Shown: positions 1 through 64,000 of the stretch, piece after piece
How the letters are laid out: each line of letters opens with the position of its first letter
How positions within the stretch are numbered: the stretch's first letter is position 1
Source: an uncultured Actinomycetes bacterium
GTDB taxonomy: Bacteria; Actinomycetota; Thermoleophilia; UBA2241
Length of the DNA: 64,000 nt
Assembly: GCA_963845355.1 (NCBI GenBank)
Contig: CAWJRV010000028.1
Coordinates: 1,427-65,426 of the forward strand
Direction of reading: 5' to 3'
Notes under the pieces: generated by a model
Database searches by the model: none
Told to the model about the DNA's origin: nothing
What the model saw: only the letters and a program-made list of their open reading frames with translations
Position numbers and translations under genes: made by a program

Positions 1-1647
1 CCGGGTAGCCTTGGTGCCGAGCTCGAGCTCCTCCATCTTCTCGATCAGCGGGCCCTGGCCGAAGCGCGACGGCGGCTGGGTCTCCTTGGCGTCGAGACGC
101 ACGCCGAGCACCGCCAGGATGTCGCCCACCGCCGCCTGCGGCAGCGGCCGCTCGCGGTCGGCTGTGTAGGGCTGCCAGGCGCGCAGAAAGCCGGGCTTGG
201 CGACGCGGCTGCCGCGCCCCACGAAGGGCTCGCTGCCGAGGCGCACGTCGAGCCGCTGGCTTTCGATCACGGCCGGCGGCGACAGCGTGGCCAGGAAGCG
301 CCGCACGACCAGGTCGTAGACGCGCGCCTGATCGCCGTGCAGCTCGCCCTTGGGCACGTCGACCGGGTAGATCGGCGGGTGGTCGGTGGTGCGCTTTTTG
401 CCGCGCGTGGGCTTGAGCGCGGCCTGCCCGGCCAGCTCGGCGGCGATGTCGGCCACCGGCCTGTGCTTCGTCATGGCCTTGAGCACCGCGTGCAGGTCGA
501 GCGACGGCGGGTAGACGGTGTTGTCGGTACGTGGGTAGCTGATAAGACCGTCGAGGTACAGCGACTCGGCCGCCTTCATGGCCCGCGAGGGGGCGATGCC
601 GGCGCCCGAGGCGGCGCTCATCAGGGCCGTGGTGTTGAACGGCGCCGGCGGCGCCAGCGTGCGCGGCGTCGTGGCGTAGGCGGTCACCTCGGCGGTGTCG
701 GCCTGGGAGCCGGCGAGCGCCGCGTCGGCGTCGGCCTGAGCGGCGAAGCGACCGCTTGAGTGGTCGACCGTGAAGCGCTCCCCGCTCCCCGCTTCGAGCT
801 CGGCTTTGATCTCCCAGTAGGGCACCGGCACGAAGGCCCGCCGTTCGAGCTCGCGGTCGACGATGAGGCGCAGGGTCGGCGTCTGCACACGCCCGATCGA
901 AAGATAGTCCGAGCCGTAGCGAAAGCTCGCCAGCGACATGAAGCGCGTGAGGACGGCGCCCCAGATGAGGTCGATGTCCTGCCGCGTGTGAGCCGCGTCG
1001 GCGAGTTTGAAGTCGAGCGTGCCGAGCTTGCTGAAGGCCTCTTTGACCTCGCCGGGCGTGAGCGCCGAATAGCGCGCCCGATGGTGGCGGTCGACGATCG
1101 CCGGCGCCACGACCGCCTTGATGTGCGCCGAGCCGTCGTCGCCGTCGAGGAGCACGGGCGGTGCGACGGGCGCGCGACGCGAACGGGTGGTGGTCTTCTT
1201 GGCTGCGGCGCGAGCGGGCTTTTCGGGCTTGTCGTGAGGGTGGCGGCGCAAGGCGTCGCCGCGCAGGATGCGCAGCGCCTCTTCGCCGATCAGCTCGCCC
1301 TCGCGGTCGTAGTCGGTCGCCACGATGATCTCGGTCGCGCCCTTGGCCACGCTGCGCAGGGCGGCCACGGTCGAGGCACTGGCCCCGTCGATCACCCAGG
1401 CCAGGTCGGGCTCGCGGATCATCTCGTCCAAGTGCTTCAGGCTCCAGCGACGGTAGGTATTGGGAAAGGTCGTTTCCATGACGTGGCCGCGCAGGCCGAC
1501 GGCGACCGCCGGCGCGCCGTCCCACTCGAACGCATACGACTTGACGCGCTGCCGACCGCGACCGTGTTCCTTTGTCTCGACGTGCCCGCCCAGGATCTGG
1601 GCGATCTTCGCCGCGGCGGAGTCCTTTTCAGTGACGATCAGTTTCAC
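1..1647 (-). CDS. topA: DNA topoisomerase I (type IA), first 549 codons; 3' end lies beyond the window edge
   Basis: Minus-strand frame open from GTG at 1647 to nt 1 (absent from the ORF track because no stop lies in the window). Translation begins VKLIVTEKDSAAAKIAQILGG (TOPRIM). It contains DYDREGE, GRVQTPTL and the active-site Tyr motif LISYPRTDN. Confidence 0.85.
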   Translation of the reverse strand, partial: MKLIVTEKDSAAAKIAQILGGHVETKEHGRGRQRVKSYAFEWDGAPAVAVGLRGHVMETTFPNTYRRWSLKHLDEMIREPDLAWVIDGASASTVAALRSVAKGATEIIVATDYDREGELIGEEALRILRGDALRRHPHDKPEKPARAAAKKTTTRSRRAPVAPPVLLDGDDGSAHIKAVVAPAIVDRHHRARYSALTPGEVKEAFSKLGTLDFKLADAAHTRQDIDLIWGAVLTRFMSLASFRYGSDYLSIGRVQTPTLRLIVDRELERRAFVPVPYWEIKAELEAGSGERFTVDHSSGRFAAQADADAALAGSQADTAEVTAYATTPRTLAPPAPFNTTALMSAASGAGIAPSRAMKAAESLYLDGLISYPRTDNTVYPPSLDLHAVLKAMTKHRPVADIAAELAGQAALKPTRGKKRTTDHPPIYPVDVPKGELHGDQARVYDLVVRRFLATLSPPAVIESQRLDVRLGSEPFVGRGSRVAKPGFLRAWQPYTADRERPLPQAAVGDILAVLGVRLDAKETQPPSRFGQGPLIEKMEELELGTKATR

Positions 1648-1820
1648 GGGTTGGATCCATCCTTGTCGCTCGCGTTGGGGTAGGCGACTTGTACCATCGA
1701 CGCGGGCGGCTTGTCGATGGGCGCCGCTCGCCGCGATGGGCGAGAGCCCGCCACTCACGGGGGACTATCGTATGCCCGGAAGTCGCCTGGGCGTCACACC
1801 GGACCGTCGTGCCGGTGCGC

Positions 1821-2165
1821 TCAGAGGCCGGCGAACGCCGCCTCTCTTGAGTCGAAGATGGTGAGCACCTTGTCGAGACCGGTGATGTTCAGGATGCGCA
1901 CGACCGGCCGCGAGCCGGCGACGATCAGCAGACGCCCGTCACGCTCGTGAAGGCGCTTGACCCCGCTGATGATCACGCCGAGGGCGGTGGAGTCGATGAA
2001 CGTCACCCCCGACAGATCGATGACCACGTCGACGGCAGCGCCCTCGATCAGGGCGACGAGGTCGTCCTTGAAGCGCGGCGCGGTGTAGAGGTCGACCTCG
2101 CCGGTGAGCGTGAGCAGACCAAGCCCGTCGCGGACCATCGTGGACTCTGAAGAGAAGTCGGTCAT
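1821..2165 (-). CDS. STAS-domain anti-sigma-factor antagonist (SpoIIAA-like)
   Basis: Sensible sequence starts at the internal ATG (MTDFSSESTMVRDGLGLLTLTGEVDLYTAPRFKDDL...VTFIDSTALGVIISG). The upstream part of the 150-aa ORF is R-rich filler. Confidence 0.8.
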   Translation of the reverse strand: MTDFSSESTMVRDGLGLLTLTGEVDLYTAPRFKDDLVALIEGAAVDVVIDLSGVTFIDSTALGVIISGVKRLHERDGRLLIVAGSRPVVRILNITGLDKVLTIFDSREAAFAGL

Positions 2166-2286
2166 CGTATCCCTTTTCGTTGCGTGCCGTGTGCAGGAAG
2201 TGCCGTGGCCGGCCGTGCGGACCCGGCGGACGCGCTCACCGCGGCGTTCGCACAGGGGCTCATCGGGGCGCATTGAAATGCGCTCG

Positions 2287-2946
2287 TCACGGCGTGGCGC
2301 TCGCGCTCGGCGACGGCGAGGCGGCAGCCTGAAGCTGCGCGAGCTGCGCCTTCACCTGGTTTGTGTACTGCGAATTCGGATCGACTTTGAGGAACGTCCG
2401 GTAGGCCGTGATCGCGGCGGCGGTGTCGCCCGCCGCGACGTCGTTCGAGCCTATCGACACGTAGAGGACGTAGTTATGCGGTTCGAGCTTGAGCATCTTG
2501 CGGTAGGCTGCGACCGCGCTTTTGTAGTCGATGAGCTCGCCGTAGATCTGGGCCTCGGACTGTAGGGCGTCGAAGCGTAGCCCGGAGGCGGCGGCGCCCA
2601 GCGCCGAGTCGGGCAGCGCCAGATAGCGATCGTAGTAGCTGATCGCTTTTGTGAGTTCGTTGCTCTGGTTGCCGGTCGGCAGGCCGTTCTGCACGTAGCC
2701 GGCGGCCTGGTATCCCTGGGCCGCGGCCAGCAGGGCGGCGGGGCTCTTAGGATTCTTGGTGAGGTTGGCCACCGCAGTCTTGACCTGCTTGTCGATGACG
2801 CTGCTGCCGGAGTTGATGACGCTGCTGTGACTGCAGCCGGAGGCGACGCCCGAGTAGCCGAAGATCAGGAAGCTGGCCATGAGGACGGCCATGAACCCGA
2901 AGATGATCTTCTGCCAGAACTTGACGCGTTGGCGGTTTAGGAGCAT
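2287..2946 (-). CDS. Membrane-anchored TPR-repeat protein
   Basis: C-terminal 219 codons of the 921-aa track ORF. Starts MLLNRQRVKFWQKIIFGFMAVLMASFLIFGY (TM helix) followed by TPR-like repeats (AISYYDRYLAL, AVAAYRKMLKLEP, AITAYRTFLKVDP). The ATG overlaps the upstream stop as ATGA. Confidence 0.7.
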   Translation of the reverse strand: MLLNRQRVKFWQKIIFGFMAVLMASFLIFGYSGVASGCSHSSVINSGSSVIDKQVKTAVANLTKNPKSPAALLAAAQGYQAAGYVQNGLPTGNQSNELTKAISYYDRYLALPDSALGAAASGLRFDALQSEAQIYGELIDYKSAVAAYRKMLKLEPHNYVLYVSIGSNDVAAGDTAAAITAYRTFLKVDPNSQYTNQVKAQLAQLQAAASPSPSASATP

Positions 2947-4379
2947 CAGCTCTCCCTTTGCTCGGTCGCGGGCGGGTTGTGCCACCAGCCCGATTCGGCG
3001 GCGCCCACCCGGACGCGCCCTTCGCCCACTCTGGACTGCAGCTTGGTGCGCACGCGGCGGCTTTGGGCCCGGATGGTGTGGGCATCGAGCCGCGGAAAGC
3101 CGCCCTCCTGGTAGAGCGGCTCGCCGGCGACGCAGGTGAACAGCACGTCGTCTTGATTGGCGCCGTAGACAAGGGCCGAGTACGGGTCGTCGATGGGCAC
3201 GAAATGCGAGCCGGAGACATCGACGGCGATGAGGTCGGCCTGTTTGCCCGGCACGAGAGAACCGACACGGTCGTCGAGACCCAGGGCCTCTGCGCCGCCC
3301 AGTGTGGCGATGCGGATGCACTGCTCGGCATTCAGCACACGCACGTCGCCGGCGGCGCCGCGGTGCAGAAAGAGCGCGGTGCGCATCTCGTCGAACATGT
3401 CCATGATGTTGCTGGCGGCCGGACTGTCGGTGCCGAAGCCGACCCGCACGCCCTGACGCAGGAGATCGGGCAGCGGCGCGATGCCGCAGCCCGTCTTGGC
3501 GTTGCTTTTGGGGCAGTGGGCGACGGCCGCGTCCTTGGCCTTGAGGATGCGGATGTCGTCGCTGCTGGCGTGCACGCAGTGCACCGCCAGGAAGTTCTCG
3601 TCGAAGACGCCCCACTGCTGCAGGTACTTGATGGGGCTCACTCCGTACGGCTGGATGAGCATGCGCTCCCAGCCCATCTTCTCGCGATAGTCGTGGGCGA
3701 ACTTGCCCGAGCCGGAGCGGATGTAGGTGACCTCTTCGGTGCTCTCGGCGACGTGGCTGGCGACCTTCATGCGACGCTGGCGGGCGTAGCTTGCGAGCGT
3801 CTGGAACAGGCGGCTCGAGACCGTGTAGGGGGCGTGCGGGGCGATGCCGATCTCGAGCCGCGGCGAGACCATCTCGTGGGCCTTCGCGAGGCGTTCGTCG
3901 AGGTCGGCCATGGTCTCGTCGAGGCGCTTGTCGTCGATACCGAAGACCTCGAGGTAGGCCACGCCGCGCAGACCGGCTTCGGCGGCCGCCGTGAGCGTCT
4001 CGCCGGTGTAGGTGGTGTCGGCGACCGTGGTGACCCCCGAGGCCAGCGCCTCGAGCGCGCCGAGGCGGGCGCTCCACAGGTATTCGTCGGGAGTGAGCGA
4101 GGCCTTGACGTCGATCAGGCTGATGATCCAGTCGCCGAACTGCTGATCGTCGAACATGCCGCGAAAGCTCGTGTACTCGAGGTGGCTGTGAGCGTTGACG
4201 AAGCCGGGCATGAGGACGGCCTGGTCGAAGTCGGTGAGCACCGCGTCGGGACAGGCGGCGCGCACGTCGTCGAGCGTTCCCGCCGCGACGATGAGCTCGC
4301 CGTCGACCGCGACCGCCCCGTTTCTGACCGGTGGGGCGGTGATGGGAAGCAGCCATTCGGCACGATAGATGGTGGTCAT
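2946..4379 (-). CDS. Metal-dependent amidohydrolase (MTA/SAH or aminodeoxyfutalosine deaminase-like family)
   Basis: Start at internal ATG (MTTIYRAEWLLPI). Has the HxH motif PGFVNAHSHLEY, plus HVAES, HCVH and GTDS motifs typical of this amidohydrolase subgroup. Confidence 0.8.
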   Translation of the reverse strand: MTTIYRAEWLLPITAPPVRNGAVAVDGELIVAAGTLDDVRAACPDAVLTDFDQAVLMPGFVNAHSHLEYTSFRGMFDDQQFGDWIISLIDVKASLTPDEYLWSARLGALEALASGVTTVADTTYTGETLTAAAEAGLRGVAYLEVFGIDDKRLDETMADLDERLAKAHEMVSPRLEIGIAPHAPYTVSSRLFQTLASYARQRRMKVASHVAESTEEVTYIRSGSGKFAHDYREKMGWERMLIQPYGVSPIKYLQQWGVFDENFLAVHCVHASSDDIRILKAKDAAVAHCPKSNAKTGCGIAPLPDLLRQGVRVGFGTDSPAASNIMDMFDEMRTALFLHRGAAGDVRVLNAEQCIRIATLGGAEALGLDDRVGSLVPGKQADLIAVDVSGSHFVPIDDPYSALVYGANQDDVLFTCVAGEPLYQEGGFPRLDAHTIRAQSRRVRTKLQSRVGEGRVRVGAAESGWWHNPPATEQRES

Positions 4380-4530
4380 GTGGAGCCGCCCGAGGAAGGA
4401 CCTTTTGACGACCGAAAATGGCCCGTGGCGCGTGCCCCGGACCACCGAACCGTGAGTATAGGCGAGGCTCGAGGCGGGCGCAATCAGGCTGCTCTCCGCA
4501 GGGCCTCCTGTACCGCCGCCGGTGGCAAGC

Positions 4531-4536
4531 TATAAT
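4531..4536 (+). promoter_or_regulatory. Candidate -10 box TATAAT upstream of the Asp23 gene
   Basis: ggcaagcTATAATcgg stands out in a GC-rich intergenic region, ~60 nt upstream of GTG 4599. Confidence 0.35.
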
Positions 4537-4598
4537 CGGAGCGTCGAACACGGTGCCGGCCCGAACACCCGGCGCCCCCGAACCGTGCCAGGACGCCC

Positions 4599-4947
4599 TG
4601 TGACCGAGAACACCGACAACAACTACTCGCCCGAAGTCATCTCGACCTACGTGTGGGACGCGATCAAGGATCTGCCCGGGCTCGCCGACCTGCACCGCAG
4701 CACGCTGCAGTCGCTTGGCGAGAAGGTGCACCTCGAGCGCCTCGGTCCCGTCCGCATCGAGGAGCGCGACGGTCGTCGCGTGCTCGACATCCACATCGTC
4801 ATCACCCCTGCCGCCAGGCTGCCCGAGCTCGTGCCGCAGATCCGCGGCGCGGTCCACTCGTACCTGCGCAGCATGACCGGCATCGACCTCGACGAGATCG
4901 GGGTCCATATCGACGACATCGTCTGGGAGGCCGCAGCCGGCACGTGA
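4599..4947 (+). CDS. Asp23/Gls24-family alkaline shock protein
   Basis: VTENTDNNYSPEVISTYVWDAIKDLPGL...VHIDDIVWE matches the Asp23 family pattern. GTG 4599 is preferred to track start 4522 because the TATAAT box lies inside the longer version. Confidence 0.65.
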
Positions 4948-5537
4948 ACTGCGTCGATCTGAACGCCGCCAGCCGCGACCTGCTGCCCGAGGCCTGTGCG
5001 GCTTGCACGTGGTGGCAGAAAGGGACCGCCGGCGACGCCCCACCCTCACCACGAGCCTCCTGGGAAGCCCAGGTCGAAGCCGAAGCCGGCATGTTCGGGC
5101 GCGCGCTGCTCGACGGCGCCGACGTGCTCGGCTGGATGCAGGCCGCCCCCGCCGCGCTCGTGCGCCGCGGGCTACCGGCCGGAGCGCCCTCGCCCGACTC
5201 CTACCTGCTGGCGTGCGCCTTCTTCTACGACGAGCAGTACCTCGCCGGGTTTCAGATGCTGCTGCAGGATGTGATCGCGGCCGTCAAGCTGCGGCGGGTG
5301 AAGGCCCTCGAGGCGTACGCGCTGCGCGACCCGGCGCCCGACCTGCGTTTTACGGGCTACCTGCGCGACCTGAACCTCTTCAACGCCCACGTGCTCGAAG
5401 GCAGTGGCTTTGTGCGGGTGCGCACGGCCGGCCGCGTGGGCCGTTACCGGCTCGACCTCAAGATGCTGGTCGCCGTGTCGCGGGGCCGCAGCGCGGTCGA
5501 GCAGCTCGAGGGCGCCCCGGCGACGATCCCGGCCTGA
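4944..5537 (+). CDS. Conserved hypothetical protein (CxxC near the N-terminus)
   Basis: GTG 4944 overlaps the Asp23 stop as GTGA. Sensible sequence runs VNCVDLNAASRDLLPEACAACTWWQ...FVRVRTAGRVGRYRLDL. The upstream part of the 294-aa track ORF is R-rich filler. Confidence 0.5.
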   Translation: MNCVDLNAASRDLLPEACAACTWWQKGTAGDAPPSPRASWEAQVEAEAGMFGRALLDGADVLGWMQAAPAALVRRGLPAGAPSPDSYLLACAFFYDEQYLAGFQMLLQDVIAAVKLRRVKALEAYALRDPAPDLRFTGYLRDLNLFNAHVLEGSGFVRVRTAGRVGRYRLDLKMLVAVSRGRSAVEQLEGAPATIPA

Positions 5538-5616
5538 CGCCCCAAGGCGTGCGGCGCGACCCAGGGCGCCGCCATGCGGCCGGCGGCAGCGCGCCCCGGT
5601 CAACGGGCAGCGCAGC

Positions 5617-6951
5617 CTAGCGGAACAGCCGCGGCAGGCGTTTCTTCCAGTCGGCCGGCACGATCGCGTCGAGCGCGTCGTCGAGGGTGACCACGCCGAT
5701 CAGACGCTGCTCGTCGTCGGTGACCGGCAGGGCGAGCAGATCGTATTTGGTCATCAGCCGACCGACCTCGTCTTCTTCGGTGTCGACCGCGGCCCGCGGC
5801 CAGTCGGGGTCCATGAGCTCCGCGAGGGTGTCGTCGGGCGGCGCCAGCACCAGCTCGGCCAGGCTCAAGGCGCCCAGCAGGCGGCGCTCGTCGTCGACCA
5901 CGAAGATCGCCGCCAGCGCCGTGTCGCCGGGCTGTTGCTCGCGGATGCGCACGAGCGCTCCGGCAGCCTCGAGGTCTCCCGGCAGGGCGACCACGTCGGT
6001 CGTCATGAGGGCGCCCGCCGAATGCTCGGGGTGGGAGGCGAGCCCGCGCAACGCCAGGGCGAGGTCGGCCGGCAGGCGGGCCAGGATCTCTTCGGCGACC
6101 TCGTCGGGAAGGTCGGCCAGCATGTCGGCGGCATCGTCGGGCTCGATGTGCTTGATGACGGCCGCGGCCCGCTTGCGCGGCATCTCGACCAGGGCCGCCG
6201 AAACGAGTTCGTCGTCCATCTCCTCGAGTGTGTCGGCGGCCAGCGGCGCGTTCAGCGCAGCCAGCACCGCGGCGCGCTGGTGCGGACCGACCTGGCCGAT
6301 GACGTCGGCGAGATCGGCCGGATGCAGCTCGGCGATCTCGGTGAATGCCTCGATGAAGTTGGCCCGCGAGAGGCGCACGGAGATGAGATTGACGTCGTCC
6401 CAGGGCACGAAGTCGCCCGGACGCTCGCGCAGACGCCTTGAAAGAAACCCGAGTCCCATGCGTCGCATGACCGCGCCGCTCGAAGCGTCGACCCCGTGCA
6501 CCACGAGGCGATCGTCGTCGACCGCGAGCAGCACGTCCTGCACGCGGATGAACTTGCGGCGCTCGACGTCGAGCACCTGGTGGTCGAGCACGGCATCGAC
6601 CAGAGCGATCTCCTCGCCCGACAGCGACGCCGGCTTGAGCTCACCCGCCGGGGCGGTGAGCAGGAGGCGCCGGCCGTCGATGTCGATCTCGCCGATCTGC
6701 GCCCACGACGCGCGGAGCTGCTCGTCGTCGCGGCCCACGATGAAGGCCGTGACCGCAGGCGGGTCTGAGGAGAGCGAGGCAAGGACGTCGAGCAGCTCGC
6801 CCAGCTCGGCGCCGGCCGAGTCGACGACCGTCAGAGATTCGAGTTCGGAGAGCGCTAATCGGCCGGGGTCGGCATCCACGAAAGTGTGGTCATCCTTTCT
6901 TGTCGGCGTCGCGCAGCCGCTAAAGGTATCGGCGGCGAAGGTGTCTGTCAA
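5617..6951 (-). CDS. MgtE N-terminal domain + CBS-pair protein without a transporter membrane domain
   Basis: DLPDEVAEEILARLPADLA (MgtE_N-like) followed by two CBS-like segments (LMTTDVVALP..., LLALPVTDDEQRLIGVVTLDDALD). The start is uncertain: TTG 6951 or GTG 6879. Confidence 0.7.
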   Translation of the reverse strand: MTDTFAADTFSGCATPTRKDDHTFVDADPGRLALSELESLTVVDSAGAELGELLDVLASLSSDPPAVTAFIVGRDDEQLRASWAQIGEIDIDGRRLLLTAPAGELKPASLSGEEIALVDAVLDHQVLDVERRKFIRVQDVLLAVDDDRLVVHGVDASSGAVMRRMGLGFLSRRLRERPGDFVPWDDVNLISVRLSRANFIEAFTEIAELHPADLADVIGQVGPHQRAAVLAALNAPLAADTLEEMDDELVSAALVEMPRKRAAAVIKHIEPDDAADMLADLPDEVAEEILARLPADLALALRGLASHPEHSAGALMTTDVVALPGDLEAAGALVRIREQQPGDTALAAIFVVDDERRLLGALSLAELVLAPPDDTLAELMDPDWPRAAVDTEEDEVGRLMTKYDLLALPVTDDEQRLIGVVTLDDALDAIVPADWKKRLPRLFR

Positions 6952-7110
6952 TCATGTTCGGGCGGACATCGCGGGATGGTCGCGGCGGCTTTTCTCGTCG
7001 CCCGATTCCGTCTAAAGTCTAGCTTTCGGTCACTCGGACCTTGCTCTCCGCGGAGGGCGGACGACGGCCGTGTCCGGCAGCGAAGACGGAAAGGGGGAAC
7101 AGTGGCAGAG

Positions 7111-8532
7111 ATGCCGGTCGTCGAACGTCCTGCGGACCAATCCGACGAAAACGTCCCGTTCAAGATAGAACAGCGAGGCATCGAGCTGATTCCCGACGAT
7201 GCCCGCACAATGCGCCCGGCCGGCCTCTTCTGGCTGTGGGCCGGCGCGGTGTGGAACGTCGAGTTCCTCGTCTACGGCGCGCTGATCATGTCGTTTGGGC
7301 TTTCCTTCGGGCAAGCGGTGCTGGCCATCGTCGTCGGCAACCTCTTTTACATGCTGCTCGGCTTTGCCAGCCTGCAGGGCCCGGCCACGGGTACGACCGC
7401 CTTCATGGTCAGCCGGGCGCCGTTCGGGCAGAACGCCAACCGCGGCGTAGCGTTCTTCAACTGGATCACCCAGGTCGGGTTCGAGATCGAGGGCATCGTC
7501 ATCATCGTGCTGGTGTTCGAGGCGATGTTCCTCCGCGGCGGCGTGACTGCCGGCAATGGCCTCAAGGTCCTCTTCATCGTGGTCGCCGTCGGCGTGCAGT
7601 TCCTCATGCCGTTCCTCGGCCACGCCACGATCACGAAGGTGCTGCACTGGCTGTCGTACGTGTTCATCGCCGTCTTTGCGGTCATGGCCGTTCTCATCGT
7701 GCCTCACGTCCATCTGAGCAGCCTGCACCAGAGCGCCTCGTGGGCCGAGTGGACGACTGCCCTGGTGGTCATCATCTCGGTCGGCGGACTGGGCTGGTCC
7801 GAGAACGGCAACGACTACTCCCGCTATCTGCCGCGCGCCACCCCGAAGGCCAGGACCTTCTGGGCGGCGACGCTCGGTCCCGCGATCCCCTCGCTGCTGC
7901 TCGAACTGCTCGGCGCAGCCGCTTTCGCCATCAGCCCCAAAACGACCGGGGTCACCGGTGTGCCCGCGGCCTTCGCGGCCTGGTTCTTCTGGCCCTACAT
8001 GATCCTCGCCCTGCCTCAGCTCTTTGCCATCAACACGATCGACCTGTACTCGTCGGGCGTGACCCTGCAGGCTATCGGCATCGCCGTGCGCCGCTACCAG
8101 GCGGTGATCATCGACACCGTGGTGGTGGCCATCGTCACCGCCCTGGTCATCTTCAAGGGCAACTTCTACACCGACCTCACCGGCTTCCTGCTCTACATCG
8201 TGGTGTGGCTGGCCCCATGGTTTGCCATCGTGATGGTCGACTACCTGTTGCGGCGCGGGCGCTACGACGCGCCCTCGCTCGCAAAGGAGCGCGGCGGTCT
8301 CTACTGGCGTCACGGGGGCTTCCACTGGCCGGCGGTCATCGCCCAGCTTCTCGGCATGGCGGCCGCCATGATGTGGATCTACGCGAAGTACTTCGTGCCT
8401 TCATACGTGGGGCCGATCTCCTCGCGCACGGCGGGCTCCGACTTCAGCTGGCTGATCGGCATCATCGTCGGCGGCCTCGTCTACTGGGTCCTCGCCGCCC
8501 GCGAAGTGCGCAACGAGGCGTCGCGCGTGTAG
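7111..8532 (+). CDS. NCS1-family (cytosine/purine/uracil/thiamine/allantoin) permease
   Basis: ATG 7111 is preceded by gaaaggggg. Starts MPVVERPADQSDENVPFKIEQRGIELIPDDAR, then ~12 hydrophobic segments. Confidence 0.75.
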   Translation: MPVVERPADQSDENVPFKIEQRGIELIPDDARTMRPAGLFWLWAGAVWNVEFLVYGALIMSFGLSFGQAVLAIVVGNLFYMLLGFASLQGPATGTTAFMVSRAPFGQNANRGVAFFNWITQVGFEIEGIVIIVLVFEAMFLRGGVTAGNGLKVLFIVVAVGVQFLMPFLGHATITKVLHWLSYVFIAVFAVMAVLIVPHVHLSSLHQSASWAEWTTALVVIISVGGLGWSENGNDYSRYLPRATPKARTFWAATLGPAIPSLLLELLGAAAFAISPKTTGVTGVPAAFAAWFFWPYMILALPQLFAINTIDLYSSGVTLQAIGIAVRRYQAVIIDTVVVAIVTALVIFKGNFYTDLTGFLLYIVVWLAPWFAIVMVDYLLRRGRYDAPSLAKERGGLYWRHGGFHWPAVIAQLLGMAAAMMWIYAKYFVPSYVGPISSRTAGSDFSWLIGIIVGGLVYWVLAAREVRNEASRV

Positions 8533-8613
8533 CGCCGCACGCACGCTCGCGGCACGCGCACGCGGCGCCGATCGCGCCGTGCGCCGGCTGCAGACGGCGA
8601 CGCGCTCCAGGCC

Positions 8614-8646
8614 GAAGGGCCCGCTCTGCCAACGAGCGGGCCCTTC
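8614..8646 (+). terminator. Hairpin terminator after the permease
   Basis: gaagggcccgctc-tgccaac-gagcgggcccttc is a 13-bp perfect stem, followed by gccgTTCTT. Confidence 0.6.
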
Positions 8647-8669
8647 GCCGTTCTTGCGGAAGACTTCCC

Positions 8670-8678
8670 TGCTATGCT
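8670..8678 (+). promoter_or_regulatory. Extended -10 (TGCTATGCT) 6 nt upstream of ATG 8685; possible leaderless transcript
   Basis: ccctGCTATGCTgcctcgATG; no Shine-Dalgarno sequence fits in between. Confidence 0.35.
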
Positions 8679-8684
8679 GCCTCG

Positions 8685-9548
8685 ATGCGGTTGTCCTTCC
8701 ACGAAGCGGTAGAGCGCGAGAGGCAGCGCCTGAGCCGTCGGCCCTTCGCCGAGACCGAGCGCAAGACCCAGGCCAAACGGTCGGCCTGGCTGCGACAGCG
8801 GAGCTGGCCGGACGTGGTCAGCCCTCGTCGCGCCTTCGAGGCACTCTTCCTCGACTACCTGGAGCTCGACCCGGCGCAGCTCGTCGTCAGCCGCGAAGGC
8901 CCCGACGAGATCTTCTGGGAGGCGCGCAACCCGTGCCCCACACTGGCAGCCTGCGAGTCACTCGGGCTCGACACGAGGACCGTCTGTCGCCGGGTCTCCG
9001 ACAAGCCCGTTCAGGCGTTTCTCTCTCACCTTGACGTGCGCTTGCGCTTCGTGCGCGACTACGATCACCTCCGCCCGCACGGACCGTTCTGCGCCGAGGG
9101 CATAGTGCGCGTCGATCTCGAGGCGCCCATGGCGATCGCCATCGAGGAGGCTCGGCAGTCCCGCGCCGAGGGCAACAAGGGCTACGGCGCCGTGATCGTG
9201 CGCGGCAAGAGTCTGCTCGCCCAGGCCCACGACACAGCCGCCACCGACAACGACCCGCTGGCCCACGCCGAGGTCAACGCCATCCGCCAGGCCGTGCGCG
9301 TGAGCGGGCACGGCGACCTCTGCGGAGCGCTGCTCCTGGCGACCTGCGAGCCCTGCCCGATGTGCTCGTCGCTGGCCGTCTGGGCCAACCTCACGGCCGT
9401 CGCCTACGGCGCTTCGATCGAGGCCACCGCGCGCCTGGGCAAGACACGGATCATGGTCGGCGTCGCCGATATCGCCGCCGCCTCGCCGACGATGCTGGAG
9501 GTCATTCCCGGCGTCCTCGCGGAGCGCTGCCTGGATCTCTATCGGTAG
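8685..9548 (+). CDS. Two-domain protein: Cys-rich N-terminal domain fused to a CMP/dCMP-type zinc deaminase
   Basis: C-terminal HAEVNAI ... CEPCPMCSS deaminase signature. The N-terminal 130 aa carry NPCPTLAACESLGLDTRTVCRRVSD...GPFCAEG. Confidence 0.75.
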   Translation: MRLSFHEAVERERQRLSRRPFAETERKTQAKRSAWLRQRSWPDVVSPRRAFEALFLDYLELDPAQLVVSREGPDEIFWEARNPCPTLAACESLGLDTRTVCRRVSDKPVQAFLSHLDVRLRFVRDYDHLRPHGPFCAEGIVRVDLEAPMAIAIEEARQSRAEGNKGYGAVIVRGKSLLAQAHDTAATDNDPLAHAEVNAIRQAVRVSGHGDLCGALLLATCEPCPMCSSLAVWANLTAVAYGASIEATARLGKTRIMVGVADIAAASPTMLEVIPGVLAERCLDLYR

Positions 9549-9614
9549 GGCCGCGGCCGGCCGATCGTCGCCTCCGGCGCCGGCTACGCCCGCGCCGGGG
9601 CGCCGCGGCCGGCG

Positions 9615-9623
9615 TGGTAAGCT
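9615..9623 (+). promoter_or_regulatory. Extended -10 (TGGTAAGCT) 9 nt upstream of ATG 9633; possible leaderless transcript
   Basis: gcgTGGTAAGCTgcccggaccATG. Confidence 0.3.
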
Positions 9624-9632
9624 GCCCGGACC

Positions 9633-10628
9633 ATGACCGTCGTCTATCTCCTCGCGGCCCTCGCCATCATCCTGCTGTCCGCCGAGCTGTTCACCAACGG
9701 CATCGAGTGGTTCGGGCGGCGCTTCGAGCTCGGCGAAGGCGCCGTGGGCAGCGTGCTCGCGGCGGTCGGCACGGCGCTGCCCGAGACCCTGATCCCGATC
9801 ATCGCCATCCTGTTCACCCACGCGCCCGACTCCAAGGACATCGGCGTCGGCGCCATCCTGGGCGCTCCCTTCATGCTTTCGAGCCTGACGATGGTCGTCA
9901 CCGGCGCCGCGGTGGTCGTGTTCTTCTGGCGCGGCCGGCGCTCCCTCGACTTCTCGATCAACGAGCCCGTGCTGCGCCGCGACCTGTCGTTTTTCGTAGT
10001 CGCCTACAGCCTCGCCATGATCGCCGGCGCGTTGCCGTTCCATCACCTCAAGTGGATCCTCTCGCCCTGTCTGCTGGCCGGTTACGGCGTCTACGTCTGG
10101 CGCACCATGCGCGTCGGCGGCCTGCTCGAGGGCGAGACCAAGCCGCTCTACTTTCACCCCCACCCCGTCATGCCGCACCGGCGGCGCATCATCCTGCAGG
10201 TCGTGGTGGCGACGCTGGGCATCATCGTCGGGGCGCGCGTCTTCGTGGGCGCGGTGCAGCACGTGAGTGTCTCGCTGGGGCTCGACCCGCTGCTCGTCTC
10301 ACTCATCCTGAGCCCGCTCGCCACCGAGCTACCCGAGAAGTTCAACTCGGTGATCTGGGTACGTCAGGGCAAGGACACGCTGGCGCTGGGCAACATCACG
10401 GGGGCGATGGTGTTCCAGAGCACGTTCCCGGTGTCGATCGGGCTGCTCTTCACGACGTGGCAGCTCACGCGCACCGGTCTCGTCAGCGGCGTGCTGGCGC
10501 TCGTCTCGGGGACCGTCTTCTATATGCAGCTCCGCATCAGGCACAAGCTGACCTGGTTCACGCTGTGCGGGGCCGGCTCGATGTACGCGCTCTACCTGAT
10601 CTACGTGATCTTCATCGCCAAGGCCTGA
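9633..10628 (+). CDS. Sodium/calcium exchanger (CaCA) family membrane protein
   Basis: Two alpha-repeat-like motifs (GSVLAAVGTALPETLIPI and LGNITGAMVFQSTFPVSIG) in a polytopic protein. Confidence 0.75.
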   Translation: MTVVYLLAALAIILLSAELFTNGIEWFGRRFELGEGAVGSVLAAVGTALPETLIPIIAILFTHAPDSKDIGVGAILGAPFMLSSLTMVVTGAAVVVFFWRGRRSLDFSINEPVLRRDLSFFVVAYSLAMIAGALPFHHLKWILSPCLLAGYGVYVWRTMRVGGLLEGETKPLYFHPHPVMPHRRRIILQVVVATLGIIVGARVFVGAVQHVSVSLGLDPLLVSLILSPLATELPEKFNSVIWVRQGKDTLALGNITGAMVFQSTFPVSIGLLFTTWQLTRTGLVSGVLALVSGTVFYMQLRIRHKLTWFTLCGAGSMYALYLIYVIFIAKA

Positions 10629-10754
10629 AGTGCCGGCCGAGGCGCCGACCGAGGCGCCGGCGAGACCGCAGCGAAGTCCCGCGAGGTCCCGCCTGGGCCG
10701 CGCTGAAGGCCCGCCGAGGCGCTCCGGCGAGGGAGCGTGCCGCGGGCTACCTGC

Positions 10755-12698
10755 CTACTTGCCGACCCAGATGGTCACCGTGCTGCCCGACGTCGTGGCC
10801 GTGCCGCTCTTGGGCGACTGGTCGTACACGATGCCCGCGCCCAGCGAGCTCGTACCGTACTTGGGCGGTGCCACCACGAAGCCGTCGTTGGTCAGCAACT
10901 GCTCGGCCGCGGCCAGCGGCATCGTGAGGACGCTGGGCATGGTGATCGGCGTTCCGGTGGGCGAGGGCGTGCCGCTCGGCGAAGGCGAGCCGCTGCTCAC
11001 CACGATGGTCACGGTGCTGCCCTTGTCGACCGTCGTGCCGGCCACGGGATTCTGACTTATCACCTGACCGACGGGCACCGTGGTGCTGGTCTGTTGCGAG
11101 GAAGTGCCGAGCACGAGCCCGACCGCCTGCAGCGCGCTCGCCGCCCCCGACTGATCGAGCCCGGACAGGTCGGGCACGCTCACCTGGGGCGCGCCGCGAC
11201 TGACGTAGTAGCTGACCGTGTCGCCGCGGCTCACGGTGACGCCGGGCAACGGACTCTGCTTGTAGACCTTGCCCTTGGTGATCGTCGCCGACGCGCCCGA
11301 CAGCTGTTTGCCGACCAGGCCGTACTTGACGAGCCAGTTCGCCACGGCAGCGGGCGTCCAGCCCGTGAAGTCGATCAGCGTGGTGGTGGCCGGCCCACGG
11401 CTCACCCAGATGTCGACGGTGCCGCCTTTGGCGAGCTTGGCGCCGCTCGAGGGCTGCTGCCGGGTGACGAGGCCCGCGCCGAACTGGTCGGTGTAATCGT
11501 CGTGGAGCTTGACCGTGAAGCCTGCGCTCTGTAGCTGCGCGGTGGCGGCCGCCTGGGTCTGGCCCACCACCGGGGGCACGGTGCGGGTGGTGTCGCTGAA
11601 GAACGACTTCCAGACCACGACACCGGCGACGGCGGCGATCACGAGAAAGGCGACGAGGGCGATCCAGGGCCACGGCGAGCGTCGGCGGCGCTTACCGGCC
11701 GGCCCACCGGGCGTACGGGCCGCGGCCCCGGCGGCCGCCCCGACGCCGGCCGCGGCGCCCGCCACGGCCGTCCGCGGCAGCACCCGGGTCGTGCCCTCGG
11801 CGCCGCCCGCCGGCGACTGTACGATGGTGCGGTCGAGGCTCGGGTCGTAGCTGGCCGCGAGCAATGGCCCGCCGCTGCGCGCCGCGACCAGGTCGGCGCT
11901 GAATTCGGCGGCGCTGCGGTAGCGGTGATCGGGGTCTTTGGCGAGCGCCTTCAGGACGATCTGATTGAGCGAGTAAGGCGTGCCCGGCACGAGCTCCGCC
12001 GGTTCGGGCGGCTGCTCGTTCACATGCTTCAAGGCCACGGTGACGGCGCTGTCGCCGCGGAAGGGCAAGCCGCCCGTCAGCATCTCGTAGAGTACGACAC
12101 CCACCGAATAGAGGTCGGTGCGCTCGTCGACGGGCTCGCCCTTGGCCTGTTCGGGGGCGAGGTACTGGGCCGTGCCCAGGATGGAGCCGGCCTCGGTCAT
12201 CTGCGAATCGTCGGCTTTGGCGATGCCGAAATCGGTGACCTTCACCGTGCCGGCCGCGTCGATCAGGATGTTCTGGGACTTGATGTCGCGATGCACGATG
12301 TGAGCGCCGTGGGCCACCTGGACGGCCGCCAGCAGCTCGAGCGTGACGCGCACCGCCTCGCCCGGCGAGCAGCGGCCTTCGCGGCGGATGCGGTCTTTGA
12401 GCGTCTCGCCCTCGACATACTCCATGACGATGTAATAGGTGCCGTCGACCGGACCCCAATCGTAGATGTTGACGATGTTGGGGTGGTTGATGCTGGCGGC
12501 GGCCTGGGCTTCGCGGCGGAAGCGCTCGACGAACTGGGCGTCGCCCGAGTAACGGCTCAGCAGCACCTTGACCGCCACCTGGCGGCCGAGCGTAGCGTCT
12601 TCGGCGAGATAGACGTCGGCCATGCCGCCCACGCCGAGACGGCGCAGGACGCGGTAGCGGCCGGCGATCACCTGTCCGTTGTCGAATCCGTCGGTCAC
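10755..12698 (-). CDS. pknB: Ser/Thr protein kinase with four PASTA repeats
   Basis: GVGGMADVYLA, HRDIKSQNIL and DFGIAK motifs, one TM helix, then four C-terminal PASTA-like repeats. It is the last gene of the fhaA operon. Confidence 0.9.
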   Translation of the reverse strand: MTDGFDNGQVIAGRYRVLRRLGVGGMADVYLAEDATLGRQVAVKVLLSRYSGDAQFVERFRREAQAAASINHPNIVNIYDWGPVDGTYYIVMEYVEGETLKDRIRREGRCSPGEAVRVTLELLAAVQVAHGAHIVHRDIKSQNILIDAAGTVKVTDFGIAKADDSQMTEAGSILGTAQYLAPEQAKGEPVDERTDLYSVGVVLYEMLTGGLPFRGDSAVTVALKHVNEQPPEPAELVPGTPYSLNQIVLKALAKDPDHRYRSAAEFSADLVAARSGGPLLAASYDPSLDRTIVQSPAGGAEGTTRVLPRTAVAGAAAGVGAAAGAAARTPGGPAGKRRRRSPWPWIALVAFLVIAAVAGVVVWKSFFSDTTRTVPPVVGQTQAAATAQLQSAGFTVKLHDDYTDQFGAGLVTRQQPSSGAKLAKGGTVDIWVSRGPATTTLIDFTGWTPAAVANWLVKYGLVGKQLSGASATITKGKVYKQSPLPGVTVSRGDTVSYYVSRGAPQVSVPDLSGLDQSGAASALQAVGLVLGTSSQQTSTTVPVGQVISQNPVAGTTVDKGSTVTIVVSSGSPSPSGTPSPTGTPITMPSVLTMPLAAAEQLLTNDGFVVAPPKYGTSSLGAGIVYDQSPKSGTATTSGSTVTIWVGK

Positions 12699-12749
12699 AA
12701 GCTCCTCACCGTCACGTTACCACACTCCCCCCTCGACTCCTGCCCGGCC

Positions 12750-14180
12750 TCATGGCAGGGCGGGCTGCGCCAAAGCGGCTTTGATGACCTGGGCAGCGAG
12801 CGGCGCCGCCACGTCGCCGCCCGTGAACAAGGTGTTCTCGATGGTGACCGCCACGGCCACCTTGGGGTCGTTTGCCGGGGCGAAGGCGATGAACCAGGCG
12901 ACGTTGCTCGCGCCGCGTTGCGCCGTGCCGGTCTTGCCGGCGACCTGGATGCCCGTCAGGGCGGCCGCCGTGCCCGTCCCGGCATTGACGACCTGCTGCA
13001 TCATGACGTTCAGCGTCTGCGCCGTGGCGGGGCTCGTGGCGGTCGTCCAGAGGCTCGGTGAGGCCTGCTGGAGCACGGTGCCGCTGCTGCTCGTGACGCG
13101 CTGTACGAGGTAGGGCTTCATGACCTGGCCGGCGTCGGCCACACCCGCCGCGACCAGCGCCATCTGTAGCGGCGTGGCCAGCACCGCCTCTTGCCCGACC
13201 GCCGCCCAGGCCACGTCGAGCGGGTTCATCGCAGCCGTGGTCGGCAGCAGCCTGGAGCCGCTGTAGCGGCCACTCGGGTAGACCATGCCGAGCGGCAGCT
13301 CGAGCGGCGGCCTCTGGTAGAAGCCGTAGGCCTTCATCTGCGCGACCAGGGCCTGCTGACCGAGCAGCGTGCCCACCTTGGCGAAGGTGGTGTTGATGGA
13401 GTCGGTCAGCGCCTTGGTGAAGTCGTGAACGCCGAACACCTCGCCGTGATAGTTGGTCACCTTGCCGCCGTAGATCTGGTAGACGCCGGTGTCGTCGAAG
13501 GGCGTCGTCGGGGTGACTTTGCCGAGATTGAGGGCAGCGGTGGCGGTCACCACCTTGAACGACGAGCCCGGCGGGTAAAGGCCCTGCGTCACGCGCGACA
13601 GCAGCGGCGCGCCGGGCCTCTTGATGAGAGCCGGGAAGGTCGTGTCGATGTGCGCCGGATCGTAGCTCGGCGTCGAGGCGGCCGCGATGATCGCGCCGGT
13701 GGTCGGATCGAGCGCCACGATCGCGCCGACCTGAGCCCCCAGGGCGCTCTGGGCCACCTTCTGCACGGCGGGTACGATGGTGAGCCTGACGTTCGCGCCC
13801 GGAGTACGACGACCGAGCAGCCGGTCGATCAGACCCTGCGTGCCGGCGTGGGAGCCGTTCAGGTAGCCGTTCATCGAGGCCTCGATGCCCGCCTGGCCGT
13901 AGCGCGCGCTGTCGTAGCCCACGATCTGGGGCGCGACCGGCCCCTGGGGATAGGTGCGGTAGTAAAAGCCCGAGCGGCGAGCGTCGCCGGCGATGGTCGA
14001 GCCGTCGAAGCCCAGAATGAGCCCGCGCTTGACCCGCAGCTGCTGGGCCGCGACGCGATGGTTCTCGGGCGCCCGGCGCAGGCTGCCGGCGTGGATCACC
14101 TGGATCCAGACGACGTTGGCCATGAGGGCCACCATGAGCACGACCCCGCAGACGAACACGCGACTGATGGCGCGATCCAC
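12750..14180 (-). CDS. pbpA: Penicillin-binding protein A (class B transpeptidase)
   Basis: SSFK (SxxK), SIN (SxN) and KTGTA motifs. GTG start sits 9 nt after the rodA stop with a GGGAGGGG ribosome-binding site. Confidence 0.9.
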   Translation of the reverse strand: MDRAISRVFVCGVVLMVALMANVVWIQVIHAGSLRRAPENHRVAAQQLRVKRGLILGFDGSTIAGDARRSGFYYRTYPQGPVAPQIVGYDSARYGQAGIEASMNGYLNGSHAGTQGLIDRLLGRRTPGANVRLTIVPAVQKVAQSALGAQVGAIVALDPTTGAIIAAASTPSYDPAHIDTTFPALIKRPGAPLLSRVTQGLYPPGSSFKVVTATAALNLGKVTPTTPFDDTGVYQIYGGKVTNYHGEVFGVHDFTKALTDSINTTFAKVGTLLGQQALVAQMKAYGFYQRPPLELPLGMVYPSGRYSGSRLLPTTAAMNPLDVAWAAVGQEAVLATPLQMALVAAGVADAGQVMKPYLVQRVTSSSGTVLQQASPSLWTTATSPATAQTLNVMMQQVVNAGTGTAAALTGIQVAGKTGTAQRGASNVAWFIAFAPANDPKVAVAVTIENTLFTGGDVAAPLAAQVIKAALAQPALP

Positions 14181-14189
14181 CGCCCCTCC

Positions 14190-15509
14190 CTACGCCAGCT
14201 CCGCAAGGCGGAGTCGTTCGGTCGTGCTGCCCGCCTCGACCACCGCGCTGCGGTGCGAGACCATGAGCAGCAGGGCGACGAGCACCAGGTTGGCAGTCAG
14301 CGAGCTGCCGCCGTAGCTCACGAACGGCAGCGTGATGCCGGTCAGCGGGATGAGACGGGTGACGCCGCCGACGATGATGAAGCTCTGCAGCCCGAACACG
14401 GTCGCAAGGCCCGCCGCCAGCAGTTTCGAGAAGCCGTCCGTGGCCTGCAGGGCTATGTGAAAGCCGCGCCAGGCGAAGAGCAGGTACAGCAGGATCAGGC
14501 CGATCGCGCCGACCAGGCCGAGCTCGTTGGCCACGGCGCTGAAGATGAAGTCGGTCTGCAGGTCGGGCACGGTCGGCACGTGGTTTGCGTAGAGCAGGTA
14601 GCCGCGCCCGAAGCCGGCCCCGAGCAGGCCGCCGTCGGCCATCGCGAACAGCGACTGCAGAAGCTGGTAGCCGCTGGTCGAAGCGGTCTTCCAGGGGTCG
14701 AGCCAAATGGCGAACCGCTCGTGGACGTGGGCGACGAGCTGAGCGCCGGCGGCGCCGGCCACGAACAGGGCGGCGCCCGTGACCACGTAGGCGATCCGCG
14801 TCGTGGCCATGTAGGTCATGGCGATGAAGGTCGTGAGGAACAGCAGCGACATGCCGAAATCCTTCATGACGACGAGCATGAGCAGCGACAGGATCCACAT
14901 GAGAAGCAGCGGGCCGAAGTACTTGAGGGGCGGCACGTGCAGGCCCAGCAGGCGCCCTGTGGGCACAGAGAGCATCTCCTTGTTCTGGTCGAGATAGCCG
15001 GCCAGAAAGACGACGACGGCGAGCTTGGCGAACTCCGACGGCTGGATCGAGAAGCCGGCCACGCGGATCCACAGGCGAGCGCCGTTGACGCTGGTGCCGA
15101 CGACGAACGTTAGCGCCAGCAGGAACAGTCCGACCGCCCCGATGACATACCGGTAGGTCTCGAGGCGGCGGTCGTCGCGCACCACGAGCACCGTCGCCAC
15201 GAAGAGCGCCACGCCGATCGCCAGCCACTCGCCCTGCTTGAGGGCGAGCGCCGGCGCGATGCGGTAGATCTCGGTGAGCCCGATCGAGCTGAGCAGGGCG
15301 GCGAGCGGCACCAGATAGGGGTCGGCCTGCGACAGATACCGGCGCTCGGTCAGGTGGATGACCAGGAAGAGCACGACGAAGATCAGGCCGGTGACGATCG
15401 AGTCGCGGCTGATCTCGTGGAAGCGCGCCGCGTAGACCGACACGTAGGCGATCGTGGCCGCGACGCCCACCAGGGCGAGCAGCCAGGCTTCGGTCGCGCG
15501 GCGGCTCAC
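14190..15509 (-). CDS. rodA: SEDS-family peptidoglycan polymerase FtsW/RodA
   Basis: Polytopic protein with GFSIQPSEFAKL. GTG 15509 overlaps the pstP stop as GTGA. The upstream part of the 531-aa track ORF is out-of-gene filler. Confidence 0.85.
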   Translation of the reverse strand: MSRRATEAWLLALVGVAATIAYVSVYAARFHEISRDSIVTGLIFVVLFLVIHLTERRYLSQADPYLVPLAALLSSIGLTEIYRIAPALALKQGEWLAIGVALFVATVLVVRDDRRLETYRYVIGAVGLFLLALTFVVGTSVNGARLWIRVAGFSIQPSEFAKLAVVVFLAGYLDQNKEMLSVPTGRLLGLHVPPLKYFGPLLLMWILSLLMLVVMKDFGMSLLFLTTFIAMTYMATTRIAYVVTGAALFVAGAAGAQLVAHVHERFAIWLDPWKTASTSGYQLLQSLFAMADGGLLGAGFGRGYLLYANHVPTVPDLQTDFIFSAVANELGLVGAIGLILLYLLFAWRGFHIALQATDGFSKLLAAGLATVFGLQSFIIVGGVTRLIPLTGITLPFVSYGGSSLTANLVLVALLLMVSHRSAVVEAGSTTERLRLAELA

Positions 15510-16837
15510 GGCACGCCCTGCGCCTGGCGCTCCAGGGCGAGCGCCGCCTGCTTGCGATGCAGGTCGTGGCGCTCGATGCGTGCGAGCACGCTGGGCGCCA
15601 CCGTAGCGAGGGGCGTCGTAGTCTGCAGATAGAGGCTGTTCAACCGCAGCCCGCCGACCTGCAAGGGCAGGCCGTGGTACACGCTCACCATGCCGTCGTG
15701 GTCGCCGACGAAGTAGACCGTGTTGCCGACGGCGCCGCCCACAAGACAGACGAGCACGAGCACGCTCACCGCGACGACGAACCACAGCCGGCGCCGGCGG
15801 CGGCGCGGCGCGGCGCCGGTGACCGGCTCGTCGGCCGGCGGCGGCACATCGGCCGCCTCGCCGGCCGTGCCCGGCGCAGCGGGGGTCGTGTCATCGGCGG
15901 GATCCGGCGGGGCGTCGTCGGGCGGCTGGCCGACCGCGGGCGGGGCGCCGTCGGGCGGCTCGCGGACCTCCGGCGGGGCGTCGGCGACAGGCTCGTCGAC
16001 CACGGGCAGCGCGGCGGTCGCGGCTTCGGCGACAGGCTGGCCGACCGCGGGCAGCATGCCGGTCGCCGCCTCATCGAGCGCGGGCAATGCGGCGGTCGCG
16101 GCTTCGGCGCCGGCTGTCTCGGATGCGGGCGCCACGACCTCGTCCAAGCGCAACACGACGACCGTGATGTTGTCGTGGCCACCTTCGTTTTTGGCTTCGC
16201 GCACGAGCTGGCGGGCGATGCGGCCGGGGTCGTCGACCGCCGCCAGGATGGCGGCCATAGTGGTCTCAGAGATCATCGAATAGAGCCCGTCGCTGCACAG
16301 CAGAACCGTGTCGCCGGCCCGCAGCTCGAGCTCGCCGGAGTCGATCTCGACGGAGGGTTCGGTGCCCAGGGCGCGGCTCAGGATGCTGCGTTGCGGGTGG
16401 TTCTGGGCGGCCTCGCGCGTGAGGTGACCCTCGCGCAGCATCTCGCCGACCAGCGAGTGATCGTCGGTCACCTGCACGAGGGTCTCGTCGCGCCACAGAT
16501 ACAGGCGGCTGTCGCCGACGTGGGCGAACTCGAGGCGGTCGTCGCCCAGCAGGATGGCGGTCAGGGTGGTGCCCATGCCGGCCTGCGCCCGGTCGGCTCG
16601 CGATCGTTCGTAGACGCGCTCGTTGGCGGCCTGCGCGGCCTCGTGCAGCGCGATATCGGCGGCGAGGGCGGCGGCCATGGTCTCGAGGGCAAGCTGCGAG
16701 GCTACCTCGCCGGCCCGCGCCCCGCCCATGCCGTCGGCCACCGCGTAGAGCGGCGGTGCGGCGATGTAGGCGTCTTCGTTTCCCGACCGGTGCAGGCCGA
16801 TGTCGGTCAGCGCCGCGTGTCGGGCGGCTAGGCGCAT
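15506..16837 (-). CDS. pstP: PP2C Ser/Thr phosphatase with Pro/Ala-rich linker and TM anchor
   Basis: TDIGLHRSGNEDAY, ADGMGG and LLCSDGL motifs. C-terminal TM segment LWFVVAVSVLVLVCLVGGAV. Confidence 0.9.
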   Translation of the reverse strand: MRLAARHAALTDIGLHRSGNEDAYIAAPPLYAVADGMGGARAGEVASQLALETMAAALAADIALHEAAQAANERVYERSRADRAQAGMGTTLTAILLGDDRLEFAHVGDSRLYLWRDETLVQVTDDHSLVGEMLREGHLTREAAQNHPQRSILSRALGTEPSVEIDSGELELRAGDTVLLCSDGLYSMISETTMAAILAAVDDPGRIARQLVREAKNEGGHDNITVVVLRLDEVVAPASETAGAEAATAALPALDEAATGMLPAVGQPVAEAATAALPVVDEPVADAPPEVREPPDGAPPAVGQPPDDAPPDPADDTTPAAPGTAGEAADVPPPADEPVTGAAPRRRRRRLWFVVAVSVLVLVCLVGGAVGNTVYFVGDHDGMVSVYHGLPLQVGGLRLNSLYLQTTTPLATVAPSVLARIERHDLHRKQAALALERQAQGVP

Positions 16838-16844
16838 GCGACGA

Positions 16845-17423
16845 TCACTCCTCGTAGCGGAAGATCGTCTCGCCGATGCGCACTTCGGTGTCGAGAAGGA
16901 GCTGTGCCTCGACCACCTCGCGTCCGTTCACGAAGGTGCCGTTGGTGCTGCCCAGGTCCTCGACGAAATGGAGCTGGCCGCGCGGCACCACACGGGCGTG
17001 AGTCTGCGAGACGAAGGGGTCGTCGAGCACCAGATCGCTCGCCGGCGAGCGCCCGATCATGATCCAGCCCTCGAGCTTGACCTCGGTGCCGACCGCCAGC
17101 ACGGGGCTGGACTCGACCACGAGCCGGGGATCGATGTTGGCCATGAGGTCGAGCGACTCGCCGGGCATGGTGCGCTCGACGTGGCGCTGCTTGCGGCGCT
17201 GACGACGCTCCGCCGGTGTCGCTTCGGGCACGCTGGGAACAGCCGACACGACGGGAGCGGGCGGCGGAGTGGCCGGCGCCGGCCGCGCCTTGGGCGGCTC
17301 GGGCGCCGGCCGTTGAACGGGGCCCGAGACGTCGCGCACGGTGCGGCGCACGACGAAGGCGACGAAGGCGAACAGCAAGACGAGGAAGGCGATCTTGAGA
17401 ACGAGGAGGACGACGTCTAGCAC
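16845..17423 (-). CDS. fhaB: FHA-domain protein FhaB/FipA-like
   Basis: GTG 17423 overlaps the fhaA stop. N-terminal TM helix and C-terminal FHA domain (IGRSPASDLVLDDPFVSQTHARV...STNGTFVNG). Confidence 0.8.
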   Translation of the reverse strand: MLDVVLLVLKIAFLVLLFAFVAFVVRRTVRDVSGPVQRPAPEPPKARPAPATPPPAPVVSAVPSVPEATPAERRQRRKQRHVERTMPGESLDLMANIDPRLVVESSPVLAVGTEVKLEGWIMIGRSPASDLVLDDPFVSQTHARVVPRGQLHFVEDLGSTNGTFVNGREVVEAQLLLDTEVRIGETIFRYEE

Positions 17424-18202
17424 GGCTGCCTCTCGAAGCGCAGGCCCGTGGTGCCGAGCTGCACCTGATCGCCGTCGGCGAGCGCGGCGCGTTTCACCTC
17501 CCGCCCGTTCACCGTGAGACCGTTGGTGGAATCGAGGTCGACCAGGACGTAGTCGTCGCCCTCGCGCCGCACCTCGGCGTGGCGGCGCGACACGTTCGGG
17601 TCGTTTATGACGACGTCGCACTGCCGGCTGCGGCCGAGCACCGTGGCCGGCGCGTCGAGCTTGTAGATGCGCTCGCCCCGCACCAGCACGCCGCACAGGG
17701 CAGGCCCCGGCGGCGGCGCGGCGGCGGCCGGCGGCGGTTGAAAGACGATCGTCTGAGAGAGGCCCGCGGGCGGCTTGGCGACCGTGCCGACGGGCGGCGC
17801 CACCAGCTCGACGGCCGCCTCGCTGGGAGCCGTCTGAGCGCTCATGCGCGTGGCGATGCCGAACTCTCCGAGGGCGAGATCGGCGTCTGAGAGCAACGTG
17901 ATGCGGGGGGTGGCGACCAGCGTCCAGCTCTCACGGTTGGCATAGGCCACGAGGTAGCTCGCCAGGTCTTCGACGAGCGGACCCTCGAAGGAGCTCAACT
18001 GCTCGTAGTCGCCCGGCGAGAGGTAGACCTCGTACTCGTTGGGCACATAGACGCGCGACACGCTGACCGTCTTGTGGTCGCTCATCTCCTTGGCCAGCTT
18101 GTGAGCCAGCTCGACCGGTTGCACGCTGGACTTGAAGGCGCGGCCGAAGATGCCCTCGACCATCTTCTCCATGTGCTTTTCGATCGACTTGAGTACGTTC
18201 AA
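17417..18202 (-). CDS. fhaA: FhaA (DUF3662-like N-terminal domain + FHA)
   Basis: TTG start 6 nt after AAGGAG. N-terminus FGRAFKSSVQPVELAHKL. C-terminal FHA domain (LGRSRQCDVVINDPNVSRRHAEV...STNGLTVNG). Confidence 0.85.
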   Translation of the reverse strand: MNVLKSIEKHMEKMVEGIFGRAFKSSVQPVELAHKLAKEMSDHKTVSVSRVYVPNEYEVYLSPGDYEQLSSFEGPLVEDLASYLVAYANRESWTLVATPRITLLSDADLALGEFGIATRMSAQTAPSEAAVELVAPPVGTVAKPPAGLSQTIVFQPPPAAAAPPPGPALCGVLVRGERIYKLDAPATVLGRSRQCDVVINDPNVSRRHAEVRREGDDYVLVDLDSTNGLTVNGREVKRAALADGDQVQLGTTGLRFERQPC

Positions 18203-18398
18203 CGACCGCTCCTTGCGCGTTCGTGGGTGGCGCTGCCTGCGCGAGGCAAAAGACTACCACACGTTTGTGCCCGGCGGACGCCCCCGGCAGGCCCGCGGCC
18301 GAGCCTCCCCAGGCCGCCGGACGAGCCTCGGCGGGCGTCCGTGCGAGCCTCGGCAGCCGCGCCTTCGCGAAGGTCGCCGGCCCAACGCCGGGCGTGCT

Positions 18399-20105
18399 CT
18401 AGGCGTCGTCCCAGATGGGGTCGCCGGCGGGGACCTCGGCGGCCAGGCGGTCCGGCCGAACCAGCGCCAGCACGGCGCCGCAGCCGAAGGCCGCCACGAC
18501 GACGTTGGCCAGCAGCTCGTCGGTACCGGCGGGCGGCCGCCAGGCCGGCGTCGGCAGCGCGCGCCCGAGGATATAGAAGGTCGAGAAGGCCACAGACCAC
18601 AGCCAGAGGCGCGCTTCGAGGCGTCCCAGTCGCAACGCCACCGCCAGCGCCAGCGCGAGCGCCGCGCACAGCGCCGCCTGGGCGAGGCAGGGCCAGCTCA
18701 CGACCGCGCGGCCCACCACGACAAGCGCCGTGGCGGGGTTGCCGGCCGCTTCGAGACGCCCGGCCAGTCCGCGCGACGCCGCAAATCCGGCGAACGCGGT
18801 ACGCGCCGGCGCAGCCAGCGCCAGGACGAGGTAGGTCACGACGGCCGTCCAGGCGGCGACGAAGGGGGCGCGGCGGCGGCCGAAGGCCGCCGCCGCGCAC
18901 ACGGCCAGCAGCGTGCCCGACAGCGGCGCCAGAAGCAGGGCCAGGGCAGGCCAGACGCACATGAGCGGCCGGCGCCGAAAGACGATGAAGACGACCACCG
19001 CGACAGGCAGGTAGGCGAGGCCGGCGGACAGCGAGACGTTGAACAGCGGAAACGCGGCCGCGCCCAACGCGAAGGCCAGCCCGACACGCGGCGCGACGAG
19101 CCAGATGAGCGCCGCCGCCAGGGCCACCGGCAGCGTCCAGCCGGGCGGGTAGGCGGGCAGGCGCGCGAGCAACGCCGCCAGCGACGCGCCCACGAGGGCC
19201 GCCCCGAGGCCGCGCTGAACGATCACGTCGAGGCGTCGCAGAGGAGCGAGGAGACGCCGCGGATGAAGCCGGTGGCGACCGCCGAGCCTCGCCGACACGC
19301 CGCGCAGCGCCTCGGCCGTCTCGACCGCCGAGGGCCGCTCGCCGGCGCGCAGGCTGCAAGCGGCGGCCACCGCGTCGCACAGCTCGCGCGGCAGGTCGGG
19401 GCGCACCTGCTCGAGCGGCGCGATGCGGCCGGCGAGGATGTTGCCGACCGTCTCGCCGGCCGAGGCCCCGCGCACGGGGTTCTCGCCGGCCAGCAGCTCG
19501 TAGAGCAGCAGGCCGGCGGAGTAGACGTCGGTCGGCGGACCGACCCGGCGGCCGGCGGCCTGCTCGGGCGACATGTAGGCGACCGTGCCGAGTAGCTCGC
19601 CTTCGGCGGTCAGCGTGTCGGCGTCGGCCAGGCGCGCGATGCCGAAGTCCATCACCTTGATGACGCCCTGGTGGTCGACCATCACGTTCTGCGGCTTGAT
19701 GTCGCGGTGCACGACGCCCCGGGCGTGGGCGTAGGCGAGGGCTTCGCAGAGCTGGGCGACGGCCAGCACCGCCTCGTCGTCGCGCAGCTCGCCGACGAGC
19801 TGCGCCAGCGACTCGCCGCGCACCAGCTCCCAGACGAGGAAGCTGCGACGACCGTCGGAGAAGAAGTCGAGCAGAGCGACGATGTCGGGATGGTCGAGCG
19901 CCCTGGCGGCTTCGACCTCGCGCACCACGCGACCGGCGAGCGCGGCGCGTTCGTCGACCACCTTGAGAGCCACGTCGTGGCCCGACTCGAGATCGACCGC
20001 CTCGTAGACGTCGGCGGAGCCGCCCGAGCCGATCTTGCCGACGATCTCATAGCGTTCACGCCAGTCGGTGACGACGGGCGTGCGGTCATACGACGATGCG
20101 GGCAC
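18399..20105 (-). CDS. Ser/Thr protein kinase fused to a polytopic membrane domain
   Basis: GSGGSADVYEA, HRDIKPQNVM and DFGIARL motifs, then ~8-10 hydrophobic segments. GTG 20105 lies 11 nt after AGGAGG; the track start is TTG 20129. Confidence 0.8.
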   Translation of the reverse strand: MPASSYDRTPVVTDWRERYEIVGKIGSGGSADVYEAVDLESGHDVALKVVDERAALAGRVVREVEAARALDHPDIVALLDFFSDGRRSFLVWELVRGESLAQLVGELRDDEAVLAVAQLCEALAYAHARGVVHRDIKPQNVMVDHQGVIKVMDFGIARLADADTLTAEGELLGTVAYMSPEQAAGRRVGPPTDVYSAGLLLYELLAGENPVRGASAGETVGNILAGRIAPLEQVRPDLPRELCDAVAAACSLRAGERPSAVETAEALRGVSARLGGRHRLHPRRLLAPLRRLDVIVQRGLGAALVGASLAALLARLPAYPPGWTLPVALAAALIWLVAPRVGLAFALGAAAFPLFNVSLSAGLAYLPVAVVVFIVFRRRPLMCVWPALALLLAPLSGTLLAVCAAAAFGRRRAPFVAAWTAVVTYLVLALAAPARTAFAGFAASRGLAGRLEAAGNPATALVVVGRAVVSWPCLAQAALCAALALALAVALRLGRLEARLWLWSVAFSTFYILGRALPTPAWRPPAGTDELLANVVVAAFGCGAVLALVRPDRLAAEVPAGDPIWDDA

Positions 20106-20175
20106 CTGGCTACCGGCCTCCTGACGCAAGCTCTCCCGAGGGTAGCACGCGCTCCCTTACGTCCTCTATTCGCTG

Positions 20176-20184
20176 TGGTATAGT
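20176..20184 (+). promoter_or_regulatory. Extended -10 (TGGTATAGT) upstream of tRNA-Leu
   Basis: gctgTGGTATAGTc lies 25 nt before the tRNA 5' end. Confidence 0.45.
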
Positions 20185-20208
20185 CTTGAACCTGTTCGGG
20201 GTCCTCAA

Positions 20209-20295
20209 GGGCGAGTGGTGAAATTGGCAGACACGCTAGGTTCAGGACCTAGTGCTCGCAAGAGCTTGCGGGTTCAAATCCCGCCTCGCCCACCA
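20209..20295 (+). tRNA. tRNA-Leu (anticodon CAG), CCA encoded
   Basis: Acceptor stem gggcgag/ctcgccc, anticodon stem ctagg/cctag with loop ttCAGga, long variable arm, T-loop ggttcaaatcc. Confidence 0.9.
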
Positions 20296-20328
20296 GGTTC
20301 ACGTTAGCCAAGCAGGGGGGAGATCCTA

Positions 20329-21426
20329 GTGTCGTTCTTCGACGATGACGCAGAGACCACCCAGGTCAAGGCCCCGACGCCCCGCCCCCGCCGCAAACGC
20401 AACCGCTCCAGGCTGCGTATACAGCGGCTGATCATCGCCCTCGTCGCTCTGTTCGTGCTGGTCTTCGTGCTCGCCCTGGTCGTGCGCTCCTGCCAGCAGA
20501 ACGCCAAAGAGTCGACCTACCGCACCTACTTCTCGCAGGTCCAGGGGATCATCACTCGCTCCACCAACGAGGTCGGCAAGCCGATCGCGGCGCTGCTGGC
20601 CGACCCCACGCAGTACAGCAAGACGGAGCTGCAGACCAAGCTCGCCGCCATCGTCACCGCCCAAGCCGCGATCTACAAGGACACCGACCACATCAGCGCG
20701 CCCGGCAAGCTCAAGGACCTGCACCAAGTCCTGGTCCAGGGACAGTGGGTGCGGCTCGCCGGTGTGAAGCAGGTCGAGGCCGGGCTGACCGCCGCCCTCA
20801 CCGGCAAGCATCTCCACGCCACGGCCCGCAAGCTGGCCGCCCTGTCGGGCTACTTCACCGGTCCCGATGTGTACTACAACGAGCTCTACTACACCCAGGC
20901 GCAGAAGGTCCTGAAGGACGACGGCGTGAGCAACGTCGCGGTGCCCACGACGACCGGCTACTTCGCCGACAGCACCGCCTTCTCGCCGAGCGCGCTCAGC
21001 GCGGCGCTCTCGGCCATCTCGTCGTCGACCAAGCTCAACGGTACCCGCGGCATCGGCCTCGACGGCGTTGCCATAAAGGGCACCGGCAAGACGGTGACCC
21101 TGTCGTCGAGCAGCTCCACCAACATCAAGGCCACGGTCAACATGGTGGTGGTCGTCACAGTGCAGAACCTGGGCAGCGTCGCCGAGACCAACGTACCCGT
21201 CAGGGTCACCTATACCGGTCCCAACGGCAGCTCCGTACAGAACCTGACCGCCACGATCCCGTCGATCGCCGTGCACGGCAAGGAGAGCGCCGACGTGACC
21301 GGTCTCAGCATCCCCACGACGGCGATCACCAAGACGTCAAAGCTGACCGTCGTGGTCGGGCCCGTGCCCGGCGAGAAGGTCCTGAGCAACAACCACGCCA
21401 CCTTCGTGATCGTCCCGGGCCTCTAG
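20329..21426 (+). CDS. Membrane-anchored hypothetical protein with a C-terminal Ig/CARDB-like fold
   Basis: Basic N-terminus, one TM helix (LIIALVALFVLVFVLALVV), and a beta-rich Ser/Thr-rich C-terminus. Confidence 0.65.
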   Translation: MSFFDDDAETTQVKAPTPRPRRKRNRSRLRIQRLIIALVALFVLVFVLALVVRSCQQNAKESTYRTYFSQVQGIITRSTNEVGKPIAALLADPTQYSKTELQTKLAAIVTAQAAIYKDTDHISAPGKLKDLHQVLVQGQWVRLAGVKQVEAGLTAALTGKHLHATARKLAALSGYFTGPDVYYNELYYTQAQKVLKDDGVSNVAVPTTTGYFADSTAFSPSALSAALSAISSSTKLNGTRGIGLDGVAIKGTGKTVTLSSSSSTNIKATVNMVVVVTVQNLGSVAETNVPVRVTYTGPNGSSVQNLTATIPSIAVHGKESADVTGLSIPTTAITKTSKLTVVVGPVPGEKVLSNNHATFVIVPGL

Positions 21427-21432
21427 CCGCCC

Positions 21433-22146
21433 GTGCAGAGTCTGCGCGACATCGCCCCCTACCTGGCGCTCGGCGCCAGCGTCCTCAGCCTCGTGCTGCT
21501 GGTGTTGGTCGTGCGGCTGCTCGTCGGTCAGCGCCGTCTGCGGCGCGCCCAGCTCGCCGTGCTCGGCACCCACGGCGAACGCGACCTCGTGGCCCATGCC
21601 CAGGACCTCGAAGAGCAGGTACGTAACCTGCGCGACGCCGTACAGGGATTGGACGACAAGCTCGTGACCCACAAGACCGAGCTCGACAAGGCTTTCACGC
21701 GCCGCGCCGTCGTGCGCTACGACGCGTTCCGCGACATCGGCGGCGAGCAGAGCGCCTCGATCGCCCTGCTCGACAACACCGCCTCGGGCCTCGTGATCAG
21801 CATGATCCATTCGCGCGACTACGCGCGCATCTACGTCAAGCAGCTCCGCCAGTCGGTGCCCGACCGGGCACTGTCGCCCGAAGAGGTCGATGTGGTCGAG
21901 GCCGCCCTCAACGGACCGGCGGGCGGCACGATCGGCGGCGCCGGACCGGCGGGCGGCGCGCCCAGGCCGGCGGGCGGCGCGCCCAGACCGGCGGCCACTC
22001 CCGCGCCCGTCCGGCGCCCCGCCGGCGCCGGCGAGCCGCAGGCACCGGCAGATCAGCAAACGCCGGCGGAGCGCCCAACGCCGTCGGAGCAGCCATCGCC
22101 GCCGGAACAACGTCCGCGAGAGCCCCGCTCGTGGGAGTCGCAGTGA
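21433..22146 (+). CDS. DUF4446-like membrane protein
   Basis: N-terminal TM helix, then RRAVVRYDAFRDIGGEQSASIALLDNTASGLVISMIHSRD. Pro/Gly-rich tail. Confidence 0.6.
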   Translation: MQSLRDIAPYLALGASVLSLVLLVLVVRLLVGQRRLRRAQLAVLGTHGERDLVAHAQDLEEQVRNLRDAVQGLDDKLVTHKTELDKAFTRRAVVRYDAFRDIGGEQSASIALLDNTASGLVISMIHSRDYARIYVKQLRQSVPDRALSPEEVDVVEAALNGPAGGTIGGAGPAGGAPRPAGGAPRPAATPAPVRRPAGAGEPQAPADQQTPAERPTPSEQPSPPEQRPREPRSWESQ

Positions 22147-22988
22147 GCGCCGGCGCGTCACAGCCGGTCGCATTTCTGGGACCCGAAGGCACCTTCACCG
22201 AAGAGGCGCTTCTGGCTCACATGCCGGACGGCGCCTACCACCCGTTCCCCTACCCTTCCATACGCGAGGTCCTCAAGGCGGTCCAGGCCGGCGAGGCGCC
22301 GCTGGGCATCGTGCCCATCGAGAACTCCATCGAAGGGTCCGTGGTCGTCACGCTCGACAGCCTCGCGTTCAGCTTCGACGACCTGCACGTCGTGCGCGAG
22401 GTCACCTGGCAGGTCCACCAGCAGCTCATCGCCCGCCGCGCCCTCGAGTTCGAGCGGGTGACCAAGATCGTCAGCATCCCGCACGCCTACGGCCAATGCC
22501 GCGATTTCATACGCGAGCACCTCGATGGGGTCGAACACGAAGCCACCGACTCGACCGCCGAAGCGGTCCGCCGCGTGAGCCGCGTCGACAGGCCCTGGGT
22601 GGCGATCGGCACCCGGCTCGCGGCCGAGATGTACGAGTGCGTGGTGGTCGCCGCCGACGTCGACGACGCGCCCGACAATCGCACGCGTTTCGTCTTCGTC
22701 AGTCGCGACGAGGCACCCCAGGACGGCACGGCGACCTACAAGACGAGCATCGTCTGCGGCATCTCGCAGGATCAGCCCGGCAGCCTGCTCATGATCCTCT
22801 CGGAGTTCGCCTACCGCTACGTCAACCTGACGAAGGTCGAATCGCGACCTTCCAAGCAGGGCTTGGGCGACTACATCTTCTTCATCGACATGGTGGGCCG
22901 CGCGACCGACCCGCCCATCGCCCAAGCGCTCTCCTGCCTCGGCTGCAAACTCACCTGGCTGAAGGTGCTGGGCTCCTACCCCACCTGA
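22143..22988 (+). CDS. pheA: Prephenate dehydratase
   Basis: VAFLGPEGTFTEEA, TRFVFV and ESRPSKQGLGDYIFFID (ACT domain). GTG 22143 overlaps the upstream stop as GTGA. Confidence 0.85.
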   Translation: MSAGASQPVAFLGPEGTFTEEALLAHMPDGAYHPFPYPSIREVLKAVQAGEAPLGIVPIENSIEGSVVVTLDSLAFSFDDLHVVREVTWQVHQQLIARRALEFERVTKIVSIPHAYGQCRDFIREHLDGVEHEATDSTAEAVRRVSRVDRPWVAIGTRLAAEMYECVVVAADVDDAPDNRTRFVFVSRDEAPQDGTATYKTSIVCGISQDQPGSLLMILSEFAYRYVNLTKVESRPSKQGLGDYIFFIDMVGRATDPPIAQALSCLGCKLTWLKVLGSYPT

Positions 22989-22997
22989 GCTCCCGAC

Positions 22998-23114
22998 AAA
23001 GCGCCTTACAGAACGTCCGAAGCGCCTAACGGAGCGCCCGACGGAACGTCGGACGAAGCGCCTGACGGAGCACCGGACGAAGCGCCTGAGGGAGCGCCGT
23101 ACGGAGCGCCTGAC
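22998..23114. repeat. Degenerate 12-nt tandem repeat, ~10 units (consensus GGAGCGCCTGAC)
   Basis: gaagcgcctaac ggagcgcccgac ggaacgtcggac gaagcgcctgac ggagcaccggac gaagcgcctgag ggagcgccgtac ggagcgcctgac. Intergenic between pheA and a GNAT gene. Confidence 0.8.
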
Positions 23115-23228
23115 CGCCCCCATCGCAGGTCGTCTCTCTTGCGCCATTTCGCGGTATACAATCCCTGGGAAAGAGGACCTGATCGCCCAGACCGGCGCCG
23201 CCTGCGCCGGAGACCGCGGAGTGTGAAC

Positions 23229-23690
23229 ATGACGCGCGTGAAGGTCGAGATCCGCACCATGCGCAGCGGCGACGAGAGCATGCTCGTCTATCTGGCCGAA
23301 GAGACGCTGCACCCCCTCGCCGCCCGCGCCGGCCACCCCGAGCGCTACGATCCCGCGGACCTGCTGGCTCTGCTCGCCGAGGCCTCGGTGTTCGTCGCCG
23401 AGGCAGGCGGCGAGATCGCCGGCTACGTGGCCGTCGAGCGCGTCCCGCAGGCGCTCGAGGTGCGCTGCCTGTGCGTCAACCCCGCCTTCGAGGCCCAGGC
23501 GGTTGCCCACCAGCTCATGGACTGGGTCGAGGGAGTGGCCTTCACGGAGAGTCGCAGCCGGCTGCGCGCGCTCGTCCCGGTCGCCGATGAGCGCTCACAG
23601 CACCTGTATCGCGGTCACTCGTTCGTGCCCGTGCCGACCGCCGACCGCCCCGAGACCGTCGTGCTCGAGAAGCGCCTGAGGGCTGAGTAG
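23229..23690 (+). CDS. GNAT-family N-acetyltransferase
   Basis: MTRVKVEIRTMRSGDESM...GEIAGYVAVE...VNPAFEAQAVAHQLMDW. A TACAAT-like -10 lies at 23157-23162. Confidence 0.7.
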   Translation: MTRVKVEIRTMRSGDESMLVYLAEETLHPLAARAGHPERYDPADLLALLAEASVFVAEAGGEIAGYVAVERVPQALEVRCLCVNPAFEAQAVAHQLMDWVEGVAFTESRSRLRALVPVADERSQHLYRGHSFVPVPTADRPETVVLEKRLRAE

Positions 23691-23743
23691 GGTTTGTGAC
23701 ATCCTGGGCCGCCTGGTCCGGACCGACCATAGTGGAGGGGACC

Positions 23744-24268
23744 ATGGCCTTACCGTTCGGTGTGCGTCAGAAGCCGTCTTTCATCGAGATGCCCGCCCAG
23801 ACGATGGCGGTCGTGCGTTCGGTGGGCGATCCGAACGAAGTCGGTGCGCAGGTCTTCCCGGCCCTGTTCGGCGCCGTCTACACGCTCAAGTTCAAGGTCC
23901 TCAAGCCGCGCGGCGTCGAGTTCGAGGTGAGTGCTCTGCGGGCGCGCTGGCCGCTTGCCCTCGACACCGCGAAAGAGCAGTGGGTGGGCCTGTGGGGGAT
24001 CCCCGTCCCCGACGACATCGACGAGCTGCCCCAGACAGTGCCCGACGTGCCCGTCGCCCTGGAGACCTGGGAGTACGGCGCGATGGCCCACATCCTGCAC
24101 CTCGGGCCCTACGCCGACGAGGAGCCGACGGTCGGGCGGCTGCGTGAGTTCATCGCGGTGAGCGGCTACGAGATCGCCGGCGCCCATGAGGAAGAGTACC
24201 TCTCCAAGCCCGACGCCAAGCAGATGAAGACGATCATCCGCTACCCGGTGCGGCCGCTGGCGGTGTAG
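23744..24268 (+). CDS. GyrI-like small-molecule-binding domain protein
   Basis: Start at internal ATG (MALPFGVRQKPSFIEMPAQTMAVVRSVGDP). HLGPYADEEPTVGRLREFI resembles the effector-binding fold. Confidence 0.6.
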   Translation: MALPFGVRQKPSFIEMPAQTMAVVRSVGDPNEVGAQVFPALFGAVYTLKFKVLKPRGVEFEVSALRARWPLALDTAKEQWVGLWGIPVPDDIDELPQTVPDVPVALETWEYGAMAHILHLGPYADEEPTVGRLREFIAVSGYEIAGAHEEEYLSKPDAKQMKTIIRYPVRPLAV

Positions 24269-24321
24269 CCGGCGGCGCAGCGACGCCAAACGACGCGGCA
24301 GCGGCGCCCTGCCGTGGGGCT

Positions 24322-24374
24322 GTTGCGTCGCTGGCGAAAAGTTGCAAATTACAACTTTTCGCCAGCGACGCAAC
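24322..24374. terminator. Perfect 23-bp-stem hairpin with an AT-rich centre
   Basis: gttgcgtcgctggcgaaaagttg-caaatta-caacttttcgccagcgacgcaac, located between convergent genes. Confidence 0.6.
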
Positions 24375-24380
24375 ACAGCA

Positions 24381-24424
24381 GACGGCGGGCGGGGCGGGCG
24401 CTCGCGCCCGCCCCGCCCGCCGTC
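24381..24424. terminator. Perfect 20-bp, almost pure G/C hairpin
   Basis: gacggcgggcggggcgggcg-ctcg-cgcccgccccgcccgccgtc, 14 nt beyond the stop of the L,D-transpeptidase gene. Confidence 0.6.
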
Positions 24425-24437
24425 ACATACGGGCTGG

Positions 24438-25730
24438 TCAGTAGTGGATGTAGACGGTCTCCCCCACCCACGAGTGCACGTAGGTCCAGTTGGCCACCCA
24501 GATGGGTTCGCGCACGCAGCCGTGGCTGGCCGGGTACGGCGGCACTTCGGGGTACCCGTGCATGGCGAAGTTGCCGTAGAAGTCCATCGTGCGCCAGAGG
24601 ATGGCCGAGCCGAGCCAGGTGGAGGTGCTCGGCGCCTTCCGGAGGATGTGGAAGCGCCCCACGGGCGTGTTGCCCGTGGCGCCGGTCGACACGGGGATGA
24701 TGCCGTAGGGCTTGCCTGCCTTGACGATCATCAGGATCTGGCGTGTCTTGTCGATCTCGATGTGCGTCGCCGGCGACTTGTACCGGGCCTTGATGAGGCG
24801 AGCGACGTCGAGCTTGCGCCAGTCGACCCCCGCGAACACATAGGTGCGCGGCAGGCCGTAGGCCTTCTGAAAGGCGACGATCGAATCGCCGGCTTCGACC
24901 GAGATGCGCGACGAGATGCCCGGCACCCGGAACCTGAGTGCGGCGAGGCGGGTCAGCAGGATGCGCGCGTAGCGCCCGTGCGATCCCACGGCGACACGAC
25001 GCCAGGGCGCGGCGAGGGTGGTCTTGAGGAGCGGGGCGGCGGCAAGGCCACCCGCGGCGGCGGCGGTCACGCGTACCGGGAACGCCCCGATGCCGGGCGT
25101 GCGAAGCCTCAAGACGAGCGTGCCGGCCGCCGGGTTGCCCGCAGCGACAGCGACCTTCTTGCCGTGGTGATAGACGATCGCCGAGACGCGACCGGTGTAC
25201 GAGGCCGGCAGCACGGTGACCGTGAACCTGGTGAAGCCCCACGGCAGCGTAACGCCGGCCTTGACCGTGACCTTGGGCGCGACCGTGAGGGCGAGCGGCG
25301 GGCCGGTCGTGCCGTCACCGAGGGTCGCCGTGACGGTCCCCCCGACCGTGGGGACGAAGGTCGCGCTGAAAGCGCCGCTCGCGTCGGTCGCGGGGCTGGC
25401 CACCGTCGTGCCGTCGACCGCCACGGTCACCGTCTGGTCGGCGGTCGCCGGAGTCACGGTACCCTGCACCGTGACCGTCATGCCGTACACGACCGCCGCC
25501 GGGGCGACCGTCCAGGCGACGGTCGTGGGTGTGGGCGCCGGGGCCGGGTCGCCCAGCGCGCCCGACGACTGCGAGGCCGCCGGGGCGGCCGCGGGCGAGC
25601 CCGACGGCGAGCTCTGCGTGCCGGTGGCCCACGCGATGCCGGTGACCGACCCGCAGGCGATGAGTGTGAGAAGCGCCAGGGCCGTCCCCCAGCGCCGCGG
25701 CCTGCCGAACCCTGTGCCGCCTGCGCGCAT
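24438..25730 (-). CDS. L,D-transpeptidase (YkuD domain) lipoprotein with Ig-like N-terminal repeats
   Basis: Lipobox LLTLIACGS. C-terminal GYPEVPPYPASHGCVRE holds the catalytic His/Cys motif. Confidence 0.85.
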   Translation of the reverse strand: MRAGGTGFGRPRRWGTALALLTLIACGSVTGIAWATGTQSSPSGSPAAAPAASQSSGALGDPAPAPTPTTVAWTVAPAAVVYGMTVTVQGTVTPATADQTVTVAVDGTTVASPATDASGAFSATFVPTVGGTVTATLGDGTTGPPLALTVAPKVTVKAGVTLPWGFTRFTVTVLPASYTGRVSAIVYHHGKKVAVAAGNPAAGTLVLRLRTPGIGAFPVRVTAAAAGGLAAAPLLKTTLAAPWRRVAVGSHGRYARILLTRLAALRFRVPGISSRISVEAGDSIVAFQKAYGLPRTYVFAGVDWRKLDVARLIKARYKSPATHIEIDKTRQILMIVKAGKPYGIIPVSTGATGNTPVGRFHILRKAPSTSTWLGSAILWRTMDFYGNFAMHGYPEVPPYPASHGCVREPIWVANWTYVHSWVGETVYIHY

Positions 25731-26010
25731 GTCTCACTCCCCCTGCCTGGATGACCGTCCTAATCTGATTGTAGTGCGATGCCGGGCGGCGGCGCCAGCG
25801 GGGTCTGCGCGCTGACCACCGGCGACGTCAGGGGGCGCTCGTGCGGCGCCGGGCGGCGACGCTGGGGGCGCTCGTCGGGCGCGGGCCCGCCGCCGTGCTT
25901 CACAGGCGCCCGCGTCCCATCGTGCGCCGGCCGTCGGCGGCGGGGTACGATACGCGTCGACATCGTCTCCGCTGTGACGACCGTCCGTCCCCGACGACCG
26001 AGGTGAGACC

Positions 26011-27270
26011 ATGCTCGACGTGAAGATGGTGCGCTCCAACCCGGACCTGGTCCGCGCAGGGCTGCGGCGCAGGGGCGCCCCCACGTCGTCGCTCGACGAG
26101 TTCCTCGAAGTCGAGGAGCGGCGGCGCGCGCTCACTACCGAGGTCGAGGCGATGCGCGCGGAACGCAAGCGCGCGAGCGAGGCCATCGGCGCGCGCCGCA
26201 AGGCAGGCGAGGACGCCGCCGCCGAGATGGCCGCCACCCGCGAACTCGGCGACCGCATCAAGGCCCGAGAGAATGAGCTCGGCGCCTCCGAGGCGCGCCT
26301 GCACGAGCTGCTGCTGTCCCTGCCCAACCTACCGCTGGCCGACGTGCCCGAGGGCGGCGAGGACGATTCAGTCGTGCTGCGCGAGGTAGGCGAGCGCCCC
26401 AGCTTCGACTTCGAGCCAAAAGATCACGTCGACCTGGGCGTGGCCCTCGATGTCATCGACATCGAGCGCGCGGCGAAGGTGAGCGGCTCACGCTTCACCT
26501 ACCTGAAGGGCGACCTGGTGCTGCTCGAGCTGGCCCTGGTGCGCTACGGGTTCGACACCGTCATGGCCAGAGGCTTTCGTCCGGTCCTGCCCCCCGTGCT
26601 CGTGCGCGAAGAGGCCATGTATGGAACAGGCTTCTTTCCGACCGACGAGGCGTCGATCTACCGCACACTCGACGGCGACTGCCTGGTCGGCACGAGCGAG
26701 GTGCCGCTGGCCGGCCTGCACATGGACGAGTTCCTCGAGGCCGACGCCCTGCCGCTGCGCTACGCCGGCTTTTCGAGCTGCTTTCGGCGCGAGGCCGGCG
26801 CCGCCGGCAAGGACACGCGTGGCATCCTGCGGCTGCACCAGTTCGACAAGCTCGAGATGTTCAGCTTCTGCCTGCCCGGCCAGGCGACCGGCGAGCACGA
26901 GCTCATCCGCTCGATCGAAGAAGAGATCCTGCAGGGTCTTGAGATCCCCTACCGGGTGGTCGCCATCGCCGCCGGCGACCTGGGAGCGCCGGCCGCCAAG
27001 AAGTACGACTGCGAGGCCTGGATGCCGGGTCAGCAGCGCTATCGCGAGGTCACGAGCTGCTCGAACTGCACCGACTACCAGGCCCGCCGCCTCAATGCGC
27101 GCTACCGCAGCGAGAAGGGCCCGCGGTTCGTGCACACGCTGAACGGCACGACCATCGCGGTCGGCCGCACGATCATCGCCATCATGGAAAACCACCAGCG
27201 CGCCGACGGCACCATCGCCGTGCCCGAAGCGCTGCGCCCGTACGTGGGCAAGGACTCGATAGATGGTTGA
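26011..27270 (+). CDS. serS: Seryl-tRNA synthetase
   Basis: N-terminal coiled coil (MLDVKMVRSNPDLVRAGL...). Class II motifs FSSCFRREAGAAGKDTRGILRLHQFDKLEMF and GRTIIAIMENHQ. Confidence 0.95.
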   Translation: MLDVKMVRSNPDLVRAGLRRRGAPTSSLDEFLEVEERRRALTTEVEAMRAERKRASEAIGARRKAGEDAAAEMAATRELGDRIKARENELGASEARLHELLLSLPNLPLADVPEGGEDDSVVLREVGERPSFDFEPKDHVDLGVALDVIDIERAAKVSGSRFTYLKGDLVLLELALVRYGFDTVMARGFRPVLPPVLVREEAMYGTGFFPTDEASIYRTLDGDCLVGTSEVPLAGLHMDEFLEADALPLRYAGFSSCFRREAGAAGKDTRGILRLHQFDKLEMFSFCLPGQATGEHELIRSIEEEILQGLEIPYRVVAIAAGDLGAPAAKKYDCEAWMPGQQRYREVTSCSNCTDYQARRLNARYRSEKGPRFVHTLNGTTIAVGRTIIAIMENHQRADGTIAVPEALRPYVGKDSIDG

Positions 27271-27361
27271 GGCGGGTCGACGCGGGGTTGGCGCCAGGTT
27301 GAGGCGAATCTGAAGCGGGTTGAAGCGGGGTCGAGCGGAGCTGAAGCGGGGCCGGAGCGGC

Positions 27362-27772
27362 CTAGATGACCAGCTCGGCGCGGCCGAAGGCCGCGCCCTC
27401 CGTCTCCTCGCGCCAAGGGATGACGTAGCACTCCACGGTCGCCCCAAGGTAGTCATGCTCGAGGTCGGCCTTGGCGCGCCGCAAGTCGCGCTCGAGGATG
27501 CGCTGCTGGTCGAAGCCCAGGCCGCCGAGGGCGCGCTCGTAGGCGAAGCAGTCCTGGTGGGAGACGAGCACGATCCGCCGGATGTCGTGAAAGTTGACGA
27601 TCTGCGAGACCGAATCCTTGGCGACGCGCCGCTCGGCGCCGGTGCGGGTGAGCGCCAGCGGACCGCCGGGCACCAGCAGACGGTCGGCGTCTTCGATGTG
27701 AAGGCGGCGCTGGAGGTCGTCGAGCGCCGGCGCCACGCGCCCGTCGGAACATGCCACCAGCAACGAGTTCAT
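27362..27772 (-). CDS. Hypothetical protein
   Basis: Internal ATG start (MNSLLVACSDGRVAPALDDL...). The composition looks coding and no family was recognised. Confidence 0.5.
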   Translation of the reverse strand: MNSLLVACSDGRVAPALDDLQRRLHIEDADRLLVPGGPLALTRTGAERRVAKDSVSQIVNFHDIRRIVLVSHQDCFAYERALGGLGFDQQRILERDLRRAKADLEHDYLGATVECYVIPWREETEGAAFGRAELVI

Positions 27773-27914
27773 AGCCCGGTAGTATCCCAGAAGAGGCGAC
27801 GTTACACTACCGGGGCTCACGGCTTGAGCCGGGGGCACGCAGTGAGCGACCGCCGCGGTCACCGTGCCGAAAGCGAAGACCGCTGCGCCGGCAGATCGAT
27901 GCAAGGAGACCTGG

Positions 27915-28337
27915 ATGCCCTCAGAGCTCGTGATCCACGCCGACTATCAGGGCGGCATGAAGCTGCTTGCCGGCGACGGCGAGCACTCGGTCGTGATCGA
28001 CTACCCGCTCGAGCCCGGCCAGCCCGTCGACGGCCTGACGCCGCTCAAACTGCTGCTCGCCAGCGTGGCCGGCTGCGCCGGCAACACGGTCGCCTTGCTC
28101 ATGAAGAAACGAGACCAGCCGCTCAAAGGTCTCGAGGTCGTCGCCCGCGGACAGCGCCGCGACGAGCACCCGAGTGTGCTCACCACGATCGATGTCGAGT
28201 TCGTCCTTCACGGCGTCGGCCTCGACCCGGCCGTGGTCGAGCATTGCATCGCCGTCGCCGACGGCCAGCTCTGCCCCGTCTGGGCGATGATCAAGCCCGG
28301 CACGCCGATCGCCACGTCGTATCGTCTGGTGGACTGA
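27915..28337 (+). CDS. OsmC/Ohr-family peroxiredoxin-like protein
   Basis: ATG follows AAGGAG. LLLASVAGCAGN and GQLCPVWAM provide the paired Cys. Confidence 0.75.
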   Translation: MPSELVIHADYQGGMKLLAGDGEHSVVIDYPLEPGQPVDGLTPLKLLLASVAGCAGNTVALLMKKRDQPLKGLEVVARGQRRDEHPSVLTTIDVEFVLHGVGLDPAVVEHCIAVADGQLCPVWAMIKPGTPIATSYRLVD

Positions 28338-28422
28338 CGCAGGGCGGCGTTGGAGCGAGTCGGACGGACGCAAGGGCGGCGTCAAAGCGGGTAGAGTCGA
28401 AGATCCCGCACGACGGGCAGCG

Positions 28423-28513
28423 GAGGGGTGGCCGAGCGGTTGAAGGCAGCGGTCTTGAAAACCGCCAGGGGTCGCAAGGCCCCTCGTGGGTTCGAATCCC
28501 ACCCCCTCCGCCA
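28423..28513 (+). tRNA. tRNA-Ser (anticodon TGA), CCA encoded; integration target of the island
   Basis: Acceptor stem ggagggg/cccctcc, anticodon loop ctTGAaa, long variable arm, T-arm gtggg-ttcgaat-cccac. Confidence 0.9.
28454..28513 (+). repeat. attL core (3' 60 nt of tRNA-Ser)
   Basis: cttgaaaaccgccaggggtcgcaaggcccctcgtgggttcgaatcccaccccctccgcca is repeated at 50210-50270. Confidence 0.85.
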
Positions 28514-28583
28514 TTTGCAGCACTTTTGACCTCTGGCGGCGCCGCCTCAAAGGGCCCAACGCAGGGCCAACAGAGGAAATTAG

Positions 28584-28604
28584 TTGGTGACATTCTGGTG
28601 ACTT
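28584..28604 (+). promoter_or_regulatory. Two TGGTGAC(A/T)T repeats; candidate integrase arm-type sites (P' arm)
   Basis: tTGGTGACATtcTGGTGACTTgg lies ~70 nt inside attL. Three related copies sit at the other end of the element. Confidence 0.4.
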
Positions 28605-28621
28605 GGTTTCGGCGGAGTGCC

Positions 28622-29891
28622 TTACGACGCTCCGTCTACCGGCGCCGACAGGGCCGTTTCGAGGCGCTGCACGGCGTCGTCCTGCATCGACGGCAGGACG
28701 TGCGAGTACGTGTCCAGCGTGATCGCGATGGTCGAGTGCCCCAGCATCTCGCTGACGACCTTGGGATGGACGCCTTGCCCGAGTAGCAGGGTCGCGCAGG
28801 TGTGCCTGAGATCATGGAAGCGGACCTTGTAGTCGGTCTTGCCGATGAGGCTGCGCCAACTGCTCGCAAAGCTCTCCGGGTTCCAGGGGTCGCCCCTCTC
28901 CCCCGCGAACACGAGACCCTGGTCCCGGTAATCCTTCCCCTGAAGCAATCGCATGGCCGCCTGGTCGCTCTTGTGCTTGCGCAGAGCGGCAGCCGGCCGT
29001 CTCGGACAACATGACGACGCGGCGGCCACGCGAGGTCTTGGGCTCCTTGAACAGGGGTGCGCCGTGTATCCATTGGAGCGATTCGACGCAGCTTAGCGTC
29101 CTTGCGTCTATATCTATGTTGCGCCAGCGCAGCGCGAGCAGTTCGCCGCGCCTCATGCCCGTGTGGATCGCCAGCAGGACTGGTAGGTGCATCCTCGTGC
29201 CCTCCGCCTTGGCGAGCAGAGCACGAACCTGTTGGGCGTCAATCGTCTGCATCGGCTTGCGTGCCGGCTTGGGCGGCTGTACAGCGTCACAGACGTTGCG
29301 CACGACGAGGTTCCACTTCACGGCCCGCTTGAGTGCTTCGCTCAGAACTCGGTGATGATGCAGCACGGTCCTTGGCGAGAGGCCGGTCGGTTGGGGCTCG
29401 GCCTTCGCCCGCGAGCGCCGCTTGCCCTTCGGCTTGGCCACCTTCCGCTGGATGCGCCCGGACTTGAGCGCTTTGGCGTAGTAGCTCTGGACGTGCAGGC
29501 TGGTGAGCTTCGGTAGCAGCACTTCGCCCAGAGCTGGCACCAAGTGCAGCCGCACGATCTGCTGGTAGCGCAGTAGGGTCGCGGGCGACAGGTTCGACTC
29601 ACACGACGAAAGCCACTGTTCGAGGTAGTCGCGCACCTTGAGGCGTTGCGGGTCGATGTACGCGCCCGTCGCAATCTCGTTGAGGATGCGGGCGTGGTAG
29701 TTCTCGGCTTCCGTCTGGAGCCCATGGAACGTGTGTCGGCGCCGGATGCGCTTCCCGTCTGCGTCGTAGCCCAAGTCGACCACGAACGTCCAGACCCCCT
29801 TGCCCCTGCTCTTGATCGGCGCCTTCAACGGGACGCCCGTTGCTGGCGCTTCTGAAGAGGCCAGCACACCGAGACTTGGCGCCACCGTCAT
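28622..29891 (-). pseudogene. int: Tyrosine integrase interrupted by one frameshift (~28991-28997)
   Basis: The N-terminal frame reads KSRGKGVWTFVVDLGYDADGKRIRR...HTGMRRGELLALRW...KTSRGRRVVMLSETA. The C-terminal frame continues AAALRKHKSDQ...FHDLRHTCATLLL...LGHSTIAITLDTYSH (catalytic Tyr). The start may be ATG 29891 or TTG 29828. Confidence 0.8.
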
Positions 29892-30702
29892 CGGCTGGGC
29901 AGAAGCGCTGGCGGCCGTCCGTGACGAGGAACGGGGTGCGGCATGTGTCCAGCTCACAAAGCCTCACGAGTCCATGGTCAGCCCAATCGCCGACGTGAAA
30001 CCAGACGGTCTCAACGAGTGTTCTCGTGCTTGTCAGCCAGCGGAGGCGATTCTCGGGCAGGCTGGGGAAGAGAATCGTCTGAAGACTGCGCGTGTTCGAC
30101 GCGACCAGGTCCGCCACTATCTTCATAGCCAAGCCCGGTGCGTCCACATCGGGGTACATCTCGTTTCTGACTTCGAGGCCAAGAGCCAAGGTGAACCCGA
30201 GTGATGCGTTGGACGTGTCGACGAGGGCGGCCGAGCGCCACTCCGTCTGGTAGCGCGCCAAGACGGCTCCGACCTCCTCGGCAGAGTCGCCCTGGAGTGC
30301 CTCTAGCAGTTCCGTCGCGAAGCGAACCGACCTCGCCTGTGCCAGGAACCACGGCAGGGGGTCGCCTCCCGCCAGTCGACCCACCTCGCCCCTTATCGCC
30401 GCCTCCCTGCTCTCGTCGACCTCGGCCCCAGCCTTGAAGTCGGCCCACTCGTCCTCTAGCAGCGTTGGCACCAGCAACTCGCAGTAGCCGAGCAGGCCGT
30501 ACCTGCGGACGAAGTCACATGCAGACCTCTCGTCGACGACCTTCGACAGGGCGTTAGGCAAGTTGGGCACGTCCTGAGGTCGGTAGGCGCGTCGACGTAC
30601 TTCGTCCGGCTCATAGTTGATGACAAGCCCTTTGACGAACGGCTCGTCGCCCGCTCGCCAAGACACGCGGTCAACCTCAACGTGAGACTTTCTTACGCTC
30701 AT
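29599..30702 (-). CDS. Leftward hypothetical protein ending in a Cys4 (CGNR-like) zinc-finger motif
   Basis: MSVRKSHVEVDRVSW...LCELDTCRTPFLVTDGRQRFCPADDGGAKSRC. The last ~100 codons overlap int and look like filler. A shifted frame gives LQKRQQRASR-stop at ~29825. Confidence 0.5.
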   Translation of the reverse strand: MSVRKSHVEVDRVSWRAGDEPFVKGLVINYEPDEVRRRAYRPQDVPNLPNALSKVVDERSACDFVRRYGLLGYCELLVPTLLEDEWADFKAGAEVDESREAAIRGEVGRLAGGDPLPWFLAQARSVRFATELLEALQGDSAEEVGAVLARYQTEWRSAALVDTSNASLGFTLALGLEVRNEMYPDVDAPGLAMKIVADLVASNTRSLQTILFPSLPENRLRWLTSTRTLVETVWFHVGDWADHGLVRLCELDTCRTPFLVTDGRQRFCPADDGGAKSRCAGLFRSASNGRPVEGADQEQGQGGLDVRGRLGLRRRREAHPAPTHVPWAPDGSRELPRPHPQRDCDGRVHRPATPQGARLPRTVAFVV

Positions 30703-30737
30703 GTCTTGCTATTTCTCTACCGTTAGAAGGACCAATG

Positions 30738-30746
30738 TGCTATAAT
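30738..30746 (+). promoter_or_regulatory. Extended -10 promoter TGCTATAAT of the rightward Cro-like gene, followed by an 11-bp palindrome
   Basis: aaTGTGCTATAATgacc, then GACACcGTGTC at 30759-30769. AAGGGGG ribosome-binding site and ATG at 30797. Confidence 0.55.
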
Positions 30747-30796
30747 GACCTATACAAAGACACCGTGTCAAGAGCAAATGCGAACAAGGGGGCACC

Positions 30797-30997
30797 ATGA
30801 AGACACTCAGGATGAAGCGGATTCTACGCGACTGGAGCCAAGCGGAACTCGCTCGGCAGTCGGGACTCAGCCCGAGCACGGTGTGCCAGATCGAGTCCGG
30901 ACGGTTTCGGCCATACCCTTCGCAACTCGCCAAGATCGCTCGGGCACTCGACGCCTCCGACAACCCCGGCGCTCTGCTTGCTGATGTCGAGCGGTAG
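30797..30997 (+). CDS. XRE-family HTH regulator (Cro/CI-like)
   Basis: MKRILRDWSQAELARQSGLSPSTVCQIESGRF. Confidence 0.8.
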   Translation: MKTLRMKRILRDWSQAELARQSGLSPSTVCQIESGRFRPYPSQLAKIARALDASDNPGALLADVER

Positions 30998-31208
30998 CAC
31001 CGAGGCGTGGACCTGGGACGACTTCCCCGAAGTGCTCCAGCCGCGTCACATCATGACCATCCTCGGAGTCTCCGACGCGACGGTCTACGACCTGAACCAC
31101 AACATGCTGAAGGGCGTGGCTCGCAGGGTCGGACGTCAATGGCGCTACCCCAAGTCGGGGGTGCGCCGGCTGCTGGAGGGCGACATCGTCGCTCAAGTCG
31201 AGGGGTGA
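30984..31208 (+). CDS. xis: Excisionase-type HTH DNA-binding protein
   Basis: LQPRHIMTILGVSDATVYDLNHNMLKGVARRVGRQWRYPKSGVRRLL. Confidence 0.7.
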   Translation: MSSGSTEAWTWDDFPEVLQPRHIMTILGVSDATVYDLNHNMLKGVARRVGRQWRYPKSGVRRLLEGDIVAQVEG

Positions 31209-31804
31209 TCGCCCCGACGCCACTCAAAGCGGCCCGCGCTCGTTGTCTCGACTGCGCCGAAACGCGGACCGACGTTAGCAACTGCGGTGACGCGGACTGC
31301 GCCTTGTATCCGTACCGACTGGGCGTAGGCCGAATCACCCTGCGGATCATCCGCCTGCATTGCCTGGAGTGCTGCGACGGTTCCACACACGAGGTGAAGG
31401 AGTGCCCGGCCGTCTCCTGCCCGCTCCGCTCCTACCGTATGGGTCATCGCCCGACATCTGGCAAGCCCGCTACAGAGGTGCAGAAGGATGGCACTCGAAA
31501 AGGCCCGTCTTGCACTCCACGGGGCTCGAGAACTAGACATCCAGCGCGCGGTAGCTCTTTCTGGGGTGACTGCCCTATGAGGGGTGCTTGCGGCGGAATC
31601 GCGTACGCGGGAACGCAGCTCCGCGCGATCGCCTCGGCGTCCGCGTTGGCGGCGGCTGAAAAGCGGAGAAGTCCGCATCCCCAAGGACCCGTACGGCAGG
31701 GTGTTCGTTGTCTCCGCCGGCTTCCTCCGGAGGCGCTTCGGTCGGTGCGTCCTTCACCGCGATTCGCCGCCGTTCACCACCATATGGACAAACTGGCATC
31801 TTGA
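31205..31804 (+). CDS. Cys-rich zinc-finger protein with two tandem CxxC...C...C-P-L-x-x-Y-R-x-G modules; 3' end uncertain
   Basis: GTG overlaps the xis stop. Contains RCLDCAETRTDVSNCGDADCALYPYRLGVG and HCLECCDGSTHEVKECPAVSCPLRSYRMGHRP. The sequence after ~31470 looks like filler, so a frame change is possible. Confidence 0.45.
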   Translation: MIAPTPLKAARARCLDCAETRTDVSNCGDADCALYPYRLGVGRITLRIIRLHCLECCDGSTHEVKECPAVSCPLRSYRMGHRPTSGKPATEVQKDGTRKGPSCTPRGSRTRHPARGSSFWGDCPMRGACGGIAYAGTQLRAIASASALAAAEKRRSPHPQGPVRQGVRCLRRLPPEALRSVRPSPRFAAVHHHMDKLAS

Positions 31805-31852
31805 CATTCTGAGGCTAATTCTGTGCAGAACCCTGGCCAAACTTGGCGAAAT

Positions 31853-31861
31853 ATGCTATAC
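31853..31861 (+). promoter_or_regulatory. Second island promoter, extended -10 TGCTATACT
   Basis: aaataTGCTATACTgtac lies in an AT-richer stretch ~55 nt upstream of ATG 31915. Confidence 0.45.
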
Positions 31862-31914
31862 TGTACTTGAAAGGGAGTAGTGCTTACTCCATCTTGTCCA
31901 AGGGGGGCCTATTC

Positions 31915-32098
31915 ATGACTGAGACCTACCTGTCCGTGCGCGAGACCGCTTCTCGCCTCAGCCTCTGTCCGGAAACCATTACGGCTGGATCAAGCGGGGC
32001 ATCGTTCCAGCCATTCAGACTCGGGCGGGACCTACCGCATCCCCGAGTCGTTCATCCGGGACTACCCCACCGTGCCGATGGCGGCCGTCGAGGCTTAG
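31915..32098 (+). pseudogene. Excisionase/MerR-like HTH gene with two single-nucleotide frame disruptions
   Basis: Three frames read in succession give MTETYLSVRETASRLSLCPETI | YGWIKRGIVPAIQT | GGTYRIPESFIRDYPTVPMAAVEA-stop. The breaks are at attac (31977-79) and cgggcggg (32024-30). Confidence 0.65.
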
Positions 32099-32338
32099 GT
32101 GCGCAGTGAGTCGGTCGCTGCTGATGCAGTGCGGCGCTGGGCTCAACAGCGCGCCGTTCCACTCGGGGCCGTTGACGGCCTGATGCTCATGATGCTTGAG
32201 CAGGGTTACGACGAGTGGCAGGCGATCGCCGCGCTGCGCCTGATGGAGTCGCATGGACTCATCCGCGTCGGCGCCTCTCAGGAAATCGTCATCACGCGCT
32301 ACGGCGAGGCGCAGCTCGCCGCGACCAGAAACCGCTAG
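32099..32338 (+). CDS. Small hypothetical protein
   Basis: GTG follows the preceding stop directly. 79 aa with coding-like composition (LMLMMLEQGYDEWQAIAALRLMESHGLIRV). Confidence 0.5.
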   Translation: MRSESVAADAVRRWAQQRAVPLGAVDGLMLMMLEQGYDEWQAIAALRLMESHGLIRVGASQEIVITRYGEAQLAATRNR

Positions 32339-32483
32339 CGGGAGACTGTGAAGGGGAAACCATGACCATAAACGCAGCGAGGCCCGGGCGCCGTGGCAAG
32401 CAGACCCGGACCTCATCAAATCTACTTTTCATGATACTCCATCGGAGTCGGTCCGTCAACCAGGGTTGCCCTGCGGGTCCGAC

Positions 32484-33635
32484 ATGAACGGCGAGGTTCG
32501 TATCCCGAAGGACGAGTTAGACGGAGTCCTGAGCTTGTCGGCCGGCGGCAAGATCACCCCGAAGGAACTCCTTGCCGCCCTCACCATCTGTCGCCTCACC
32601 TACGGCCACAACAACCAAGGGCACACGAGTGTCCGAGCCCAGGCTGTCGCCGATCGCACCGGCATGAGCGTGCGGGGCGCGCAGCGGAGGATCAAATCCC
32701 TCGGCGACAAAGGCGTCCTGAAGACCTGGGGCGCAAACAGCAGGGGCGTGCTCGATGTAGGACTGCACCCCGACGTGTCGATAGCGGGTCAGGCGATGCA
32801 GGCGCGCCTGGCGAAGGAGTACGCCGACAGACAGTCCGGAAAGCCCACCCCGTCACTAGCTAGTGACGCAGTACCCCGTCACCAGCTAGTGACGCACCCC
32901 CCGTCAGTAGCTAGTGACGCACCGATGAAGCATTCCTCTAGAAGCACACCCATTGAAACAGTCCCTAGAGAAGGGGACCTCGCTAACGCTTCGGGGGAAA
33001 CCCCCACTCGGGCGACCGTCGAAGCAAGCCCCTGCGCTCCTTGCCCCCTCGTTAGCCCAGGCACGAAAGACGGCACCGGGGAGGAGGCGGAGCCGCACGT
33101 TACGCCGCCGGCTCCCTATCACCAGAGGGATTCCCTCCTCTCTGACGACACGCTCGCCCGGGCGGTCGGCGCCTTCGACCCGGATGGTCGGGTGTCCGCA
33201 AAGGCGGGAAGGGGAGCGATCCTGCGTCTCTGGGTGCGCGTTCTCGACGAGGCGTGGTGCTCTGGATATCAGCGCGCCTCCGACGAACGTCTCGTCGAAG
33301 TTCTTCTGCCGATCATGGAGCGAGTCGGGGCCGAGAAGGCCAAGTACATCCTCCGCGATGACGTGCGCTATCCGGCCTCCTATCTCGACAGCGTTGGCCG
33401 CGACGAGTTGCTTTTCGAGGAGGACGGCGACCTGCGGGAGCTCAAACAGGCCGAGCGTGAATCTGACCGCGACATCGAACGCACAGCCGTGCCCAATGAG
33501 AACGCTAGGAAGCTGGCGGAGTTGGCACGCCAGACGATGGATCGTATGGCGGAAGAGGGCCGCTCCATCTTCGGGCCGCCCGAAGAGGAGCCGGAGTGGG
33601 AGCGCGGTCTGGGTTACTCGATGGGGATGGCGTGA
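32484..33635 (+). CDS. Replication-organiser-like protein (winged-helix N-terminus resembling phage O/replisome organiser)
   Basis: ITPKELLAALTICRLTYGHNNQGHTSVRAQAVADRTGMSVRGAQRRIKSLGDKGVL. Acidic C-terminus. Iteron-like repeats lie inside the gene. Confidence 0.6.
   Translation: MNGEVRIPKDELDGVLSLSAGGKITPKELLAALTICRLTYGHNNQGHTSVRAQAVADRTGMSVRGAQRRIKSLGDKGVLKTWGANSRGVLDVGLHPDVSIAGQAMQARLAKEYADRQSGKPTPSLASDAVPRHQLVTHPPSVASDAPMKHSSRSTPIETVPREGDLANASGETPTRATVEASPCAPCPLVSPGTKDGTGEEAEPHVTPPAPYHQRDSLLSDDTLARAVGAFDPDGRVSAKAGRGAILRLWVRVLDEAWCSGYQRASDERLVEVLLPIMERVGAEKAKYILRDDVRYPASYLDSVGRDELLFEEDGDLRELKQAERESDRDIERTAVPNENARKLAELARQTMDRMAEEGRSIFGPPEEEPEWERGLGYSMGMA
32851..32921 (+). repeat. Three copies of a 16-bp palindrome GTCACTAGCTAGTGAC (+CGCA): candidate origin iterons
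   Basis: cGTCACTAGCTAGTGACgca (32851-70), cGTCACCAGCTAGTGACgca (32878-96), cGTCAGTAGCTAGTGACgca (32902-21). Spacing is 27 and 24 nt. Confidence 0.7.
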
Positions 33636-33937
33636 TGCTGTTCCTGGAGTCGATCCGCCAGCAGAACGGCTGGCCGCGAGTTCAACTCGCCCTCACGGCA
33701 GCCATGGACTACGAGCGTCTTTGCCACCTTGAGGCCGGCGTCGTGTCGCCAACCACGCAGGAGGCCGAGAAACTCGCTGCCGTGCTGAACTACACGGGCT
33801 CCCCGGCGCAACTCTTCACGCCCGTCGTCACGACTACCACGCCGAGTCGGCCGGCGACCAGGACCGAGGCGCCACGGAAGATTCCGCTCAAGGGCGGTCG
33901 GTTGCCCTGGTCGACTTTGAGGACGCCGAGCGCGTAA
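33635..33937 (+). CDS. XRE-like HTH protein (3' end uncertain)
   Basis: ATG overlaps the rep stop (TGATG). IRQQNGWPRVQLALTAAMDYERLCHLEAGVVSPTTQEAEKLAAVLN. Confidence 0.5.
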   Translation: MLFLESIRQQNGWPRVQLALTAAMDYERLCHLEAGVVSPTTQEAEKLAAVLNYTGSPAQLFTPVVTTTTPSRPATRTEAPRKIPLKGGRLPWSTLRTPSA

Positions 33938-34564
33938 TGGAGCACCTGTGGTACCGGATGAAGGGCAACACCACGGACTATGCCGTCTCGCGGTAGCGTG
34001 CTACTCCACCGGTTCGTTACCGGCGCGCGCGCGGGACGGTCGTCCACCACAAGGACGGCGATGGCCTCAACTGCCGCAGAAGAACCTGCGAGTGCTAGCC
34101 GCGCCGCACACGTCCGTACGACAGGGCCGGCGGCAGGTTCTTCGAGCCAGTACAAGGGCGTGACGAAGAGTGGCAACGAGGGAAGACCGTGGCAGGCCCG
34201 CCTCGGGATCGACCGCAAGCACTACTACCTGGGCCGCTACGCTTCCGAGGTGGAGGCTGCCCGAGCCTACAACGCCGCTCAGGCGAAGTTCGTCGGCTTC
34301 ACATCTGGCGCTTACTTCAACGACATTCCGAAGGGATCGCGCTTCGGCCGCATCGTCCTACCAGAGGCGTCGCTGCTACGGCTCAACAATGCTGCCGCAG
34401 AGTACCGGCTTCGAAGCAAGTCCGAGACATCTTATGGCCACGAGGGGAAAGTCGCGGCTCTATTCGCACGGGGGGTGGCTCATGGGGAGTCAGAAGAACA
34501 GGTTTGCGTCGCCAGCCAGGACGTCCGTCGCCATCAGCCCGGTCGCGACAAGCAGGGGCAGTAG
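33871..34564 (+). pseudogene. HNH endonuclease with AP2 DNA-binding domain, broken by about five frame switches
   Basis: Pieces in different frames: IPLKGGR | VALVDFEDAERVMEHLWYRMKGNTTDYAVSR | GSVLLHRFVTGARAG | TVVHHKDGDGLNCRRR | NLRVL | ...SSSQYKGVTKSGNEGRPWQARLGIDRKHYYLGRYASEVEAARAYNAAQAKFVG (AP2). Confidence 0.65.
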
Positions 34565-34567
34565 GCC

Positions 34568-37500
34568 ATGCCGCTAATCGTCGGCGACCTCAACGGCAAC
34601 CCGACCATCGTTGCGCCCCCGCCGAAGAAGAAGAAAGACGACCAAGGCCCCCTCGGCCCACCCACTTCCCGAGACCAGAGACGGTGGCGTCCCCATCGCC
34701 CGTCGCGCCAGCGGCTCCCGCCGCCACGCCGCCTGCCGAAATCCGCATCGCCAACATCGTGCAGGGCTACCATGCCGCCACCGGCCGCATCCCCGCGGCC
34801 GAGAAGATTCACGACGCACTCTCCATCTCCACCGGCCAGGAGGATGCCTTCTACTGGATGCAGCACTTCGCTCCGCTTGGCAATCCGGTAGTGCCGCTCT
34901 CCATCCGGCAGGCCGCCGCCAAGGGCGACTACCTCTCGCCGGGAAAGTTAGACCCGACCATGCCGCCGGATGTAAAGAGTCTGGTGCCCTACAACCAGCA
35001 GACAGTCACGACGCAGACCCCGCAGGAGTTGCTGTATGGCGGCGAGGCGACAGTCGGCCCGAGCCAACAGTTCTTCGCTGGCGGCCCCAATCCGCAGGAG
35101 CAAAGTGCCAAACAGGGACTCCTGAACGTCGTCCACGCCCTGACGCTGCCGACCTACGCCCAGCAGTATCAGAAGAACGTGGCCGACGCTGCGCTGTCGA
35201 AGTGGCCCGCCCTCAAGCCGCTGGGCCAACTCCTCGCCATCCCCACGTCCACGAACTTGCAAGACGCCATGAACGTCGGCGTGCTGAAGAACTACCTCGA
35301 TTCGCGCGGCTTCAGTGGAGCGCTCACCTCACCGAGCGGTACGCCGCAGTACATCGGGCCGCTGTCTGCTCCGTTCAAGAACACGGCCAAGCTCAACAAC
35401 GCGATCCGCACCTACGTCTTCTACCACGACCTCGCTCCCGCTTTGAGCGGCGACCTCAACGCCGAGACGGAAGCCGGCGCCACGGGGATGCTCCAGTCGG
35501 GCGAGTCCGTCGTCGACTATGTGCGCAACATGCCGGGATCAGACGAGGACCACAAGAATCTCGTCTACCTCTGGTCGTTCACCTCCCGGCCCGCCGACAT
35601 GCCCGCCGGGGCCTTCGCCGAGTGGTATCACGCCAAGTATCCGTCGCTCACTCCCGCCATCGTCCAGCAGCAACTCGCGCAGAAGAACACCAACAACCTG
35701 TCGGACATGAGCGCTATCCCCGACGACGTAAAGCAGGCGTTCTCCTACATCAACGCCAAACTTCCGAGGGACTGGCAGAGCGCCAATAGCGATGTCGGCA
35801 AGGCAGCGAACTCCGTCGTCGGCTTCATGGTGCGCCCACTATCGGATGTCTTGCAGGGCAACATCCGCGAGATCGGACCCGGAGCGCAGGGCAAGGTCGT
35901 CGGCCACATCAAGGTCGACGGCATGGTCCCGGCTCAGTTCGTGGCCCAGACGGTCAACTACGCCCTCAGCGTGCCCGAGCGCCAGATCGCCGCCCAGGTC
36001 TACGCCACTCTCGGCCTGTATCGCATGGCGAACGGCGACGAGAAGCTGAATCAGGTCATCAGCCAAGCGGCCAGCCAGATCACCCAGACCAAGGTGACGC
36101 CGGGCCAGGAGTTCGTCAAGGCAGTCGGCCTCGACCCGGTCAACCAGAACTGGCTCGCCTGGATGGGCGACCAAGCCTCGATGATCGCCGCTGGGTCCGT
36201 TTATGACGCCGCCGGGAAGGCCCTCGTCTCCGGCGCGCTTGACACCGACGCCGCCCGCGCCATCGCCGGGAGCGTCGGCATCAAGACCGACGCTCAGGTC
36301 ATCGCCTCTCTGAACGCTGTCGAGGACCCACAACTGCGTCAGTTCGCCATGCGCCTGCACTACGACGCCTGCTCGCCGAGCGAGTCCGCGCACTGGTCCA
36401 CGCTGGGCACCAACCCCGACGACATCGCGGTAGACCCGCGAGTGTCGGCGGCGACATCCTCGCCCCATTGGCGCGGGCCGTCCTCGCCGAGTCTAGCGTC
36501 CACATGGAAGCTACGGGCCTTCCAAAGCGAAGATGCCCCGGCCTTGCAGCGCGCCTTCCACCTCTCGACCATGGACGCATCGCCGGTCGACCTGACCTCG
36601 ACCAGCCGCGCCGACATCCAGACCTTCCAACATCTGCTACACCACGGCTATGAGGTCAAAGACGCGATGGCCTGGGGCGCCAAGATGACGCAGGCCATGA
36701 TCGACGACGCCAAAGCCGCGACTCCCGCCGAAGGAGAGGCGGCCCCGGCGCGCCAGTTCGCCAATGCCTCGAAGGTCAAGGCCGACCTCGAACAGGAGAT
36801 TGCCGATCACTATCGCTGGGACGAGAAGCCCAGCACCGACAACCCCGCCGGCGTCGTGCGGCAGCCCTCAGCGAAATTCATCCAGGCCATCAAAGACGAC
36901 CCGCTCATCGGACTCAACTGCGAGGACCCCGCGCGCCCCAGCTTCTACGACGAGTACCAGCACTTCGACCAAGCCCTCCAGAAGCACTACTCCACGCGCT
37001 TCGGCCCAAACCGCATGTATGCGCCGACGCTCGACGAGAACGGCCAAGTCATCGAAGGATCGAAGGCCCCTACCCCCACGACGCGCACCAACCAGACCGC
37101 GCGACTGGCCGACATCGACCGCAAGATAACCGCTCTGCGCCGCAGGGCGTCCTTGCAGAGCGAGTTCGACGTCACGGGCGCCACGCCGGAATGGGGAACC
37201 GCGACCAAGCCGAACCCCAAGGGCTACGTGCTGGGTGCGGACCAAACCATGCGCGCCCCGGCCCCGAAAGAGAACCTTCTGGCACAGGCCAACCCCGCGA
37301 CGACAGAGGTGCAGTTCAGCCCCGACGAGTTGCGGGCCGAGCGCGAGGACCTGCTGCTGCGCCAGAAGGAAAACGCCAAGGTCGGCGAGTCGTTCCACAG
37401 CCAGAAGACCGTTGACTCAGACCAGCCTTACACCGACGCCGAGCTCTGGCACCACATCCGAGACTCTGGCGGCATCAAGCCAGACGACGCCTACAAGGAC

Positions 37501-37839
37501 TCGCACGTCACCGGCCGCGAGAACACGGCGGCCTACAAGGGCCTCGCGCGCAAGGGCGGCCAGCCCATCGACGAACTCGCCAGCGACATCGCCGCCAACT
37601 TCCCGCACTTCGGCATCCGCAACGCCGACGACCTGCGCGAGTGGCTCGACAACTACAAGCCGCCGGCCAAGGAAGCGTCGACAGCCGAGCGCGACATCTA
37701 CGGAACCAAGGCGAGCCAAGACCCGCGTATCTGCGGTGCAGAAGGCGCTCTCTGCCGCCCAGAAGGCAGATACTCCCGAGTCCAAGCTCGCCGTCGTCTC
37801 CAGGGCCATCGACAAGATAGACATGACCCATGTGACTGA
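34568..37839 (+). CDS. Giant island protein, segment 1 (no recognisable domain)
   Basis: Sensible sequence in the 34189-37839 ORF from ~34690 (AEIRIANIVQGYHAATGRIPAAEKIHDAL...). The start is either ATG 34568 (MPLIVGDLNGNPTIVAPPPKKKKDD, another frame, tightly following the previous stop) or GTG 34684. Confidence 0.6.
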
Positions 37840-40390
37840 CTGGGAAGCCTTCCACGAGCCCAGCGCAGCGTCCCAGTACGCCTACCGACGCGCCCAGCTA
37901 CAGCACTTCATAGACGACTACCGCATGAGTGACCCGGCCGCCATCAGCGCTCGCATCAAGTTCATCGAGGACCGCTTGGCTGGCAAGACCACGGGTACTG
38001 CTGTGGCTCAGACGGAACTTGCTCCGGTAGGCGGCCACCTGTCTGCCGACGACGCGGCCGCCCTCAAGGCCCTGCGCGCCAAGCGCAACTCTGCCGTTAA
38101 GTCTCTGCGCTCCGCCACCGGGACCGTGCCGACCCCGCTCACCGAGACGCAGCTCGCACACCTTGCCGACTGGAATCACAACGAGATGACCGCAGCCATC
38201 TTCAACTCCTCGGACGCGATGAAGGAGTGGACTCTCAAACAGGAGAAGTGGGGCGCGCTGCACTGGAACACGGTCAACAACGGCTTCCGCAAGATGGCCC
38301 TGTTCCGCGTCGGCACGCAGATCAACATGAACACCGCCGACGAGGGCTTCATGGCGCTCATCGACGGCACGATTCCCGTGCGCGCCCTGAAGGACTACAA
38401 GAAGGCCCTGACCAAGCAGGAGATATCCGCCATCGACTCTGCCGGTCCCGAGTTCCAGGCCCAGATCGCCGCCATGAACCTCTCGCCGCACCGCATCTGG
38501 GATGCCGTCAAGCCGGGGGAGAAGGGCTTTTCAGACTGGGCAACCAAGCGCCTCTCGACGTTCTCCGTTCCCTCGTCCAAAGTCTGCTCTGACTGGTATG
38601 ACGGCTACCTCGAAAGCCTCGCCAAGCTCTCCAAGAACGGCACCGTGAAGATCACGGGCCAGATGTCAGACGAAGCCTGCGTTGCGGCCACCAAGCGGCT
38701 CGCTACCATGGCCCGCAGCGACCCCTGGTATCGGGACTTCCTCACCGAGACCGGGGTCGTTCCGCGCGACTACTACATCCGCGCCATCGGCGCAGACAAC
38801 ATCGACGAGTGGGCCACGGCCGTCGACCAGCAGGCACGGCCGATGATGCGCAACGGCGTCGCCCGGCGCCACTTCTCTCAAGGGGTGCGGTCGGTCAAGG
38901 AGGGCGAACTCGACGACGTGAAGGTGCAGCAGGCGTATGGCCCGGTGCCGCGCGAGACCCACACGGCCGGCGTCACAAACGCCACCAGCCCGACGAGCAA
39001 GGTGTTCGACTCGGCCACGGGCAAGATGTTCGAGGTCTCGAACATCATGTCGCAAGCCACGCGCGCTCAACAGTTCTGGCGCTACTACAGCAACGAACTC
39101 GCTTTCCTCAAGAGGAGCTTCCCGGCGCTCGGCGAAGACGAGATGATCCCCATCGCCCGCACCAAGGCATACAACGCGATGAAGAGCGTGGCCTACTTCA
39201 ACAACCGCACGCTCACCGAAGAGGCCCTGCACAACGTCGTCTGGTTCTTGCCCAGTTACCGACAGTTCTTCGCGCGCTGGATTCCCTTCATCGGCAAGAA
39301 CTTCTTCAAGATGTGGGCCATCGCCAACGCCGGTTCGCAACTGGCGAAGCTGCGCGTGCCCAACTCCGTGCCCATGATCGGCGGCAACACCGCCTTCGAC
39401 CTCGCGGCCTTCGGCACGTTCTTCAAGCCCTACTTCTCGCACGACATGACGACCTATCAGCGCATCCGCCAGATGGCTCCCCCGCTAGCCGGCTCGCTCA
39501 GCAGCATCGCCGAGAGCGGAGCGCTTGTCGGCAACCTCCTTGGCGCGACCGCTCCCGAGACGTTCTACGAGAAGATAAGCGGCGGCTTCAAGGCAGGACA
39601 GGGCGCGAGCGGGCTGCCCGGCATGGGCCAGCTCGCTGGGCCGCTCGACTCGCTCATCTACGCGAGCACCGGCCTCGGCTCTCACGGTGTTCTCGGCGTC
39701 GGCCCAGACACCCCCGCGCAGGTGCAGAAGGCCCATCAGCGCGTCGCTCTCGTCACGTACGCCATGATCGACCAGGCACTCGCCTCCAACGGCCGCTCCG
39801 TCGACCAGAAGAAGGCCGTGGACCAAGTGCGCTTGCAGTCGGGAGCCTTTGCCGCCACCAAGGAAGTCTCGCCGCTCACGAGTTCGCAGGTGTTGCCCCG
39901 CAAGACCTACACGGTGACGCCCTACGTCGTGACGAAGAACAAGAACGGTACCTACGCCGTCACTCCTGGGTCCAAGCAGAAGGTGACGATAGACCTCCAG
40001 CAGATGCGTGACGCCGCCTACGAACTGATGAGCGCGCCCGCCTCGCAGGCGGGAGCCGTCCTCAAGAAGTACCCAGAGTATGCCAAGGTACAGAAGGCGT
40101 GGACGCTGACCGGCGACGCGCGCATGGCCTTCCTCGCCCAAAACCCCGAGGTCATCCCATTCGTCAGCCGCCGTACTGAGGCCAACCCCAACACCACCGG
40201 AACGCCGACTGCCTTCTACGTTGAGGGCCAACGCACCGACATGACGCCGCAGCAGCTCCAGTCCTCCATCCAGCAGACCTACCGCGACGTGCAGAAGTGG
40301 GTGCTGTCCCAAAACTACGCGTCCCAACTGGCGGTCGTGAAGTCGCAGTTCGCCAAGGCCATGACCGCCAAGTACGGCAAGGGCTACTGA
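37700..40390 (+). CDS. Giant island protein, segment 2 (+1 frame relative to segment 1)
   Basis: The protein sense continues across frames: ...STAERDIYGTK | (R)AKTRVSAVQKALSAAQKADTPESKLAVV.... The remaining ~890 codons are uninterrupted. Confidence 0.6.
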   Translation, partial: TEPRRAKTRVSAVQKALSAAQKADTPESKLAVVSRAIDKIDMTHVTDWEAFHEPSAASQYAYRRAQLQHFIDDYRMSDPAAISARIKFIEDRLAGKTTGTAVAQTELAPVGGHLSADDAAALKALRAKRNSAVKSLRSATGTVPTPLTETQLAHLADWNHNEMTAAIFNSSDAMKEWTLKQEKWGALHWNTVNNGFRKMALFRVGTQINMNTADEGFMALIDGTIPVRALKDYKKALTKQEISAIDSAGPEFQAQIAAMNLSPHRIWDAVKPGEKGFSDWATKRLSTFSVPSSKVCSDWYDGYLESLAKLSKNGTVKITGQMSDEACVAATKRLATMARSDPWYRDFLTETGVVPRDYYIRAIGADNIDEWATAVDQQARPMMRNGVARRHFSQGVRSVKEGELDDVKVQQAYGPVPRETHTAGVTNATSPTSKVFDSATGKMFEVSNIMSQATRAQQFWRYYSNELAFLKRSFPALGEDEMIPIARTKAYNAMKSVAYFNNRTLTEEALHNVVWFLPSYRQFFARWIPFIGKNFFKMWAIANAGSQLAKLRVPNSVPMIGGNTAFDLAAFGTFFKPYFSHDMTTYQRIRQMAPPLAGSLSSIAESGALVGNLLGATAPETFYEKISGGFKAGQGASGLPGMGQLAGPLDSLIYASTGLGSHGVLGVGPDTPAQVQKAHQRVALVTYAMIDQALASNGRSVDQKKAVDQVRLQSGAFAATKEVSPLTSSQVLPRKTYTVTPYVVTKNKNGTYAVTPGSKQKVTIDLQQMRDAAYELMSAPASQAGAVLKKYPEYAKVQKAWTLTGDARMAFLAQNPEVIPFVSRRTEANPNTTGTPTAFYVEGQRTDMTPQQLQSSIQQTYRDVQKWVLSQNYASQLAVVKSQFAKAMTAKYGKGY

Positions 40391-40869
40391 AGAACAAGGA
40401 GTATCTGGCGCTCGACGCCAAGACCGCGCTGCCGGCGCTCGTCGCCCAACTCAACAACCGCTTCGGGCACGCCAACCACGACGCCATCGCCTTCTCTCTG
40501 GCCAGCGGGAAAGACCCGTTCGCCGTCACCGACAAGTGGATCACGCCGGAGATTCAGTCCTCGATCAAGGTGCCCAACTGGGTCAACCGTATCAACGTGC
40601 AGACCAGCGGCACGCTGTCGACGGCTTCCTATCACGACATGGTGTCGGCCTTCGAGAACGGCGGCGCGGCGACGCGGGCCGACCTGCGCGCCTCGTCGGT
40701 GTGGCCCGAGTTTCTGGCGCGCTACCGCACAGACCAGGACAACGCCGCCGACAGCGCCATCGGCTACGCCCTCACGGCCGCAACGACCGGGCTGACGCCC
40801 GATCAGCGCACGATGGTAGGGATGCCCCAGGGTCACCCGCAGAGATGGATGTCATCGGGGGCTATCTGA
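40385..40869 (+). CDS. Giant island protein, segment 3 (or separate gene lacking an obvious start)
   Basis: ...AKAMTAKYGKG | LLKNKEYLALDAKTALPALVAQLNNRFGH.... The only in-frame start (GTG 40297) would overlap segment 2 by 94 nt. Confidence 0.45.
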
Positions 40870-41915
40870 ACCGCTCCCAGCAGTGGCACGACCAGCTCGC
40901 CAAACTGCCGTTGTTCTCAAAGGCATGGATCGCGGCCTACTCCGCCGAAAAGCGCGACCTCGCGACGTTCCGCACCGACAACAAGGTGCCGGCGCTCTCG
41001 ATGGATGCCGCCACCCTGCTCTCCCGTCTCGGGCTGGACAAGGAGCGCAACTGGGGCGGCCTCACCCCGCAAGAGCAGAAGATCGCCGACTACTGGAACA
41101 AGCAGACCATCAACGTCAAGATCACCGGCACTACCATCGACATGAACGGCTCGGCCGACCTCAAGCAAGTCCTCAAGATGGGCTCCCAGTTGCAGGGCGA
41201 AGCCAAGCAGCAGTGGCTCGAAAACCTGCGCGCCTTCTGGTGGAAGGGCGTCCTGCAAGTCGGCGAAGCCTGCCGCAAGTCGCTCGCTGCCACCTACGGC
41301 AAGTGGGGCTCGAAGGCCGGCGTCTACACGCCCGCCAACAAGTCCGGGGCCATCCTCGCCTACGCCGCCACCTTCGCCGGTACGCCTTACCTGTGGGGCG
41401 GCAAGACGCCCGCAGCGGGGTTTGACTGCTCGGGATACACGGCCTACGTGTACTCACACTTCGGCATCGACATCGGTAGCGGCACGCAGAACCAACAGCA
41501 CGCCGGGATGCCGGTATCGACCCAGCCGAAGGCGTGGCAGCCGGGCGACCTCATCTTCTACAACACCCACGACGGCCAGCCCTCGCCCTCGCATGTGGCC
41601 ATCTACGCCGGCAACGGCCTCATCTGGCAGGCGCCGCACACCGGAGCGAGCGTCGAGAAGGTCTCGTGGACTGAGCCCGGAACTGATGTCGTCGCGGTGC
41701 GCCGCGTCCTGCTCGGCAAGAGCGGCGGCCCCATTCAGGGCGAGAGTCTGACCTCCAACGACGGCAAGGCGATGCTGGCCAGCTTCGAGACCTTCTGCGG
41801 CCAGCTCGCCCAGCTCGACGTGCGGGTGGGCGGCGGACAGTTCGCCGACGAGTGGAAACGCTACAACACAAAGCACAACATCGCACGCGCCATCATCGAC
41901 CCGAGTAGGTTCTAG
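40845..41915 (+). CDS. NlpC/P60 (C40) cell-wall peptidase domain protein
   Basis: GTPYLWGGKTPAAGFDCSGYTAYVYSHFGI (Cys nucleophile), PSHVAIYAGNGLIWQAPHTG (His residues). ATG 40845 overlaps the preceding frame by 25 nt. Confidence 0.8.
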   Translation: MDVIGGYLNRSQQWHDQLAKLPLFSKAWIAAYSAEKRDLATFRTDNKVPALSMDAATLLSRLGLDKERNWGGLTPQEQKIADYWNKQTINVKITGTTIDMNGSADLKQVLKMGSQLQGEAKQQWLENLRAFWWKGVLQVGEACRKSLAATYGKWGSKAGVYTPANKSGAILAYAATFAGTPYLWGGKTPAAGFDCSGYTAYVYSHFGIDIGSGTQNQQHAGMPVSTQPKAWQPGDLIFYNTHDGQPSPSHVAIYAGNGLIWQAPHTGASVEKVSWTEPGTDVVAVRRVLLGKSGGPIQGESLTSNDGKAMLASFETFCGQLAQLDVRVGGGQFADEWKRYNTKHNIARAIIDPSRF

Positions 41916-41971
41916 TTGAACCGACCACAGAGCATGAACGAGGAGGTCAGCATGACTGAGGAATCCGACTA

Positions 41972-42834
41972 ATGGGCTGGAGCGTATCGACCGGCAAGCC
42001 GCCGGCCAAGAAGAAGCCGCCCAAGACGGGCGCAGCACGTTGAGTGGCACGAGTAGCGGGTCTGGCGCGAAGTCGACCAGCACGGGAGTGAAGTCGTATT
42101 CGTCCACCGTCTACGCCGACTACCTCAAGGAGATCGGCATCAACCCTGGCGCGCAGGGCGCGTGCGGCGGCGATCAAGTGGGCCATTGGAGCGCGGCCGA
42201 CAGCTCGATGTTCCTGCGCTACGTCAAGCAGACAATGCCCGGCCAGCTACCTTAAGACGAGCCTCGGCAAGAGTGACATCCGCAACTTCTTGGGTCAGTG
42301 GCGCTTGTACTCCACGGGCAAGCCATCGAAGGGCGACATGCTGAACTTCACGAGGGGCAACTGGACGGCATGGCAGATGGGCGAGTTCGTCCGTACGACT
42401 CCCTCTGGAAGACCTACCAGGCAGAGGGCATCGGCAACGCCACGCAGCAGTTGCAGGCCAACCCGAGCGAATTCTCGGCCTACGCCCAGCAGTTCGGCAA
42501 CATCCTCAAGAGCTACGGCGTGCGGCCCGACCAGAAGGGCACCTACAACGGTCAGCTCAAGATGGCCTTCGGCGGTCGCATCACGCCGACGACCTAGCCA
42601 ATAACGCGCAGACCTACTTCGGTGGGCGCGAGTCTTACGGCGATTGGACGGGCGCCGCCCCGACGCAGCAGACTGAGCAATCAGGCGCTCTACGGCGGTC
42701 AGGGTTCGGTCGCCGCCCAGTCGCGCATCGTGCAGGCTTTCAACCAGATCAAGAATTTTCAGCAGACTCCCGGGGCGTCCTTCAGCACCGGCACCACGAA
42801 CACCGGAGCCATTCAGCAATCGAGCGTTTTCTAG
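41972..42834 (+). pseudogene. Hypothetical gene fragmented by ~5 frame switches
   Basis: The sense can be followed across frames: MGWSVSTGKPPAKKKPPKTGAA | SGTSSGSGAK...VKQTMPGQ | SYLKTSLGKSDIRNFLGQWRLYS...WQMGEFV | PYDSLWKTYQAEGIG...FGGRIT | DDLANNAQTYFGGRESYGDWTGAAPTQQT | QALYGGQGSVAAQSRIVQAFNQIKNF... Confidence 0.5.
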
Positions 42835-43014
42835 CCGGAGGGGGGCGCGAGGGGTCGCAGTCGTGCCGAAAAACTACCGATAGCAGTTTCGACAAGGGTA
42901 GACTAACGATTGCGAGGAAGTATTTCAGTCAAGGCTGCAATCCTCCGATTAGTGGTATAAGAAAGCGTCTGGAACGCTCGTGCGATGGAATGCGACACAT
43001 GGACAGAGGGCACC

Positions 43015-43221
43015 ATGACGCATGCACAGACAGAGCGTTTGGCACAAGACATCAGCAAGCATAAGGGCCAGTGGGTTCTCGTTAAGGGAACTCGAGTCGT
43101 TGCTGCTGCGCCAAGCGTCAAAACTGCAATCAACAGCCTCCCCCAGAAAGATCGAAGTAAGGTTCGCGCTCAGTTCTGCCCGAAAGAAGACTACACGGGT
43201 TCGTCTTTTTCCGCGCTCTAG
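43015..43221 (+). CDS. DUF5678-like small protein
   Basis: MTHAQTERLAQDISKHKGQWVLVKGTRVVAAAPSVKTAINSLPQKDRSKVRAQFCPKED. Lies in a lower-GC stretch. Confidence 0.6.
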   Translation: MTHAQTERLAQDISKHKGQWVLVKGTRVVAAAPSVKTAINSLPQKDRSKVRAQFCPKEDYTGSSFSAL

Positions 43222-43585
43222 GTGCGGCTTCCCTCTCTCCGATTCCGACGCCCACCGGCCGCGTGGAAACACGCGTGTCGACGTCGCTTTCCGGGACGAT
43301 CCTGACGGCGTTCCGTACATGGCCCTCGTTGATTCCGGGTCGATACGAACGATCGTGCCAGCATCCGCGCTCGAGGGAATCGACATCGGCGAGCCGCTTG
43401 ACCGCATCGACAGGCTTTGTTTCGCCGTCTGGCAGCTTGACCGCGTTCCGATACATCGCCTCGACATGCGCATCGTCGCGCCGGCGCCGTGGGATGACAT
43501 CGAGCTCCCGGATGTTCCGGTGGCGGTTGCGGATGCCGACTTCCCTTCATCGTCCTTGGGTCCACAGCCCTTACCCACGTGGTAG
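43222..43585 (+). CDS. Retropepsin-like (clan AA) aspartic protease, probably with an early frame disruption
   Basis: PYMALVDSGSIRTIVPASALEGIDIG has the D-S-G active-site context. No in-frame start exists. GTG 43222 follows the upstream stop directly but in the neighbouring frame. Confidence 0.5.
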
Positions 43586-43741
43586 TCCTTCTGCGAGACG
43601 CGGACCAGCGACTTCACCTGAAGTCGACAGAGGCGTTCGCCAGGCCCGGCACCACGCGACGCCACATTCTGATGCGGTGCGGTGCCCGTGACGACGAAGC
43701 CGCTCCTCTGAGCCGGCCCCGCATCCGTGCGGTAGCTGCGC

Positions 43742-44251
43742 TCAGAACCGCGAGACGACGATGGCGGCAACCTCGAAAGCTATCCCCACGACGATGTACT
43801 TGAAGGCCCGCCAGCCCCGACGAAGTGTTCTCTGCGCTCCCTGTTCAGGCTGTCGGCAAGCGCCTTGGAAGCGTCCTCCTCCATTGCGACCATGCCGCCT
43901 CGTAGGTCACGCAAGGACTGCCAGATGGCCTTGATCTTCAGCGTCCGTGTCGGGATAGGAGACACTGAGGGTGAGGCTGGCTGACCCGGTGATGGTCCCG
44001 ATACGCCCCGTGGCTGCCAATCTAATGTTTCGTGGCGGAGCTGGCCTCCGCCATAGCCACGACCAAAGTCTTCTCAGCCACCGCCAGGACGCCGAACACA
44101 TTCGCGTAAGCGCACTCATCAGGCGTGCCCAGAACTGCCGCCCTCGCGACCGGACCGCTGACCACACGCCCTCCTCAATCAACCCGTCGGCAGCGCCGGC
44201 GGTGAGGAAGACGAGGCTAATGATGCTCAGTACGAAGGCGGGCCACGACAT
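43742..44251 (-). pseudogene. Two small membrane-protein ORFs with frame disruptions
   Basis: MSWPAFVLSIISLVFLTAGAADGLIEEGVW | ...GTPDECAYANVFGVLAVAEKTLVVAMAEASSATKH-stop (~44022). Then VSPIPTRTLKIKAIWQSLRDL...NRERREHFVGAG | WRAFKYIVVGIAFEVAAIVVSRF-stop (43742). Confidence 0.4.
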
Positions 44252-44459
44252 GGGCCGAGTGTCTACCAGCCGCAGACAGCGAAAGGGCCGCCCTTGGACG
44301 GCCCCTCGCCGGCGTGCGCCTGGTCACTGTCTCCCCGCGCGTCCGCAGTAGCGTAGCTTCCTGCCGCGCAGCCTAGCGACCATCCGTCTGCCCCAACAAG
44401 GCCGCGTGACCCCATTTCGGTTGACGTTCGCCTCGCACGCCCGCAACCGGCCCACTCGT

Positions 44460-46045
44460 CTACAGCTTGGGGAAGCTGCGGGCTGAGATGACGCGGTCGT
44501 ACTTGCCCGAGCCCATGCCGAGCGTGATGGTCCACTCTGACCCCTGAGTGTATGTGGTGACTGTCGTATACCCCGGAGAGTATGTCGTCGAGGAAGATGA
44601 CGAGGTGGAAAACGCCAGCGGGTCACGCGACCTCACACACTGCAGAGTGGTGAGGAAGTCGCGCGTGTAGCTGTTCCAGTCCTTACCGACGCAGTCCCAG
44701 GCGATATAGCTTCCCTCGGCAACCTTGTTGATCGTGGTCCTGCTTTTCGCTCGGACGTAAAACGCCAGGACTGGGGTGTCCGAACCCCCGGCCGGCGTCA
44801 AGATCACCATCGCATCAATCGCCATTGGGTCCTTGATGACAAGTTTCCCCATCCCGTCGCGCATGTGTCTACGCAGAATGTCTCCGTTGGCTAGCCGAAT
44901 TGGCTTGACCACCATGACCGTCGTCGCAGCGTCACCCGCTCGGAGCTTGCAGAGGCCGGGCGACGCCACTGTGACCGTGTAGGTGAGCGGTAGATTCTGC
45001 CCTGGCGCGACCTCGGCAGGACGCGCGCCGGCCTCTTTGCCGTTGGTCTCAATGGTTCCGGGGAAAGTCGGCGAGACGTCTCCGAGGTTCTTGACCGAGG
45101 CGGTCACGATGATGTCTTCGCCTACCGAAAAGACCCCCGACACGGAATGTGGCAGAGCTTCGCCGACCTCTTCGGTTCGAGCGATTGCCTTGAGTCCGCT
45201 GACATGGAATGTGGCCGGGCGAAGTGCGACCGCGGCAATCTCAGTGCCGCCGAGAATCAGCAGATGATGGCCACGCGACGTACCGCTGGGAACGGGAAGG
45301 TCGACAGACCGCGTCTGCCCAGCCGAGAGAGGCAGCTGCATGTCAGCCTGCTTGATGCCATCGAGGGCATAGGAGCCCGTGTAGGTGCCGGCGAACAGGC
45401 CGTCGTTCTTCACCTTGACGGTCAGCGTTGGCGCAGCACCGAGGATCACGCGCTTGTCGCTGGGGACGACAACCCGGTAGTGGGGCATCCACCACAGCAC
45501 GGCCGCAAAGACGATGGAGGCCGCGAGGAGCGACGCGACGGTCGCCGCAAACCGCTTGCGGGATGTCAACTTGGCCAGACCCCACAAGAGCGACGCGACG
45601 AGTACCGCAGCCAGCAGCGTGAACGCAATGCCGACACCGTTGCGGACCGAGGCTCCCCACCCACGGCGAACCAGACTACGATTGCGAAGACTGCAATCGC
45701 AACCACTGCTCGCCAGACCCAACGCCAGCCGCTAAGGCCACCTCCAGACAACGCTGCTGGCGGTGCGACGAGCGACGGAGGGGTCGCAGCGCCAGTGGGC
45801 GCTGGGCCGCCCTGATGTGGGACTGCATGAGCGGGAGGACGGGGCGCGGCTGCTACCTGGATCACCCACTCAAGCAGACCCTCGCGCGCCCAGTCGACCT
45901 GGCCCAGAGCGTCGTAAGTCAGGACGTCCTGGGCCGTGATGGGGCCATGGCCTTGAAGGATGAACTGGTGGCGGGTCTCGTCGTAGGTGATGGTGCTGCC
46001 CGACCAGCTCGTCGTTTGATTGAAGACCGCGACAAGCAAACTCAT
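44460..46045 (-). CDS. Large membrane protein: cytoplasmic N-domain, Pro-rich linker, TM helices, extracellular Ig/CARDB-like repeats; one frame switch (~45645-45665)
   Basis: The 159-aa ORF (MSLLVAVFNQTTSWSGSTITYDE...AIVVWFAVGG) continues in sense into the 420-aa ORF (GASVRNGVGIAFTLLAAVLVASLLWGL...) across a G-run. Confidence 0.55.
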
Positions 46046-46169
46046 GTTGACCCCCCGGTCGACCAGTCGAGTCTACTACGAATCAAAAGCGGCGAAGAAA
46101 CCAGCAAAGAGGATGGTCCAGGCGGCCACAAAAGCCACCGAACCCCAGACCAACGCTGCGGAGCCGAAG

Positions 46170-46907
46170 CTAGACTGTCCGCGCCTCGACGTAGAGGTCG
46201 TTGCGGAGCAGGTAGCGCACGCGACTCTGGATACCAGCGGCCGCCCCGACGCGTCGTCACGCCGGCATCGTTCAAGCGCTGGCAGATGGTCCGCAGGCTA
46301 AGTCCGTCTTGTGACCACTCTTGAACTTGGGCGACCGTCGCCAGTTCGCCCGCATGAGCCTCCAGGAGCCCGTCTGAGCGCGTGTATCCGTACGGCGTTG
46401 GTCCGTAGGCCCGCAGGTGCTTCTTCTTGTGTGCGAGGGCGGCCGTCGTGCGCTCGCTGATCAGCGCGCGCTCGAACTCGGCAAAGCCGGCCAGCATGGT
46501 CAGCATCATGCGTCCGGTGCTGCCGGCCGTGTCGATCGCCGCGCCGCCCATGTCCACCAGGTGCAGCGCCACGCCGGCGGCGTTCCAGCGCTCGGTAAGG
46601 ATCAGGGCGTCGGCAGCGTTGCGGAATAGTCTGTCAAGCTTGTAGGCGACGACGTGCTGGGCCTTGCCGGCCGCGATCAGCTAAGCAGCTCCGCGCCGCC
46701 GGGCCGCGTGTGAAGGTGCTTGTAGGCGCTCACGCCCTCGTCGCGGATCGTCGCTGCGACCTCGAAGCCGCGCATCGTGCAGTAGGCCCTCAGGCGCTCT
46801 TCTTGGGCTTCGAGGGAGACGCCGTGGCGCGCCTGCTCGTCGGTCGAGACGCGCACGTAGAGCACGGCTCTGTCTGTCGCGGTGATCTTCATCGCGCCCC
46901 CCTTCAC
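46170..46907 (-). pseudogene. Serine recombinase (resolvase domain + start of recombinase domain), two frame switches and truncated
   Basis: MKITATDRAVLYVRVSTDEQ (catalytic Ser) ...GAELL | LIAAGKAQHVVAYKLDRLFRN...GRMMLTMLAGFAEFERALISERT...GGRWYP | SRVRYLLRNDLYVEARTV-stop. No zinc-ribbon or coiled-coil part follows. Confidence 0.7.
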
Positions 46908-47353
46908 AGCACACTCTTGAGGTAGTCATCTAGCACCGATTGCAGGATGAGGCGCTGCTTGCCGGTCGCGTTGCGCAGACAGCGAAGTGTGCCGTCGTCG
47001 CACCAGCGCCGCACGGTCATCGGGCTGACCTCGTAACCTCGCTCGGTGAGATAGGCGGCGGCTTCTGCCGTCCTGAGCGTCTGCTCGTTCGGTGACGAGA
47101 CCCGACTTCTGGACCTCGCCCAGAACTCCTCAAGCGCGCTCACGGGGATGCGCCGATGCTTGTACCCGATGGCGCCGCGCTCCTCGCGGACCCGCTGCAA
47201 GACCTCGGGCGGTGGCACGCAACGCAGCTTGCCTTCCTCGCAGAGCGTCTGGATGGTGCGCAGGTTGATGTCCTTGAGGCCGCGCTCCCTGAGGATCTGA
47301 AGCGCCTCAGTGGTCGTGTAGGGTTTCCTGCTGTTCGGCTTCCTGGCCGCCAC
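46904..47353 (-). CDS. Double excisionase-type HTH protein (possible recombination directionality factor or regulator)
   Basis: Two HTH modules: YTTTEALQILRERGLKDINLRTIQTLCEEGKLRCV and LRTAEAAAYLTERGYEVSPMTVRRWCDDGTLRCL. Its stop overlaps the recombinase GTG as GTGA. Confidence 0.7.
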   Translation of the reverse strand: MAARKPNSRKPYTTTEALQILRERGLKDINLRTIQTLCEEGKLRCVPPPEVLQRVREERGAIGYKHRRIPVSALEEFWARSRSRVSSPNEQTLRTAEAAAYLTERGYEVSPMTVRRWCDDGTLRCLRNATGKQRLILQSVLDDYLKSVL

Positions 47354-47378
47354 GCCCGCACCCCTTCGGTCGGTCTCT

Positions 47379-47417
47379 CTGCTGACAGCAGCATATACCT
47401 CTGCCCGTAACAGTCAA
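47379..47417 (-). promoter_or_regulatory. Sigma-70-like promoter (TTGACT-16 nt-TATGCT) with an overlapping 13-bp palindrome
   Basis: The minus strand reads ggtgTTGACTgttacgggcagaggtaTATGCTgCTGTCAGCAGagag. CTGCTGtCAGCAG overlaps the -10/TSS. AAGGGG ribosome-binding site and GTG 47353 follow. Confidence 0.45.
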
Positions 47418-47840
47418 CACCGTTAGAGTCGGCCAATAGCAGACTCGTCATGAGCGATCCGGCAGGAGTGGACGTCACGTGCGAAAGGCTGCCCCACCCA
47501 GCGCCGCCGCAACCCCCTCCTGCCTCACTGACAGACATAACTGAGGGACAGAGACACAGATGAGGACAGAGAGAAGTCGGTCTGTATACCCTGTGGGGTA
47601 TATGCAGGGAAGATGCAGCGAGGCGCGCGAGCGCCGAGCTGGGGCTCGCAGATTCGCAGGCTGGACTTTGTCCCGGCCGTGCAAAACGCCGTCGCCTACC
47701 TATTGTGAGCTTGCAAACGGTCCAAACTCCCGCTTAGCGACACAGGCTCGGAAGAGTCTTCCCGCACTCTGCCCTGAGCACGAGAAGGCCCCCCGCCGGC
47801 GTGCGACGAGGGGCTTTCGTGCGGAGCGTTGTGTCAGACG

Positions 47841-48176
47841 CTAGCGCTCGCGACTTCGTCTAGCCTCGGTGTAGTCGCAGATGGTCGGATCGGAGAAGAT
47901 GATCGCGGCCTGGTCGCGCTGCTCGGCGATGTACTTGTCGAGCCAGTCGCCCGGGCGCTGTGCTTCGTGCTCGAGCTCGTGCGCCGCCTCGTGCAGTGCG
48001 GCCGGGGCCACCCGCTCGTCGTGCGTGACTGTTGGTCCCTCGAAGTCGATGAACCACTCGCCCGTGCGCTTGTAGACGACGATCAATTCCTCGACTCCGA
48101 AGCAGTCATCAGTGAAGTCGCCGATCTTGTCGAGTAGACGCTGCTTGCGACGGTCTGTCTGTGCGGTGGTGCCCAT
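47841..48176 (-). CDS. Hypothetical acidic protein
   Basis: Intact 111-aa ORF with coding-like composition (LIVVYKRTGEWFIDFEGPTVTHDERV...). No family recognised. Confidence 0.5.
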   Translation of the reverse strand: MGTTAQTDRRKQRLLDKIGDFTDDCFGVEELIVVYKRTGEWFIDFEGPTVTHDERVAPAALHEAAHELEHEAQRPGDWLDKYIAEQRDQAAIIFSDPTICDYTEARRSRER

Positions 48177-48964
48177 GGTCTCCTCCTTGCTTGATTCTTG
48201 CCTACGACCAGGACACTAGAGGAGCGTGTGCGAGTTGTCAACTACCGACCGTTACAGACAGAGACGAGGCTAGCTCAATGGTTTCAGACCGGCATCCTGA
48301 CTGGTTGACGCTCGCGCCCGGCATGTGTGCCCATGCTCCCATCGTGTCGGTTTCGGCAGACTTTCGGGGAGCGTACCTGTCCGTGTTGCGAACCGCCTTC
48401 GGTGGGACTGTCCGCGTCAGTGCGCGATCGGGATGGCTCGCTGGCGGCTTGCTGGACGAGGCGCGCCTCTACTCGGTACGCCTGCGTCCTGAACCGTTCG
48501 GTTCTGGACAGACAGGCTCGAAGCGTGCGGGACGGCAGCGATGGAGGCAAATCGGGACGGGGTGATGAAGGGGGCGCATTGCAAGGTCGGCAGATCGGGA
48601 CAAGCGGCGGCGTTTCGCACCAGGCGCGCGAATGCGTGCATCGGCATGCGATCACCCGGCATCGCCGCATCCCCTCTTTACCGGATGGACAGAAGGACGG
48701 ATGACAGGATGACCGCAGAGGCGGCTAGAAGCTCGCTGGGCGCACAGGGCGAGCCGTGTGCGTGTTCGTGCCTGCTTGAGCGTGGGACCTGCTCAGGCAC
48801 CTGCTTGGGAGTGCCTGCACGTGCTTGCGATCAGATGCACGACGCGCCGCGTCGCCGGATTGGCGAGGAAAAGGGGTAGGTGCTTTAGTGCGCGCGCGAC
48901 ATATTCGCGGAATTGGGAGCTTAGCCCAAGCGTTTCATAACACCGTCTATCCCATTCTTCTTGC

Positions 48965-49132
48965 TCACGGAGGCGGGATTCGGGAAGTGTGCAGGAGCGT
49001 GGCGCCCCAAGCGAGCCAGCCGGCGGCGAGGAAGGCTTGCGGGAAGCTGCGATCCACGATGCCCCCACAGACGAAGAGGACGCCCAGGATGCAGACGATG
49101 ATGCCGCCGAAATAGAATCCCTCGCGCTGCAT
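48965..49132 (-). CDS. 55-aa two-TM peptide
   Basis: MQREGFYFGGIIVCILGVLFVCGGIVDRSFPQAFLAAGWLAWGATLLHTSRIPPP. Below the ORF-track length cutoff. Confidence 0.4.
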   Translation of the reverse strand: MQREGFYFGGIIVCILGVLFVCGGIVDRSFPQAFLAAGWLAWGATLLHTSRIPPP

Positions 49133-49162
49133 CTCAGCTCATGCGGCGATAGCCGAGGTAGC

Positions 49163-49345
49163 TCAGAATCCACCTAGCAAGAACAGCACCAGGGCGATGG
49201 CGTCGGGATAGTAGAGCGCGTCGGGGCCGAGGGGATGGTTCAGCACGGCGTCGGCGATGACCACCACGCCCCAGAGCGCGATCAGCACGCCCACCGCGAA
49301 CAGCACCTTGCCCCTCATCTCGACCCCCTCATTCTCCATCGCCAT
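49163..49345 (-). CDS. 60-aa two-TM peptide
   Basis: MAMENEGVEMRGKVLFAVGVLIALWGVVVIADAVLNHPLGPDALYYPDAIALVLFLLGGF. Its ATG abuts the methyltransferase stop (TGA-ATG). Confidence 0.5.
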   Translation of the reverse strand: MAMENEGVEMRGKVLFAVGVLIALWGVVVIADAVLNHPLGPDALYYPDAIALVLFLLGGF

Positions 49346-49996
49346 TCACTTCGCGATGACAAAGTAGATCGTCGTGCGCCGAGGGTGGTGCGTCGTGAAC
49401 ACCGTCGCATCCGGCCCAAGGAAGTCGCACAAGCGATCGGTGCTCTCGAACTCGTTGTCGTGCTCCCGATTGCCCTTCCCCCTAGCTTCGGGCGCCACCT
49501 GCGGCGTCGACCCGACGATGTGACCACCCTCTGCGAGTGCGTCCCGCAAACGTGCCATCACCGCCCGCCCGTCCACTGCCGAAAGGTGCTCGATGGCCTC
49601 GAAGAAGCAAATGAGGTCGTACCCGGAGCCAGGCAGGGGTTTCCTGATGTCGGCGCAAGTGAAGGCAATGTTGCTGCGGGAGTGCCGTCGGCGAGCGACC
49701 GCAAGCGCTGCGGGATCACGGTCGAGAGCGTCGATGCTGCCGGCCGTGTCGGCCCAGAAGATATCGCTGAAGTAGCCATCGCCGCAGCAGACGTCGAGGA
49801 CCCTTCCACCCCCGGGAAGGTACAGAGCGAGCCAAGACGCCGCGCTCAATCCAGAAGAGGTTGCGGGGCCATAGCAGCTCGTCGATGCGATGGTCGTACC
49901 AAGTGTGCCTGCCGGCCCTCCACTGTTGTAGCAGGCGCTTCCCGGCGTGGCTGCGCACGACCGTTGCGAACTCGTAGATCTCGACTCCCCCCTCAA
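49346..49996 (-). CDS. Class I SAM-dependent methyltransferase with one frame switch (~49835-49845)
   Basis: GGRVLDVCCGDGYFS (motif I) and YDLICFFEAIEHL. The N-terminal sense (TWYDHRIDELLWPRNLFWIERGV) lies in the adjacent frame. Confidence 0.6.
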   Translation of the reverse strand: MRGESRSTSSQRSCAATPGSACYNSGGPAGTLGTTIASTSCYGPATSSGLSAASWLALYLPGGGRVLDVCCGDGYFSDIFWADTAGSIDALDRDPAALAVARRRHSRSNIAFTCADIRKPLPGSGYDLICFFEAIEHLSAVDGRAVMARLRDALAEGGHIVGSTPQVAPEARGKGNREHDNEFESTDRLCDFLGPDATVFTTHHPRRTTIYFVIAK

Positions 49997-50067
49997 AACC
50001 CCTCAGAGCATACGACCGCTACCGGACGGCAGCAATAGGCGCGTTACGTCGTCTGGCCGCCGCACGG

Positions 50068-50096
50068 TTGGTGGCATTTTGGTGACATGGTGACTT
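50068..50096 (+). promoter_or_regulatory. Three TGGTG(A/G)C(A/T)T repeats; candidate integrase arm-type sites (P arm)
   Basis: tTGGTGGCATttTGGTGACATGGTGACTTcgg lies ~115 nt inside attR, in the same orientation as the left-end copies. Confidence 0.4.
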
Positions 50097-50209
50097 CGGC
50101 TGCCCTCCTGTGGTCGTTTCCGGTTCCTTGGCCAGCGACCTGCTCGTATGCAGGAATTCTTGTCTTCGGTTCGGTTGGCTTCTGGAACCTTGCGGAAGCC
50201 TATGACGAA

Positions 50210-50270
50210 CTTGAAAACCGCCAGGGGTCGCAAGGCCCCTCGTGGGGTTCGAATCCCACCCCCTCCGCCA
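50210..50270 (+). repeat. attR core: orphan copy of the tRNA-Ser 3' end with one extra G
   Basis: Identical to 28454-28513 except cgtGGGGttcg versus cgtGGGttcg. No tRNA 5' half lies upstream. Confidence 0.85.
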
Positions 50271-50287
50271 GAGCGCCTACGTGGCGC

Positions 50288-50491
50288 CTACGTGGCCGAC
50301 GGCACGATGTGCAGGTGTTCCCGCTCGAAAGGCAGGATCACCCAGCACTGCCGGCACAGCCAGACCGGCGGCTCGGCCTGCGCGTCCTGCCCCACGAGCA
50401 TGACCGGCGAGTCGCTCAGCTCCATGGAATGGCCGCATTGGGGGCAGTGCGGCACCTTGCCATGCTTGCCGCTGTTCTGAAGGGATGACAC
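50288..50491 (-). CDS. Small Cys4 zinc-ribbon protein
   Basis: GTG follows GGGAGAG. HCPQCGH...WLCRQCW. Confidence 0.55.
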   Translation of the reverse strand: MSSLQNSGKHGKVPHCPQCGHSMELSDSPVMLVGQDAQAEPPVWLCRQCWVILPFEREHLHIVPSAT

Positions 50492-50578
50492 AGGTCTCTC
50501 CCTGCTTTCTCGTTTCGTTAGTCACAGTTTCTCCGCTATGGGCAACGTCGACACTTCCGCGGCGCATATGATGACGGC

Positions 50579-51256
50579 ATGAGCAAAGGCCACGCAGCGC
50601 CGGGTGTCGGGGCCGTCATCTTCGACATGGACGGCCTCATGTTCGACACCGAGCGACTCGCTCGCCAGGCGTGGCGCTCAGCCCTGGCAGATCACGGCTA
50701 CGACCTCGACGACGACCTCTATCTCTCTGTCGTGGGCCGCACCGCGCAGGAGGCCCGCGCGATCTTCGCCCGGGCTCTGGGGCCCGGCCTGCCGATCGAC
50801 GATGTCGCCGGCGACGCGGCGCGACGCCTGCGGGACCTGCTCCTGCCCGTGCCACCCCTGAAACCCGGCCTCGTCACCTTGCTCGACGGCATCGGCGACC
50901 TGCGCCTGCCGGCCGGGGTGGCGAGCTCGACCGCGCACGCCGAAGTCGAGCGCCGTCTCGTGGCCGCCGGCCTGCGCCGGCGGTTCGCCGCCGTCGTGGG
51001 CGGAGACGAGGTCGCTCACGGCAAGCCCGCGCCCGACCTCTTCCTGATGGCCGGCGAGCGGCTCGGGATGGCGCGGGACCGCTGTCTCGTCCTCGAGGAC
51101 TCGGAGGCGGGTATCGGCGCGGCGGCCGCGGCCGGCATGATGTCCGTGATGATCCCGGACCTGGTGGCGGCCTCGCCGGCCGTCCGCGCGTCGGCCGTGA
51201 CCGTGGTCGCCTCGCTGTCGGACGTCCTCGCCGTCCTGCGTCCGCTCGTCTCCTAG
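50579..51256 (+). CDS. HAD-superfamily hydrolase (beta-phosphoglucomutase-like subfamily IA)
   Basis: VIFDMDGLMFDTE (motif I), ASST, and GKPAPDLF...LVLEDSEAG. Confidence 0.8.
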   Translation: MSKGHAAPGVGAVIFDMDGLMFDTERLARQAWRSALADHGYDLDDDLYLSVVGRTAQEARAIFARALGPGLPIDDVAGDAARRLRDLLLPVPPLKPGLVTLLDGIGDLRLPAGVASSTAHAEVERRLVAAGLRRRFAAVVGGDEVAHGKPAPDLFLMAGERLGMARDRCLVLEDSEAGIGAAAAAGMMSVMIPDLVAASPAVRASAVTVVASLSDVLAVLRPLVS

Positions 51257-51912
51257 CGCCAGACGACCAGGCGCCAGCCCCGCCGCGCCGCCGTGCGGGC
51301 CAGCGCGCGATGAGCGTTCACGGCGACCGCCTGGGCGGCGCGTTCGAGCAGCGCGACGTCGTCGACCGAGTCGCCGTAGGCGGCCGCGAGCGCCCAGCCT
51401 CCCCGACCGAACCGGTCGTCGGCGAAGCGGCTGAGAGCGGTCCACTTCTCCCGGCCCTCGAGCACCGGGCCGGCAAAGGCGCCTCGGCAGCGGTCGCCGT
51501 CTATGACGAGCTCAGAGGCGAGGCAGCCGTCGGCTCCCAGCCCAGTGGCGAGACGGCGCACGACCATGCCGAGCGAGGCGGACACCAGCAGGACGTAGAG
51601 CCCCCGGGCGCGCAGCGCGGCGATCTCGGCGCGGGCGTCGGCGCTCACGAGCGGCAGAAGCTCGGACACAAGCCGGTCGGCCATCTGTTCGGCGCGCGCC
51701 ACCGTCAGGCCGTCAAGGACGGCAAGCCCGCGACGCCGCGCCTTGACCGGGTCCATCAGCCCCAGCCTGTGCAGCAGGTAGATCGCCACGAGCCGCGCGA
51801 ATGCCGCCCGGCTGAGCAACCCTGCCGCGCGCAGGTGACGCAGAAGAACCGTCTGTGAGGCATGCTTCGAAAACAGGGTCCCGTCGACGTCGATTGCGGC
51901 GATCGAGGCCAT
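51253..51912 (-). CDS. HAD-IB family hydrolase (SerB-like)
   Basis: MASIAAIDVDGTLFS..., LLVSASLGMVV, and YGDSVDDVALL. Internal ATG chosen as start. Confidence 0.75.
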   Translation of the reverse strand: MASIAAIDVDGTLFSKHASQTVLLRHLRAAGLLSRAAFARLVAIYLLHRLGLMDPVKARRRGLAVLDGLTVARAEQMADRLVSELLPLVSADARAEIAALRARGLYVLLVSASLGMVVRRLATGLGADGCLASELVIDGDRCRGAFAGPVLEGREKWTALSRFADDRFGRGGWALAAAYGDSVDDVALLERAAQAVAVNAHRALARTAARRGWRLVVWR

Positions 51913-52080
51913 CGCGGCCTGCCCGGCCGGTGCGCTGCCTGCTTCAGAAACGTCGTTCACCCGCTGTCGCCGGCCTCCTGGTGCAAGCGCCCACGACCAC
52001 ATGGACACACGCGCATTCAAGGTTTCCCAGATTCCACCGATTCATCTCGTACCTGTCAGAGGATGGGAGGGAGAGTATCG

Positions 52081-52317
52081 ATGAACGACTGCGAAATGCT
52101 CGAGCGATGCATCTTCTTCAACGACAAGATGCACGATTATCCCTTTGCCGCGGAGCAGATGAAGAAGACTCTCTGCCTCGGCGACAACCGCGCCTGCGCA
52201 CGCTACATGGTACTCAACGCCCTGGGGAAGGACCACGTTCCCGGTGATCTGTTCCCCAACGACGTCGCTCGCGCCGAGCGGGTGATCGCAGACTCCGACG
52301 GCTCCTCCAGCGTCTAA
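52081..52317 (+). CDS. Small Cys-rich hypothetical protein
   Basis: ATG follows GGGAGGGAG. MNDCEMLERCIFFNDKMHDYPFAAEQMKKTLCLGDNRACARYMVLNALG. Confidence 0.5.
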   Translation: MNDCEMLERCIFFNDKMHDYPFAAEQMKKTLCLGDNRACARYMVLNALGKDHVPGDLFPNDVARAERVIADSDGSSSV

Positions 52318-52426
52318 GGGAGTCTGAGCTTGCCGCTCGCTTGCTCGACACGGTAGGGTCCTGCCGAGACACGCTCGCGAGGCGCGCCCGAACGGGTGCT
52401 CCCCGGCGTGGCGTCGCGGAGAGGCC

Positions 52427-53053
52427 TTGGCGCAGAGCAAGCTGATCATGTTCGACTTCGACGGCGTGATCGCCGACTCCCTCGACGATCAAAGCCGGGC
52501 CTACGTCTGCGCCATGCGAGCCGCGGGCTTCGCCGAGCTGGCGACACCCGGGCAGTTCCTCGAGTTCACCGAGGGCAACTGGTTCGAAGAGCTGGCGGCG
52601 GCGGGCGTTCCCGCGAGCGTGGTCGACGAGCTCGAGGACGCCTTTGGCGCCGGACCGAGCCCGCGACTCTTTCCCGAGATGGCCACGGTGATCGAGCGTC
52701 TTGCCGGCGCCCATCGGGTCATCGTGATCACCTCGAGTCGCACCAGCGTGGTCACGCGCGTGCTCGCAGAGCACCGCGTGCGCGGCGTGACCGAGGTGAT
52801 CGGAGGCGACCAGGACGAAAGCAAGACGCGCAAGATCGGCGACGCCCAGCGGCGCTTCGGGCGCGCGCTTACCGCCTGGTATGTAGGCGACACCGTGGGC
52901 GACATCATCGAGGCCCGGCGAGCGGGCGTCGGCACGGTCGGCGCGGCCTGGGGCTGGCACGGAAGCGAACGCCTGCGTCGCGCCAGGCCCGACCACCTGG
53001 CGCACGCGCCCGCCGACCTGCTCGACCTCTTCCAGGGCGGGAGCGGCGCCTAG
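52427..53053 (+). CDS. HAD-superfamily hydrolase (phosphoglycolate phosphatase-like)
   Basis: LIMFDFDGVIADS, VITSS, and YVGDTVGDIIEA. The start is TTG 52427 or ATG 52448. Confidence 0.75.
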   Translation: MAQSKLIMFDFDGVIADSLDDQSRAYVCAMRAAGFAELATPGQFLEFTEGNWFEELAAAGVPASVVDELEDAFGAGPSPRLFPEMATVIERLAGAHRVIVITSSRTSVVTRVLAEHRVRGVTEVIGGDQDESKTRKIGDAQRRFGRALTAWYVGDTVGDIIEARRAGVGTVGAAWGWHGSERLRRARPDHLAHAPADLLDLFQGGSGA

Positions 53054-53778
53054 CGAGGGGGAGCGGGCGCCACGAAGGTGACGACGTCGCGCAGCACGAA
53101 CGTGCCGGCCAGCCGGTCCCCGAGACGCTGGTGGTTGGCGTTGCCGGCGATGGCCACCATCGCCACCGGCACGCCGACAAACCAGAAGGCGCCGCTCAGA
53201 ATCTTCGTGAAGTTGCGCACGATGAGGGCGCCTATCCCGGGCCGCCCACCACCGTAGGCCACCACCCGCAATGACAGCAGGCGCTTGCCGAGCGTGGCGC
53301 CGAAGATCGCCTCGCAGATGAGGCAGTAGGCGCCGAATCCGAGCCACAAGGCGGCCTCGAGAATCAGGACCGGCCGCGAGGTAGTGCCGAGGTGGCTCCA
53401 GATGCCCTGGGCGCCGCCGAGCGCGCCCGACACGCCGATCACCAGGCCGACCGCCGCTGAAACGATGGCGTAGTCGATCACCGCTGCCGCCAGGCGGCTC
53501 TGCCAGGTGGCCAGCACCTGGGTGCGAGCCGCGGCGGGAGCAAACGCCATGACGCCGGGTGCCCCCGGGGCGCCCGGCAGCGCGCCGCCGAACGGGCCGC
53601 CCGCGGGCGGCCCCATGGGCGGAGCGAAGGGCGGCGGGGGCGGCGGGGGCGGCTGCTGCGCAGCCGCCCCCGCCGCGCCCGCGTCGTCGGCCGGCAAGCC
53701 GCGCACCGGGTAGCCGCACTTGAAGCAGTAGTCGTGGCCCACCGGCAGGCCCATGCCACAGTTCTCGCAGATCGGCAC
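53050..53778 (-). CDS. RDD-family membrane protein with an N-terminal zinc ribbon
   Basis: MPICENCGMGLPVGHDYCFKCGYP, a Pro/Gly-rich linker, then WQSRLAAAVIDYAIV and TM segments. Confidence 0.7.
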   Translation of the reverse strand: MPICENCGMGLPVGHDYCFKCGYPVRGLPADDAGAAGAAAQQPPPPPPPPFAPPMGPPAGGPFGGALPGAPGAPGVMAFAPAAARTQVLATWQSRLAAAVIDYAIVSAAVGLVIGVSGALGGAQGIWSHLGTTSRPVLILEAALWLGFGAYCLICEAIFGATLGKRLLSLRVVAYGGGRPGIGALIVRNFTKILSGAFWFVGVPVAMVAIAGNANHQRLGDRLAGTFVLRDVVTFVAPAPPR

Positions 53779-53788
53779 GGTCGCTACC

Positions 53789-54271
53789 CTACCGAGGTTG
53801 ACGCATCAGCAGGGCCCTGATGCTGTCGCGGTGGCGTTCCGACGAGACGCGCAGATGGGTGAGCACGCGGGCGACGTTCGCGGAGTCGCTGGCAAACACC
53901 TGGTAGGCGTCGCGCTCGACGATCTGCTGCTCGAAGTCGAGCGCCGTCTCGAGCGCCTGGACGAGCGTGAGACGGCTGTTTTCGGCGACCTCCATCTGGT
54001 CCCGCACCTCGCGGGTCGACTTACGCAGCTCAGGCAGCGGAAAGCGCTGCTTGTCGATGAACGTCGCCGGTTCGCCGTCGGAGGCTGCGAGGTCGCGCAT
54101 CAGCGAGCCGTGGCCGTACTCCTCGGCCGACAGCCCCTGCCAGAAGCTCGCCGTGTCGGGAAAGCACATGCCGTAGGCCGCGTAGAGGTCGCCGATGGCG
54201 TCCTCGTGGTCGGCGAGGGCGTCGACGACCTGCCTGGGCGTCGAGTCGCCGCTCGCGCCGCTGCTGCTCAT
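53789..54271 (-). CDS. Ferritin-like/four-helix-bundle hypothetical protein
   Basis: ALADHEDAIGDLYAAY...SAEEYGHGSLM...ALDFEQQIVERD. The helical E/H-rich pattern supports the fold; the function is not assigned. Confidence 0.5.
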   Translation of the reverse strand: MSSSGASGDSTPRQVVDALADHEDAIGDLYAAYGMCFPDTASFWQGLSAEEYGHGSLMRDLAASDGEPATFIDKQRFPLPELRKSTREVRDQMEVAENSRLTLVQALETALDFEQQIVERDAYQVFASDSANVARVLTHLRVSSERHRDSIRALLMRQPR

Positions 54272-54364
54272 GCTGCCTCCCGTGGTCCTCTCGGCCGGAG
54301 GTTCTTGATCGGCCGACCTGAGAGGTAAGTGTAGCAGGCTCTTCGCCGGCGCCCGGCCATCATC

Positions 54365-56449
54365 CTAGTCGCGGCCGGCCATCATCCGCGAGAAGGCCAG
54401 CAGACTCGCCGCGGTAAGGTCGATCGCCGGCTCGGTGTTGGGGTAGTTCTGCACGGCGTCGCGCCACTTGGCGCCGTCGGACCCGTCGGCGTCGAACTGC
54501 CTGAACGGATCGGCGCTCGGCCCGAGTCGCATACCCGCCACGGTACCGTCGTCCTGGTCTGCGTTCGGCCCCTCGACGGCCGCGCCCAGCAGCACCGGCG
54601 CCCGGCCGTCGAGCGTGCCCCGCAGGTTGGCCACCTGGTGCTGCAGGCAGTGAGGAAACGTCGAGCCGTCGCCGACGATGAGCGACGTGCCCCAGGCGTT
54701 GGCCCCCAGGATGTCGGCCAGCCAGCGGCTCGCCCAGGCGGCGTAGGCCGTCGAGTGGGTGAGCTCGTCGTACTCGCTCGCCATGACGACGAGGCCGGCG
54801 CCGTGAGAGGTCGTGTCCCACTGGTTCCAGGGAAAGCCGAACTGGAACGGGTCGCGTCGCGCCTGGACGACCGCCCCATGGAGCGCCTTGCCCAGATCGC
54901 CCAGAAGCTGCGCCCGGCTGACCTCGAGCCCGCTCGGATCGCCGGCGCGCTCGATCGCGCGGTACAGCTCGTAGTGGGCGAGGCCCGAGACATCGTAGAG
55001 GTTGAGCGTGTCGGCGGCGTCGTGCGGGCCGCCGATGTAGGCCGCCGCCCAGTGGGCGGCCGCGCGCAGGTAGCTCAGGGGGTGCTCCCCCGTCAGGCCC
55101 GCGACCGTCGCGCCCCCGTCGGCCATGGCGAAGTAGAGCTCGGTCGCGCCGAGTTCCATGTCGTCGCGCCACTCCACCTCGGGGTAGTAGTCGTAGGGGA
55201 TGGCCGTCATGAGCTTCTTGGGCGCGGGGTCGGCGAGCGCGAAGATGTGCACCGCGGCACGCAGACAGTGATTGGCGAAGACCGGATGGGTGGCGCGGTA
55301 GACCTGGTAGGCCAGGGCCAGCGCAGCCGCGTCGCGACCGGCCAGGTTGGGGCTGATCTTCGCACCGGGCGGACCCGCCCGAAACACGGGGCGGTGACGG
55401 ATGTAGCGATAGACGGGGTCGCCGGCGCGCCAGGTGTCGTCGCGCTGCGGCAGCCGCCAGATGTCGTGGTCGCCCGCGGTGTGGGCATTGCCCGAGCCGA
55501 TCCCGACCTGGTAGTAGAGCGTGCGCGTGCGGTCGTTCCACATGCGCAGCAGCCAGGTGGCGCCGAAAAGGCCCTCGGCGGAGAAGTCGGACGTTTGCGA
55601 AGCGGCTCCCATCTGGGCCGGAAAGTCGCGTTGCCCGACCAGCATCAGCGCTTCGACGTAGGTCGTCGCGTGAACGAACTTCAGGTAGTCGCCGGCGTCC
55701 CACCAGCCGCCGGCGGCATCGATGCGCACATGCAGCGGGGTGAGATCGCCCCGAAAGATACCGTCACCGTTCACGGTCGGCGTGAGAAAAGTCATGGCAT
55801 GCCGGTCGTTCAGATGCCCTGGCGCCGTGCGCAGCGCCGAGGGGTAGAACGAGGGTCCGTCCTGCTCGGTCTGATAGAAGCGCAGGGCGTTGGCGAGCGC
55901 CGGCCCGTACACGGCCGCGCCGCTGCCTATCGCAAACGGCGGTGAGACGGCCTTCACGGGGCCGCTCACCGCGACGGTGTACGTGCCGGAGTCGGTCAGC
56001 CGGTCGAAGTCGAGAGCGTAGACATGCCGGTAGCGCCGGCTCCAGGCGCCCAGCGACACGCCGATCGGCAGCGGACCGGCGACCACGGCGCCGTCGCGGC
56101 TGACCGTGAACGTCGCGCCCGCGGCCGGCGCCTGCGTCATGAGGTAGGCGCGCTTGGGCGCCGTCGCCGCGTAGCCGACCTGATCGACACGCACGCAGGC
56201 GTCGGGGCTGGTCGCATTCGCGGCGGTCGAAGCAGTCGCGGCGGTCGACGAAAGCCCGGCGGTCGACCCGGTCGAGCCGCCCGACACTGGCATGCCGGCG
56301 CCGGTCGGCGCCGCGTGAGGTTGCGAGCCACCGCACGCCGCCAAGCCGCTCAGGCGCGCGAGCGCCACCGTCGCGGCCGCGGCCGCGACGATCAAAGCGA
56401 CCAGCGCCGGCCGCTCGTCGCCAGAGCAGCGAAGCCCCCGGTACTTCAT
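54365..56449 (-). CDS. Glycoside hydrolase family 9-like enzyme (lipoprotein, Ig-like N-domain)
   Basis: Lipobox LSGLAACGG. AAGGWWDAGDYLKFVHATTY, GDHDIWRLPQRDD, and C-terminal NTEPAIDLTAASL. Confidence 0.75.
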   Translation of the reverse strand: MKYRGLRCSGDERPALVALIVAAAAATVALARLSGLAACGGSQPHAAPTGAGMPVSGGSTGSTAGLSSTAATASTAANATSPDACVRVDQVGYAATAPKRAYLMTQAPAAGATFTVSRDGAVVAGPLPIGVSLGAWSRRYRHVYALDFDRLTDSGTYTVAVSGPVKAVSPPFAIGSGAAVYGPALANALRFYQTEQDGPSFYPSALRTAPGHLNDRHAMTFLTPTVNGDGIFRGDLTPLHVRIDAAGGWWDAGDYLKFVHATTYVEALMLVGQRDFPAQMGAASQTSDFSAEGLFGATWLLRMWNDRTRTLYYQVGIGSGNAHTAGDHDIWRLPQRDDTWRAGDPVYRYIRHRPVFRAGPPGAKISPNLAGRDAAALALAYQVYRATHPVFANHCLRAAVHIFALADPAPKKLMTAIPYDYYPEVEWRDDMELGATELYFAMADGGATVAGLTGEHPLSYLRAAAHWAAAYIGGPHDAADTLNLYDVSGLAHYELYRAIERAGDPSGLEVSRAQLLGDLGKALHGAVVQARRDPFQFGFPWNQWDTTSHGAGLVVMASEYDELTHSTAYAAWASRWLADILGANAWGTSLIVGDGSTFPHCLQHQVANLRGTLDGRAPVLLGAAVEGPNADQDDGTVAGMRLGPSADPFRQFDADGSDGAKWRDAVQNYPNTEPAIDLTAASLLAFSRMMAGRD

Positions 56450-56519
56450 GGCGTCCCCCCCTTGACGATGGACGGGCGAGCAGCTACTCGCGCTCGACAT
56501 CGGCGCCCCGGTGTGGCGG

Positions 56520-56711
56520 TCAGTCGGCGGAGCTCTCCTTGCGGGCTCCGATGATCCCCGAGACGATCAGCGCCACGACGCCCACGATCAGGGCCAGGAT
56601 GATCGGATGGCCGCCGTGCTTGAACCAGGCGATCATGCCCGAGAGCAAGATGCCCGTGAACACGCAGATGGCCACGACCCAGACGATGACGATGAGGATG
56701 AATTTGCCCAC
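56520..56711 (-). CDS. 63-aa two-TM membrane peptide
   Basis: GTG follows AAAGGGGGAGAG. VGKFILIVIVWVVAICVFTGILLSGMIAWFKHGGHPIILALIVGVVALIVSGII. Confidence 0.5.
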   Translation of the reverse strand: MGKFILIVIVWVVAICVFTGILLSGMIAWFKHGGHPIILALIVGVVALIVSGIIGARKESSAD

Positions 56712-56779
56712 CTCTCCCCCTTTGTGAGCGACGCGCTGCAGCAGCGCGCCGACCGGTCGGTCACGCACTGCTGAGCTGG

Positions 56780-57808
56780 TCACGCACTGCTGAAGCCGAA
56801 GCCTACCACGCGGTCCGCAGGCGCCAGAGGGCTGACCGGCAGGCCCGCGCGGGCCTCGGGCGCGTTGTAGCCCACGGGCGCCACATCGTTCGGACCGTCG
56901 GGGTAGAAGAGGCTGGCGAGCGCCTGGATCTGGCCCCGGCCGACGCCGAGCTCGAACTGCCCGCCGCCGTAGAGCTCGATGCCGGCAGCCTGGGCACGCT
57001 CGATACAGTCGAGAAGCGCACGTACGGTGCCGAAGCGCGACGGCTTGATGTTCAGGTGGCGCGCCGGCAGCGGCAGCGCCTCGACGTCGGTCCAGGAGTG
57101 GATGGGCGCATCCCACGACAGGCGCGCCGCCGCCGCACGGATCAGCGCGCCGGTGTCGTCGTCGATGCCGGGGTCCTCGACCACGGCGTCGGGAAAGGCC
57201 GCAAGGACCGCGGCGTACACGACGGCGTCGGCCGGGTTTTCGACCAGCGTCCCCTCGTAGTAGGCCTTGAAATCGACGATCCGCACGCTGCCGGTCGCGG
57301 CGATGTCCGCGATCAGCGCGGCATCCCAGTCGGGTGTGGGGTCGAGCTTGAACTGCAGACCGGGATACAGCGCCAGCCAGGGCCTGATGTCGAGCCGCGT
57401 CGAGACGACGAAGCGTACCGGCCGGTAGGGCAAGCCCAGGGCCTCGCCGAGCGACAGGCCCGCCTGGCGCAAGGCCAGGTCGAGGGCCGCGCTTTCGAAG
57501 GCCCAGCGCCGGTAATCGCGGCTGGCGGGCCGCGCCGGCTCGCGGGCAAAGAGCGGCTGCCAGGCGAGACGGCGCAGGAACGGATGAAGGGCACTCACCC
57601 AGCCCAGGCCGAGCGCGCTGGGGTAGTCGTCGTGGTCGGCCGCGTCGTAGGTCACGTCTTCGCCGCGCCCCACGTGGCCGCCGCCGTGCAGCACGATCTC
57701 GGTGGTCACTCGTGTGAAGCCGCTCGAGACCGCAAGCTCGTGGCGGACGCATTCGTAACCTTCGATCGTCAGGTCGAGTCGTGCAAGTCGCTCGTCGTAC
57801 AGGCTCAT
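56780..57808 (-). CDS. Hypothetical protein (possibly an enolase-superfamily-like barrel)
   Basis: Intact 342-aa ORF with coding-like composition. The fold assignment is only an impression. Confidence 0.6.
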   Translation of the reverse strand: MSLYDERLARLDLTIEGYECVRHELAVSSGFTRVTTEIVLHGGGHVGRGEDVTYDAADHDDYPSALGLGWVSALHPFLRRLAWQPLFAREPARPASRDYRRWAFESAALDLALRQAGLSLGEALGLPYRPVRFVVSTRLDIRPWLALYPGLQFKLDPTPDWDAALIADIAATGSVRIVDFKAYYEGTLVENPADAVVYAAVLAAFPDAVVEDPGIDDDTGALIRAAAARLSWDAPIHSWTDVEALPLPARHLNIKPSRFGTVRALLDCIERAQAAGIELYGGGQFELGVGRGQIQALASLFYPDGPNDVAPVGYNAPEARAGLPVSPLAPADRVVGFGFSSA

Positions 57809-57837
57809 CGTGTCTTAGTACCCGCCAAGGCCCTCGA

Positions 57838-57942
57838 CTAGGCGCGCGACGAAGTCACGCCGGCCTGAGCGGGAACGACGAAGTCGTTTCACGGCACTAG
57901 GCGCGCGACGAAGTCACGCCGGCCTGAGCGGGAACGACGAAG
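57838..57942. repeat. Tandem duplication: 46-nt perfect repeat with a 59-nt period
   Basis: ctaggcgcgcgacgaagtcacgccggcctgagcgggaacgacgaag occurs at 57838-57883 and 57897-57942. A third ctaggc at 57948 is the M20 stop region. Confidence 0.85.
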
Positions 57943-57947
57943 CGACG

Positions 57948-59324
57948 CTAGGCAAGCATCTCGCGCACGAGCTCGTAGGCGAACACCGACTGAAAGGCAA
58001 GGTCGCGCGCACTGATACGCTCGTCGACGTTGTGGAACAGCGGCGTGACGGCGGCCCCGTCGTCAACCAGAAACGGCGCAAAGTTGTAGGCCACGACCCC
58101 GGGGAACGCCGCCCGGAACCAGTTCGAGTCGGTGAAGCCGACGGAGTGGATGGGCACGACCCGCGAACCGGGCACCAGACGCGCCATCACCGCAGTGACG
58201 GCCTGCCGCAGCGGCGTGTCGGCCGGCGAGGCGTTGCCTTCGATGGTGCCGAGCCACTCGATCTCCCAGCGCGCGTCGACCGCTGCCAGCGCCGTCTCGA
58301 CCTCGGCGGCCACACGATCCTGGGTCCAGCCCACCGGCATGCGGCAGTCGACCGTCACCGTGGCGCTCGGCGGAAAGACGTTCACCGCTTCGCCACTCGA
58401 ATGGACGATCGTCGGCGAGAAGGTGAGGCCGTAGAGCGGGGCCAGCAGGTCGGCGGCCAGGCGGTCCTGCGACGAGTCACTCTCGGAAAGCTCCGCGAGC
58501 GCCCCTCGCGCGGCGCTCTCGTCGAGCAGCCGGGCGCGCAGCGACGGCTCGGCGACGAGCAGCTCGACGTACTCCGGGGGCACGGTCTCGAGACTGAGGC
58601 GCGGCTCGTAGTCGTGCAGGGCGCGCACCACGTCGGCGGCGCCCACGACGGCGTTGTCGCGCCGCAGCGGCACCGAGGCGTGGCCCGACTCGCCGGACAC
58701 CACGACACGAAACTGGGCCGTGCCCTTCTCGCCGACGTTCAGGTCGTAGAGACGCTCGCCGCCCGGCAAAACGAGGAACTCACCCCCGCCTTCGTTCAAC
58801 AGATAGTCGCAGGCCACGAGGTCGGGACGGTGCTCGCACAGCCAGCGCGCCCCGCCGATGGCGCCGTCCTCTTCGTCGGCCTCGGCCACGAACACGACCT
58901 CGCCGGCGAACTCACGGCCCTCCTCGGCCAGCCGCCGCAGGGCGACACAGAACGCCGCCAGCAGGTTCTTGACGTCGACCGCACCACGACCCCAGATGTA
59001 ACCATCCTTGACAACACCGTCGAAGGGCGGCTCGGTCCAGTGCTCGGCTTCGGCCGGAACGACATCTTCGTGGGCCATGAGCACGAGTCGCGGCCCCGGT
59101 CGCGAGCCCGCCAGGCGCAGCACGAAGCTGCGCCGCTCGGCCGGTTCGCCGCAGATCTCGCCCTGCAGCCCGTGGGCGCGAAAGTAGTCGTCGAGGAACC
59201 GCGCCACGGCCGTCTCGTTGCCGGGCGGGTTGCTCGTGTCGATGCGGATCAGGGCGCTGAGCAGCTCGGTGGTCTCGCGCTCGACGCGCGTGACGAGTTC
59301 GGGGTCGATGGCGGCGATATCCAC
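57948..59324 (-). CDS. M20-family metallopeptidase (ArgE/DapE/CPG2-like)
   Basis: LIRIDTSNPPGNE, LVLMAHEDVVPAE, and AEADEEDG. GTG follows AAGGAG. Confidence 0.85.
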   Translation of the reverse strand: MDIAAIDPELVTRVERETTELLSALIRIDTSNPPGNETAVARFLDDYFRAHGLQGEICGEPAERRSFVLRLAGSRPGPRLVLMAHEDVVPAEAEHWTEPPFDGVVKDGYIWGRGAVDVKNLLAAFCVALRRLAEEGREFAGEVVFVAEADEEDGAIGGARWLCEHRPDLVACDYLLNEGGGEFLVLPGGERLYDLNVGEKGTAQFRVVVSGESGHASVPLRRDNAVVGAADVVRALHDYEPRLSLETVPPEYVELLVAEPSLRARLLDESAARGALAELSESDSSQDRLAADLLAPLYGLTFSPTIVHSSGEAVNVFPPSATVTVDCRMPVGWTQDRVAAEVETALAAVDARWEIEWLGTIEGNASPADTPLRQAVTAVMARLVPGSRVVPIHSVGFTDSNWFRAAFPGVVAYNFAPFLVDDGAAVTPLFHNVDERISARDLAFQSVFAYELVREMLA

Positions 59325-59550
59325 GCGTTCTCCTTGTTGGGCGACCGGTCACGAATGATAGCGGGCTTGGCGACCGCGTTCACCCCGGAGCTCGCGAACG
59401 GCGCGGTCGCGACGTGGTGGCGCAGCGGGCGCGGCGGGCGCTGCGCGGGCGCGCCGCCGGTCGCGGCACACCCGCGCAGCGCCCGCGCGCGACGAGCAAT
59501 CGGGAAGACGCCGCGCGTGCACGCGCGGGTGCTTTCGGGCACGCTGACGG

Positions 59551-59561
59551 TGCGGTATAGT
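59551..59561 (+). promoter_or_regulatory. tRNA promoter motif TGCGGTATAGT
   Basis: Lies 13 nt upstream of tRNA-Ser(GCT). The same 11-mer family occurs at 59752 and 62809. Confidence 0.5.
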
Positions 59562-59573
59562 GAGCGCCCGCGC

Positions 59574-59666
59574 GGAGAAGTGGCCGAGAGGCTGAAGGCA
59601 GCCGCCTGCTAAGCGGTTAACGGGTTTAAGGCTCGTTCCCGGGTTCGAATCCCGGCTTCTCCGCCA
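59574..59666 (+). tRNA. tRNA-Ser (anticodon GCT), CCA encoded
   Basis: Acceptor stem ggagaag/cttctcc, anticodon loop ctGCTaa, long variable arm, T-loop ggttcgaatcc. Confidence 0.9.
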
Positions 59667-59751
59667 GTCTGCTCTCTTCCCCGCCTCGCCAGCCGTTTCG
59701 TCGTGGGCTGCCCCATGCGGCGCGACCGTGCGGCTCGACCGGGCCGCGATT

Positions 59752-59762
59752 TGCGGTATACT
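59752..59762 (+). promoter_or_regulatory. tRNA promoter motif TGCGGTATACT
   Basis: Lies 15 nt upstream of tRNA-Arg. Confidence 0.5.
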
Positions 59763-59776
59763 TCCAGCTCTCGCGT

Positions 59777-59854
59777 GCGCCAGTAGCTCAGCTGGATTAG
59801 AGCGTCGGTCTACGGAACCGAAGGTCGGGAGTTCGAATCTCTCCTGGCGCACCA
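59777..59854 (+). tRNA. tRNA-Arg (anticodon ACG), CCA encoded
   Basis: Acceptor stem gcgccag/ctggcgc, anticodon stem tcggt/accga, loop ctACGga. Confidence 0.9.
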
Positions 59855-59907
59855 GACCTCTTCCGGCGCCCTTGCCCCCGCCACCCTTCCGAGCCGGTTC
59901 GCGGGGG

Positions 59908-61410
59908 TCAAGGCCTGTATCTGAGCAGGAAGCCGTCGTCGCTGCTGCCGGCCTGCTGTGAGCCGGCCACGTAGACCGAGTGCGTGCCCACGACGAGCAG
60001 GGCGTAGTCCTGATTGTCTGCGCCGGCGCCGCTATAGCTGCTTGCCCACATCGGGCTTCCCGAGCTGCTGAACTTCTGGGTCACGATGTCGGAGCCGGTG
60101 GACGTCTGGCTCCTGCCGACGACGAAAGCGGCTCCCGCCCGTCCCGCGGCGACGTGTTCGGCGATGTCGTTGAGGTTCGCCGGACCGTTGTAGGTCTGCT
60201 CCCAGACAGTGCCGCCGGCGGGCGTGAGCTCGTCGATCAGCATGTCCTCGTGGTTGGTGGCGCCCGCGTAATACTCGCCCACGACCGCCAGGTGCCCGTT
60301 CGACAGCAGCGCGATGTCCCCGTAGGTGGTATCGGTGCCTGGGGCGCCGCCCCCGCCCGAGTTGTCGGTCAAGACCCCTGCGCTCGTATACTCGAGCATC
60401 AGGTAGTCCTGGCCACCCGAGCCGTCGGACGAGCTGCCGACGACATACACGTCGCCGCCTCGGCCCACTGCGATGGCCGCTCCGAAATCGTCGCGGGCGA
60501 GTCCGTCGTCGTAGCGTCGCGTCCAGCGGTGACGGCCGGCCGCGCTGTACTTGATGGTGAGCGCGTCAAGGCCGGTCGCCGTGGCGAAGCTGCCGCCCGT
60601 GACGTATGCGTCGCCCGCCGCGTCGAGCGCAAGATCGCCTACGTAGTCGACACCCGGGCCCGTGTAGCGGCGCACCCAGCGGCGAACGCCTGAGCTCGAG
60701 TACTTCGCCAAAGCCATGTTGTACGAGGTCGTCGGGTCGTACTCCGTGGCGGCGACGAAAATGTTCCCGCGGCGGTCCACGGCCACGGACTGGGACGCAT
60801 CGGGGATCAGCGTCGAGCTTCCGAAGGAGCGCACCCAGAGGCGCTTGCCGCCGGGGCTGTACTTGATGATCAGCGTGACGACAGAACCCGAGACCGTAGG
60901 TGAGTAGCCGACCACGACGAGGTCCTTGCCGTCGGCGGCCGCCGCCGTGAGCTGGTCGAAGCCGTCGCCGGTGCCGTTGTAGGTGCGCAGCCAGCGGCGC
61001 TGCCCGTCGGCGCCGTAGCGCGCCGCCACGAAGTCCTCGCTGCTTGTGAACGTGTAGCCGGCGACATACACCCCGCCGCTCGGCGCCGGCGCCAGGGCCG
61101 TGAAGACATCCTCACCATTGCCCGTGCCGTTGTAGACGCGTTGCCACAGAAGGCCGCCCGGAGCGGCGCGGGCGACGGGAGCACCGATAACGAGGGCGGC
61201 CGCGCAGAGCGCGAGGCCAATGAGCAGCGCCAGGATTGCAAACGACACAACAGACGCGGGCCGCTGCGGATCGGCGGCGGCCCGGCGCCTGCCGAACCGG
61301 ATCGCACGTGCCGACGCCGCCCGCGCTACGGAAGCCCTGGGTCTGACAGTTCTCTCCACCTCGTTGAGGTCCGGGGCTTCCTGCGCCGCCGCCACCCCGA
61401 GCCGGGCCAT
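59908..61410 (-). CDS. Membrane-anchored beta-propeller repeat (SBBP-like) protein
   Basis: N-terminal TM helix, then ~8 repeats of the type W.R.Y.G.G.D....A.D..G..YV.G. Confidence 0.7.
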   Translation of the reverse strand: MARLGVAAAQEAPDLNEVERTVRPRASVARAASARAIRFGRRRAAADPQRPASVVSFAILALLIGLALCAAALVIGAPVARAAPGGLLWQRVYNGTGNGEDVFTALAPAPSGGVYVAGYTFTSSEDFVAARYGADGQRRWLRTYNGTGDGFDQLTAAAADGKDLVVVGYSPTVSGSVVTLIIKYSPGGKRLWVRSFGSSTLIPDASQSVAVDRRGNIFVAATEYDPTTSYNMALAKYSSSGVRRWVRRYTGPGVDYVGDLALDAAGDAYVTGGSFATATGLDALTIKYSAAGRHRWTRRYDDGLARDDFGAAIAVGRGGDVYVVGSSSDGSGGQDYLMLEYTSAGVLTDNSGGGGAPGTDTTYGDIALLSNGHLAVVGEYYAGATNHEDMLIDELTPAGGTVWEQTYNGPANLNDIAEHVAAGRAGAAFVVGRSQTSTGSDIVTQKFSSSGSPMWASSYSGAGADNQDYALLVVGTHSVYVAGSQQAGSSDDGFLLRYRP

Positions 61411-61632
61411 CTTGGGTCAAGGTCTTTCGGTGCCCGGCGTCTTTGGGCCATAAACCGTATCGTCGGACCGCCGGCGAGCGCTCGGCCTTCGCGTATCGAC
61501 TCTACCGCCACCTCCGGCTGAACCGCTCAGGGTCGTCTGGAGGCTCCACTCCTCGAGAGGATGGAGCCATGAGAACGGCAACGAGGTGTCCGGCAGAGGC
61601 CGAGGGTGGCGGCCGGCCAGCGCGGCGGCGCT

Positions 61633-62172
61633 CTACGGCGTCGGTGCGCTCACGCTGGCAGCCGCGGCTCGCGCGGCGGCGCGAGCGGCGGTCCGCGCCC
61701 GCACACGCTCCATGATGGCCGGTGACGTGAGGACGTAGGCCACCATGGCCGATGCCAGCCCGGTCGGCACGAGCAGGATGCCGCCGAGGGTCGCCACGTA
61801 CAGCCCCAGGCCGGGCCGCATCGGGTCGTAGATATGCCAGCCGGCCGTAAAGCACACCATGGTGATGGCCACGCCGGCGAGGCTGACGGCGAAGCAGGGC
61901 AGGATCGACAACCTGATTGGGCGGCGGACGATCATGACGAGGCCGACGACCACGACCAGCCCTGCCAGCCCGAGGACCGGCAGACCCCACGGCGTGGCGA
62001 GCGCACCGTTGATGCCGGCCGAGGAGTGCACGCTCAGGTTGACGTCGTGGCCGGTCGAGTAGTTGGCCCAGGGCAGGAACACTCCCGCCAGCACGGCGAG
62101 GCCCAGTATCACGGTGACGATGCCGTCGCCCACCCAGTCCGCCCGCGAGAATCCACGACGTCGCAGTCTCAA
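61633..62172 (-). CDS. Polytopic membrane protein, unknown function
   Basis: Four or five hydrophobic segments. The start is uncertain (TTG 62172 or GTG 62133). Confidence 0.55.
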   Translation of the reverse strand: MRLRRRGFSRADWVGDGIVTVILGLAVLAGVFLPWANYSTGHDVNLSVHSSAGINGALATPWGLPVLGLAGLVVVVGLVMIVRRPIRLSILPCFAVSLAGVAITMVCFTAGWHIYDPMRPGLGLYVATLGGILLVPTGLASAMVAYVLTSPAIMERVRARTAARAAARAAAASVSAPTP

Positions 62173-62296
62173 AGGAAACCCCCATGCCGAACGTCCGCTT
62201 TGCGCGGCCTATCGCGTAAGTATCGGCCGAGGTCCGCCGCAGCGTGAGCGCAACGGCCTCTGATATCCTCCGTAGATCGACGGGCATCCTAGGACC

Positions 62297-62761
62297 GTGA
62301 GCGAACACCACTTTCCACGCGACGAATACTTCATGCGTTTCGCCCTGCGCGAAGCCGCGCGCGCCGGACGGCACGACGACGTGCCGATCGGCGCGGTCGT
62401 CACCTTTCAGGGCGAGATCATCGGCTCGGCCGGCAACGAGCGCGAGCTGCGTCAGAGCCCCACAGCCCACGCCGAGATCCTCGCCATAGAACAGGCGGCG
62501 AAGCGCATAGGCCACTGGCGCCTGCTCGACACGGTCATCTACGTCACGATCGAACCGTGCCCGATGTGCGCCGGCGCCATCGTGCTGGCCCGCGTGCCGA
62601 GACTGGTCTACGGCGCGCCCGACGAAAAGGCCGGCGCCACTGGCACCCTCTTCGACATCGTCCGCGACCCGCGCTTGAACCACCGCGTCGAAGTCGTCGG
62701 CGGCGTCCTCGAAGACGAGTCGGTCGAACTGCTGCAGCAGTTCTTCAAGGAGCGCCGGTAG
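62297..62761 (+). CDS. tadA: tRNA-specific adenosine-34 deaminase
   Basis: PIGAVV, HAEILAI, and PCPMCAGA...RLVYGA. Right size for the family (154 aa). Confidence 0.9.
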   Translation: MSEHHFPRDEYFMRFALREAARAGRHDDVPIGAVVTFQGEIIGSAGNERELRQSPTAHAEILAIEQAAKRIGHWRLLDTVIYVTIEPCPMCAGAIVLARVPRLVYGAPDEKAGATGTLFDIVRDPRLNHRVEVVGGVLEDESVELLQQFFKERR

Positions 62762-62808
62762 GCAGGCGACGCGCGCCGGTCGCAGCCCGTGTCGCCCGCC
62801 TCAGGCCC

Positions 62809-62819
62809 TGCGGTATACT
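62809..62819 (+). promoter_or_regulatory. tRNA promoter motif TGCGGTATACT
   Basis: Lies 29 nt upstream of tRNA-Ser(GGA). Confidence 0.5.
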
Positions 62820-62847
62820 GTCGCTCTGCCGAATGCGACGGCGGCGC

Positions 62848-62943
<96 letters not shown>

Positions 62944-62975
62944 CCACCCGCCCGCGTCGCGTCGAGCGCATCCGC

Positions 62976-63068
62976 GGAGAGGTGGCTGAGCTGGCTGAAA
63001 GCGGCGGTCTCGAAAACCGTTATGCGTCGCGAGGCGCATCGGGGGTTCGAATCCCCCCCTCTCCGCCA
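62976..63068 (+). tRNA. tRNA-Ser (anticodon CGA), CCA encoded
   Basis: Acceptor stem ggagagg/cctctcc, anticodon loop ctCGAaa, long variable arm. Confidence 0.9.
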
Positions 63069-63156
63069 GTCTTGCAGCTCGATCCTCCGCCCCGCCGGCC
63101 CCGGCGCCCGCCCGGATGCTGCATCTCCCCAGGCGACGTGGTACCCTTTTTGGCCA

Positions 63157-63232
63157 CGGGCAATTAGCTCAGGGGGAGAGCGCCTGCTTCACACGCAGGA
63201 GGTCGATGGTTCAAATCCATCATTGCCCACCA
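63157..63232 (+). tRNA. tRNA-Val (anticodon CAC), CCA encoded
   Basis: Acceptor stem gggcaat/attgccc, anticodon stem cctgc/gcagg, loop ttCACac. Confidence 0.9.
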
Positions 63233-63250
63233 TCTTCTTGCTCGGGGGGC

Positions 63251-63958
63251 GTGACGGAGACGCGCGACAGCAGCCGATCCGATGCCGTGGTCGAGACTCG
63301 CGGCGGCGTCGCCGAAGCTCCCGGCGCGGCGCCCAGAACGACCGCTCCCGGCGCGGCGTCCCACAAGATCGCTCCCGACGATGTCGCCGTCCGCACGGCG
63401 CTACCCGGAGACCTTGCCGAGATCGTCACGATGGTCCGCGCGGCCTTCGGCTACGACCTCGAAGCGAGGCTCGTCGAGCGTCTCGAGCGCGAGCATCGCG
63501 TCGCGGCATCGGTGGTGGCGGTGAGCGAGCGGCGCATCGTCGGCCACGCCCTGCTCAGCCACCTGTCGCTGACCGCTCCCGGCAGCCCCTCGCGGCCCGC
63601 GCTCGCGCTGGCGCCGGTCGCCGTCGCCCCCGAGCGCCAGGGCTGCGGCATCGGCGAACTCGTCGTGCGCGGCTGTCTGCGACGCGCCGATCCGGCGCTG
63701 CCCGTCTTTGTCATCGGCGACCCTGCCTTCTACGCACGCTTCGGCTTTGAGCCGGCAGCCGCCTATGGTGTGACGTCCCGCTTCGACGTGGCGGCCGGGT
63801 ACTTCATGGTGCGCCCGGGCCACTACTCCTCAGGAGAGCGGGGTGAGCTCGACAGGCCGCGTGAACCGAACGGGCCGCGTGAACCGAACGGGCCGGGTGA
63901 GCCACACGGGCTGAGCGGCCACACGCTCGACTACCCGGCTGCCTTCGACGGGCTGTGA
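63251..63958 (+). CDS. GNAT-family N-acetyltransferase with a repetitive C-terminal tail
   Basis: VAPERQGCGIGELVVRGCL, FVIGDPAFYARFGFEP. The tail PREPNGPREPNGPGEPHG comes from a 21-nt tandem repeat. The start is uncertain (GTG 63251 is the first start after the tRNA). Confidence 0.65.
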   Translation: MTETRDSSRSDAVVETRGGVAEAPGAAPRTTAPGAASHKIAPDDVAVRTALPGDLAEIVTMVRAAFGYDLEARLVERLEREHRVAASVVAVSERRIVGHALLSHLSLTAPGSPSRPALALAPVAVAPERQGCGIGELVVRGCLRRADPALPVFVIGDPAFYARFGFEPAAAYGVTSRFDVAAGYFMVRPGHYSSGERGELDRPREPNGPREPNGPGEPHGLSGHTLDYPAAFDGL

Positions 63959-64000
63959 GCTCGCCCGGACCATCGCAGACGACGCGCTGACGAACGTATG

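Follow-up and report, generated by a model that had tools for sequence, protein, structure and literature searches.

The window, a 64,000 nt stretch of DNA from an uncultured Thermoleophilia-like soil actinobacterium, carries a phage-derived island of 21.7 kb within the 3' end of a tRNA-Ser gene (unique DNA, 28514-50209). Taken together, the data make it probable that this integrative element descends from a temperate phage and is now, most likely, a cryptic and defective prophage whose presence varies within the host population. The insertion and its exact borders are demonstrated by the sequence, as is the empty site in relatives that are ~99% identical, and the earlier note's reading of the region as a site-specific integration into a tRNA 3' end is thereby supported. 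The island has a G+C content of 63.9% compared with 69.7% in the flanks, and its GC3 is also reduced. Its gene set includes an integrase, an Xis-like protein, XRE regulators, a candidate lambda-O-like initiator, an HNH-like protein and a ~2,448-aa NlpC/P60 gene.

Insertion into the tRNA-Ser gene

There is a complete tRNA-Ser(TGA) at 28422-28513 (+ strand), found by both ARAGORN and Rfam (59.8 bits) and identical in sequence to its counterpart in contig L001, where the site is empty. The gene had been recognized as complete in the earlier note, but its true start, 28422, is one nucleotide before the 28423 given there. The last 60 nt of this tRNA (28454-28513, + strand), which start with the first anticodon-loop base and include the CCA end, form the left att core (attL), and the right core (attR; 50210-50270, + strand) is a displaced 61 nt 3' fragment of tRNA-Ser. 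Sequence comparison bears out the direct repeat that had been described, as exact blocks of 37 nt and 26 nt, together with the single extra G in the T-stem of the right copy (GTGGG versus GTGGGG). The chance expectation for repeat halves of 25 and 26 nt is 0.00, and these halves are confined to the two att copies, save for the T-arm/acceptor end of two paralogous tRNA-Ser genes. Neither ARAGORN nor Rfam calls a tRNA at the right copy and the sequence upstream is unrelated to a tRNA 5' half; the right copy thus lacks the 5' half, as had been claimed, and is not part of a second complete tRNA gene. The feature by which tRNA islands are tested, an intact tRNA at one end with its 3' part directly repeated at the other, is present here. 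Host genes resume just past the right repeat with a zinc-ribbon gene (50288-50491, - strand) that starts 17 nt beyond it (18 nt in the earlier count). This gene is a flank marker outside the element, and an identical 67-aa protein is encoded beside tRNA-Ser in L001 and L002.

The search for an empty site suggested in the earlier note gave a clear answer. In L001 and L002, which derive from other samples, OsmC, tRNA-Ser(tga), GAGCGCCTACGT... and the zinc-ribbon gene are contiguous. The flanks are ~98.7-98.9% (L001) and 93.5-98.9% (L002) identical to the window, and the alignments stop exactly at 28513 and resume at 50210. The empty site is also found in L011 and in many remoter Thermoleophilia-like MAGs. 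The insert is not carried by all relatives, as the 21.7 kb are missing from L001, L002 and L011. Related integrases occupy the same tRNA site in L004, L005 and L090 (~84% identity) and in L019 (48%), where the element also has homologous XRE and Xis genes. In one related organism an N-terminally truncated integrase is the sole remnant at this site.

These observations are consistent with a lambda-type tyrosine integrase having placed the element into tRNA-Ser(TGA). The attP of the element would have borne, between two arms, a duplicate of the tRNA portion that runs from the anticodon loop to the terminal CCA. We infer that strand exchange most likely took place within the anticodon loop; the complete tRNA at the left end would then have been restored using element-borne sequence, and the original 3' fragment would persist at the right end as the 61-nt relic.

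Integrase and candidate arm sites

The tyrosine integrase gene (28622-29828, - strand) has a TTG start, aligned to the Met of its homologues, and its stop codon ends at 28622, which agrees with the distance of 108 nt inside the left repeat given before. The frame is broken by one surplus base near 28994, a disruption that the earlier note overlooked. When joined across the shift, the protein matches Phage_integrase (5.3e-28) and Phage_int_SAM_3 (2e-10) and aligns without gaps to homologues of ~385 aa, an alignment in which the catalytic residues R, K, HxxR, H and Y all fall in invariant columns. The match to Arm-DNA-bind_4 is weak (E=0.0072; 16.3 bits against a cut-off of 22.3 bits).

The motif TGGTGACWT occurs four times in the 64 kb, compared with 0.32 expected, as one tandem pair per att arm and none elsewhere. 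The P' arm pair (TGGTGACAT + TGGTGACTT; 28585-28604, + strand) is situated in the spacer that separates the core from the integrase gene, at a distance of 72-91 nt from the former. The P arm pair, with the same motif (TGGTGACAT + TGGTGACTT; 50080-50096, + strand), is located 114-130 nt ahead of the right core. The pair is kept in L004 and L005, and L019 has a variant pair (TTTGGTGCC twice). This suggests that the repeats are candidate arm-binding sites of the integrase, a tandem pair of which would have been present in each arm of attP.

Candidate lysogeny and replication genes

Next to the integrase is an ORF (29599-30702, - strand) whose open frame extends into the integrase gene; by GC3 frame plot ~267 aa of it are coding-like (roughly 29900-30702), and it matched nothing in Pfam, PHROGs, NCBIfam or PADLOC. 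Divergent from it is an XRE/Cro-CI-type HTH regulator of 66 aa (30797-30997, + strand; HTH_3, 7.7e-12; PHROG transcriptional repressor, 8.5e-12). There follows a 76-aa HTH_17 excisionase-type DNA-binding protein (30978-31208, + strand; Pfam HTH_17, 8.4e-07), the PHROG matches of which include an excisionase family (0.0025). Both proteins have 43% homologues in the L019 element. The HTH_17 protein is a candidate Xis, and with the integrase and the divergent XRE regulator it would make up a lysogeny module.

A 389-aa protein (32466-33635, + strand) with a lambda-O-like N-terminal winged helix is a candidate replication initiator. Its matches are weak and concordant, and fall under the curated cut-offs in all three libraries (Phage_rep_O, 0.0082; PHROG 'replication initiation O-like', 4.2e-4 and 5e-4; NCBIfam phage_O_Nterm, 1.6e-4). 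Within the gene there are three 18-bp palindromes, CGTCA(C/G)(T/C)AGCTAGTGACG (32851-32919), at spacings of 26 and 25 nt and followed by a less G+C-rich stretch; the motif gives 6 strand-matches compared with 0.03 expected. The palindromes are candidate origin iterons and, with the initiator in whose gene they lie, may represent a replication module. Downstream are a second HTH_3-type regulator of 113 aa (33596-33937, + strand; Pfam HTH_3, 2.2e-4; PHROG transcriptional regulator, 4.7e-4) and an HNH-endonuclease-family protein (33980-34564, + strand; PHROG 99 'HNH endonuclease', 1.8e-12; PHROG 374, 1.9e-08), which matches just the DNA-binding portion of the family profile.

The giant gene and its phage relatives

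The largest gene of the island (34568-41915, + strand) would encode ~2,448 aa, ending in a peptidoglycan hydrolase domain of the NlpC/P60 type (NlpC_P60, 2.7e-21). It is present here in five pieces, separated by four frameshifts near 34665, 37715, 40383 and 40833. The pieces match, in order, single homologous proteins of 2,100-3,200 aa, an N-terminal MxxIxG...KKKK motif is in frame with the ATG at 34568, and the frame plot agrees with one gene. The reconstructed 2,448-aa frame has zero internal stops and high GC3.

Intact homologues of 2,205-2,440 aa (24-29% identity) are found in four IMG/VR viral contigs of 42-51 kb (IMGVR_UViG_3300022555_000113, 3300009175_000029, 3300025764_000005 and 3300025864_000004). 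The order in these contigs is TerL, a ~770-aa ORF in the portal position, HNH, giant gene and, further on, a capsid gene. There is an HNH gene ahead of the giant gene in L006-L008, and L008, one of the viral contigs, has a tail spike gene. To arrive at the island order from that of the related phages would take at least two deletions, which counts against the explanation that we favour.

Only the giant gene connects the island to virion modules, and we infer from its relatives that it may be a virion-module gene. In the window copy NlpC_P60 is the one Pfam domain detected, and the four homologues have none. The giant protein gave no PDB fold match, weak BFVD matches, no sequence match among GenBank phages and, in Pfam, neither a catalogued polyvalent-protein domain nor a MuF domain. 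Taken together, the O-like initiator matches with the candidate iterons, the HNH-family PHROG match and the homologues of the giant gene in viral contigs point to phage ancestry.

The right arm

Accessory and relic genes are found in the right arm of the island. The ~2.5 kb region 41916-44459 is weakly coding on the frame plot, with small ORFs and in-frame stops, and PHROG and Pfam searches found no recognizable genes in it. An accessory gene of 420 aa (44460-45722, - strand) has a hydrophobic N-terminal stretch and a CARDB-like segment that is under the Pfam cut-off (0.0013). The serine recombinase at 46042-46907 (- strand) is a remnant with at least two frameshifts (~46680 and ~46222) and no C-terminal part; when joined it matches Resolvase (2.1e-38) and Recombinase (5.3e-09), the latter over positions 5-55 of the 102 in the profile only. 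Its start is overlapped by 4 nt by the gene for an HTH_17/excisionase-family protein of 149 aa (46904-47353, - strand; Pfam HTH_17, 9.6e-13; NCBIfam 'excise', 4.6e-10). A 111-aa protein encoded by a high-GC3 ORF (47841-48176, - strand) matched no family in Pfam, PADLOC or NCBIfam and is absent from records elsewhere. Translation gives two small hydrophobic proteins of 55 and 60 aa (48965-49345, - strand), for which there are no Pfam matches. Finally, there is a SAM-dependent methyltransferase (49346-49996, - strand; Methyltransf_25, 4e-14) that matches PADLOC mad2 (1.1e-15) by its methyltransferase domain alone; its N-terminus is probably frameshifted, with a frame change near 49740 on the frame plot.

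A defective prophage or an active element

Among the island ORFs and long open frames, neither Pfam nor PHROGs gave a terminase, portal or capsid match. Searches with tblastn and with profile HMMs from the related viral contigs found no TerL, portal, capsid or downstream structural genes, and tail genes were likewise not found. The island, at 21.7 kb, is smaller than the 42-51 kb viral contigs in which the giant gene occurs, and it holds the full gene complement of neither a phage nor a conjugative element. At least seven frameshifts disrupt genes of the island, that of the integrase among them; the 42 kb of flanks showed none. The missing structural genes, the frameshifts and the truncated serine recombinase suggest that the element is defective.

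Alternatively, the island might be an intact and active small self-replicating integrative element, a phage satellite or other non-autonomous element with helper-dependent transfer, in which the frameshifts are sequencing errors. Such an element would be excised by the integrase and Xis and would replicate from its own origin. Satellites combine an integrase, regulators and replication genes with few structural ones in roughly 20 kb, and the content and size of the island are similar. Neither the two att cores nor any of the four arm motifs is damaged, the reading frames of the Xis-like, XRE and initiator genes are uninterrupted, and the giant frame can be reconstructed free of stops and with high GC3. 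Apart from the truncation of the recombinase, all detected disruptions are single-base indels at short base runs. The nearest genomes are Nanopore MAGs (PMC12313526), and there are local clusters of 1-nt indels in the sister contigs L001 and L002. The frameshifts are either genuine decay or Nanopore error, and they may have been introduced in the consensus of a region with low coverage and strain variation; if so, the term 'defective' would depend solely on the absence of structural genes. However, an active element does not readily account for the concentration of frameshifts in the island compared with the flanks, and the truncation of the serine recombinase goes beyond what base-calling errors explain. 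The poorly coding 41916-44459 region and the obvious remnant at a related site also speak against activity, no packaging-redirection gene was recognized and no helper is known. We therefore consider an active element unlikely and favour the defective prophage.

It is far less credible that the island is an actinomycete integrative and conjugative element (AICE or ICE) moving by conjugative transfer. In favour of this reading, the host belongs to the actinobacteria, the tRNA site holds an integrase together with Xis-like and replication genes, and there is an NlpC/P60 hydrolase of the kind carried by some Gram-positive conjugative elements. However, an FtsK/SpoIIIE-type translocase (TraB), relaxase, VirB4 and coupling protein are all absent among the scanned ORFs, and the sole large gene is from a family that occurs in phage head modules. 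An assembly artefact, in which a free phage or plasmid genome with a tRNA 3' end as its attP was mis-joined to the host contig via the common 60 nt, is highly improbable: the window was probably assembled from a metagenome and a mis-join at the core would look like the integrated form, but the core copies differ by one base and were hence not collapsed, related integrases are joined to the same tRNA in independent contigs from other samples, and long reads far exceed a 60-nt repeat.

Comparison with known systems

The element resembles lambda in the arm motifs flanking the core and in a small HTH protein as candidate Xis, and perhaps in an N-terminal arm-binding-type integrase domain (a weak match). 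It differs in that the target is a tRNA, whereas lambda has an intergenic attB, and in having two candidate arm sites per arm in contrast with the 2+3 of lambda. The likeness to the O/ori replication module of lambda lies in the palindromic candidate iterons inside the coding sequence of the candidate initiator and, given matches under the curated cut-offs, perhaps in its O-like N-terminus; a P-like helicase loader was not found in the island.

Compared with the IMG/VR viral genomes, the island has in common the giant gene with an HNH gene ahead of it, and besides these there is no shared gene. The terminase, major capsid protein, ~770-aa portal-position ORF and tail spike (L008) of those genomes are all missing from it. 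Core proteins of the T7 gp16 type come with a cell-wall hydrolase. Large virion-packaged 'polyvalent' or internal/ejection proteins are known from tailed phages (PMC5512222), and the giant protein is like them in its very large size (~2,450 aa), in the position of the relatives' gene between portal and capsid and in its terminal peptidoglycan hydrolase. In contrast, the giant gene of the island stands alone, without packaging genes.

The closest parallel is with the tRNA-integrated genomic islands and prophages, mobilized by tyrosine integrases, that are catalogued in Islander (PMC4383910). They share with this island a split target tRNA that is regenerated from element sequence with its 3' fragment displaced, ends marked by the regenerated gene and the fragment, an integrase by the tRNA, and empty relatives. 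There is no difference in kind; particular to this case are the Thermoleophilia-like uncultured host and the frameshifted integrase. In summary, the element is of an ordinary sort and is a fresh member within that sort, most likely a defective prophage.

Insertion site and empty-site relatives

The complete tRNA-Ser(tga) gene lies at 28422-28513 (ARAGORN and Rfam). A second copy of its last 60 nt, which begin at the first base of the anticodon loop (CTTGAAA) and run through the CCA end, lies at 50210-50270 and differs by an additional G in the 5' strand of the T-stem. The halves of this core repeat have an expectation of 0.00 in shuffled sequence. The tRNA 5' half is absent at the right copy and neither ARAGORN nor Rfam calls a tRNA there; sequence and tRNA calls therefore agree with the earlier note, which had described a 60/61-nt repeat of this form. 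The neighbouring genes are also as it had placed them. There is a tyrosine integrase gene inside the left repeat, ending 108 nt from the left core copy, and host genes resume just past the right repeat, where the zinc-ribbon gene starts after a gap of 17 nt. A search of the window for a third, internal att copy, as expected of tandem elements, found none, and Rfam over the whole window gives nothing but tRNAs.

The earlier note had proposed a search for an empty site, and we used the exact 67-aa zinc-ribbon protein as the query against public assemblies. Two long contigs were recovered, L001 (150 kb) and L002; in both, the OsmC gene, tRNA-Ser(tga) and the zinc-ribbon gene follow one another without an insert. 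L001 is ~98.7-98.9% identical to the window on both flanks, and its alignment to the window ends exactly at 28513 and restarts at 50210. The order serS, (OsmC), tRNA-Ser(tga) is kept in uncultured Actinomycetota relatives, in most of which the site is empty. The island is thus not a stretch common to all relatives. Nor is the right repeat part of a second complete tRNA gene. These were the two outcomes that the earlier note had set against an insertion. The G+C content of the island is 63.9% in comparison with 69.7% for the flanks, and third-position G+C is also lower in the island. The island is known from this contig alone; an exact look-up of one island protein gave no record elsewhere, and a protein search matched just the window's own protein.

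The host is an uncultured member of the Actinomycetota, as judged by scanning species-representative genomes with the neighbouring serS protein, and the closest entries are MAGs under the names Actinomycetes or Thermoleophilia, many of them from the Microflora Danica Nanopore project (PMC12313526).

Several further features of the flanks were observed. serS is ~1.1 kb upstream of tRNA-Ser(tga) (window 26011-28513), an arrangement kept across Thermoleophilia-like MAGs, and the other three tRNA-Ser isoacceptor genes (gct, gga and cga) are at 59574-63068. L001 has an IS481-family insertion (1608-2651, ~window 57840) that is missing from the window. The GH9 glycoside hydrolase gene of L001 (2651-5840; window 55300-57600) is split by many 1-nt deletions, and the window copy is intact (711 aa). 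Compared with L001, the window has 24 nt more at 23090, inserted in frame into repetitive coding sequence (GGCGCTCC...GTCAGGCG).

Integrase and putative attachment site

One extra base at ~28994 breaks the reading frame of the integrase gene. When the two frames are joined, the Phage_integrase match runs across the junction, and the joined protein aligns without gaps to homologues of ~385 aa, the catalytic R, K, HxxR, H and Y columns being invariant.

Four copies of the motif TGGTGACWT, all in one orientation, are present in the window of 64 kb (0.32 expected). One pair is between the left core and the integrase gene (28585-28604) and the other is just inside the right core (50080-50096). The same tandem pair is present in another organism (contigs L004 and L005), where it has the same position next to an integrase of 84% identity, again at this tRNA, and it is kept although the spacer around it has diverged. 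In contig L019, whose integrase at tRNA-Ser(tga) is 48% identical, the pair beside the integrase takes a variant form (two copies of TTTGGTGCC), and homologues of the island XRE and HTH_17 genes are present as well. A scan for the arm-site pattern in a metagenome collection that excludes the samples of L004 gave no match. Taken together, the motif pairs are best read as putative arm-type integrase sites of a lambda-like attP.

The block of identity begins exactly at the anticodon loop, so the simplest model is that strand exchange would take place inside this loop of the tRNA-Ser. The 3' part of the left tRNA would then be borne by the element and the right fragment would be the displaced host original. 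The extra G of the right copy would then have arisen by mutation after this fragment lost its function, or it reflects a base-calling error within a run of G. We infer this crossover and displacement from the general rule for tRNA-integrated islands (PMC4383910).

L004 (1-757), L005 and L090 are from one organism (JGI 3300075321/3300075494, CAAGKR010046965.1). Their integrase at the tRNA-Ser site is without its first ~72 residues, with an abrupt onset of homology to the window at 29612. There is a 160-nt segment resembling window 44274-44434 ~820 nt further on. This suggests that the locus is a heavily deleted relative of the island.

Gene content of the island

The island genes run from left to right as integrase, unknown ORF, divergent XRE regulator and a 76-aa HTH_17 protein that is a candidate Xis, followed by a 389-aa O-like protein, a second HTH protein, an HNH-family protein and the giant gene. 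The 389-aa protein (ORF 32466-33635) gives weak but concordant matches to the lambda-O N-terminus in three libraries. There are three 18-bp palindromes within its gene (32851-32919), 26 and 25 nt apart, and after them a less G+C-rich stretch. This layout is similar to that of the lambda ori within gene O. An AP2 identity for ORF 33980-34564 was rejected, as there was no match to Pfam AP2, and the PHROG HNH-family match was adopted instead.

The right third contains a region of poor coding signal, small hydrophobic proteins, a 420-aa protein with a hydrophobic N-terminal stretch, a truncated and frameshifted serine recombinase with an HTH partner, and a methyltransferase. These genes are accessory or relic. 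The genes for the HTH_17 protein and the truncated serine recombinase (46042-47353) overlap by 4 nt. PADLOC matched the methyltransferase (49346-49996) to mad2 (1.1e-15) and, weakly, the HTH protein to mad1, but a MADS defence system was rejected because these matches are on generic domains only. The two segments may be what is left of a second element or a defence locus.

The giant gene

The deposited sequence breaks 34568-41915 into five frames. Nearly all of the ~20 relatives found by exhaustive HMMER search are single proteins of 2,100-3,200 aa, and the window pieces are collinear with them, starting with the N-terminal MxxIxG...KKKK motif and ending with the NlpC/P60 domain at the C-terminus and the final residues. 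Because of this we read the five frames as a single gene encoding a predicted protein of ~2,448 aa. The KKKK motif is conserved across the family and the NlpC/P60 end is present in some members.

The family is an isolated one. Among 15 billion proteins the best relative of the window copy is at most about 31% identical. The four members tested have no Pfam domain, and comparison with the PDB gave neither a sequence nor a fold match. The AlphaFold model of the 37700-40387 segment (mean pLDDT 57.6) had no match in the PDB; in BFVD its only matches had low TM scores and were to uncharacterised large proteins, from an uncultured phage and from Streptomyces phage Manuel. Relatives came solely from HMMER on representatives and an alignment-based scan. 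There was no match in tblastn against GenBank phages, either for the giant protein or for the viral-contig terminase, in single-protein scans of viral contigs with the giant N part and the NlpC/P60 part, in a family-alignment scan of genome contigs, or in a further homologue search.

Intact copies are present in four IMG/VR viral contigs of 42-51 kb, among them L006 (6902-13519), L007 (6929-13906) and L008 (9491-16813). In three of the four the order is terminase large subunit, ~770-aa ORF in the portal position, HNH, giant gene, 585-aa and 189-aa ORFs and major capsid; L008 has a tail spike gene further downstream. From this gene position and the hydrolase domain we infer that the giant protein may be packaged, ejected and used to breach the cell wall.

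State of the element

Searches of the island with Pfam and PHROGs, with tblastn queries made of every ORF of the related viral contigs, and with profile HMMs of the structural proteins of these contigs gave no terminase, portal, capsid or tail genes, nor was there an FtsK-like translocase or a relaxase among the ORFs scanned. On these results the island is not a complete prophage, nor is it an AICE.

The island has at least seven single-base frameshifts: the integrase has one (~28994), the giant gene four (~34665, ~37715, ~40383 and ~40833) and the serine recombinase at least two (~46680 and ~46222). The methyltransferase probably has one more (~49740). A crude gene call found none in 42 kb of flanks. 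One reading is real decay: the recombinase is truncated, there is a gene-poor stretch with in-frame stops, virion genes are missing, and a related organism keeps just an N-terminally truncated integrase at this site. The other reading is consensus error, in a region of a Nanopore assembly with low coverage and strain variation: the nearest genomes are from a Nanopore project, 1-nt indels are clustered in the sister contigs L001 and L002, and the reconstructed 2,448-aa frame has no internal stop codons. It is quite likely that the island is a defective prophage, a judgement that includes the insertion itself, which is certain. An intact non-autonomous element is unlikely. It is very doubtful that the frameshifts are sequencing errors in an active, self-replicating, satellite-like element of a so far undescribed kind from uncultured Thermoleophilia; such an element would be without capsid and packaging genes and would carry its own ~2,450-aa ejection or cell-wall-breaching protein, from a giant virion family absent from cultured phages, with NlpC/P60 as the sole recognisable domain.

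Significance and comparison with known systems

The insertion mechanism and architecture are textbook; useful but unsurprising details are the arm sites, the iterons inside a gene and an orphan family of giant virion proteins. The element is of value mainly as a clean, completely delimited case, with its borders, empty site, arm sites and a candidate origin, in a poorly studied host: hardly any mobile elements have been characterised from this uncultured Thermoleophilia-like lineage of Actinomycetota. Together, the integrase, attP and tRNA-Ser(TGA) could serve as an integration tool or as a marker of strain-level variation, and the giant domain-less family is a lead for phage biology. Although the giant protein falls outside the domain definition of the polyvalent virion proteins, its proposed role would be comparable to that of these large internal proteins (PMC5512222).

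What the first reader, a model, noticed from the sequence alone, without database searches (positions are those of the whole stretch)
28622..49996. Frame disruptions are confined to the island: at least 20 single-frame switches inside versus none seen in ~42 kb of flanks
Following protein sense across adjacent ORF-track fragments shows frame switches in these genes:
- integrase (~28991-28997)
- excisionase-like HTH (31977-79 and 32024-30)
- HNH-AP2 (about five switches between 33895 and 34110)
- the giant gene (~34655-34690, 37700-37720, 40378-40390)
- the 41972-42834 gene (about five)
- the retropepsin-like gene (~43225-43260)
- the small membrane ORFs at 43742-44251
- the 44460-46045 gene (~45645-45665)
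- the serine recombinase (~46678-86 and ~46215-25)
- the methyltransferase (~49835-45)

Where the expected codons can be guessed, the lesion is a +/-1 change in a short homopolymer (ATT-TAC read as attac, CGG-GGC read as cgggc). I saw no premature-stop substitutions. Every host gene I could read is a single open frame, including the 647-aa PknB, the 711-aa GH9 and the 576-aa kinase.

Either the element is a recently and heavily decayed cryptic element, or the region is an unpolished multi-copy or heterogeneous sequence in a long-read assembly. The second case would itself imply extra or episomal copies.
Basis: partly seen in the sequence, partly recalled or inferred. Interest (0 to 1): 0.8.

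Follow-up and report, generated by a model that had tools for sequence, protein, structure and literature searches.

The report
Frameshift-riddled island: probably assembly errors
A 21.7-kb phage-related island inserted at a serine tRNA gene has at least 24 one-base frame breaks while its flanks have none, and the pattern fits a poorly polished stretch of a long-read assembly better than real gene decay.

Summary
The island (28514-50270) lies between a 60/61-nt direct repeat of the tRNA-Ser(tga) 3' end. It has at least 24 single-frame switches in 10 genes. Sixteen are backed by homology: single homologous proteins or Pfam/PHROG profiles run straight across the junctions. All about 38 flank genes are intact. 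Twenty-three end at the same stop codon as their orthologues in related MAGs (metagenome-assembled genomes), and most of the rest give full-length Pfam matches.

Every lesion is a +/-1 shift (16 read as a missing base, 8 as an extra one). About 18 kb of repaired reading frame contains no in-frame stop. Repair restores full-length integrase, excisionase, resolvase and HNH matches and a 2445-aa phage virion-type giant protein. Only 7 of 20 junctions lie near a run of 3 or more identical bases.

Indel-only damage at about 1.3 per kb in otherwise pristine genes, ending at the att sites, is best explained by low consensus quality. The likely cause is that few reads carry the island (a minority variant, or a gap filled from long reads). 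This reading is inferred, because neither reads nor platform are visible. Real recent pseudogenisation is the main rival (about 0.13).

The parts
28422..28513 (+). tRNA-Ser(tga). Its 3' 60 nt (28454-28513) form attL.
   Evidence: ARAGORN; direct-repeat families D2/D5; sequence.
50210..50270 (+). attR, a 61-nt copy of the tRNA 3' end. It has one extra G (GTGGGG versus GTGGG) that would unbalance the T-stem.
28514..50270 (.). Integrated island of 21.7 kb, 62-65% GC against about 70% in the flanks. It is absent from the orthologous site of relative L002.
28625..29828 (-). Tyrosine integrase with one frame switch at about 28994 (+1).
   Evidence: Pfam Phage_integrase is split 2-74 / 89-169 across two ORFs. 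After repair it matches 2-169/172 at 98.6 bits. The repaired protein aligns over residues 1-401 in one frame to the L010 integrase at 48.5% identity.
31915..32095 (+). Excisionase-like HTH_17 with two -1 switches, at about 31980 (TTT->TT) and about 32024 (GGGG->GGG).
   Evidence: Three-frame reading. No Pfam hit before repair; HTH_17 1-45/51 at 40.8 bits after repair.
33901..34561 (+). HNH-AP2 endonuclease with four switches, at about 33992 (+1), 34031 (-1), 34074 (-1) and 34136 (-1).
   Evidence: The repaired protein hits phrog_99 (HNH endonuclease) over residues 45-133. It also hits the HNH_3-AP2 gene of L165 over residues 1-146 in a single HSP.
34568..41915 (+). Giant gene, 2445 aa once repaired, with a C-terminal NlpC/P60 domain. 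Switches at about 34640-34720 (-1), 37713 (+1), 40387 (-1) and 40829 (-1). Candidate compensated pair at about 36435/36525.
   Evidence: Frames. Homologues of 2100-3225 aa align in one stretch across the 40387 and 40829 junctions and map colinearly to three window frames. The N-terminal KKKK motif and the C-terminal motif are shared with homologues. NlpC/P60. Hidden pair.
41972..42834 (+). Gene downstream of the giant gene (289 aa repaired) with five switches, at about 42038 (-1), 42249 (+1), 42391 (-1), 42591 (-1) and 42681 (+1).
   Evidence: The repaired protein gives one HSP (residues 44-289, E = 4e-27) to the 316-aa gene that follows the giant gene in phage contig L161.
43222..43626 (+). 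Retropepsin-like gene with switches at about 43230 (+1) and about 43541 (-1). Judged by protein sense only.
   Evidence: No profile hit.
43745..44251 (-). Small membrane protein gene with switches at about 43941 (+1) and about 43820 (-1). Judged by protein sense only.
44463..46045 (-). Membrane protein of 527 aa with a weak CARDB match. One -1 switch at about 45630.
46173..46892 (-). Serine recombinase (239 aa repaired) with switches at about 46681 (-1) and about 46230 (+1).
   Evidence: Resolvase is split 1-56 / 98-141. After repair it matches 1-141/145 at 125 bits. Frames.
49349..49958 (-). Class I SAM methyltransferase with one +1 switch at about 49826.
   Evidence: The Pfam match itself begins just after the junction.
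1..28421 (.). Left flank, used as control. All genes are single open frames.
50271..64000 (.). Right flank, used as control. All genes are single open frames. The small ORF 56520-56791 is a conserved separate gene, not a frameshift.

Best explanation
The frame breaks are consensus (assembly) errors, not mutations.

The contig looks like a metagenomic assembly of an uncultured Thermoleophilia-like actinobacterium. The island is a real, tRNA-Ser-integrated, phage-derived element. I infer that its sequence was built from far fewer or less accurate reads than the flanks. There are two plausible ways this could happen: (a) only a minority of cells carry the island, and a long-read assembler threaded the contig through a read that had it; or (b) a long-read bridge filled a gap between accurately assembled flanks. 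With only a few reads over 28514-50270, polishing left about 1.3 single-base indels per kb. Each one breaks a gene call.

What is shown: the lesions are all +/-1; they stop at the att sites; the genes are otherwise intact; homologues elsewhere are continuous.

What is inferred: the sequencing platform, the depth difference, and hence the artefactual origin.
For: 1. The damage is indel-only. There are 24 +/-1 switches and no in-frame stop in about 18.0 kb of repaired frame. If substitutions outnumber indels by 5-10 to 1, as in natural decay (a ratio taken from general knowledge of bacterial mutation rates), 4-10 nonsense codons are expected, and P(0) is 0.02 down to 7e-5.
2. Repair restores full-length, high-scoring domains: Phage_integrase 2-169/172, Resolvase 1-141/145, HTH_17 and HNH. 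It also restores a 2445-aa protein colinear from N- to C-terminus with homologues of 2100-3225 aa.
3. Only 7 of 20 junctions lie near a run of 3 nt or more. From general knowledge, natural 1-nt indels concentrate in homopolymers.
4. The att repeats show no substitutions and one run-length difference, which lies on the island-specific copy.
5. The flanks are clean: 0 frameshifts in about 36 kb of coding sequence, P about 5e-12.
6. Context. The window's own split gene call sits on a single 65.5-kb contig and has no near relative. Many of the closest genomes are MFD-named MAGs, which I recall to be Microflora Danica Nanopore assemblies. One of them, L001, breaks its contig exactly at this tRNA, which suggests the locus is variable.
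7. Indel rates in Nanopore assemblies are known to depend on depth (PMC9262707; bioRxiv 10.64898/2026.04.03.716430).
8. The clustered distribution (index of dispersion 1.83, P about 0.02) fits uneven depth when only a few reads cover a region.
Against: - Neither the platform nor the read depth is visible. If this is a short-read assembly, the explanation fails.
- The element looks incomplete. It has no terminase, portal, capsid or tail genes, and the serine recombinase ends at position 55/102 of its Recombinase domain. A defective, decaying element is therefore plausible in its own right.
- The giant gene carries fewer breaks than its length predicts: 4 of 24 breaks against 40% of the coding length, p = 0.02.
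- The single att difference could be a natural attP/attB difference.
Confidence: 0.8

Rival explanations
1. Genuine, recent pseudogenisation. The island is a defective prophage remnant no longer under selection, and it has accumulated real single-base indels in nearly every gene.
For: - The lesions are confined to a mobile element that lacks structural genes and has a short serine recombinase.
- The presumed losses of a base outnumber gains 16 to 8, as in natural spectra.
- The boundaries coincide with the att sites.
Against: - No nonsense codon in 18 kb, against 4-10 expected.
- Conserved domains score full length after repair.
- The att repeats have no substitutions.
- Most indels lie outside homopolymers.
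- No IS insertion or ragged deletion was seen inside the recognisable genes.
Confidence: 0.13
2. The consensus collapses several diverged copies of the element (different strains, or integrated plus excised forms), and polishing across the variant reads created the indels.
For: - Many lesions lie outside homopolymers.
- The lesions are clustered.
- Related elements use the same tRNA-Ser site in another MAG.
- L001 breaks its contig at this site.
Against: - No second copy or variant of the island exists in the window or in any collection searched.
- Higher depth normally improves a consensus.
- This is a sub-case of the artefact reading and cannot be separated from low depth without reads. Its probability is included in the 0.8 given to the best explanation, not added to it.
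Confidence: 0.15
3. A biological process that makes indels specifically in the element. Examples would be repeated cleavage by a host defence followed by error-prone end joining, or programmed frameshifting or recoding.
For: Only the island-specificity and the indel-only spectrum.
Against: - Eye inspection of the 20 junction contexts printed showed no shared motif; no motif search was run.
- Homologues are continuous at the same positions, so the shifts are not conserved recoding sites.
- Up to five shifts in one 860-nt gene is not compatible with efficient recoding.
Confidence: 0.02

Closest known systems
Assembly-induced frameshifts in long-read (Nanopore or PacBio CLR) assemblies at low depth, the problem measured by the IDEEL test
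   Same: Single-base indels split genes into adjacent ORFs that match one target. The rate falls with depth, and the genes are otherwise intact (PMC9262707; bioRxiv 10.64898/2026.04.03.716430).
   Different: Here the errors are confined to one 21.7-kb insert in an otherwise clean contig, and most are not in obvious homopolymers. The platform is unknown.
Cryptic or defective prophages and pseudogene-rich islands
   Same: An integrated element at a tRNA gene with disrupted genes and missing structural modules.
   Different: From general knowledge, decayed elements show nonsense codons, deletions, IS insertions and eroded att sites. Here there are none of the first, and the att repeats are 60/61 identical.
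Temperate phages with an SU10-type major capsid protein that encode a giant 2100-3200-aa protein between portal and capsid genes (contigs L161-L166)
   Same: The island shares the giant protein (24-32% identity), the gene that follows it, an HNH-AP2 endonuclease and a tyrosine integrase.
   Different: The island has no terminase, portal, scaffold, capsid or tail genes and is about half their size. It may be a satellite-like or partial element.

Membership tests
Long-read consensus/assembly indel artefact | Lesions are single-base insertions or deletions with few or no substitutions. | tested here: met
   24 of 24 junctions are +/-1 shifts, and there is no in-frame stop in 18.0 kb.
Long-read consensus/assembly indel artefact | Repairing the frames gives full-length proteins colinear with homologues. 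| tested here: met
Long-read consensus/assembly indel artefact | Errors are enriched in homopolymer runs. | tested here: inconclusive
   Only 7 of 20 junctions have a run of 3 nt or more within about 10 nt. Two clear cases are TTT->TT and GGGG->GGG.
Long-read consensus/assembly indel artefact | The affected region has lower read depth, or its indels have mixed read support; the data come from a long-read platform. | not testable with these tools
   No reads or assembly metadata are available. The source record is masked.
Decaying cryptic prophage / pseudogenised island | Nonsense substitutions accompany the frameshifts. | tested here: not met
   None observed against 4-10 expected at substitution-to-indel ratios of 5-10.
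Decaying cryptic prophage / pseudogenised island | Conserved domains and att sites are eroded. | tested here: not met
   Full-length domain hits after repair. The att repeats are 60/61 identical.
Decaying cryptic prophage / pseudogenised island | Essential modules are lost or truncated. | tested here: inconclusive
   No terminase, portal, capsid or tail genes, and the serine recombinase is short. However, the HNH stop codon and the giant-gene start codon abut cleanly, which does not look like a ragged deletion.
tRNA-integrated tyrosine-integrase mobile element | An integrase lies next to a tRNA gene, direct repeats of the tRNA 3' end flank the element, and relatives have an empty site. | tested here: met
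   A related integrase sits at the same tRNA in L010.
Complete temperate phage of the SU10-capsid type | Terminase, portal and major capsid genes are present. | tested here: not met
   tblastn with the proteins of L161, L162 and L165 finds only the integrase and the gene downstream of the giant gene. Pfam and PHROG scans find no structural protein.
Programmed ribosomal frameshifting | The shift site is conserved in homologues. | tested here: not met
   Homologues are single continuous ORFs across the junctions.

The most novel reading that the evidence does not exclude
The indels are real and were made by a process aimed at the element. An example would be repeated host-defence cleavage repaired by actinobacterial end joining, which would silence a freshly integrated phage-derived island by frameshifts alone while leaving host genes untouched.
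Probability: 0.03. Interest if true: 0.85.

Novelty: not a real feature. Interest (0 to 1): 0.2.

Why it matters
If this is an artefact, as I judge likely, it matters as quality control. The island's genes should not be annotated as pseudogenes or as about 40 small ORFs. Sharply island-limited frameshifts can also be used as a sequence-only flag that a segment is a low-depth, population-variable insert.

The repaired island is worth annotating. It is a tRNA-Ser-integrated, phage-derived element that carries a full-length member of an unannotated family of giant (2100-3200 aa) phage virion-module proteins but has no capsid or packaging genes.

If the indels proved real, an indel-only, element-specific inactivation would be a new phenomenon.

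Tried and rejected
- Near-identical copies of the island, to serve as a reference: none found. megablast against plasmids and phages found nothing. Exact 45-mer and 27-mer searches of genome and JGI metagenome contigs found nothing. The word-indexed protein search found nothing for the stitched giant protein and only the window's own fragment for P0001.
- First flank screen, using stop-to-stop ORFs of relatives: too noisy in this high-GC DNA, because all six frames are conserved. It was replaced by a per-gene comparison of stop positions.
- tblastx of the island against the phage loci was uninformative noise.
- Two apparent flank frameshifts were checked and rejected. ORF 56520-56791 is a conserved separate gene. 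The MgtE_N/CBS protein 5617-6951 is not followed by a displaced MgtE membrane domain.
- Homology-guided polishing (host genes corrected, orphan genes not) was considered as the cause. It is less likely, because flank genes without close relatives, such as 59908-61410, are also intact.
- No shared sequence motif was seen by eye in the junction contexts, which argues against methylation-motif errors or a site-specific nuclease.
Full report
**What the window is.** The window is high-GC DNA (about 70%) with a 62-65% GC segment from about 28.5 to 50.3 kb. A tRNA-Ser(tga) gene lies at 28422-28513. Its last 60 nt (28454-28513) recur at 50210-50270, identical except that GTGGG is GTGGGG in the second copy. 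A tyrosine integrase gene sits just inside the first repeat.

In the related MAG contig L002 (palsa_645), the tRNA end is followed 12 nt later by the orthologue of window position 51255. The segment 28514-50270 is therefore an integrated element. A further ~1 kb (50271-51254) is also absent from L002.

The closest flank relatives are uncultured Thermoleophilia/Actinomycetes MAGs (86-89% nucleotide identity, up to 95% protein identity). Many carry MFD names, which I recall to be Microflora Danica Nanopore assemblies. The window's own gene call for part of the giant gene (P0001) is a singleton seen on a single contig of 65,462 bp. So the window is nearly a whole metagenome-type contig. Its source record could not be retrieved.

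**Checking the observation inside the island.** A GC3 phase plot and a codon-model Viterbi path show the coding frame changing within long coding stretches. Anchoring on peptides gave coordinates and the sign of each shift. The count is 24:
- integrase: 1
- excisionase-like HTH_17: 2
- HNH-AP2: 4
- giant gene: 4
- gene 41972-42834: 5
- retropepsin-like gene: 2
- small membrane gene: 2
- 527-aa membrane protein: 1
- serine recombinase: 2
- methyltransferase: 1

A codon-model scan also found a probable compensated pair inside the giant gene at about 36435/36525. Two weaker candidates lie at about 29865 and 31498.

**Homology support.** Sixteen of the 24 are backed by sequences from elsewhere.
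- *Giant gene.* An exhaustive phmmer search with a stitched piece of the giant protein found homologues of 2100-3225 aa at 26-32% identity. Several align in one stretch across the junctions at about 40387 and 40829. In tblastn the same proteins map colinearly to three different window frames. Their N-terminal lysine run and their C-terminal motif match the window's ends, so the repaired gene 34568-41915 is full length.
- *Integrase.* The repaired protein gives Phage_integrase 2-169/172 at 98.6 bits, against 31 and 57 bits for the two halves. It aligns over residues 1-401 in one frame to an intact 432-aa integrase ORF beside the same tRNA-Ser(tga) in MAG contig L010.
- *Excisionase.* HTH_17 appears only after repair.
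- *Serine recombinase.* Resolvase goes from two fragments to 1-141/145 at 125 bits.
- *HNH-AP2.* The repaired protein hits a PHROG HNH family and the HNH_3-AP2 gene of a phage contig across all four junctions.
- *Gene 41972-42834.* The repaired protein gives a single HSP (residues 44-289, E = 4e-27) to the gene that follows the giant gene in phage contig L161, spanning four of its five junctions.

The remaining eight rest on protein sense and codon bias only.

**Checking the flanks.** Twenty-three flank genes (16845-28337, 51253-59324, 62297-63958) align end to end with orthologues in L001, L002 or L155, and the stop codons fall at the same position. Two more match only distant relatives. DNA alignment to L001 and L002 shows that indels in coding regions are multiples of three or are locally compensated. 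Most of the other genes give full-length Pfam domains, for example Amidohydro_1 1-343/345, Transp_cyt_pur 2-440/440, Pkinase plus four PASTA domains, Transpeptidase 1-298/299 and Glyco_hydro_9 1-441/444. Two suspicious spots were checked and cleared. With about 18 kb of island coding sequence and about 36 kb in the flanks, the chance that all 24 events fall in the island is about 5e-12.

**The nature of the lesions.** All are +/-1 shifts: 16 read as a missing base and 8 as an extra base. However, only 7 of 20 well-placed junctions have any run of 3 nt or more nearby, and I saw no shared motif by eye.

The repaired frames (about 18.0 kb) contain no stop codon. In these codons, 3.3-4.0% of random substitutions would create a stop. 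If substitutions outnumbered indels by 5 to 10, as in natural bacterial mutation (general knowledge), 4-10 nonsense codons would be expected, and P(0) lies between 0.02 and 7e-5.

The events are moderately clustered (index of dispersion 1.83, P about 0.02). The giant gene has fewer than its share, although the hidden pair reduces that deficit.

**Interpretation.** The damage is indel-only, at about 1.3 per kb. The genes score as intact once repaired. The damage ends at near-perfect att repeats and sits in an otherwise clean contig. This is what a poorly polished stretch of a long-read assembly looks like. Nanopore consensus indels fall steeply with depth, and low-depth assemblies show split genes of exactly this kind (PMC9262707; bioRxiv 10.64898/2026.04.03.716430).

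The simplest mechanism is that few reads cover the island. Either only part of the population carries it, or a gap between well-covered flanks was bridged from long reads. The island-specific att copy carries the one run-length difference. A related MAG contig (L001) breaks exactly at this tRNA. Both fit a variable locus.

This mechanism is inferred, because I could see neither reads nor platform. I give it 0.8. That figure includes the sub-case in which diverged copies were collapsed into one consensus.

Real recent pseudogenisation gets about 0.13. It gains some plausibility from the element's incompleteness. A directed biological indel process gets about 0.02-0.03.

Extra copies would improve the consensus.

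**What the island is.** Reading from attL, the island carries:
- a tyrosine integrase and a 267-aa protein (29902-30702) with no family match and a possible CGNR-type zinc-finger C-terminus
- XRE and HTH_17 regulators, and a zinc-ribbon protein
- an excisionase
- a weak replication-initiator-O-like protein, with three iteron-like repeats
- an HTH protein and the HNH-AP2 endonuclease
- the giant protein with C-terminal NlpC/P60, and its conserved downstream partner
- a DUF5678/retropepsin-like pair
- membrane proteins
- a short serine recombinase and a double HTH_17 protein
- a SAM methyltransferase

Homologues of the giant protein sit between the portal and the scaffold/SU10-type capsid genes of temperate phage contigs of up to 46 kb (the longest are 26-46 kb). 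The island has no terminase, portal, capsid or tail gene. It is therefore a partial prophage or a satellite-like element. This is real and mildly interesting, but it is separate from the finding.

**Verdict.** The most likely cause is technical. Interest as biology is low (0.2) unless reads show that the indels are real.

Noticed in passing
window 34568-41915; loci L161-L166: The repaired 2445-aa protein belongs to an unannotated family of proteins of 2100-3225 aa. There is no Pfam or PHROG match apart from an optional C-terminal NlpC/P60 domain, and the N-terminus carries a run of 4-5 lysines. In phage contigs the gene lies between the portal and the scaffold/SU10-type capsid genes, so it is probably a virion-internal or ejection protein.
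   Followed up: partly
window 28514-50270: The island shares the giant gene, its downstream partner, HNH-AP2 and the integrase with those phages. It lacks terminase, portal, capsid and tail genes and is about half their size. It could be a phage satellite or a partial prophage.
   Followed up: partly
L010 11231-14510: Another Actinomycetota MAG has tRNA-Ser(tga) followed by an intact 432-aa integrase ORF (48.5% identity to the repaired window integrase), then XRE and HTH_17 homologues. Related elements therefore reuse the same attachment site.
   Followed up: partly
L001 (contig end), corresponding to window 28512: The closest relative's contig ends exactly at the 3' end of the tRNA-Ser gene, as expected if this locus is heterogeneous in that metagenome too.
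   Followed up: no
window 50271-51254: About 1 kb with host-like GC, including an intact HAD-family hydrolase gene (50579-51256), lies between attR and the point where homology to the empty site of L002 resumes. It is a second, older difference at this locus.
   Followed up: no
window 32843-32921: Three tandem ~26-nt iteron-like repeats (CCCCGTCAnnAGCTAGTGACGCA) lie inside the open frame 32466-33635 (weak replication-initiator-O match), in a stretch with no coding signal. This may be an origin, and the ORF may really be two genes.
   Followed up: no
window 46173-46892: The serine recombinase is only 239 aa after repair, and its Recombinase domain stops at profile position 55 of 102. It is either a naturally short form or a real truncation.
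   Followed up: no
window 36430-36530: A ~90-nt stretch of the giant gene reads better in another frame. It is probably a compensated -1/+1 pair that leaves the long ORF open, so the frameshift count is a lower bound.
   Followed up: partly

Follow-up and report, generated by a model that had tools for sequence, protein, structure and literature searches.

What kind of mobile element occupies the tRNA-Ser(TGA) gene in the 64-kb window, the whole stretch of DNA that was analyzed? The initial annotation described an island whose content does not fit a tailed prophage or an actinobacterial ICE/AICE, and the island as it stands is indeed no complete tailed prophage and no ICE/AICE. The annotation put forward four candidates: a satellite, an integrative plasmid, a non-tailed virus or a deleted remnant. 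Of these, the deleted remnant was retained and the other three were disfavored, given the tailed-phage homology of a giant gene and its neighbor X and at least five pseudogenes. Most probably, a temperate phage once recombined into tRNA-Ser(TGA) by means of its tyrosine integrase, in a Thermoleophilia-like actinobacterium, and the island is the cryptic, defective and partly deleted remnant of this podovirus-like tailed prophage.

Boundaries and integration site

Direct-repeat search and blastn showed that the 3' end of the tRNA-Ser(TGA) gene, located with ARAGORN, is repeated downstream (Table 1). The repeats of 60 nt (attL) and 61 nt (attR) therefore define an element from 28514 to 50270 (21.76 kb), and no third, internal att copy could be found within it by the same methods. 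The G+C content of the island is 61–66%, compared to ∼68–73% for the flanks. In host relatives with an empty site, the distance between tRNA-Ser(TGA) and tRNA-Ser(GCT) is 6–8.7 kb, compared to 31 kb here. A survey of relatives at this tRNA, as proposed initially, showed that it is occupied by related integrases in other metagenome-assembled genomes (MAGs), but no second copy of the island architecture was present in any collection searched.

Table 1. Features of the island and its attachment sites, with positions in the window.
Feature	Position	Strand	Evidence
tRNA-Ser(TGA); last 60 nt (28454–28513) are attL	28422–28513	+	ARAGORN, direct repeat, blastn
Tyrosine integrase pseudogene, frameshift near 28990	28622–29957	-	Pfam on two ORFs, tblastn
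Leftward ORF, function unassigned, Cys-rich C-terminus	29599–30702	-	GC3 frame plot, translation
Small HTH_17 (MerR/excisionase-type) regulator, divergent; "Cro-like" by position	30978–31208	+	Pfam HTH_17, 8.4e-07
Small Cys-rich (zinc-ribbon-like) ORF, coordinates approximate	31200–31480	+	Translation
Excisionase-like ORF (MTETYLSVRETA...)	31915–32109	+	Translation, by eye only
Replication initiator (Rep), phage-O-like N-terminal winged helix	32466–33635	+	Weak profile matches
Three tandem 25–26-bp iterons (CCCCGTCAnnAGCTAGTGACGCA), putative origin within rep	32848–32921		Repeat search, sequence
HTH_3 (Xre-type) regulator	33596–33937	+	Pfam HTH_3, 2.2e-4, slightly under cut-off
HNH-AP2 homing-endonuclease pseudogene	33901–34564	+	phrog_99, phrog_374 (HNH endonuclease); AP2 tblastn matches
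Giant virion-module gene (putative), ∼2,411 codons, four frames	34678–41915	+	Frame plot, junction translations, collinear homologs
NlpC/P60 (C40) peptidoglycan endopeptidase domain, C-terminal end of giant	41379–41666	+	Pfam PF00877, 1.6e-21
Pseudogene of X, the gene directly after the giant in related phages	41956–42834	+	phmmer, family HMM, tblastx
ORF with D-S-G motif, weak coding signal	43022–43585	+	Translation, frame plot
Membrane-anchored protein, weak CARDB (Ig-like) match	44460–45722	-	Pfam CARDB, 1.3e-3, under Pfam cut-off
Large serine recombinase remnant, two fragments, C-terminus truncated	46042–46907	-	Pfam
Excisionase-family/HTH_17 DNA-binding protein, upstream of serine recombinase	46904–47353	-	Pfam HTH_17, 9.6e-13; TIGR01764, 4.6e-10
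Class-I SAM-dependent methyltransferase (cargo)	49346–49996	-	Pfam Methyltransf_25, _23, _11
attR, 61-nt tRNA 3'-end copy with one extra G	50210–50270		Direct repeat, blastn

The left arm is a lysogeny and replication module

The left arm carries an integrase, regulators, a xis-like gene and an O-like Rep with iterons, and is a lysogeny and replication module. Its integrase is split: the arm-binding, SAM-like and N-terminal catalytic parts lie in one frame and the C-terminal part with HxxR...Y in another, so that the Pfam domains Phage_int_SAM_3 and Phage_integrase fall on two ORFs. An intact 432-aa integrase (locus L010) aligned by tblastn as two HSPs in frames -3 and -1, with 42% and 56% identity, and the frameshift junction is located outside any homopolymer. 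The 366-aa leftward ORF showed a clear coding signal at ∼29900–30600 in the GC3 frame plot and no family match in Pfam, PHROG, NCBIfam or PADLOC. The small Cys-rich ORF shares 41% identity over 84 aa with a hypothetical protein on an Agarilytica plasmid, and the excisionase-like ORF passed no profile test.

For Rep, weak matches to Phage_rep_O and HTH_24 (Pfam), phrog_678, phrog_391 and TIGR01610 were obtained, all under the curated cut-offs, and no homologs were found in a search of 5.8 billion proteins or in the loci scans. Each iteron within rep holds an internal palindrome, and three matches were observed compared to none expected by chance. An O-like Rep with iterons in its own gene is a classic arrangement of temperate phages, as in lambda O/ori. 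The integrase, Cro-like HTH, small regulator and rep with internal origin described initially were verified by Pfam, PHROGs and the iterons. In the HNH-AP2 pseudogene, the HNH part lies in frame 1 with two stops and the AP2 part in frame 2; a three-frame comparison showed the gene to be broken relative to the intact HNH_3-AP2 protein of L091. No relatives of Rep, the 366-aa ORF or the small regulators were detectable in any collection searched.

A giant gene ends in a peptidase domain

The giant protein and the C40 peptidase, initially listed as separate genes, are one gene of ∼2,411 aa, of which the peptidase is the C-terminal domain. This gene is broken by three frameshifts (∼37700–37760, ∼40388 and ∼40830–40845), across which the coding signal moves directly from one frame to the next in the frame plot. 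Junctions 2 and 3 lack a convincing translation start (start codon or ribosome-binding site) that would mark a separate gene, and the examined frameshift sites are not within long homopolymers. A phmmer search of 1.84 billion representatives identified 20 homologs of 1,288–4,375 aa (all but one of at least 2,096 aa), the nearest with a best E-value of 3e-52 and 27–31% identity. Pieces p1, p2 and p4 align collinearly to the N-terminal, central and C-terminal regions of single homologs of 2,100–3,200 aa, and the homologs P0011 and P0014 likewise terminate in NlpC/P60. The NlpC/P60 region also matches a minor tail protein family (phrog_329, 1.8e-28).

No homologs were present in bacterial genomes across a 185,579-species collection. 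The structure model of the giant was poor (pLDDT 60) and fold searches returned nothing. Its gene position and peptidase domain suggest that the giant is virion-associated. The giant virion-protein family, a curiosity on the side, is uncharacterized.

Giant and X belong to the head module of tailed phages

The context of six giant homologs was surveyed on the eight contigs carrying them, the gene order being read wherever the flank sufficed. These sequences are 40–51-kb contigs or IMG/VR viral genomes (UViGs) with a G+C content of 59–64%. Their genes are ordered as TerS-like, TerL, portal, a 98–140-aa gene, giant, X, a 177–198-aa scaffold-like gene, capsid, SU10_adaptor and beta-helix fibers. 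TerL was assigned by phrog_38 (1.7e-29), the portal by a weak match to SPP1_portal, and the capsid is of the SU10 type (PF17236 SU10_MCP; phrog_1328, 5e-32). L088–L090 carry a tyrosine integrase with the domain architecture of the island integrase, in L088 adjoining TerS with no rep module between, and one giant-bearing phage has an HNH-AP2 gene nearby. Beyond the integrase family, nothing in common was found between the left arm and the fetched parts of these phages.

A gene initially described as fragmented and left unassigned is indeed fragmented, and could now be identified as a homolog of X. It was found by phmmer with the X proteins of L081 and L082 and with an HMM of six X proteins, and consists of five pieces in frames 1, 2, 1, 0 and 1 that are collinear with the relatives, as was also seen by tblastx. 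X directly follows the giant in the island as in the related phages. On homology and gene order, giant and X are two adjacent head-module genes of bona fide tailed phages.

The right third and the missing genes

For the right third, the initially proposed DUF5678-like/aspartic-protease pair had no profile support, just the D-S-G motif in translation; ORF 43022–43585 had no family match in profile scans including NCBIfam and PADLOC. Of the membrane/Ig-like proteins, the membrane part is borne out by hydrophobic helices at the N-terminus of the protein at 44460–45722, but the Ig-like (CARDB) match falls below the Pfam cut-off and its AF2 single-sequence model (pLDDT 36) was unusable. In the serine recombinase remnant, Resolvase 1–56 lies on one ORF and Resolvase 98–141 with Recombinase 5–43 on another. 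The methyltransferase gave generic methyltransferase matches in NCBIfam, and a PADLOC mad2 match in the methyltransferase domain only. The giant ORFs with their NlpC/P60 domain, the serine recombinase fragments with the excisionase-family HTH, and the methyltransferase were confirmed by Pfam.

The reported lack of terminase, portal, capsid, tail, FtsK/TraB, relaxase, VirB4 and coupling protein (T4CP) genes was reproduced for the candidate ORFs, including the hypothetical ones, with Pfam, PHROGs, NCBIfam and PADLOC. HMMs of the relatives' TerS, TerL, portal, small gene, scaffold-like gene and capsid gave no match in any of the six frames of the window (best E > 0.1). Capsid and terminase genes are truly gone from the island, not hidden. 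No credible Walker-A/P-loop motif was present in six frames of the island, the lone match lying in a spurious 73-aa antisense segment. Profile scans of the island revealed no Nudix or Spd-like genes; known satellite hallmarks, such as a small terminase or a gene redirecting capsid size, were likewise missing. Frameshifts or stops interrupt at least five island genes (integrase, HNH-AP2, giant, X and serine recombinase); in HNH-AP2 and X, several such lesions are crowded into a few hundred bases. Comparable host genes (∼16–28.5 kb and parts of 51–59 kb) are each in a single frame.

Discussion

Three other explanations were weighed. A helper-dependent, PICI-like satellite would combine an int/regulator/rep-ori core with giant and X as helper-derived virion genes for re-equipping helper capsids. 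Its frameshifts would be very recent or MAG consensus errors. The left third does show the PICI-like order (int, divergent regulators, xis, rep with internal origin), packaging and capsid genes are all missing, the att repeats are nearly perfect and the giant retains a strong codon-position signal (GC3 0.8–0.9). We nevertheless regard a satellite as very unlikely: the disrupted genes, some of them multiply broken, stand against intact host genes, the integrase is split and excision would therefore fail, satellite hallmarks and a second copy of the architecture are missing, and 21.8 kb exceeds the size of typical PICIs. Least credible, and hardly to be entertained, is a virus without a tail, of the jelly-roll or membrane-containing type, or an actinobacterial ICE/AICE whose transfer genes are unrecognizable. 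The island itself has no recognizable tailed-phage structural genes and many ORFs without family assignment, but it encodes no P-loop ATPase (A32-like packaging ATPase, FtsK/TraB, VirB4 or T4CP) and gave no relaxase, Nudix or Spd-like matches, and the family of its sole large gene is found within tailed-phage capsid modules of the HK97/SU10 type.

A composite island is also unlikely. It would have arisen when recombination joined a replicon resembling an integrative plasmid (int-xis-rep-ori) to phage debris unrelated to it (giant-X) and to a serine-recombinase element, and would never have been one phage. Left arm and right third share only the integrase family with the giant-bearing phages, the second recombinase system (serine recombinase and excisionase-family HTH) lies on the opposite strand, and the L088 integrase stands beside TerS, unlike in the island. 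However, there is a single pair of att repeats with no internal copy marking a tandem insertion, the iteron-bearing rep is typical of temperate phages and the G+C content is uniform. A composite would differ from the defective prophage in history alone; the present state, a defective remnant with tailed-phage genes, is the same.

For the decayed prophage, deletions may have taken the packaging genes that preceded the giant as well as all genes that followed X. The membrane protein, serine-recombinase remnant and methyltransferase of the right third would be cargo, or debris left by a second insertion. The giant of the parent phage may have been carried inside the capsid and ejected together with the genome, the peptidase at its C-terminus cutting the cell wall by analogy to internal/ejection proteins of short-tailed phages. 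The element would no longer be able to excise, package or transfer by itself. Since the left arm shares only the integrase family with the related phages, its common origin with the giant-X pair is something we infer rather than show. Against this reading, even the nearest giant homologs share only 27–31% identity and are missing from the bacterial genomes of the species collection, and consensus errors in the MAG contig are in principle another source of the frameshifts. The island is best read as the broken, partly deleted leftover of a temperate phage, with the giant reduced to a pseudogene: a cryptic prophage of the ordinary sort, and no novel type of mobile element.

Comparison with known systems

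The related uncultured phages (loci L081–L093; IMG/VR UViG_3300025764_000005, UViG_3300022555_000113 and UViG_3300025864_000004) carry a giant with homology to the N-terminal, central and C-terminal regions of the island giant and X directly after it, but unlike the island they have TerS, TerL, portal, scaffold-like, capsid, adaptor and fiber genes and an intact giant.

Giant virion-associated proteins of actinobacterial podoviruses are known from Microbacterium cluster EK phages and as Burro gp27, where one gene takes a large share of the genome as in the island (>13 kb there, 7.2 kb here), adjoins the portal gene, has few recognizable domains and is highly divergent, as is the island giant family (PMC7302621; PMC8281081). 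The Burro protein was seen in virions as a ∼250-kDa band (PMC7302621; PMC8281081), and therefore a packaged or ejected role is likely. The island giant has no similarity to GenBank phages detectable by tblastn, and EK phages differ in being lytic, without integrase, and in having giant proteins about twice as long.

Gp16 of T7 includes a domain that hydrolyzes the cell wall, a parallel to the NlpC/P60 end of the island giant. The internal/ejection proteins of short-tailed phages (T7 gp14–16, P22 gp7/16/20; reviewed in PMC8954989) have their genes in the head module, are enclosed in the capsid and are needed for genome delivery, and so offer a parallel to the giant. No sequence or confident structural similarity to them was found, and the giant is one polypeptide compared to three proteins in T7 and P22; the kinship is one of analogy, not membership.

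PICI satellites and actinomycete AICEs share the arrangement of int, xis, regulators and rep/ori with the left third. The island differs from them in its pseudogenized genes and tailed-phage virion genes, and in lacking satellite packaging genes as well as TraB/FtsK, Spd, Nudix and Kor.

Cryptic or defective prophages at tRNA genes include e14, Rac, DLP12 and CP4-57 of E. coli K-12. Unlike these, the island resides in an uncultured Thermoleophilia-like actinobacterium, nearly all its genes are ORFans, and its parent phage lineage is known from metagenomes only. Like them, it is bounded by att repeats that stem from its target gene and has an integrase adjoining attL and a retained lysogeny/replication arm, with few virion genes left, packaging and capsid genes lost, pseudogenes, and cargo such as a methyltransferase.

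The island is integrated at tRNA-Ser(TGA)

The host genome in the window is rich in G+C (about 68-73%), and a segment of 21.76 kb stands out by a lower G+C content of 61-66%. Its ends, attL and attR, are set by a repeat of the 3' end of tRNA-Ser(TGA), and a phage-type integrase is encoded at this tRNA gene, as in cryptic prophages. attR differs from attL only by one additional G in a G run (GTGGGG vs. GTGGG), the tRNA-internal copy being the shorter one. A third att copy inside the island, which would mark tandem elements, was sought and not found. Parts of the att sequence are also common to the Ser-GGA and Ser-CGA tRNA genes (31 nt at 97% identity; 65 nt at 83%), which lie in a group of five tRNA genes downstream of the island.

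Immediately upstream of the tRNA, the seryl-tRNA synthetase gene shares 95% identity with its counterpart in an uncultured actinobacterial MAG and 73-87% with those in several 'Thermoleophilia' MAGs; MFD and palsa/bog MAGs are the nearest relatives of the host. In those host relatives whose flanks are long enough, tRNA-Ser(TGA) and tRNA-Ser(GCT) are separated by 6-8.7 kb compared to 31 kb in the window, and therefore the integration site is empty in these relatives. Other MAGs carry different small insertions at tRNA-Ser(TGA), with integrases related to that of the window, which identifies the gene as a recurrent integration site. In one of the comparison loci (L010) an intact integrase of 432 aa with 42-56% identity to the window integrase adjoins the tRNA gene, and in another (L064) an islet of roughly 3 kb with tRNA-end repeats on both sides contains only an integrase fragment. 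A third contig (L001) ends exactly at tRNA-Ser(TGA), which looks like an assembly break.

Features of the island, its flanks and the comparison loci (window positions unless a locus is named)
Feature	Position	Strand	Remark
Seryl-tRNA synthetase gene	26011-27270		
tRNA-Ser(TGA)	28422-28513		last 60 nt repeated at 50210-50270
Island	28514-50270		
Small Cys-rich ORF	31200-31480		zinc-ribbon-like
Rep	32466-33635	+	
HNH-AP2 endonuclease pseudogene	33901-34564		HNH part carries two stops, AP2 part lies in a different frame; lesions in 33901-34180
Giant gene	about 34678-41915	+	frame shifts near 37700-37760, 40388 and 40830-40845
Module ending giant part 1	about 37396-37683		residues 907-1002
Counterpart of gene X	41956-42834		five collinear pieces, frames 1, 2, 1, 0, 1
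Membrane protein, beta-rich candidate	44460-45722		
Further small ORFs	29599-30702, 43022-43585, 47841-48176		
Methyltransferase	49346-49996		
tRNA gene group	59574-63232		Ser-GCT, Arg-ACG, Ser-GGA, Ser-CGA, Val-CAC
Integrase, locus L010	11415-12713		
Islet, locus L064	11857-14864		
Contig end, locus L001	12416-12506		
Large terminase, locus L091	2697-6416		

Gene content of the island

The gene list of the initial annotation was essentially right, apart from the label 'aspartic protease/DUF5678', which is without profile support, and the C40 peptidase as a gene of its own. Profile searches back the tyrosine integrase, the HTH_17 and HTH_3 genes, the NlpC/P60 (C40) domain and the methyltransferase, which is of class I. 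The second (serine) recombinase remnant was recovered as profile-matched fragments plus an excisionase-family HTH. The replication protein Rep with its internal origin was confirmed by a weak phage-O-like winged-helix similarity and by three iterons of 25-26 bp inside rep (three matches observed, none expected), and the membrane/Ig-like proteins came down to one membrane protein that CARDB matches weakly. In a PADLOC scan of the island the only match was a generic one, between the methyltransferase and the methyltransferase domain of mad2 from the MADS defence system (E 1.1e-15). It is confined to about 120 positions of a 492-position profile, and the gene has no further MADS components in its vicinity.

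The absences reported in the same annotation are real. Terminase, portal, capsid, tail, FtsK/TraB, relaxase, VirB4 and coupling protein were unmatched when the candidate ORFs were scanned with Pfam, PHROGs, NCBIfam and PADLOC, and the sensitive profile search that had been proposed detected no capsid or terminase gene. With respect to an intact tailed prophage, no Pfam or PHROG match to a large terminase or a capsid was obtained; in six frames the TerL HMM of related phages reached a best E of 1.4, the portal HMM built from five relatives 0.39, on an antisense segment, and the SU10-type HMM for an HK97-fold major capsid 3.6.

Giant protein and C40 peptidase are parts of one broken gene

According to the G+C content by codon position, coding on the + strand is continuous over the whole giant gene, and its reading frame shifts at three places. 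In a word-indexed search of 5.8 billion proteins, giant parts 1 and 2 recovered nothing beyond the gene calls of the window itself, and Rep matched proteins of the window or none at all. With the second giant piece as query, phmmer run exhaustively against 1.84 billion cluster representatives identified 20 homologs (P0003-P0022) with E down to 3e-52 and 27-31% identity; nothing closer than about 31% identity was found among the representatives. With one exception they are single proteins, 2,096-4,375 aa in length. Pieces 1, 2 and 4 of the window gene are collinear with the N-terminal, central and C-terminal regions of the homologs, and two of the latter (P0011 and P0014) likewise end in NlpC/P60. 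Therefore, the giant protein and the C40 peptidase, initially listed as two genes, derive from a single ancestral ORF of about 2,411 codons that is broken by three frameshifts.

The size of the family members ranges from 1,288 aa (P0017) to 4,375 aa (P0022), the latter being about as long as the giants of Microbacterium EK phages. The module of ∼100 aa that ends giant part 1 matches residues 1347-1447 of P0006, where it sits elsewhere, inserted within the region that matches giant piece 2. This displacement indicates that domain shuffling may have occurred within the giant family.

No match was obtained for the giant, as a single sequence or as alignment A1, or for Rep in 185,579 species genomes, nor for Rep in IMG/VR, for the giant parts in a PDB sequence search or for the C-terminal 1,076 residues of P0022 in GenBank phages (tblastn). 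Pfam searches of the giant parts at E up to 5 gave only noise. The giant parts, the remaining island proteins joined into one 2.9-kaa sequence and the C-terminal region of P0022 were compared by tblastn with GenBank phages and with the plasmids in PLSDB; they matched only domains of the NlpC/P60, AP2 and zinc-ribbon types. Besides the AP2 domain, the island had a single plasmid match: the small Cys-rich ORF shares 41% identity, across 84 aa, with a plasmid-encoded hypothetical protein of the gammaproteobacterium Agarilytica rhodophyticola. An AF2 model of the conserved C-terminal half of the giant, based on a 10-sequence alignment, was mostly helical with a pLDDT of 60.6, and Foldseek gave no match with E <= 0.001 in PDB and BFVD; the model is too weak for the fold to be assigned.

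Homologs of the giant are encoded in virion modules of podovirus-like phages

Eight contigs carrying six of the giant homologs were retrieved, together with three more loci from IMG/VR viral genomes of 42-51 kb, and the gene order was read wherever the flanks sufficed. It comprises a gene of roughly 215 aa, TerL (phrog_38, 1.7e-29), portal (670-780 aa; weak SPP1_portal match in L091 and L092), a gene of 98-140 aa, the giant, gene X (311-704 aa, or split into 246+265), a gene of 177-198 aa, the major capsid protein (roughly 405 aa; PF17236 SU10_MCP; phrog_1328, 5e-32), SU10_adaptor and beta-helix fibres. Tape-measure or tail-tube genes were not seen in the giant-bearing contigs, which fits a short-tailed phage. 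The G+C content of these phages (59-64%) is near that of the island. Because three loci (L088-L090) encode a tyrosine integrase (Phage_int_SAM_3 and Phage_integrase), temperate members exist. In L091 the large terminase of 1,239 aa contains an intein with Hint_2, LAGLIDADG_3 and Intein_splicing signatures, and an HNH_3-AP2 homing-endonuclease gene adjoins it on the opposite strand.

Directly 3' of the giant, the window was matched both by the X proteins of two loci (L081, L082) and by an HMM built from six members of the X family, in pieces whose four junctions fall within 42000-42700. This identifies the 'fragmented unknown gene' of the initial annotation, by homology and position, as the counterpart of X. 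Giant and X are adjacent as in L081, L082, L084, L088, L091 and L093, and both thus share homology and synteny with genes in the virion modules of bona fide phages. The window giant belongs to the portal-adjacent family by collinear homology and by its X neighbor, the portal-side context being deleted. A six-frame search of the 64-kb window with HMMs of TerS, TerL, portal, the small gene, the scaffold-like gene and the capsid from the relatives gave no match (best E > 0.1), and therefore the virion module of the island is reduced to giant and X. A comparison of all ORFs with seven further loci added only integrase and AP2 matches.

Island genes are decayed

The island integrase aligns to its intact L010 homolog in two frames, and the break, at about 28990, separates the first catalytic Arg from the HxxR...Y motif. 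The HNH-AP2 gene is likewise broken when compared with its intact L091 homolog, located between TerL and portal, and the serine recombinase is fragmented and truncated. Frameshifts or stops are therefore present in int, HNH-AP2, giant, X and serine recombinase, and packaging and capsid genes are absent, as expected for a cryptic prophage. With 64 ORF queries from close relatives and further right-flank queries, the window host genes each aligned in a single frame, so that the lesions are specific to the island. Two host genes seemed to be split when compared to L004, but this was caused by off-frame ORFs among the queries. Sequencing or assembly error behind the five broken genes was judged unlikely, as the compared host genes are intact and the junctions examined, in int and giant, lie outside long homopolymers.

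Origin of the island

The island is integrated at a tRNA gene, its giant and X are of phage ancestry, packaging and capsid genes are absent and several genes are pseudogenes; a cryptic remnant of a temperate podovirus-like prophage is the best explanation. Of the candidates considered initially, the deleted remnant is thus supported and the exotic ones are not. The left arm (integrase, regulators and Rep), for which no relatives were found beyond those of the integrase, would once have been part of the same phage. Deletions would have taken TerS through portal and all genes beyond X, and the right third may be cargo or debris of a serine-recombinase element. A composite island, possible though improbable, would lead to the same present state as the remnant.

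It is very improbable that the island is instead a living helper-dependent satellite of an uncultured giant-protein podophage lineage, which would load its own giant ejection protein and the partner X into helper capsids. The PICI-like arrangement of an integrase, divergent regulators and a rep/pri gene with an origin is indeed present, though the integrase is frameshifted, and the pseudogenised genes would all have to be consensus errors of metagenome assembly. In addition, no packaging-hijack gene (small terminase, capsid remodelling, helper interference) was matched and no second element of the same architecture was found in the collections searched. Judged by sequence, a non-tailed virus or an ICE/AICE is extremely improbable: the island does not encode any type of ATPase, and its only large gene is elsewhere embedded in HK97-type modules. 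The single string resembling Walker A in six frames lies in a 73-aa antisense segment and none in any real ORF; an A32/FtsK-like packaging ATPase, as in non-tailed dsDNA viruses, was not found. Jelly-roll major capsids gave no sequence matches, and the single-sequence AF2 model of a beta-rich candidate, the membrane protein at 44460-45722, was unusable (pLDDT 36). For an AICE, TraB (FtsK/SpoIIIE-like translocase) had no Pfam match on ORFs of at least 350 aa and no P-loop motif, and Rep, only weakly similar to phage-O-like wHTH proteins, is not of the RepSA, RepAM or prim-pol type. The relaxase, VirB4 ATPase and coupling protein of a T4SS-type ICE were not found.

The chief value of the remnant reading is a correction. 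Because exhaustive profile searches and the gene context of distant homologs were applied, an island whose motifs read as neither phage nor ICE is best seen as an ordinary decayed prophage, which calls for caution before new classes of mobile elements are proposed in lineages with poor sampling. Only two points are worth pursuing, the giant portal-adjacent protein family and the Thermoleophilia-like host link. The latter is the first host anchor (Thermoleophilia-like Actinomycetota) for a metagenome-only phage clade, at least some members of which are temperate, and is independent of the satellite reading. The former is an uncharacterised family of 2,100-4,400 aa, encoded 3' of portal in podovirus-like phages with SU10-type capsids, and some members end in a cell-wall peptidase domain.

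In short-tailed phages, internal virion proteins serve as capsid-packaged ejection proteins (PMC8954989), and the portal-adjacent proteins of >4,400 aa in Microbacterium EK/Burro podoviruses are virion-associated (PMC7302621). By analogy with both, the giant family probably comprises packaged ejection or pilot proteins, and in the parent phage the giant would have been ejected from the capsid with its NlpC/P60 end opening the cell wall. Sequence similarity between the EK/Burro giants and the island giant is not detectable by tblastn against GenBank phages; in kind, the family is comparable to the giants of the Microbacterium EK phages, which are themselves unexplained.
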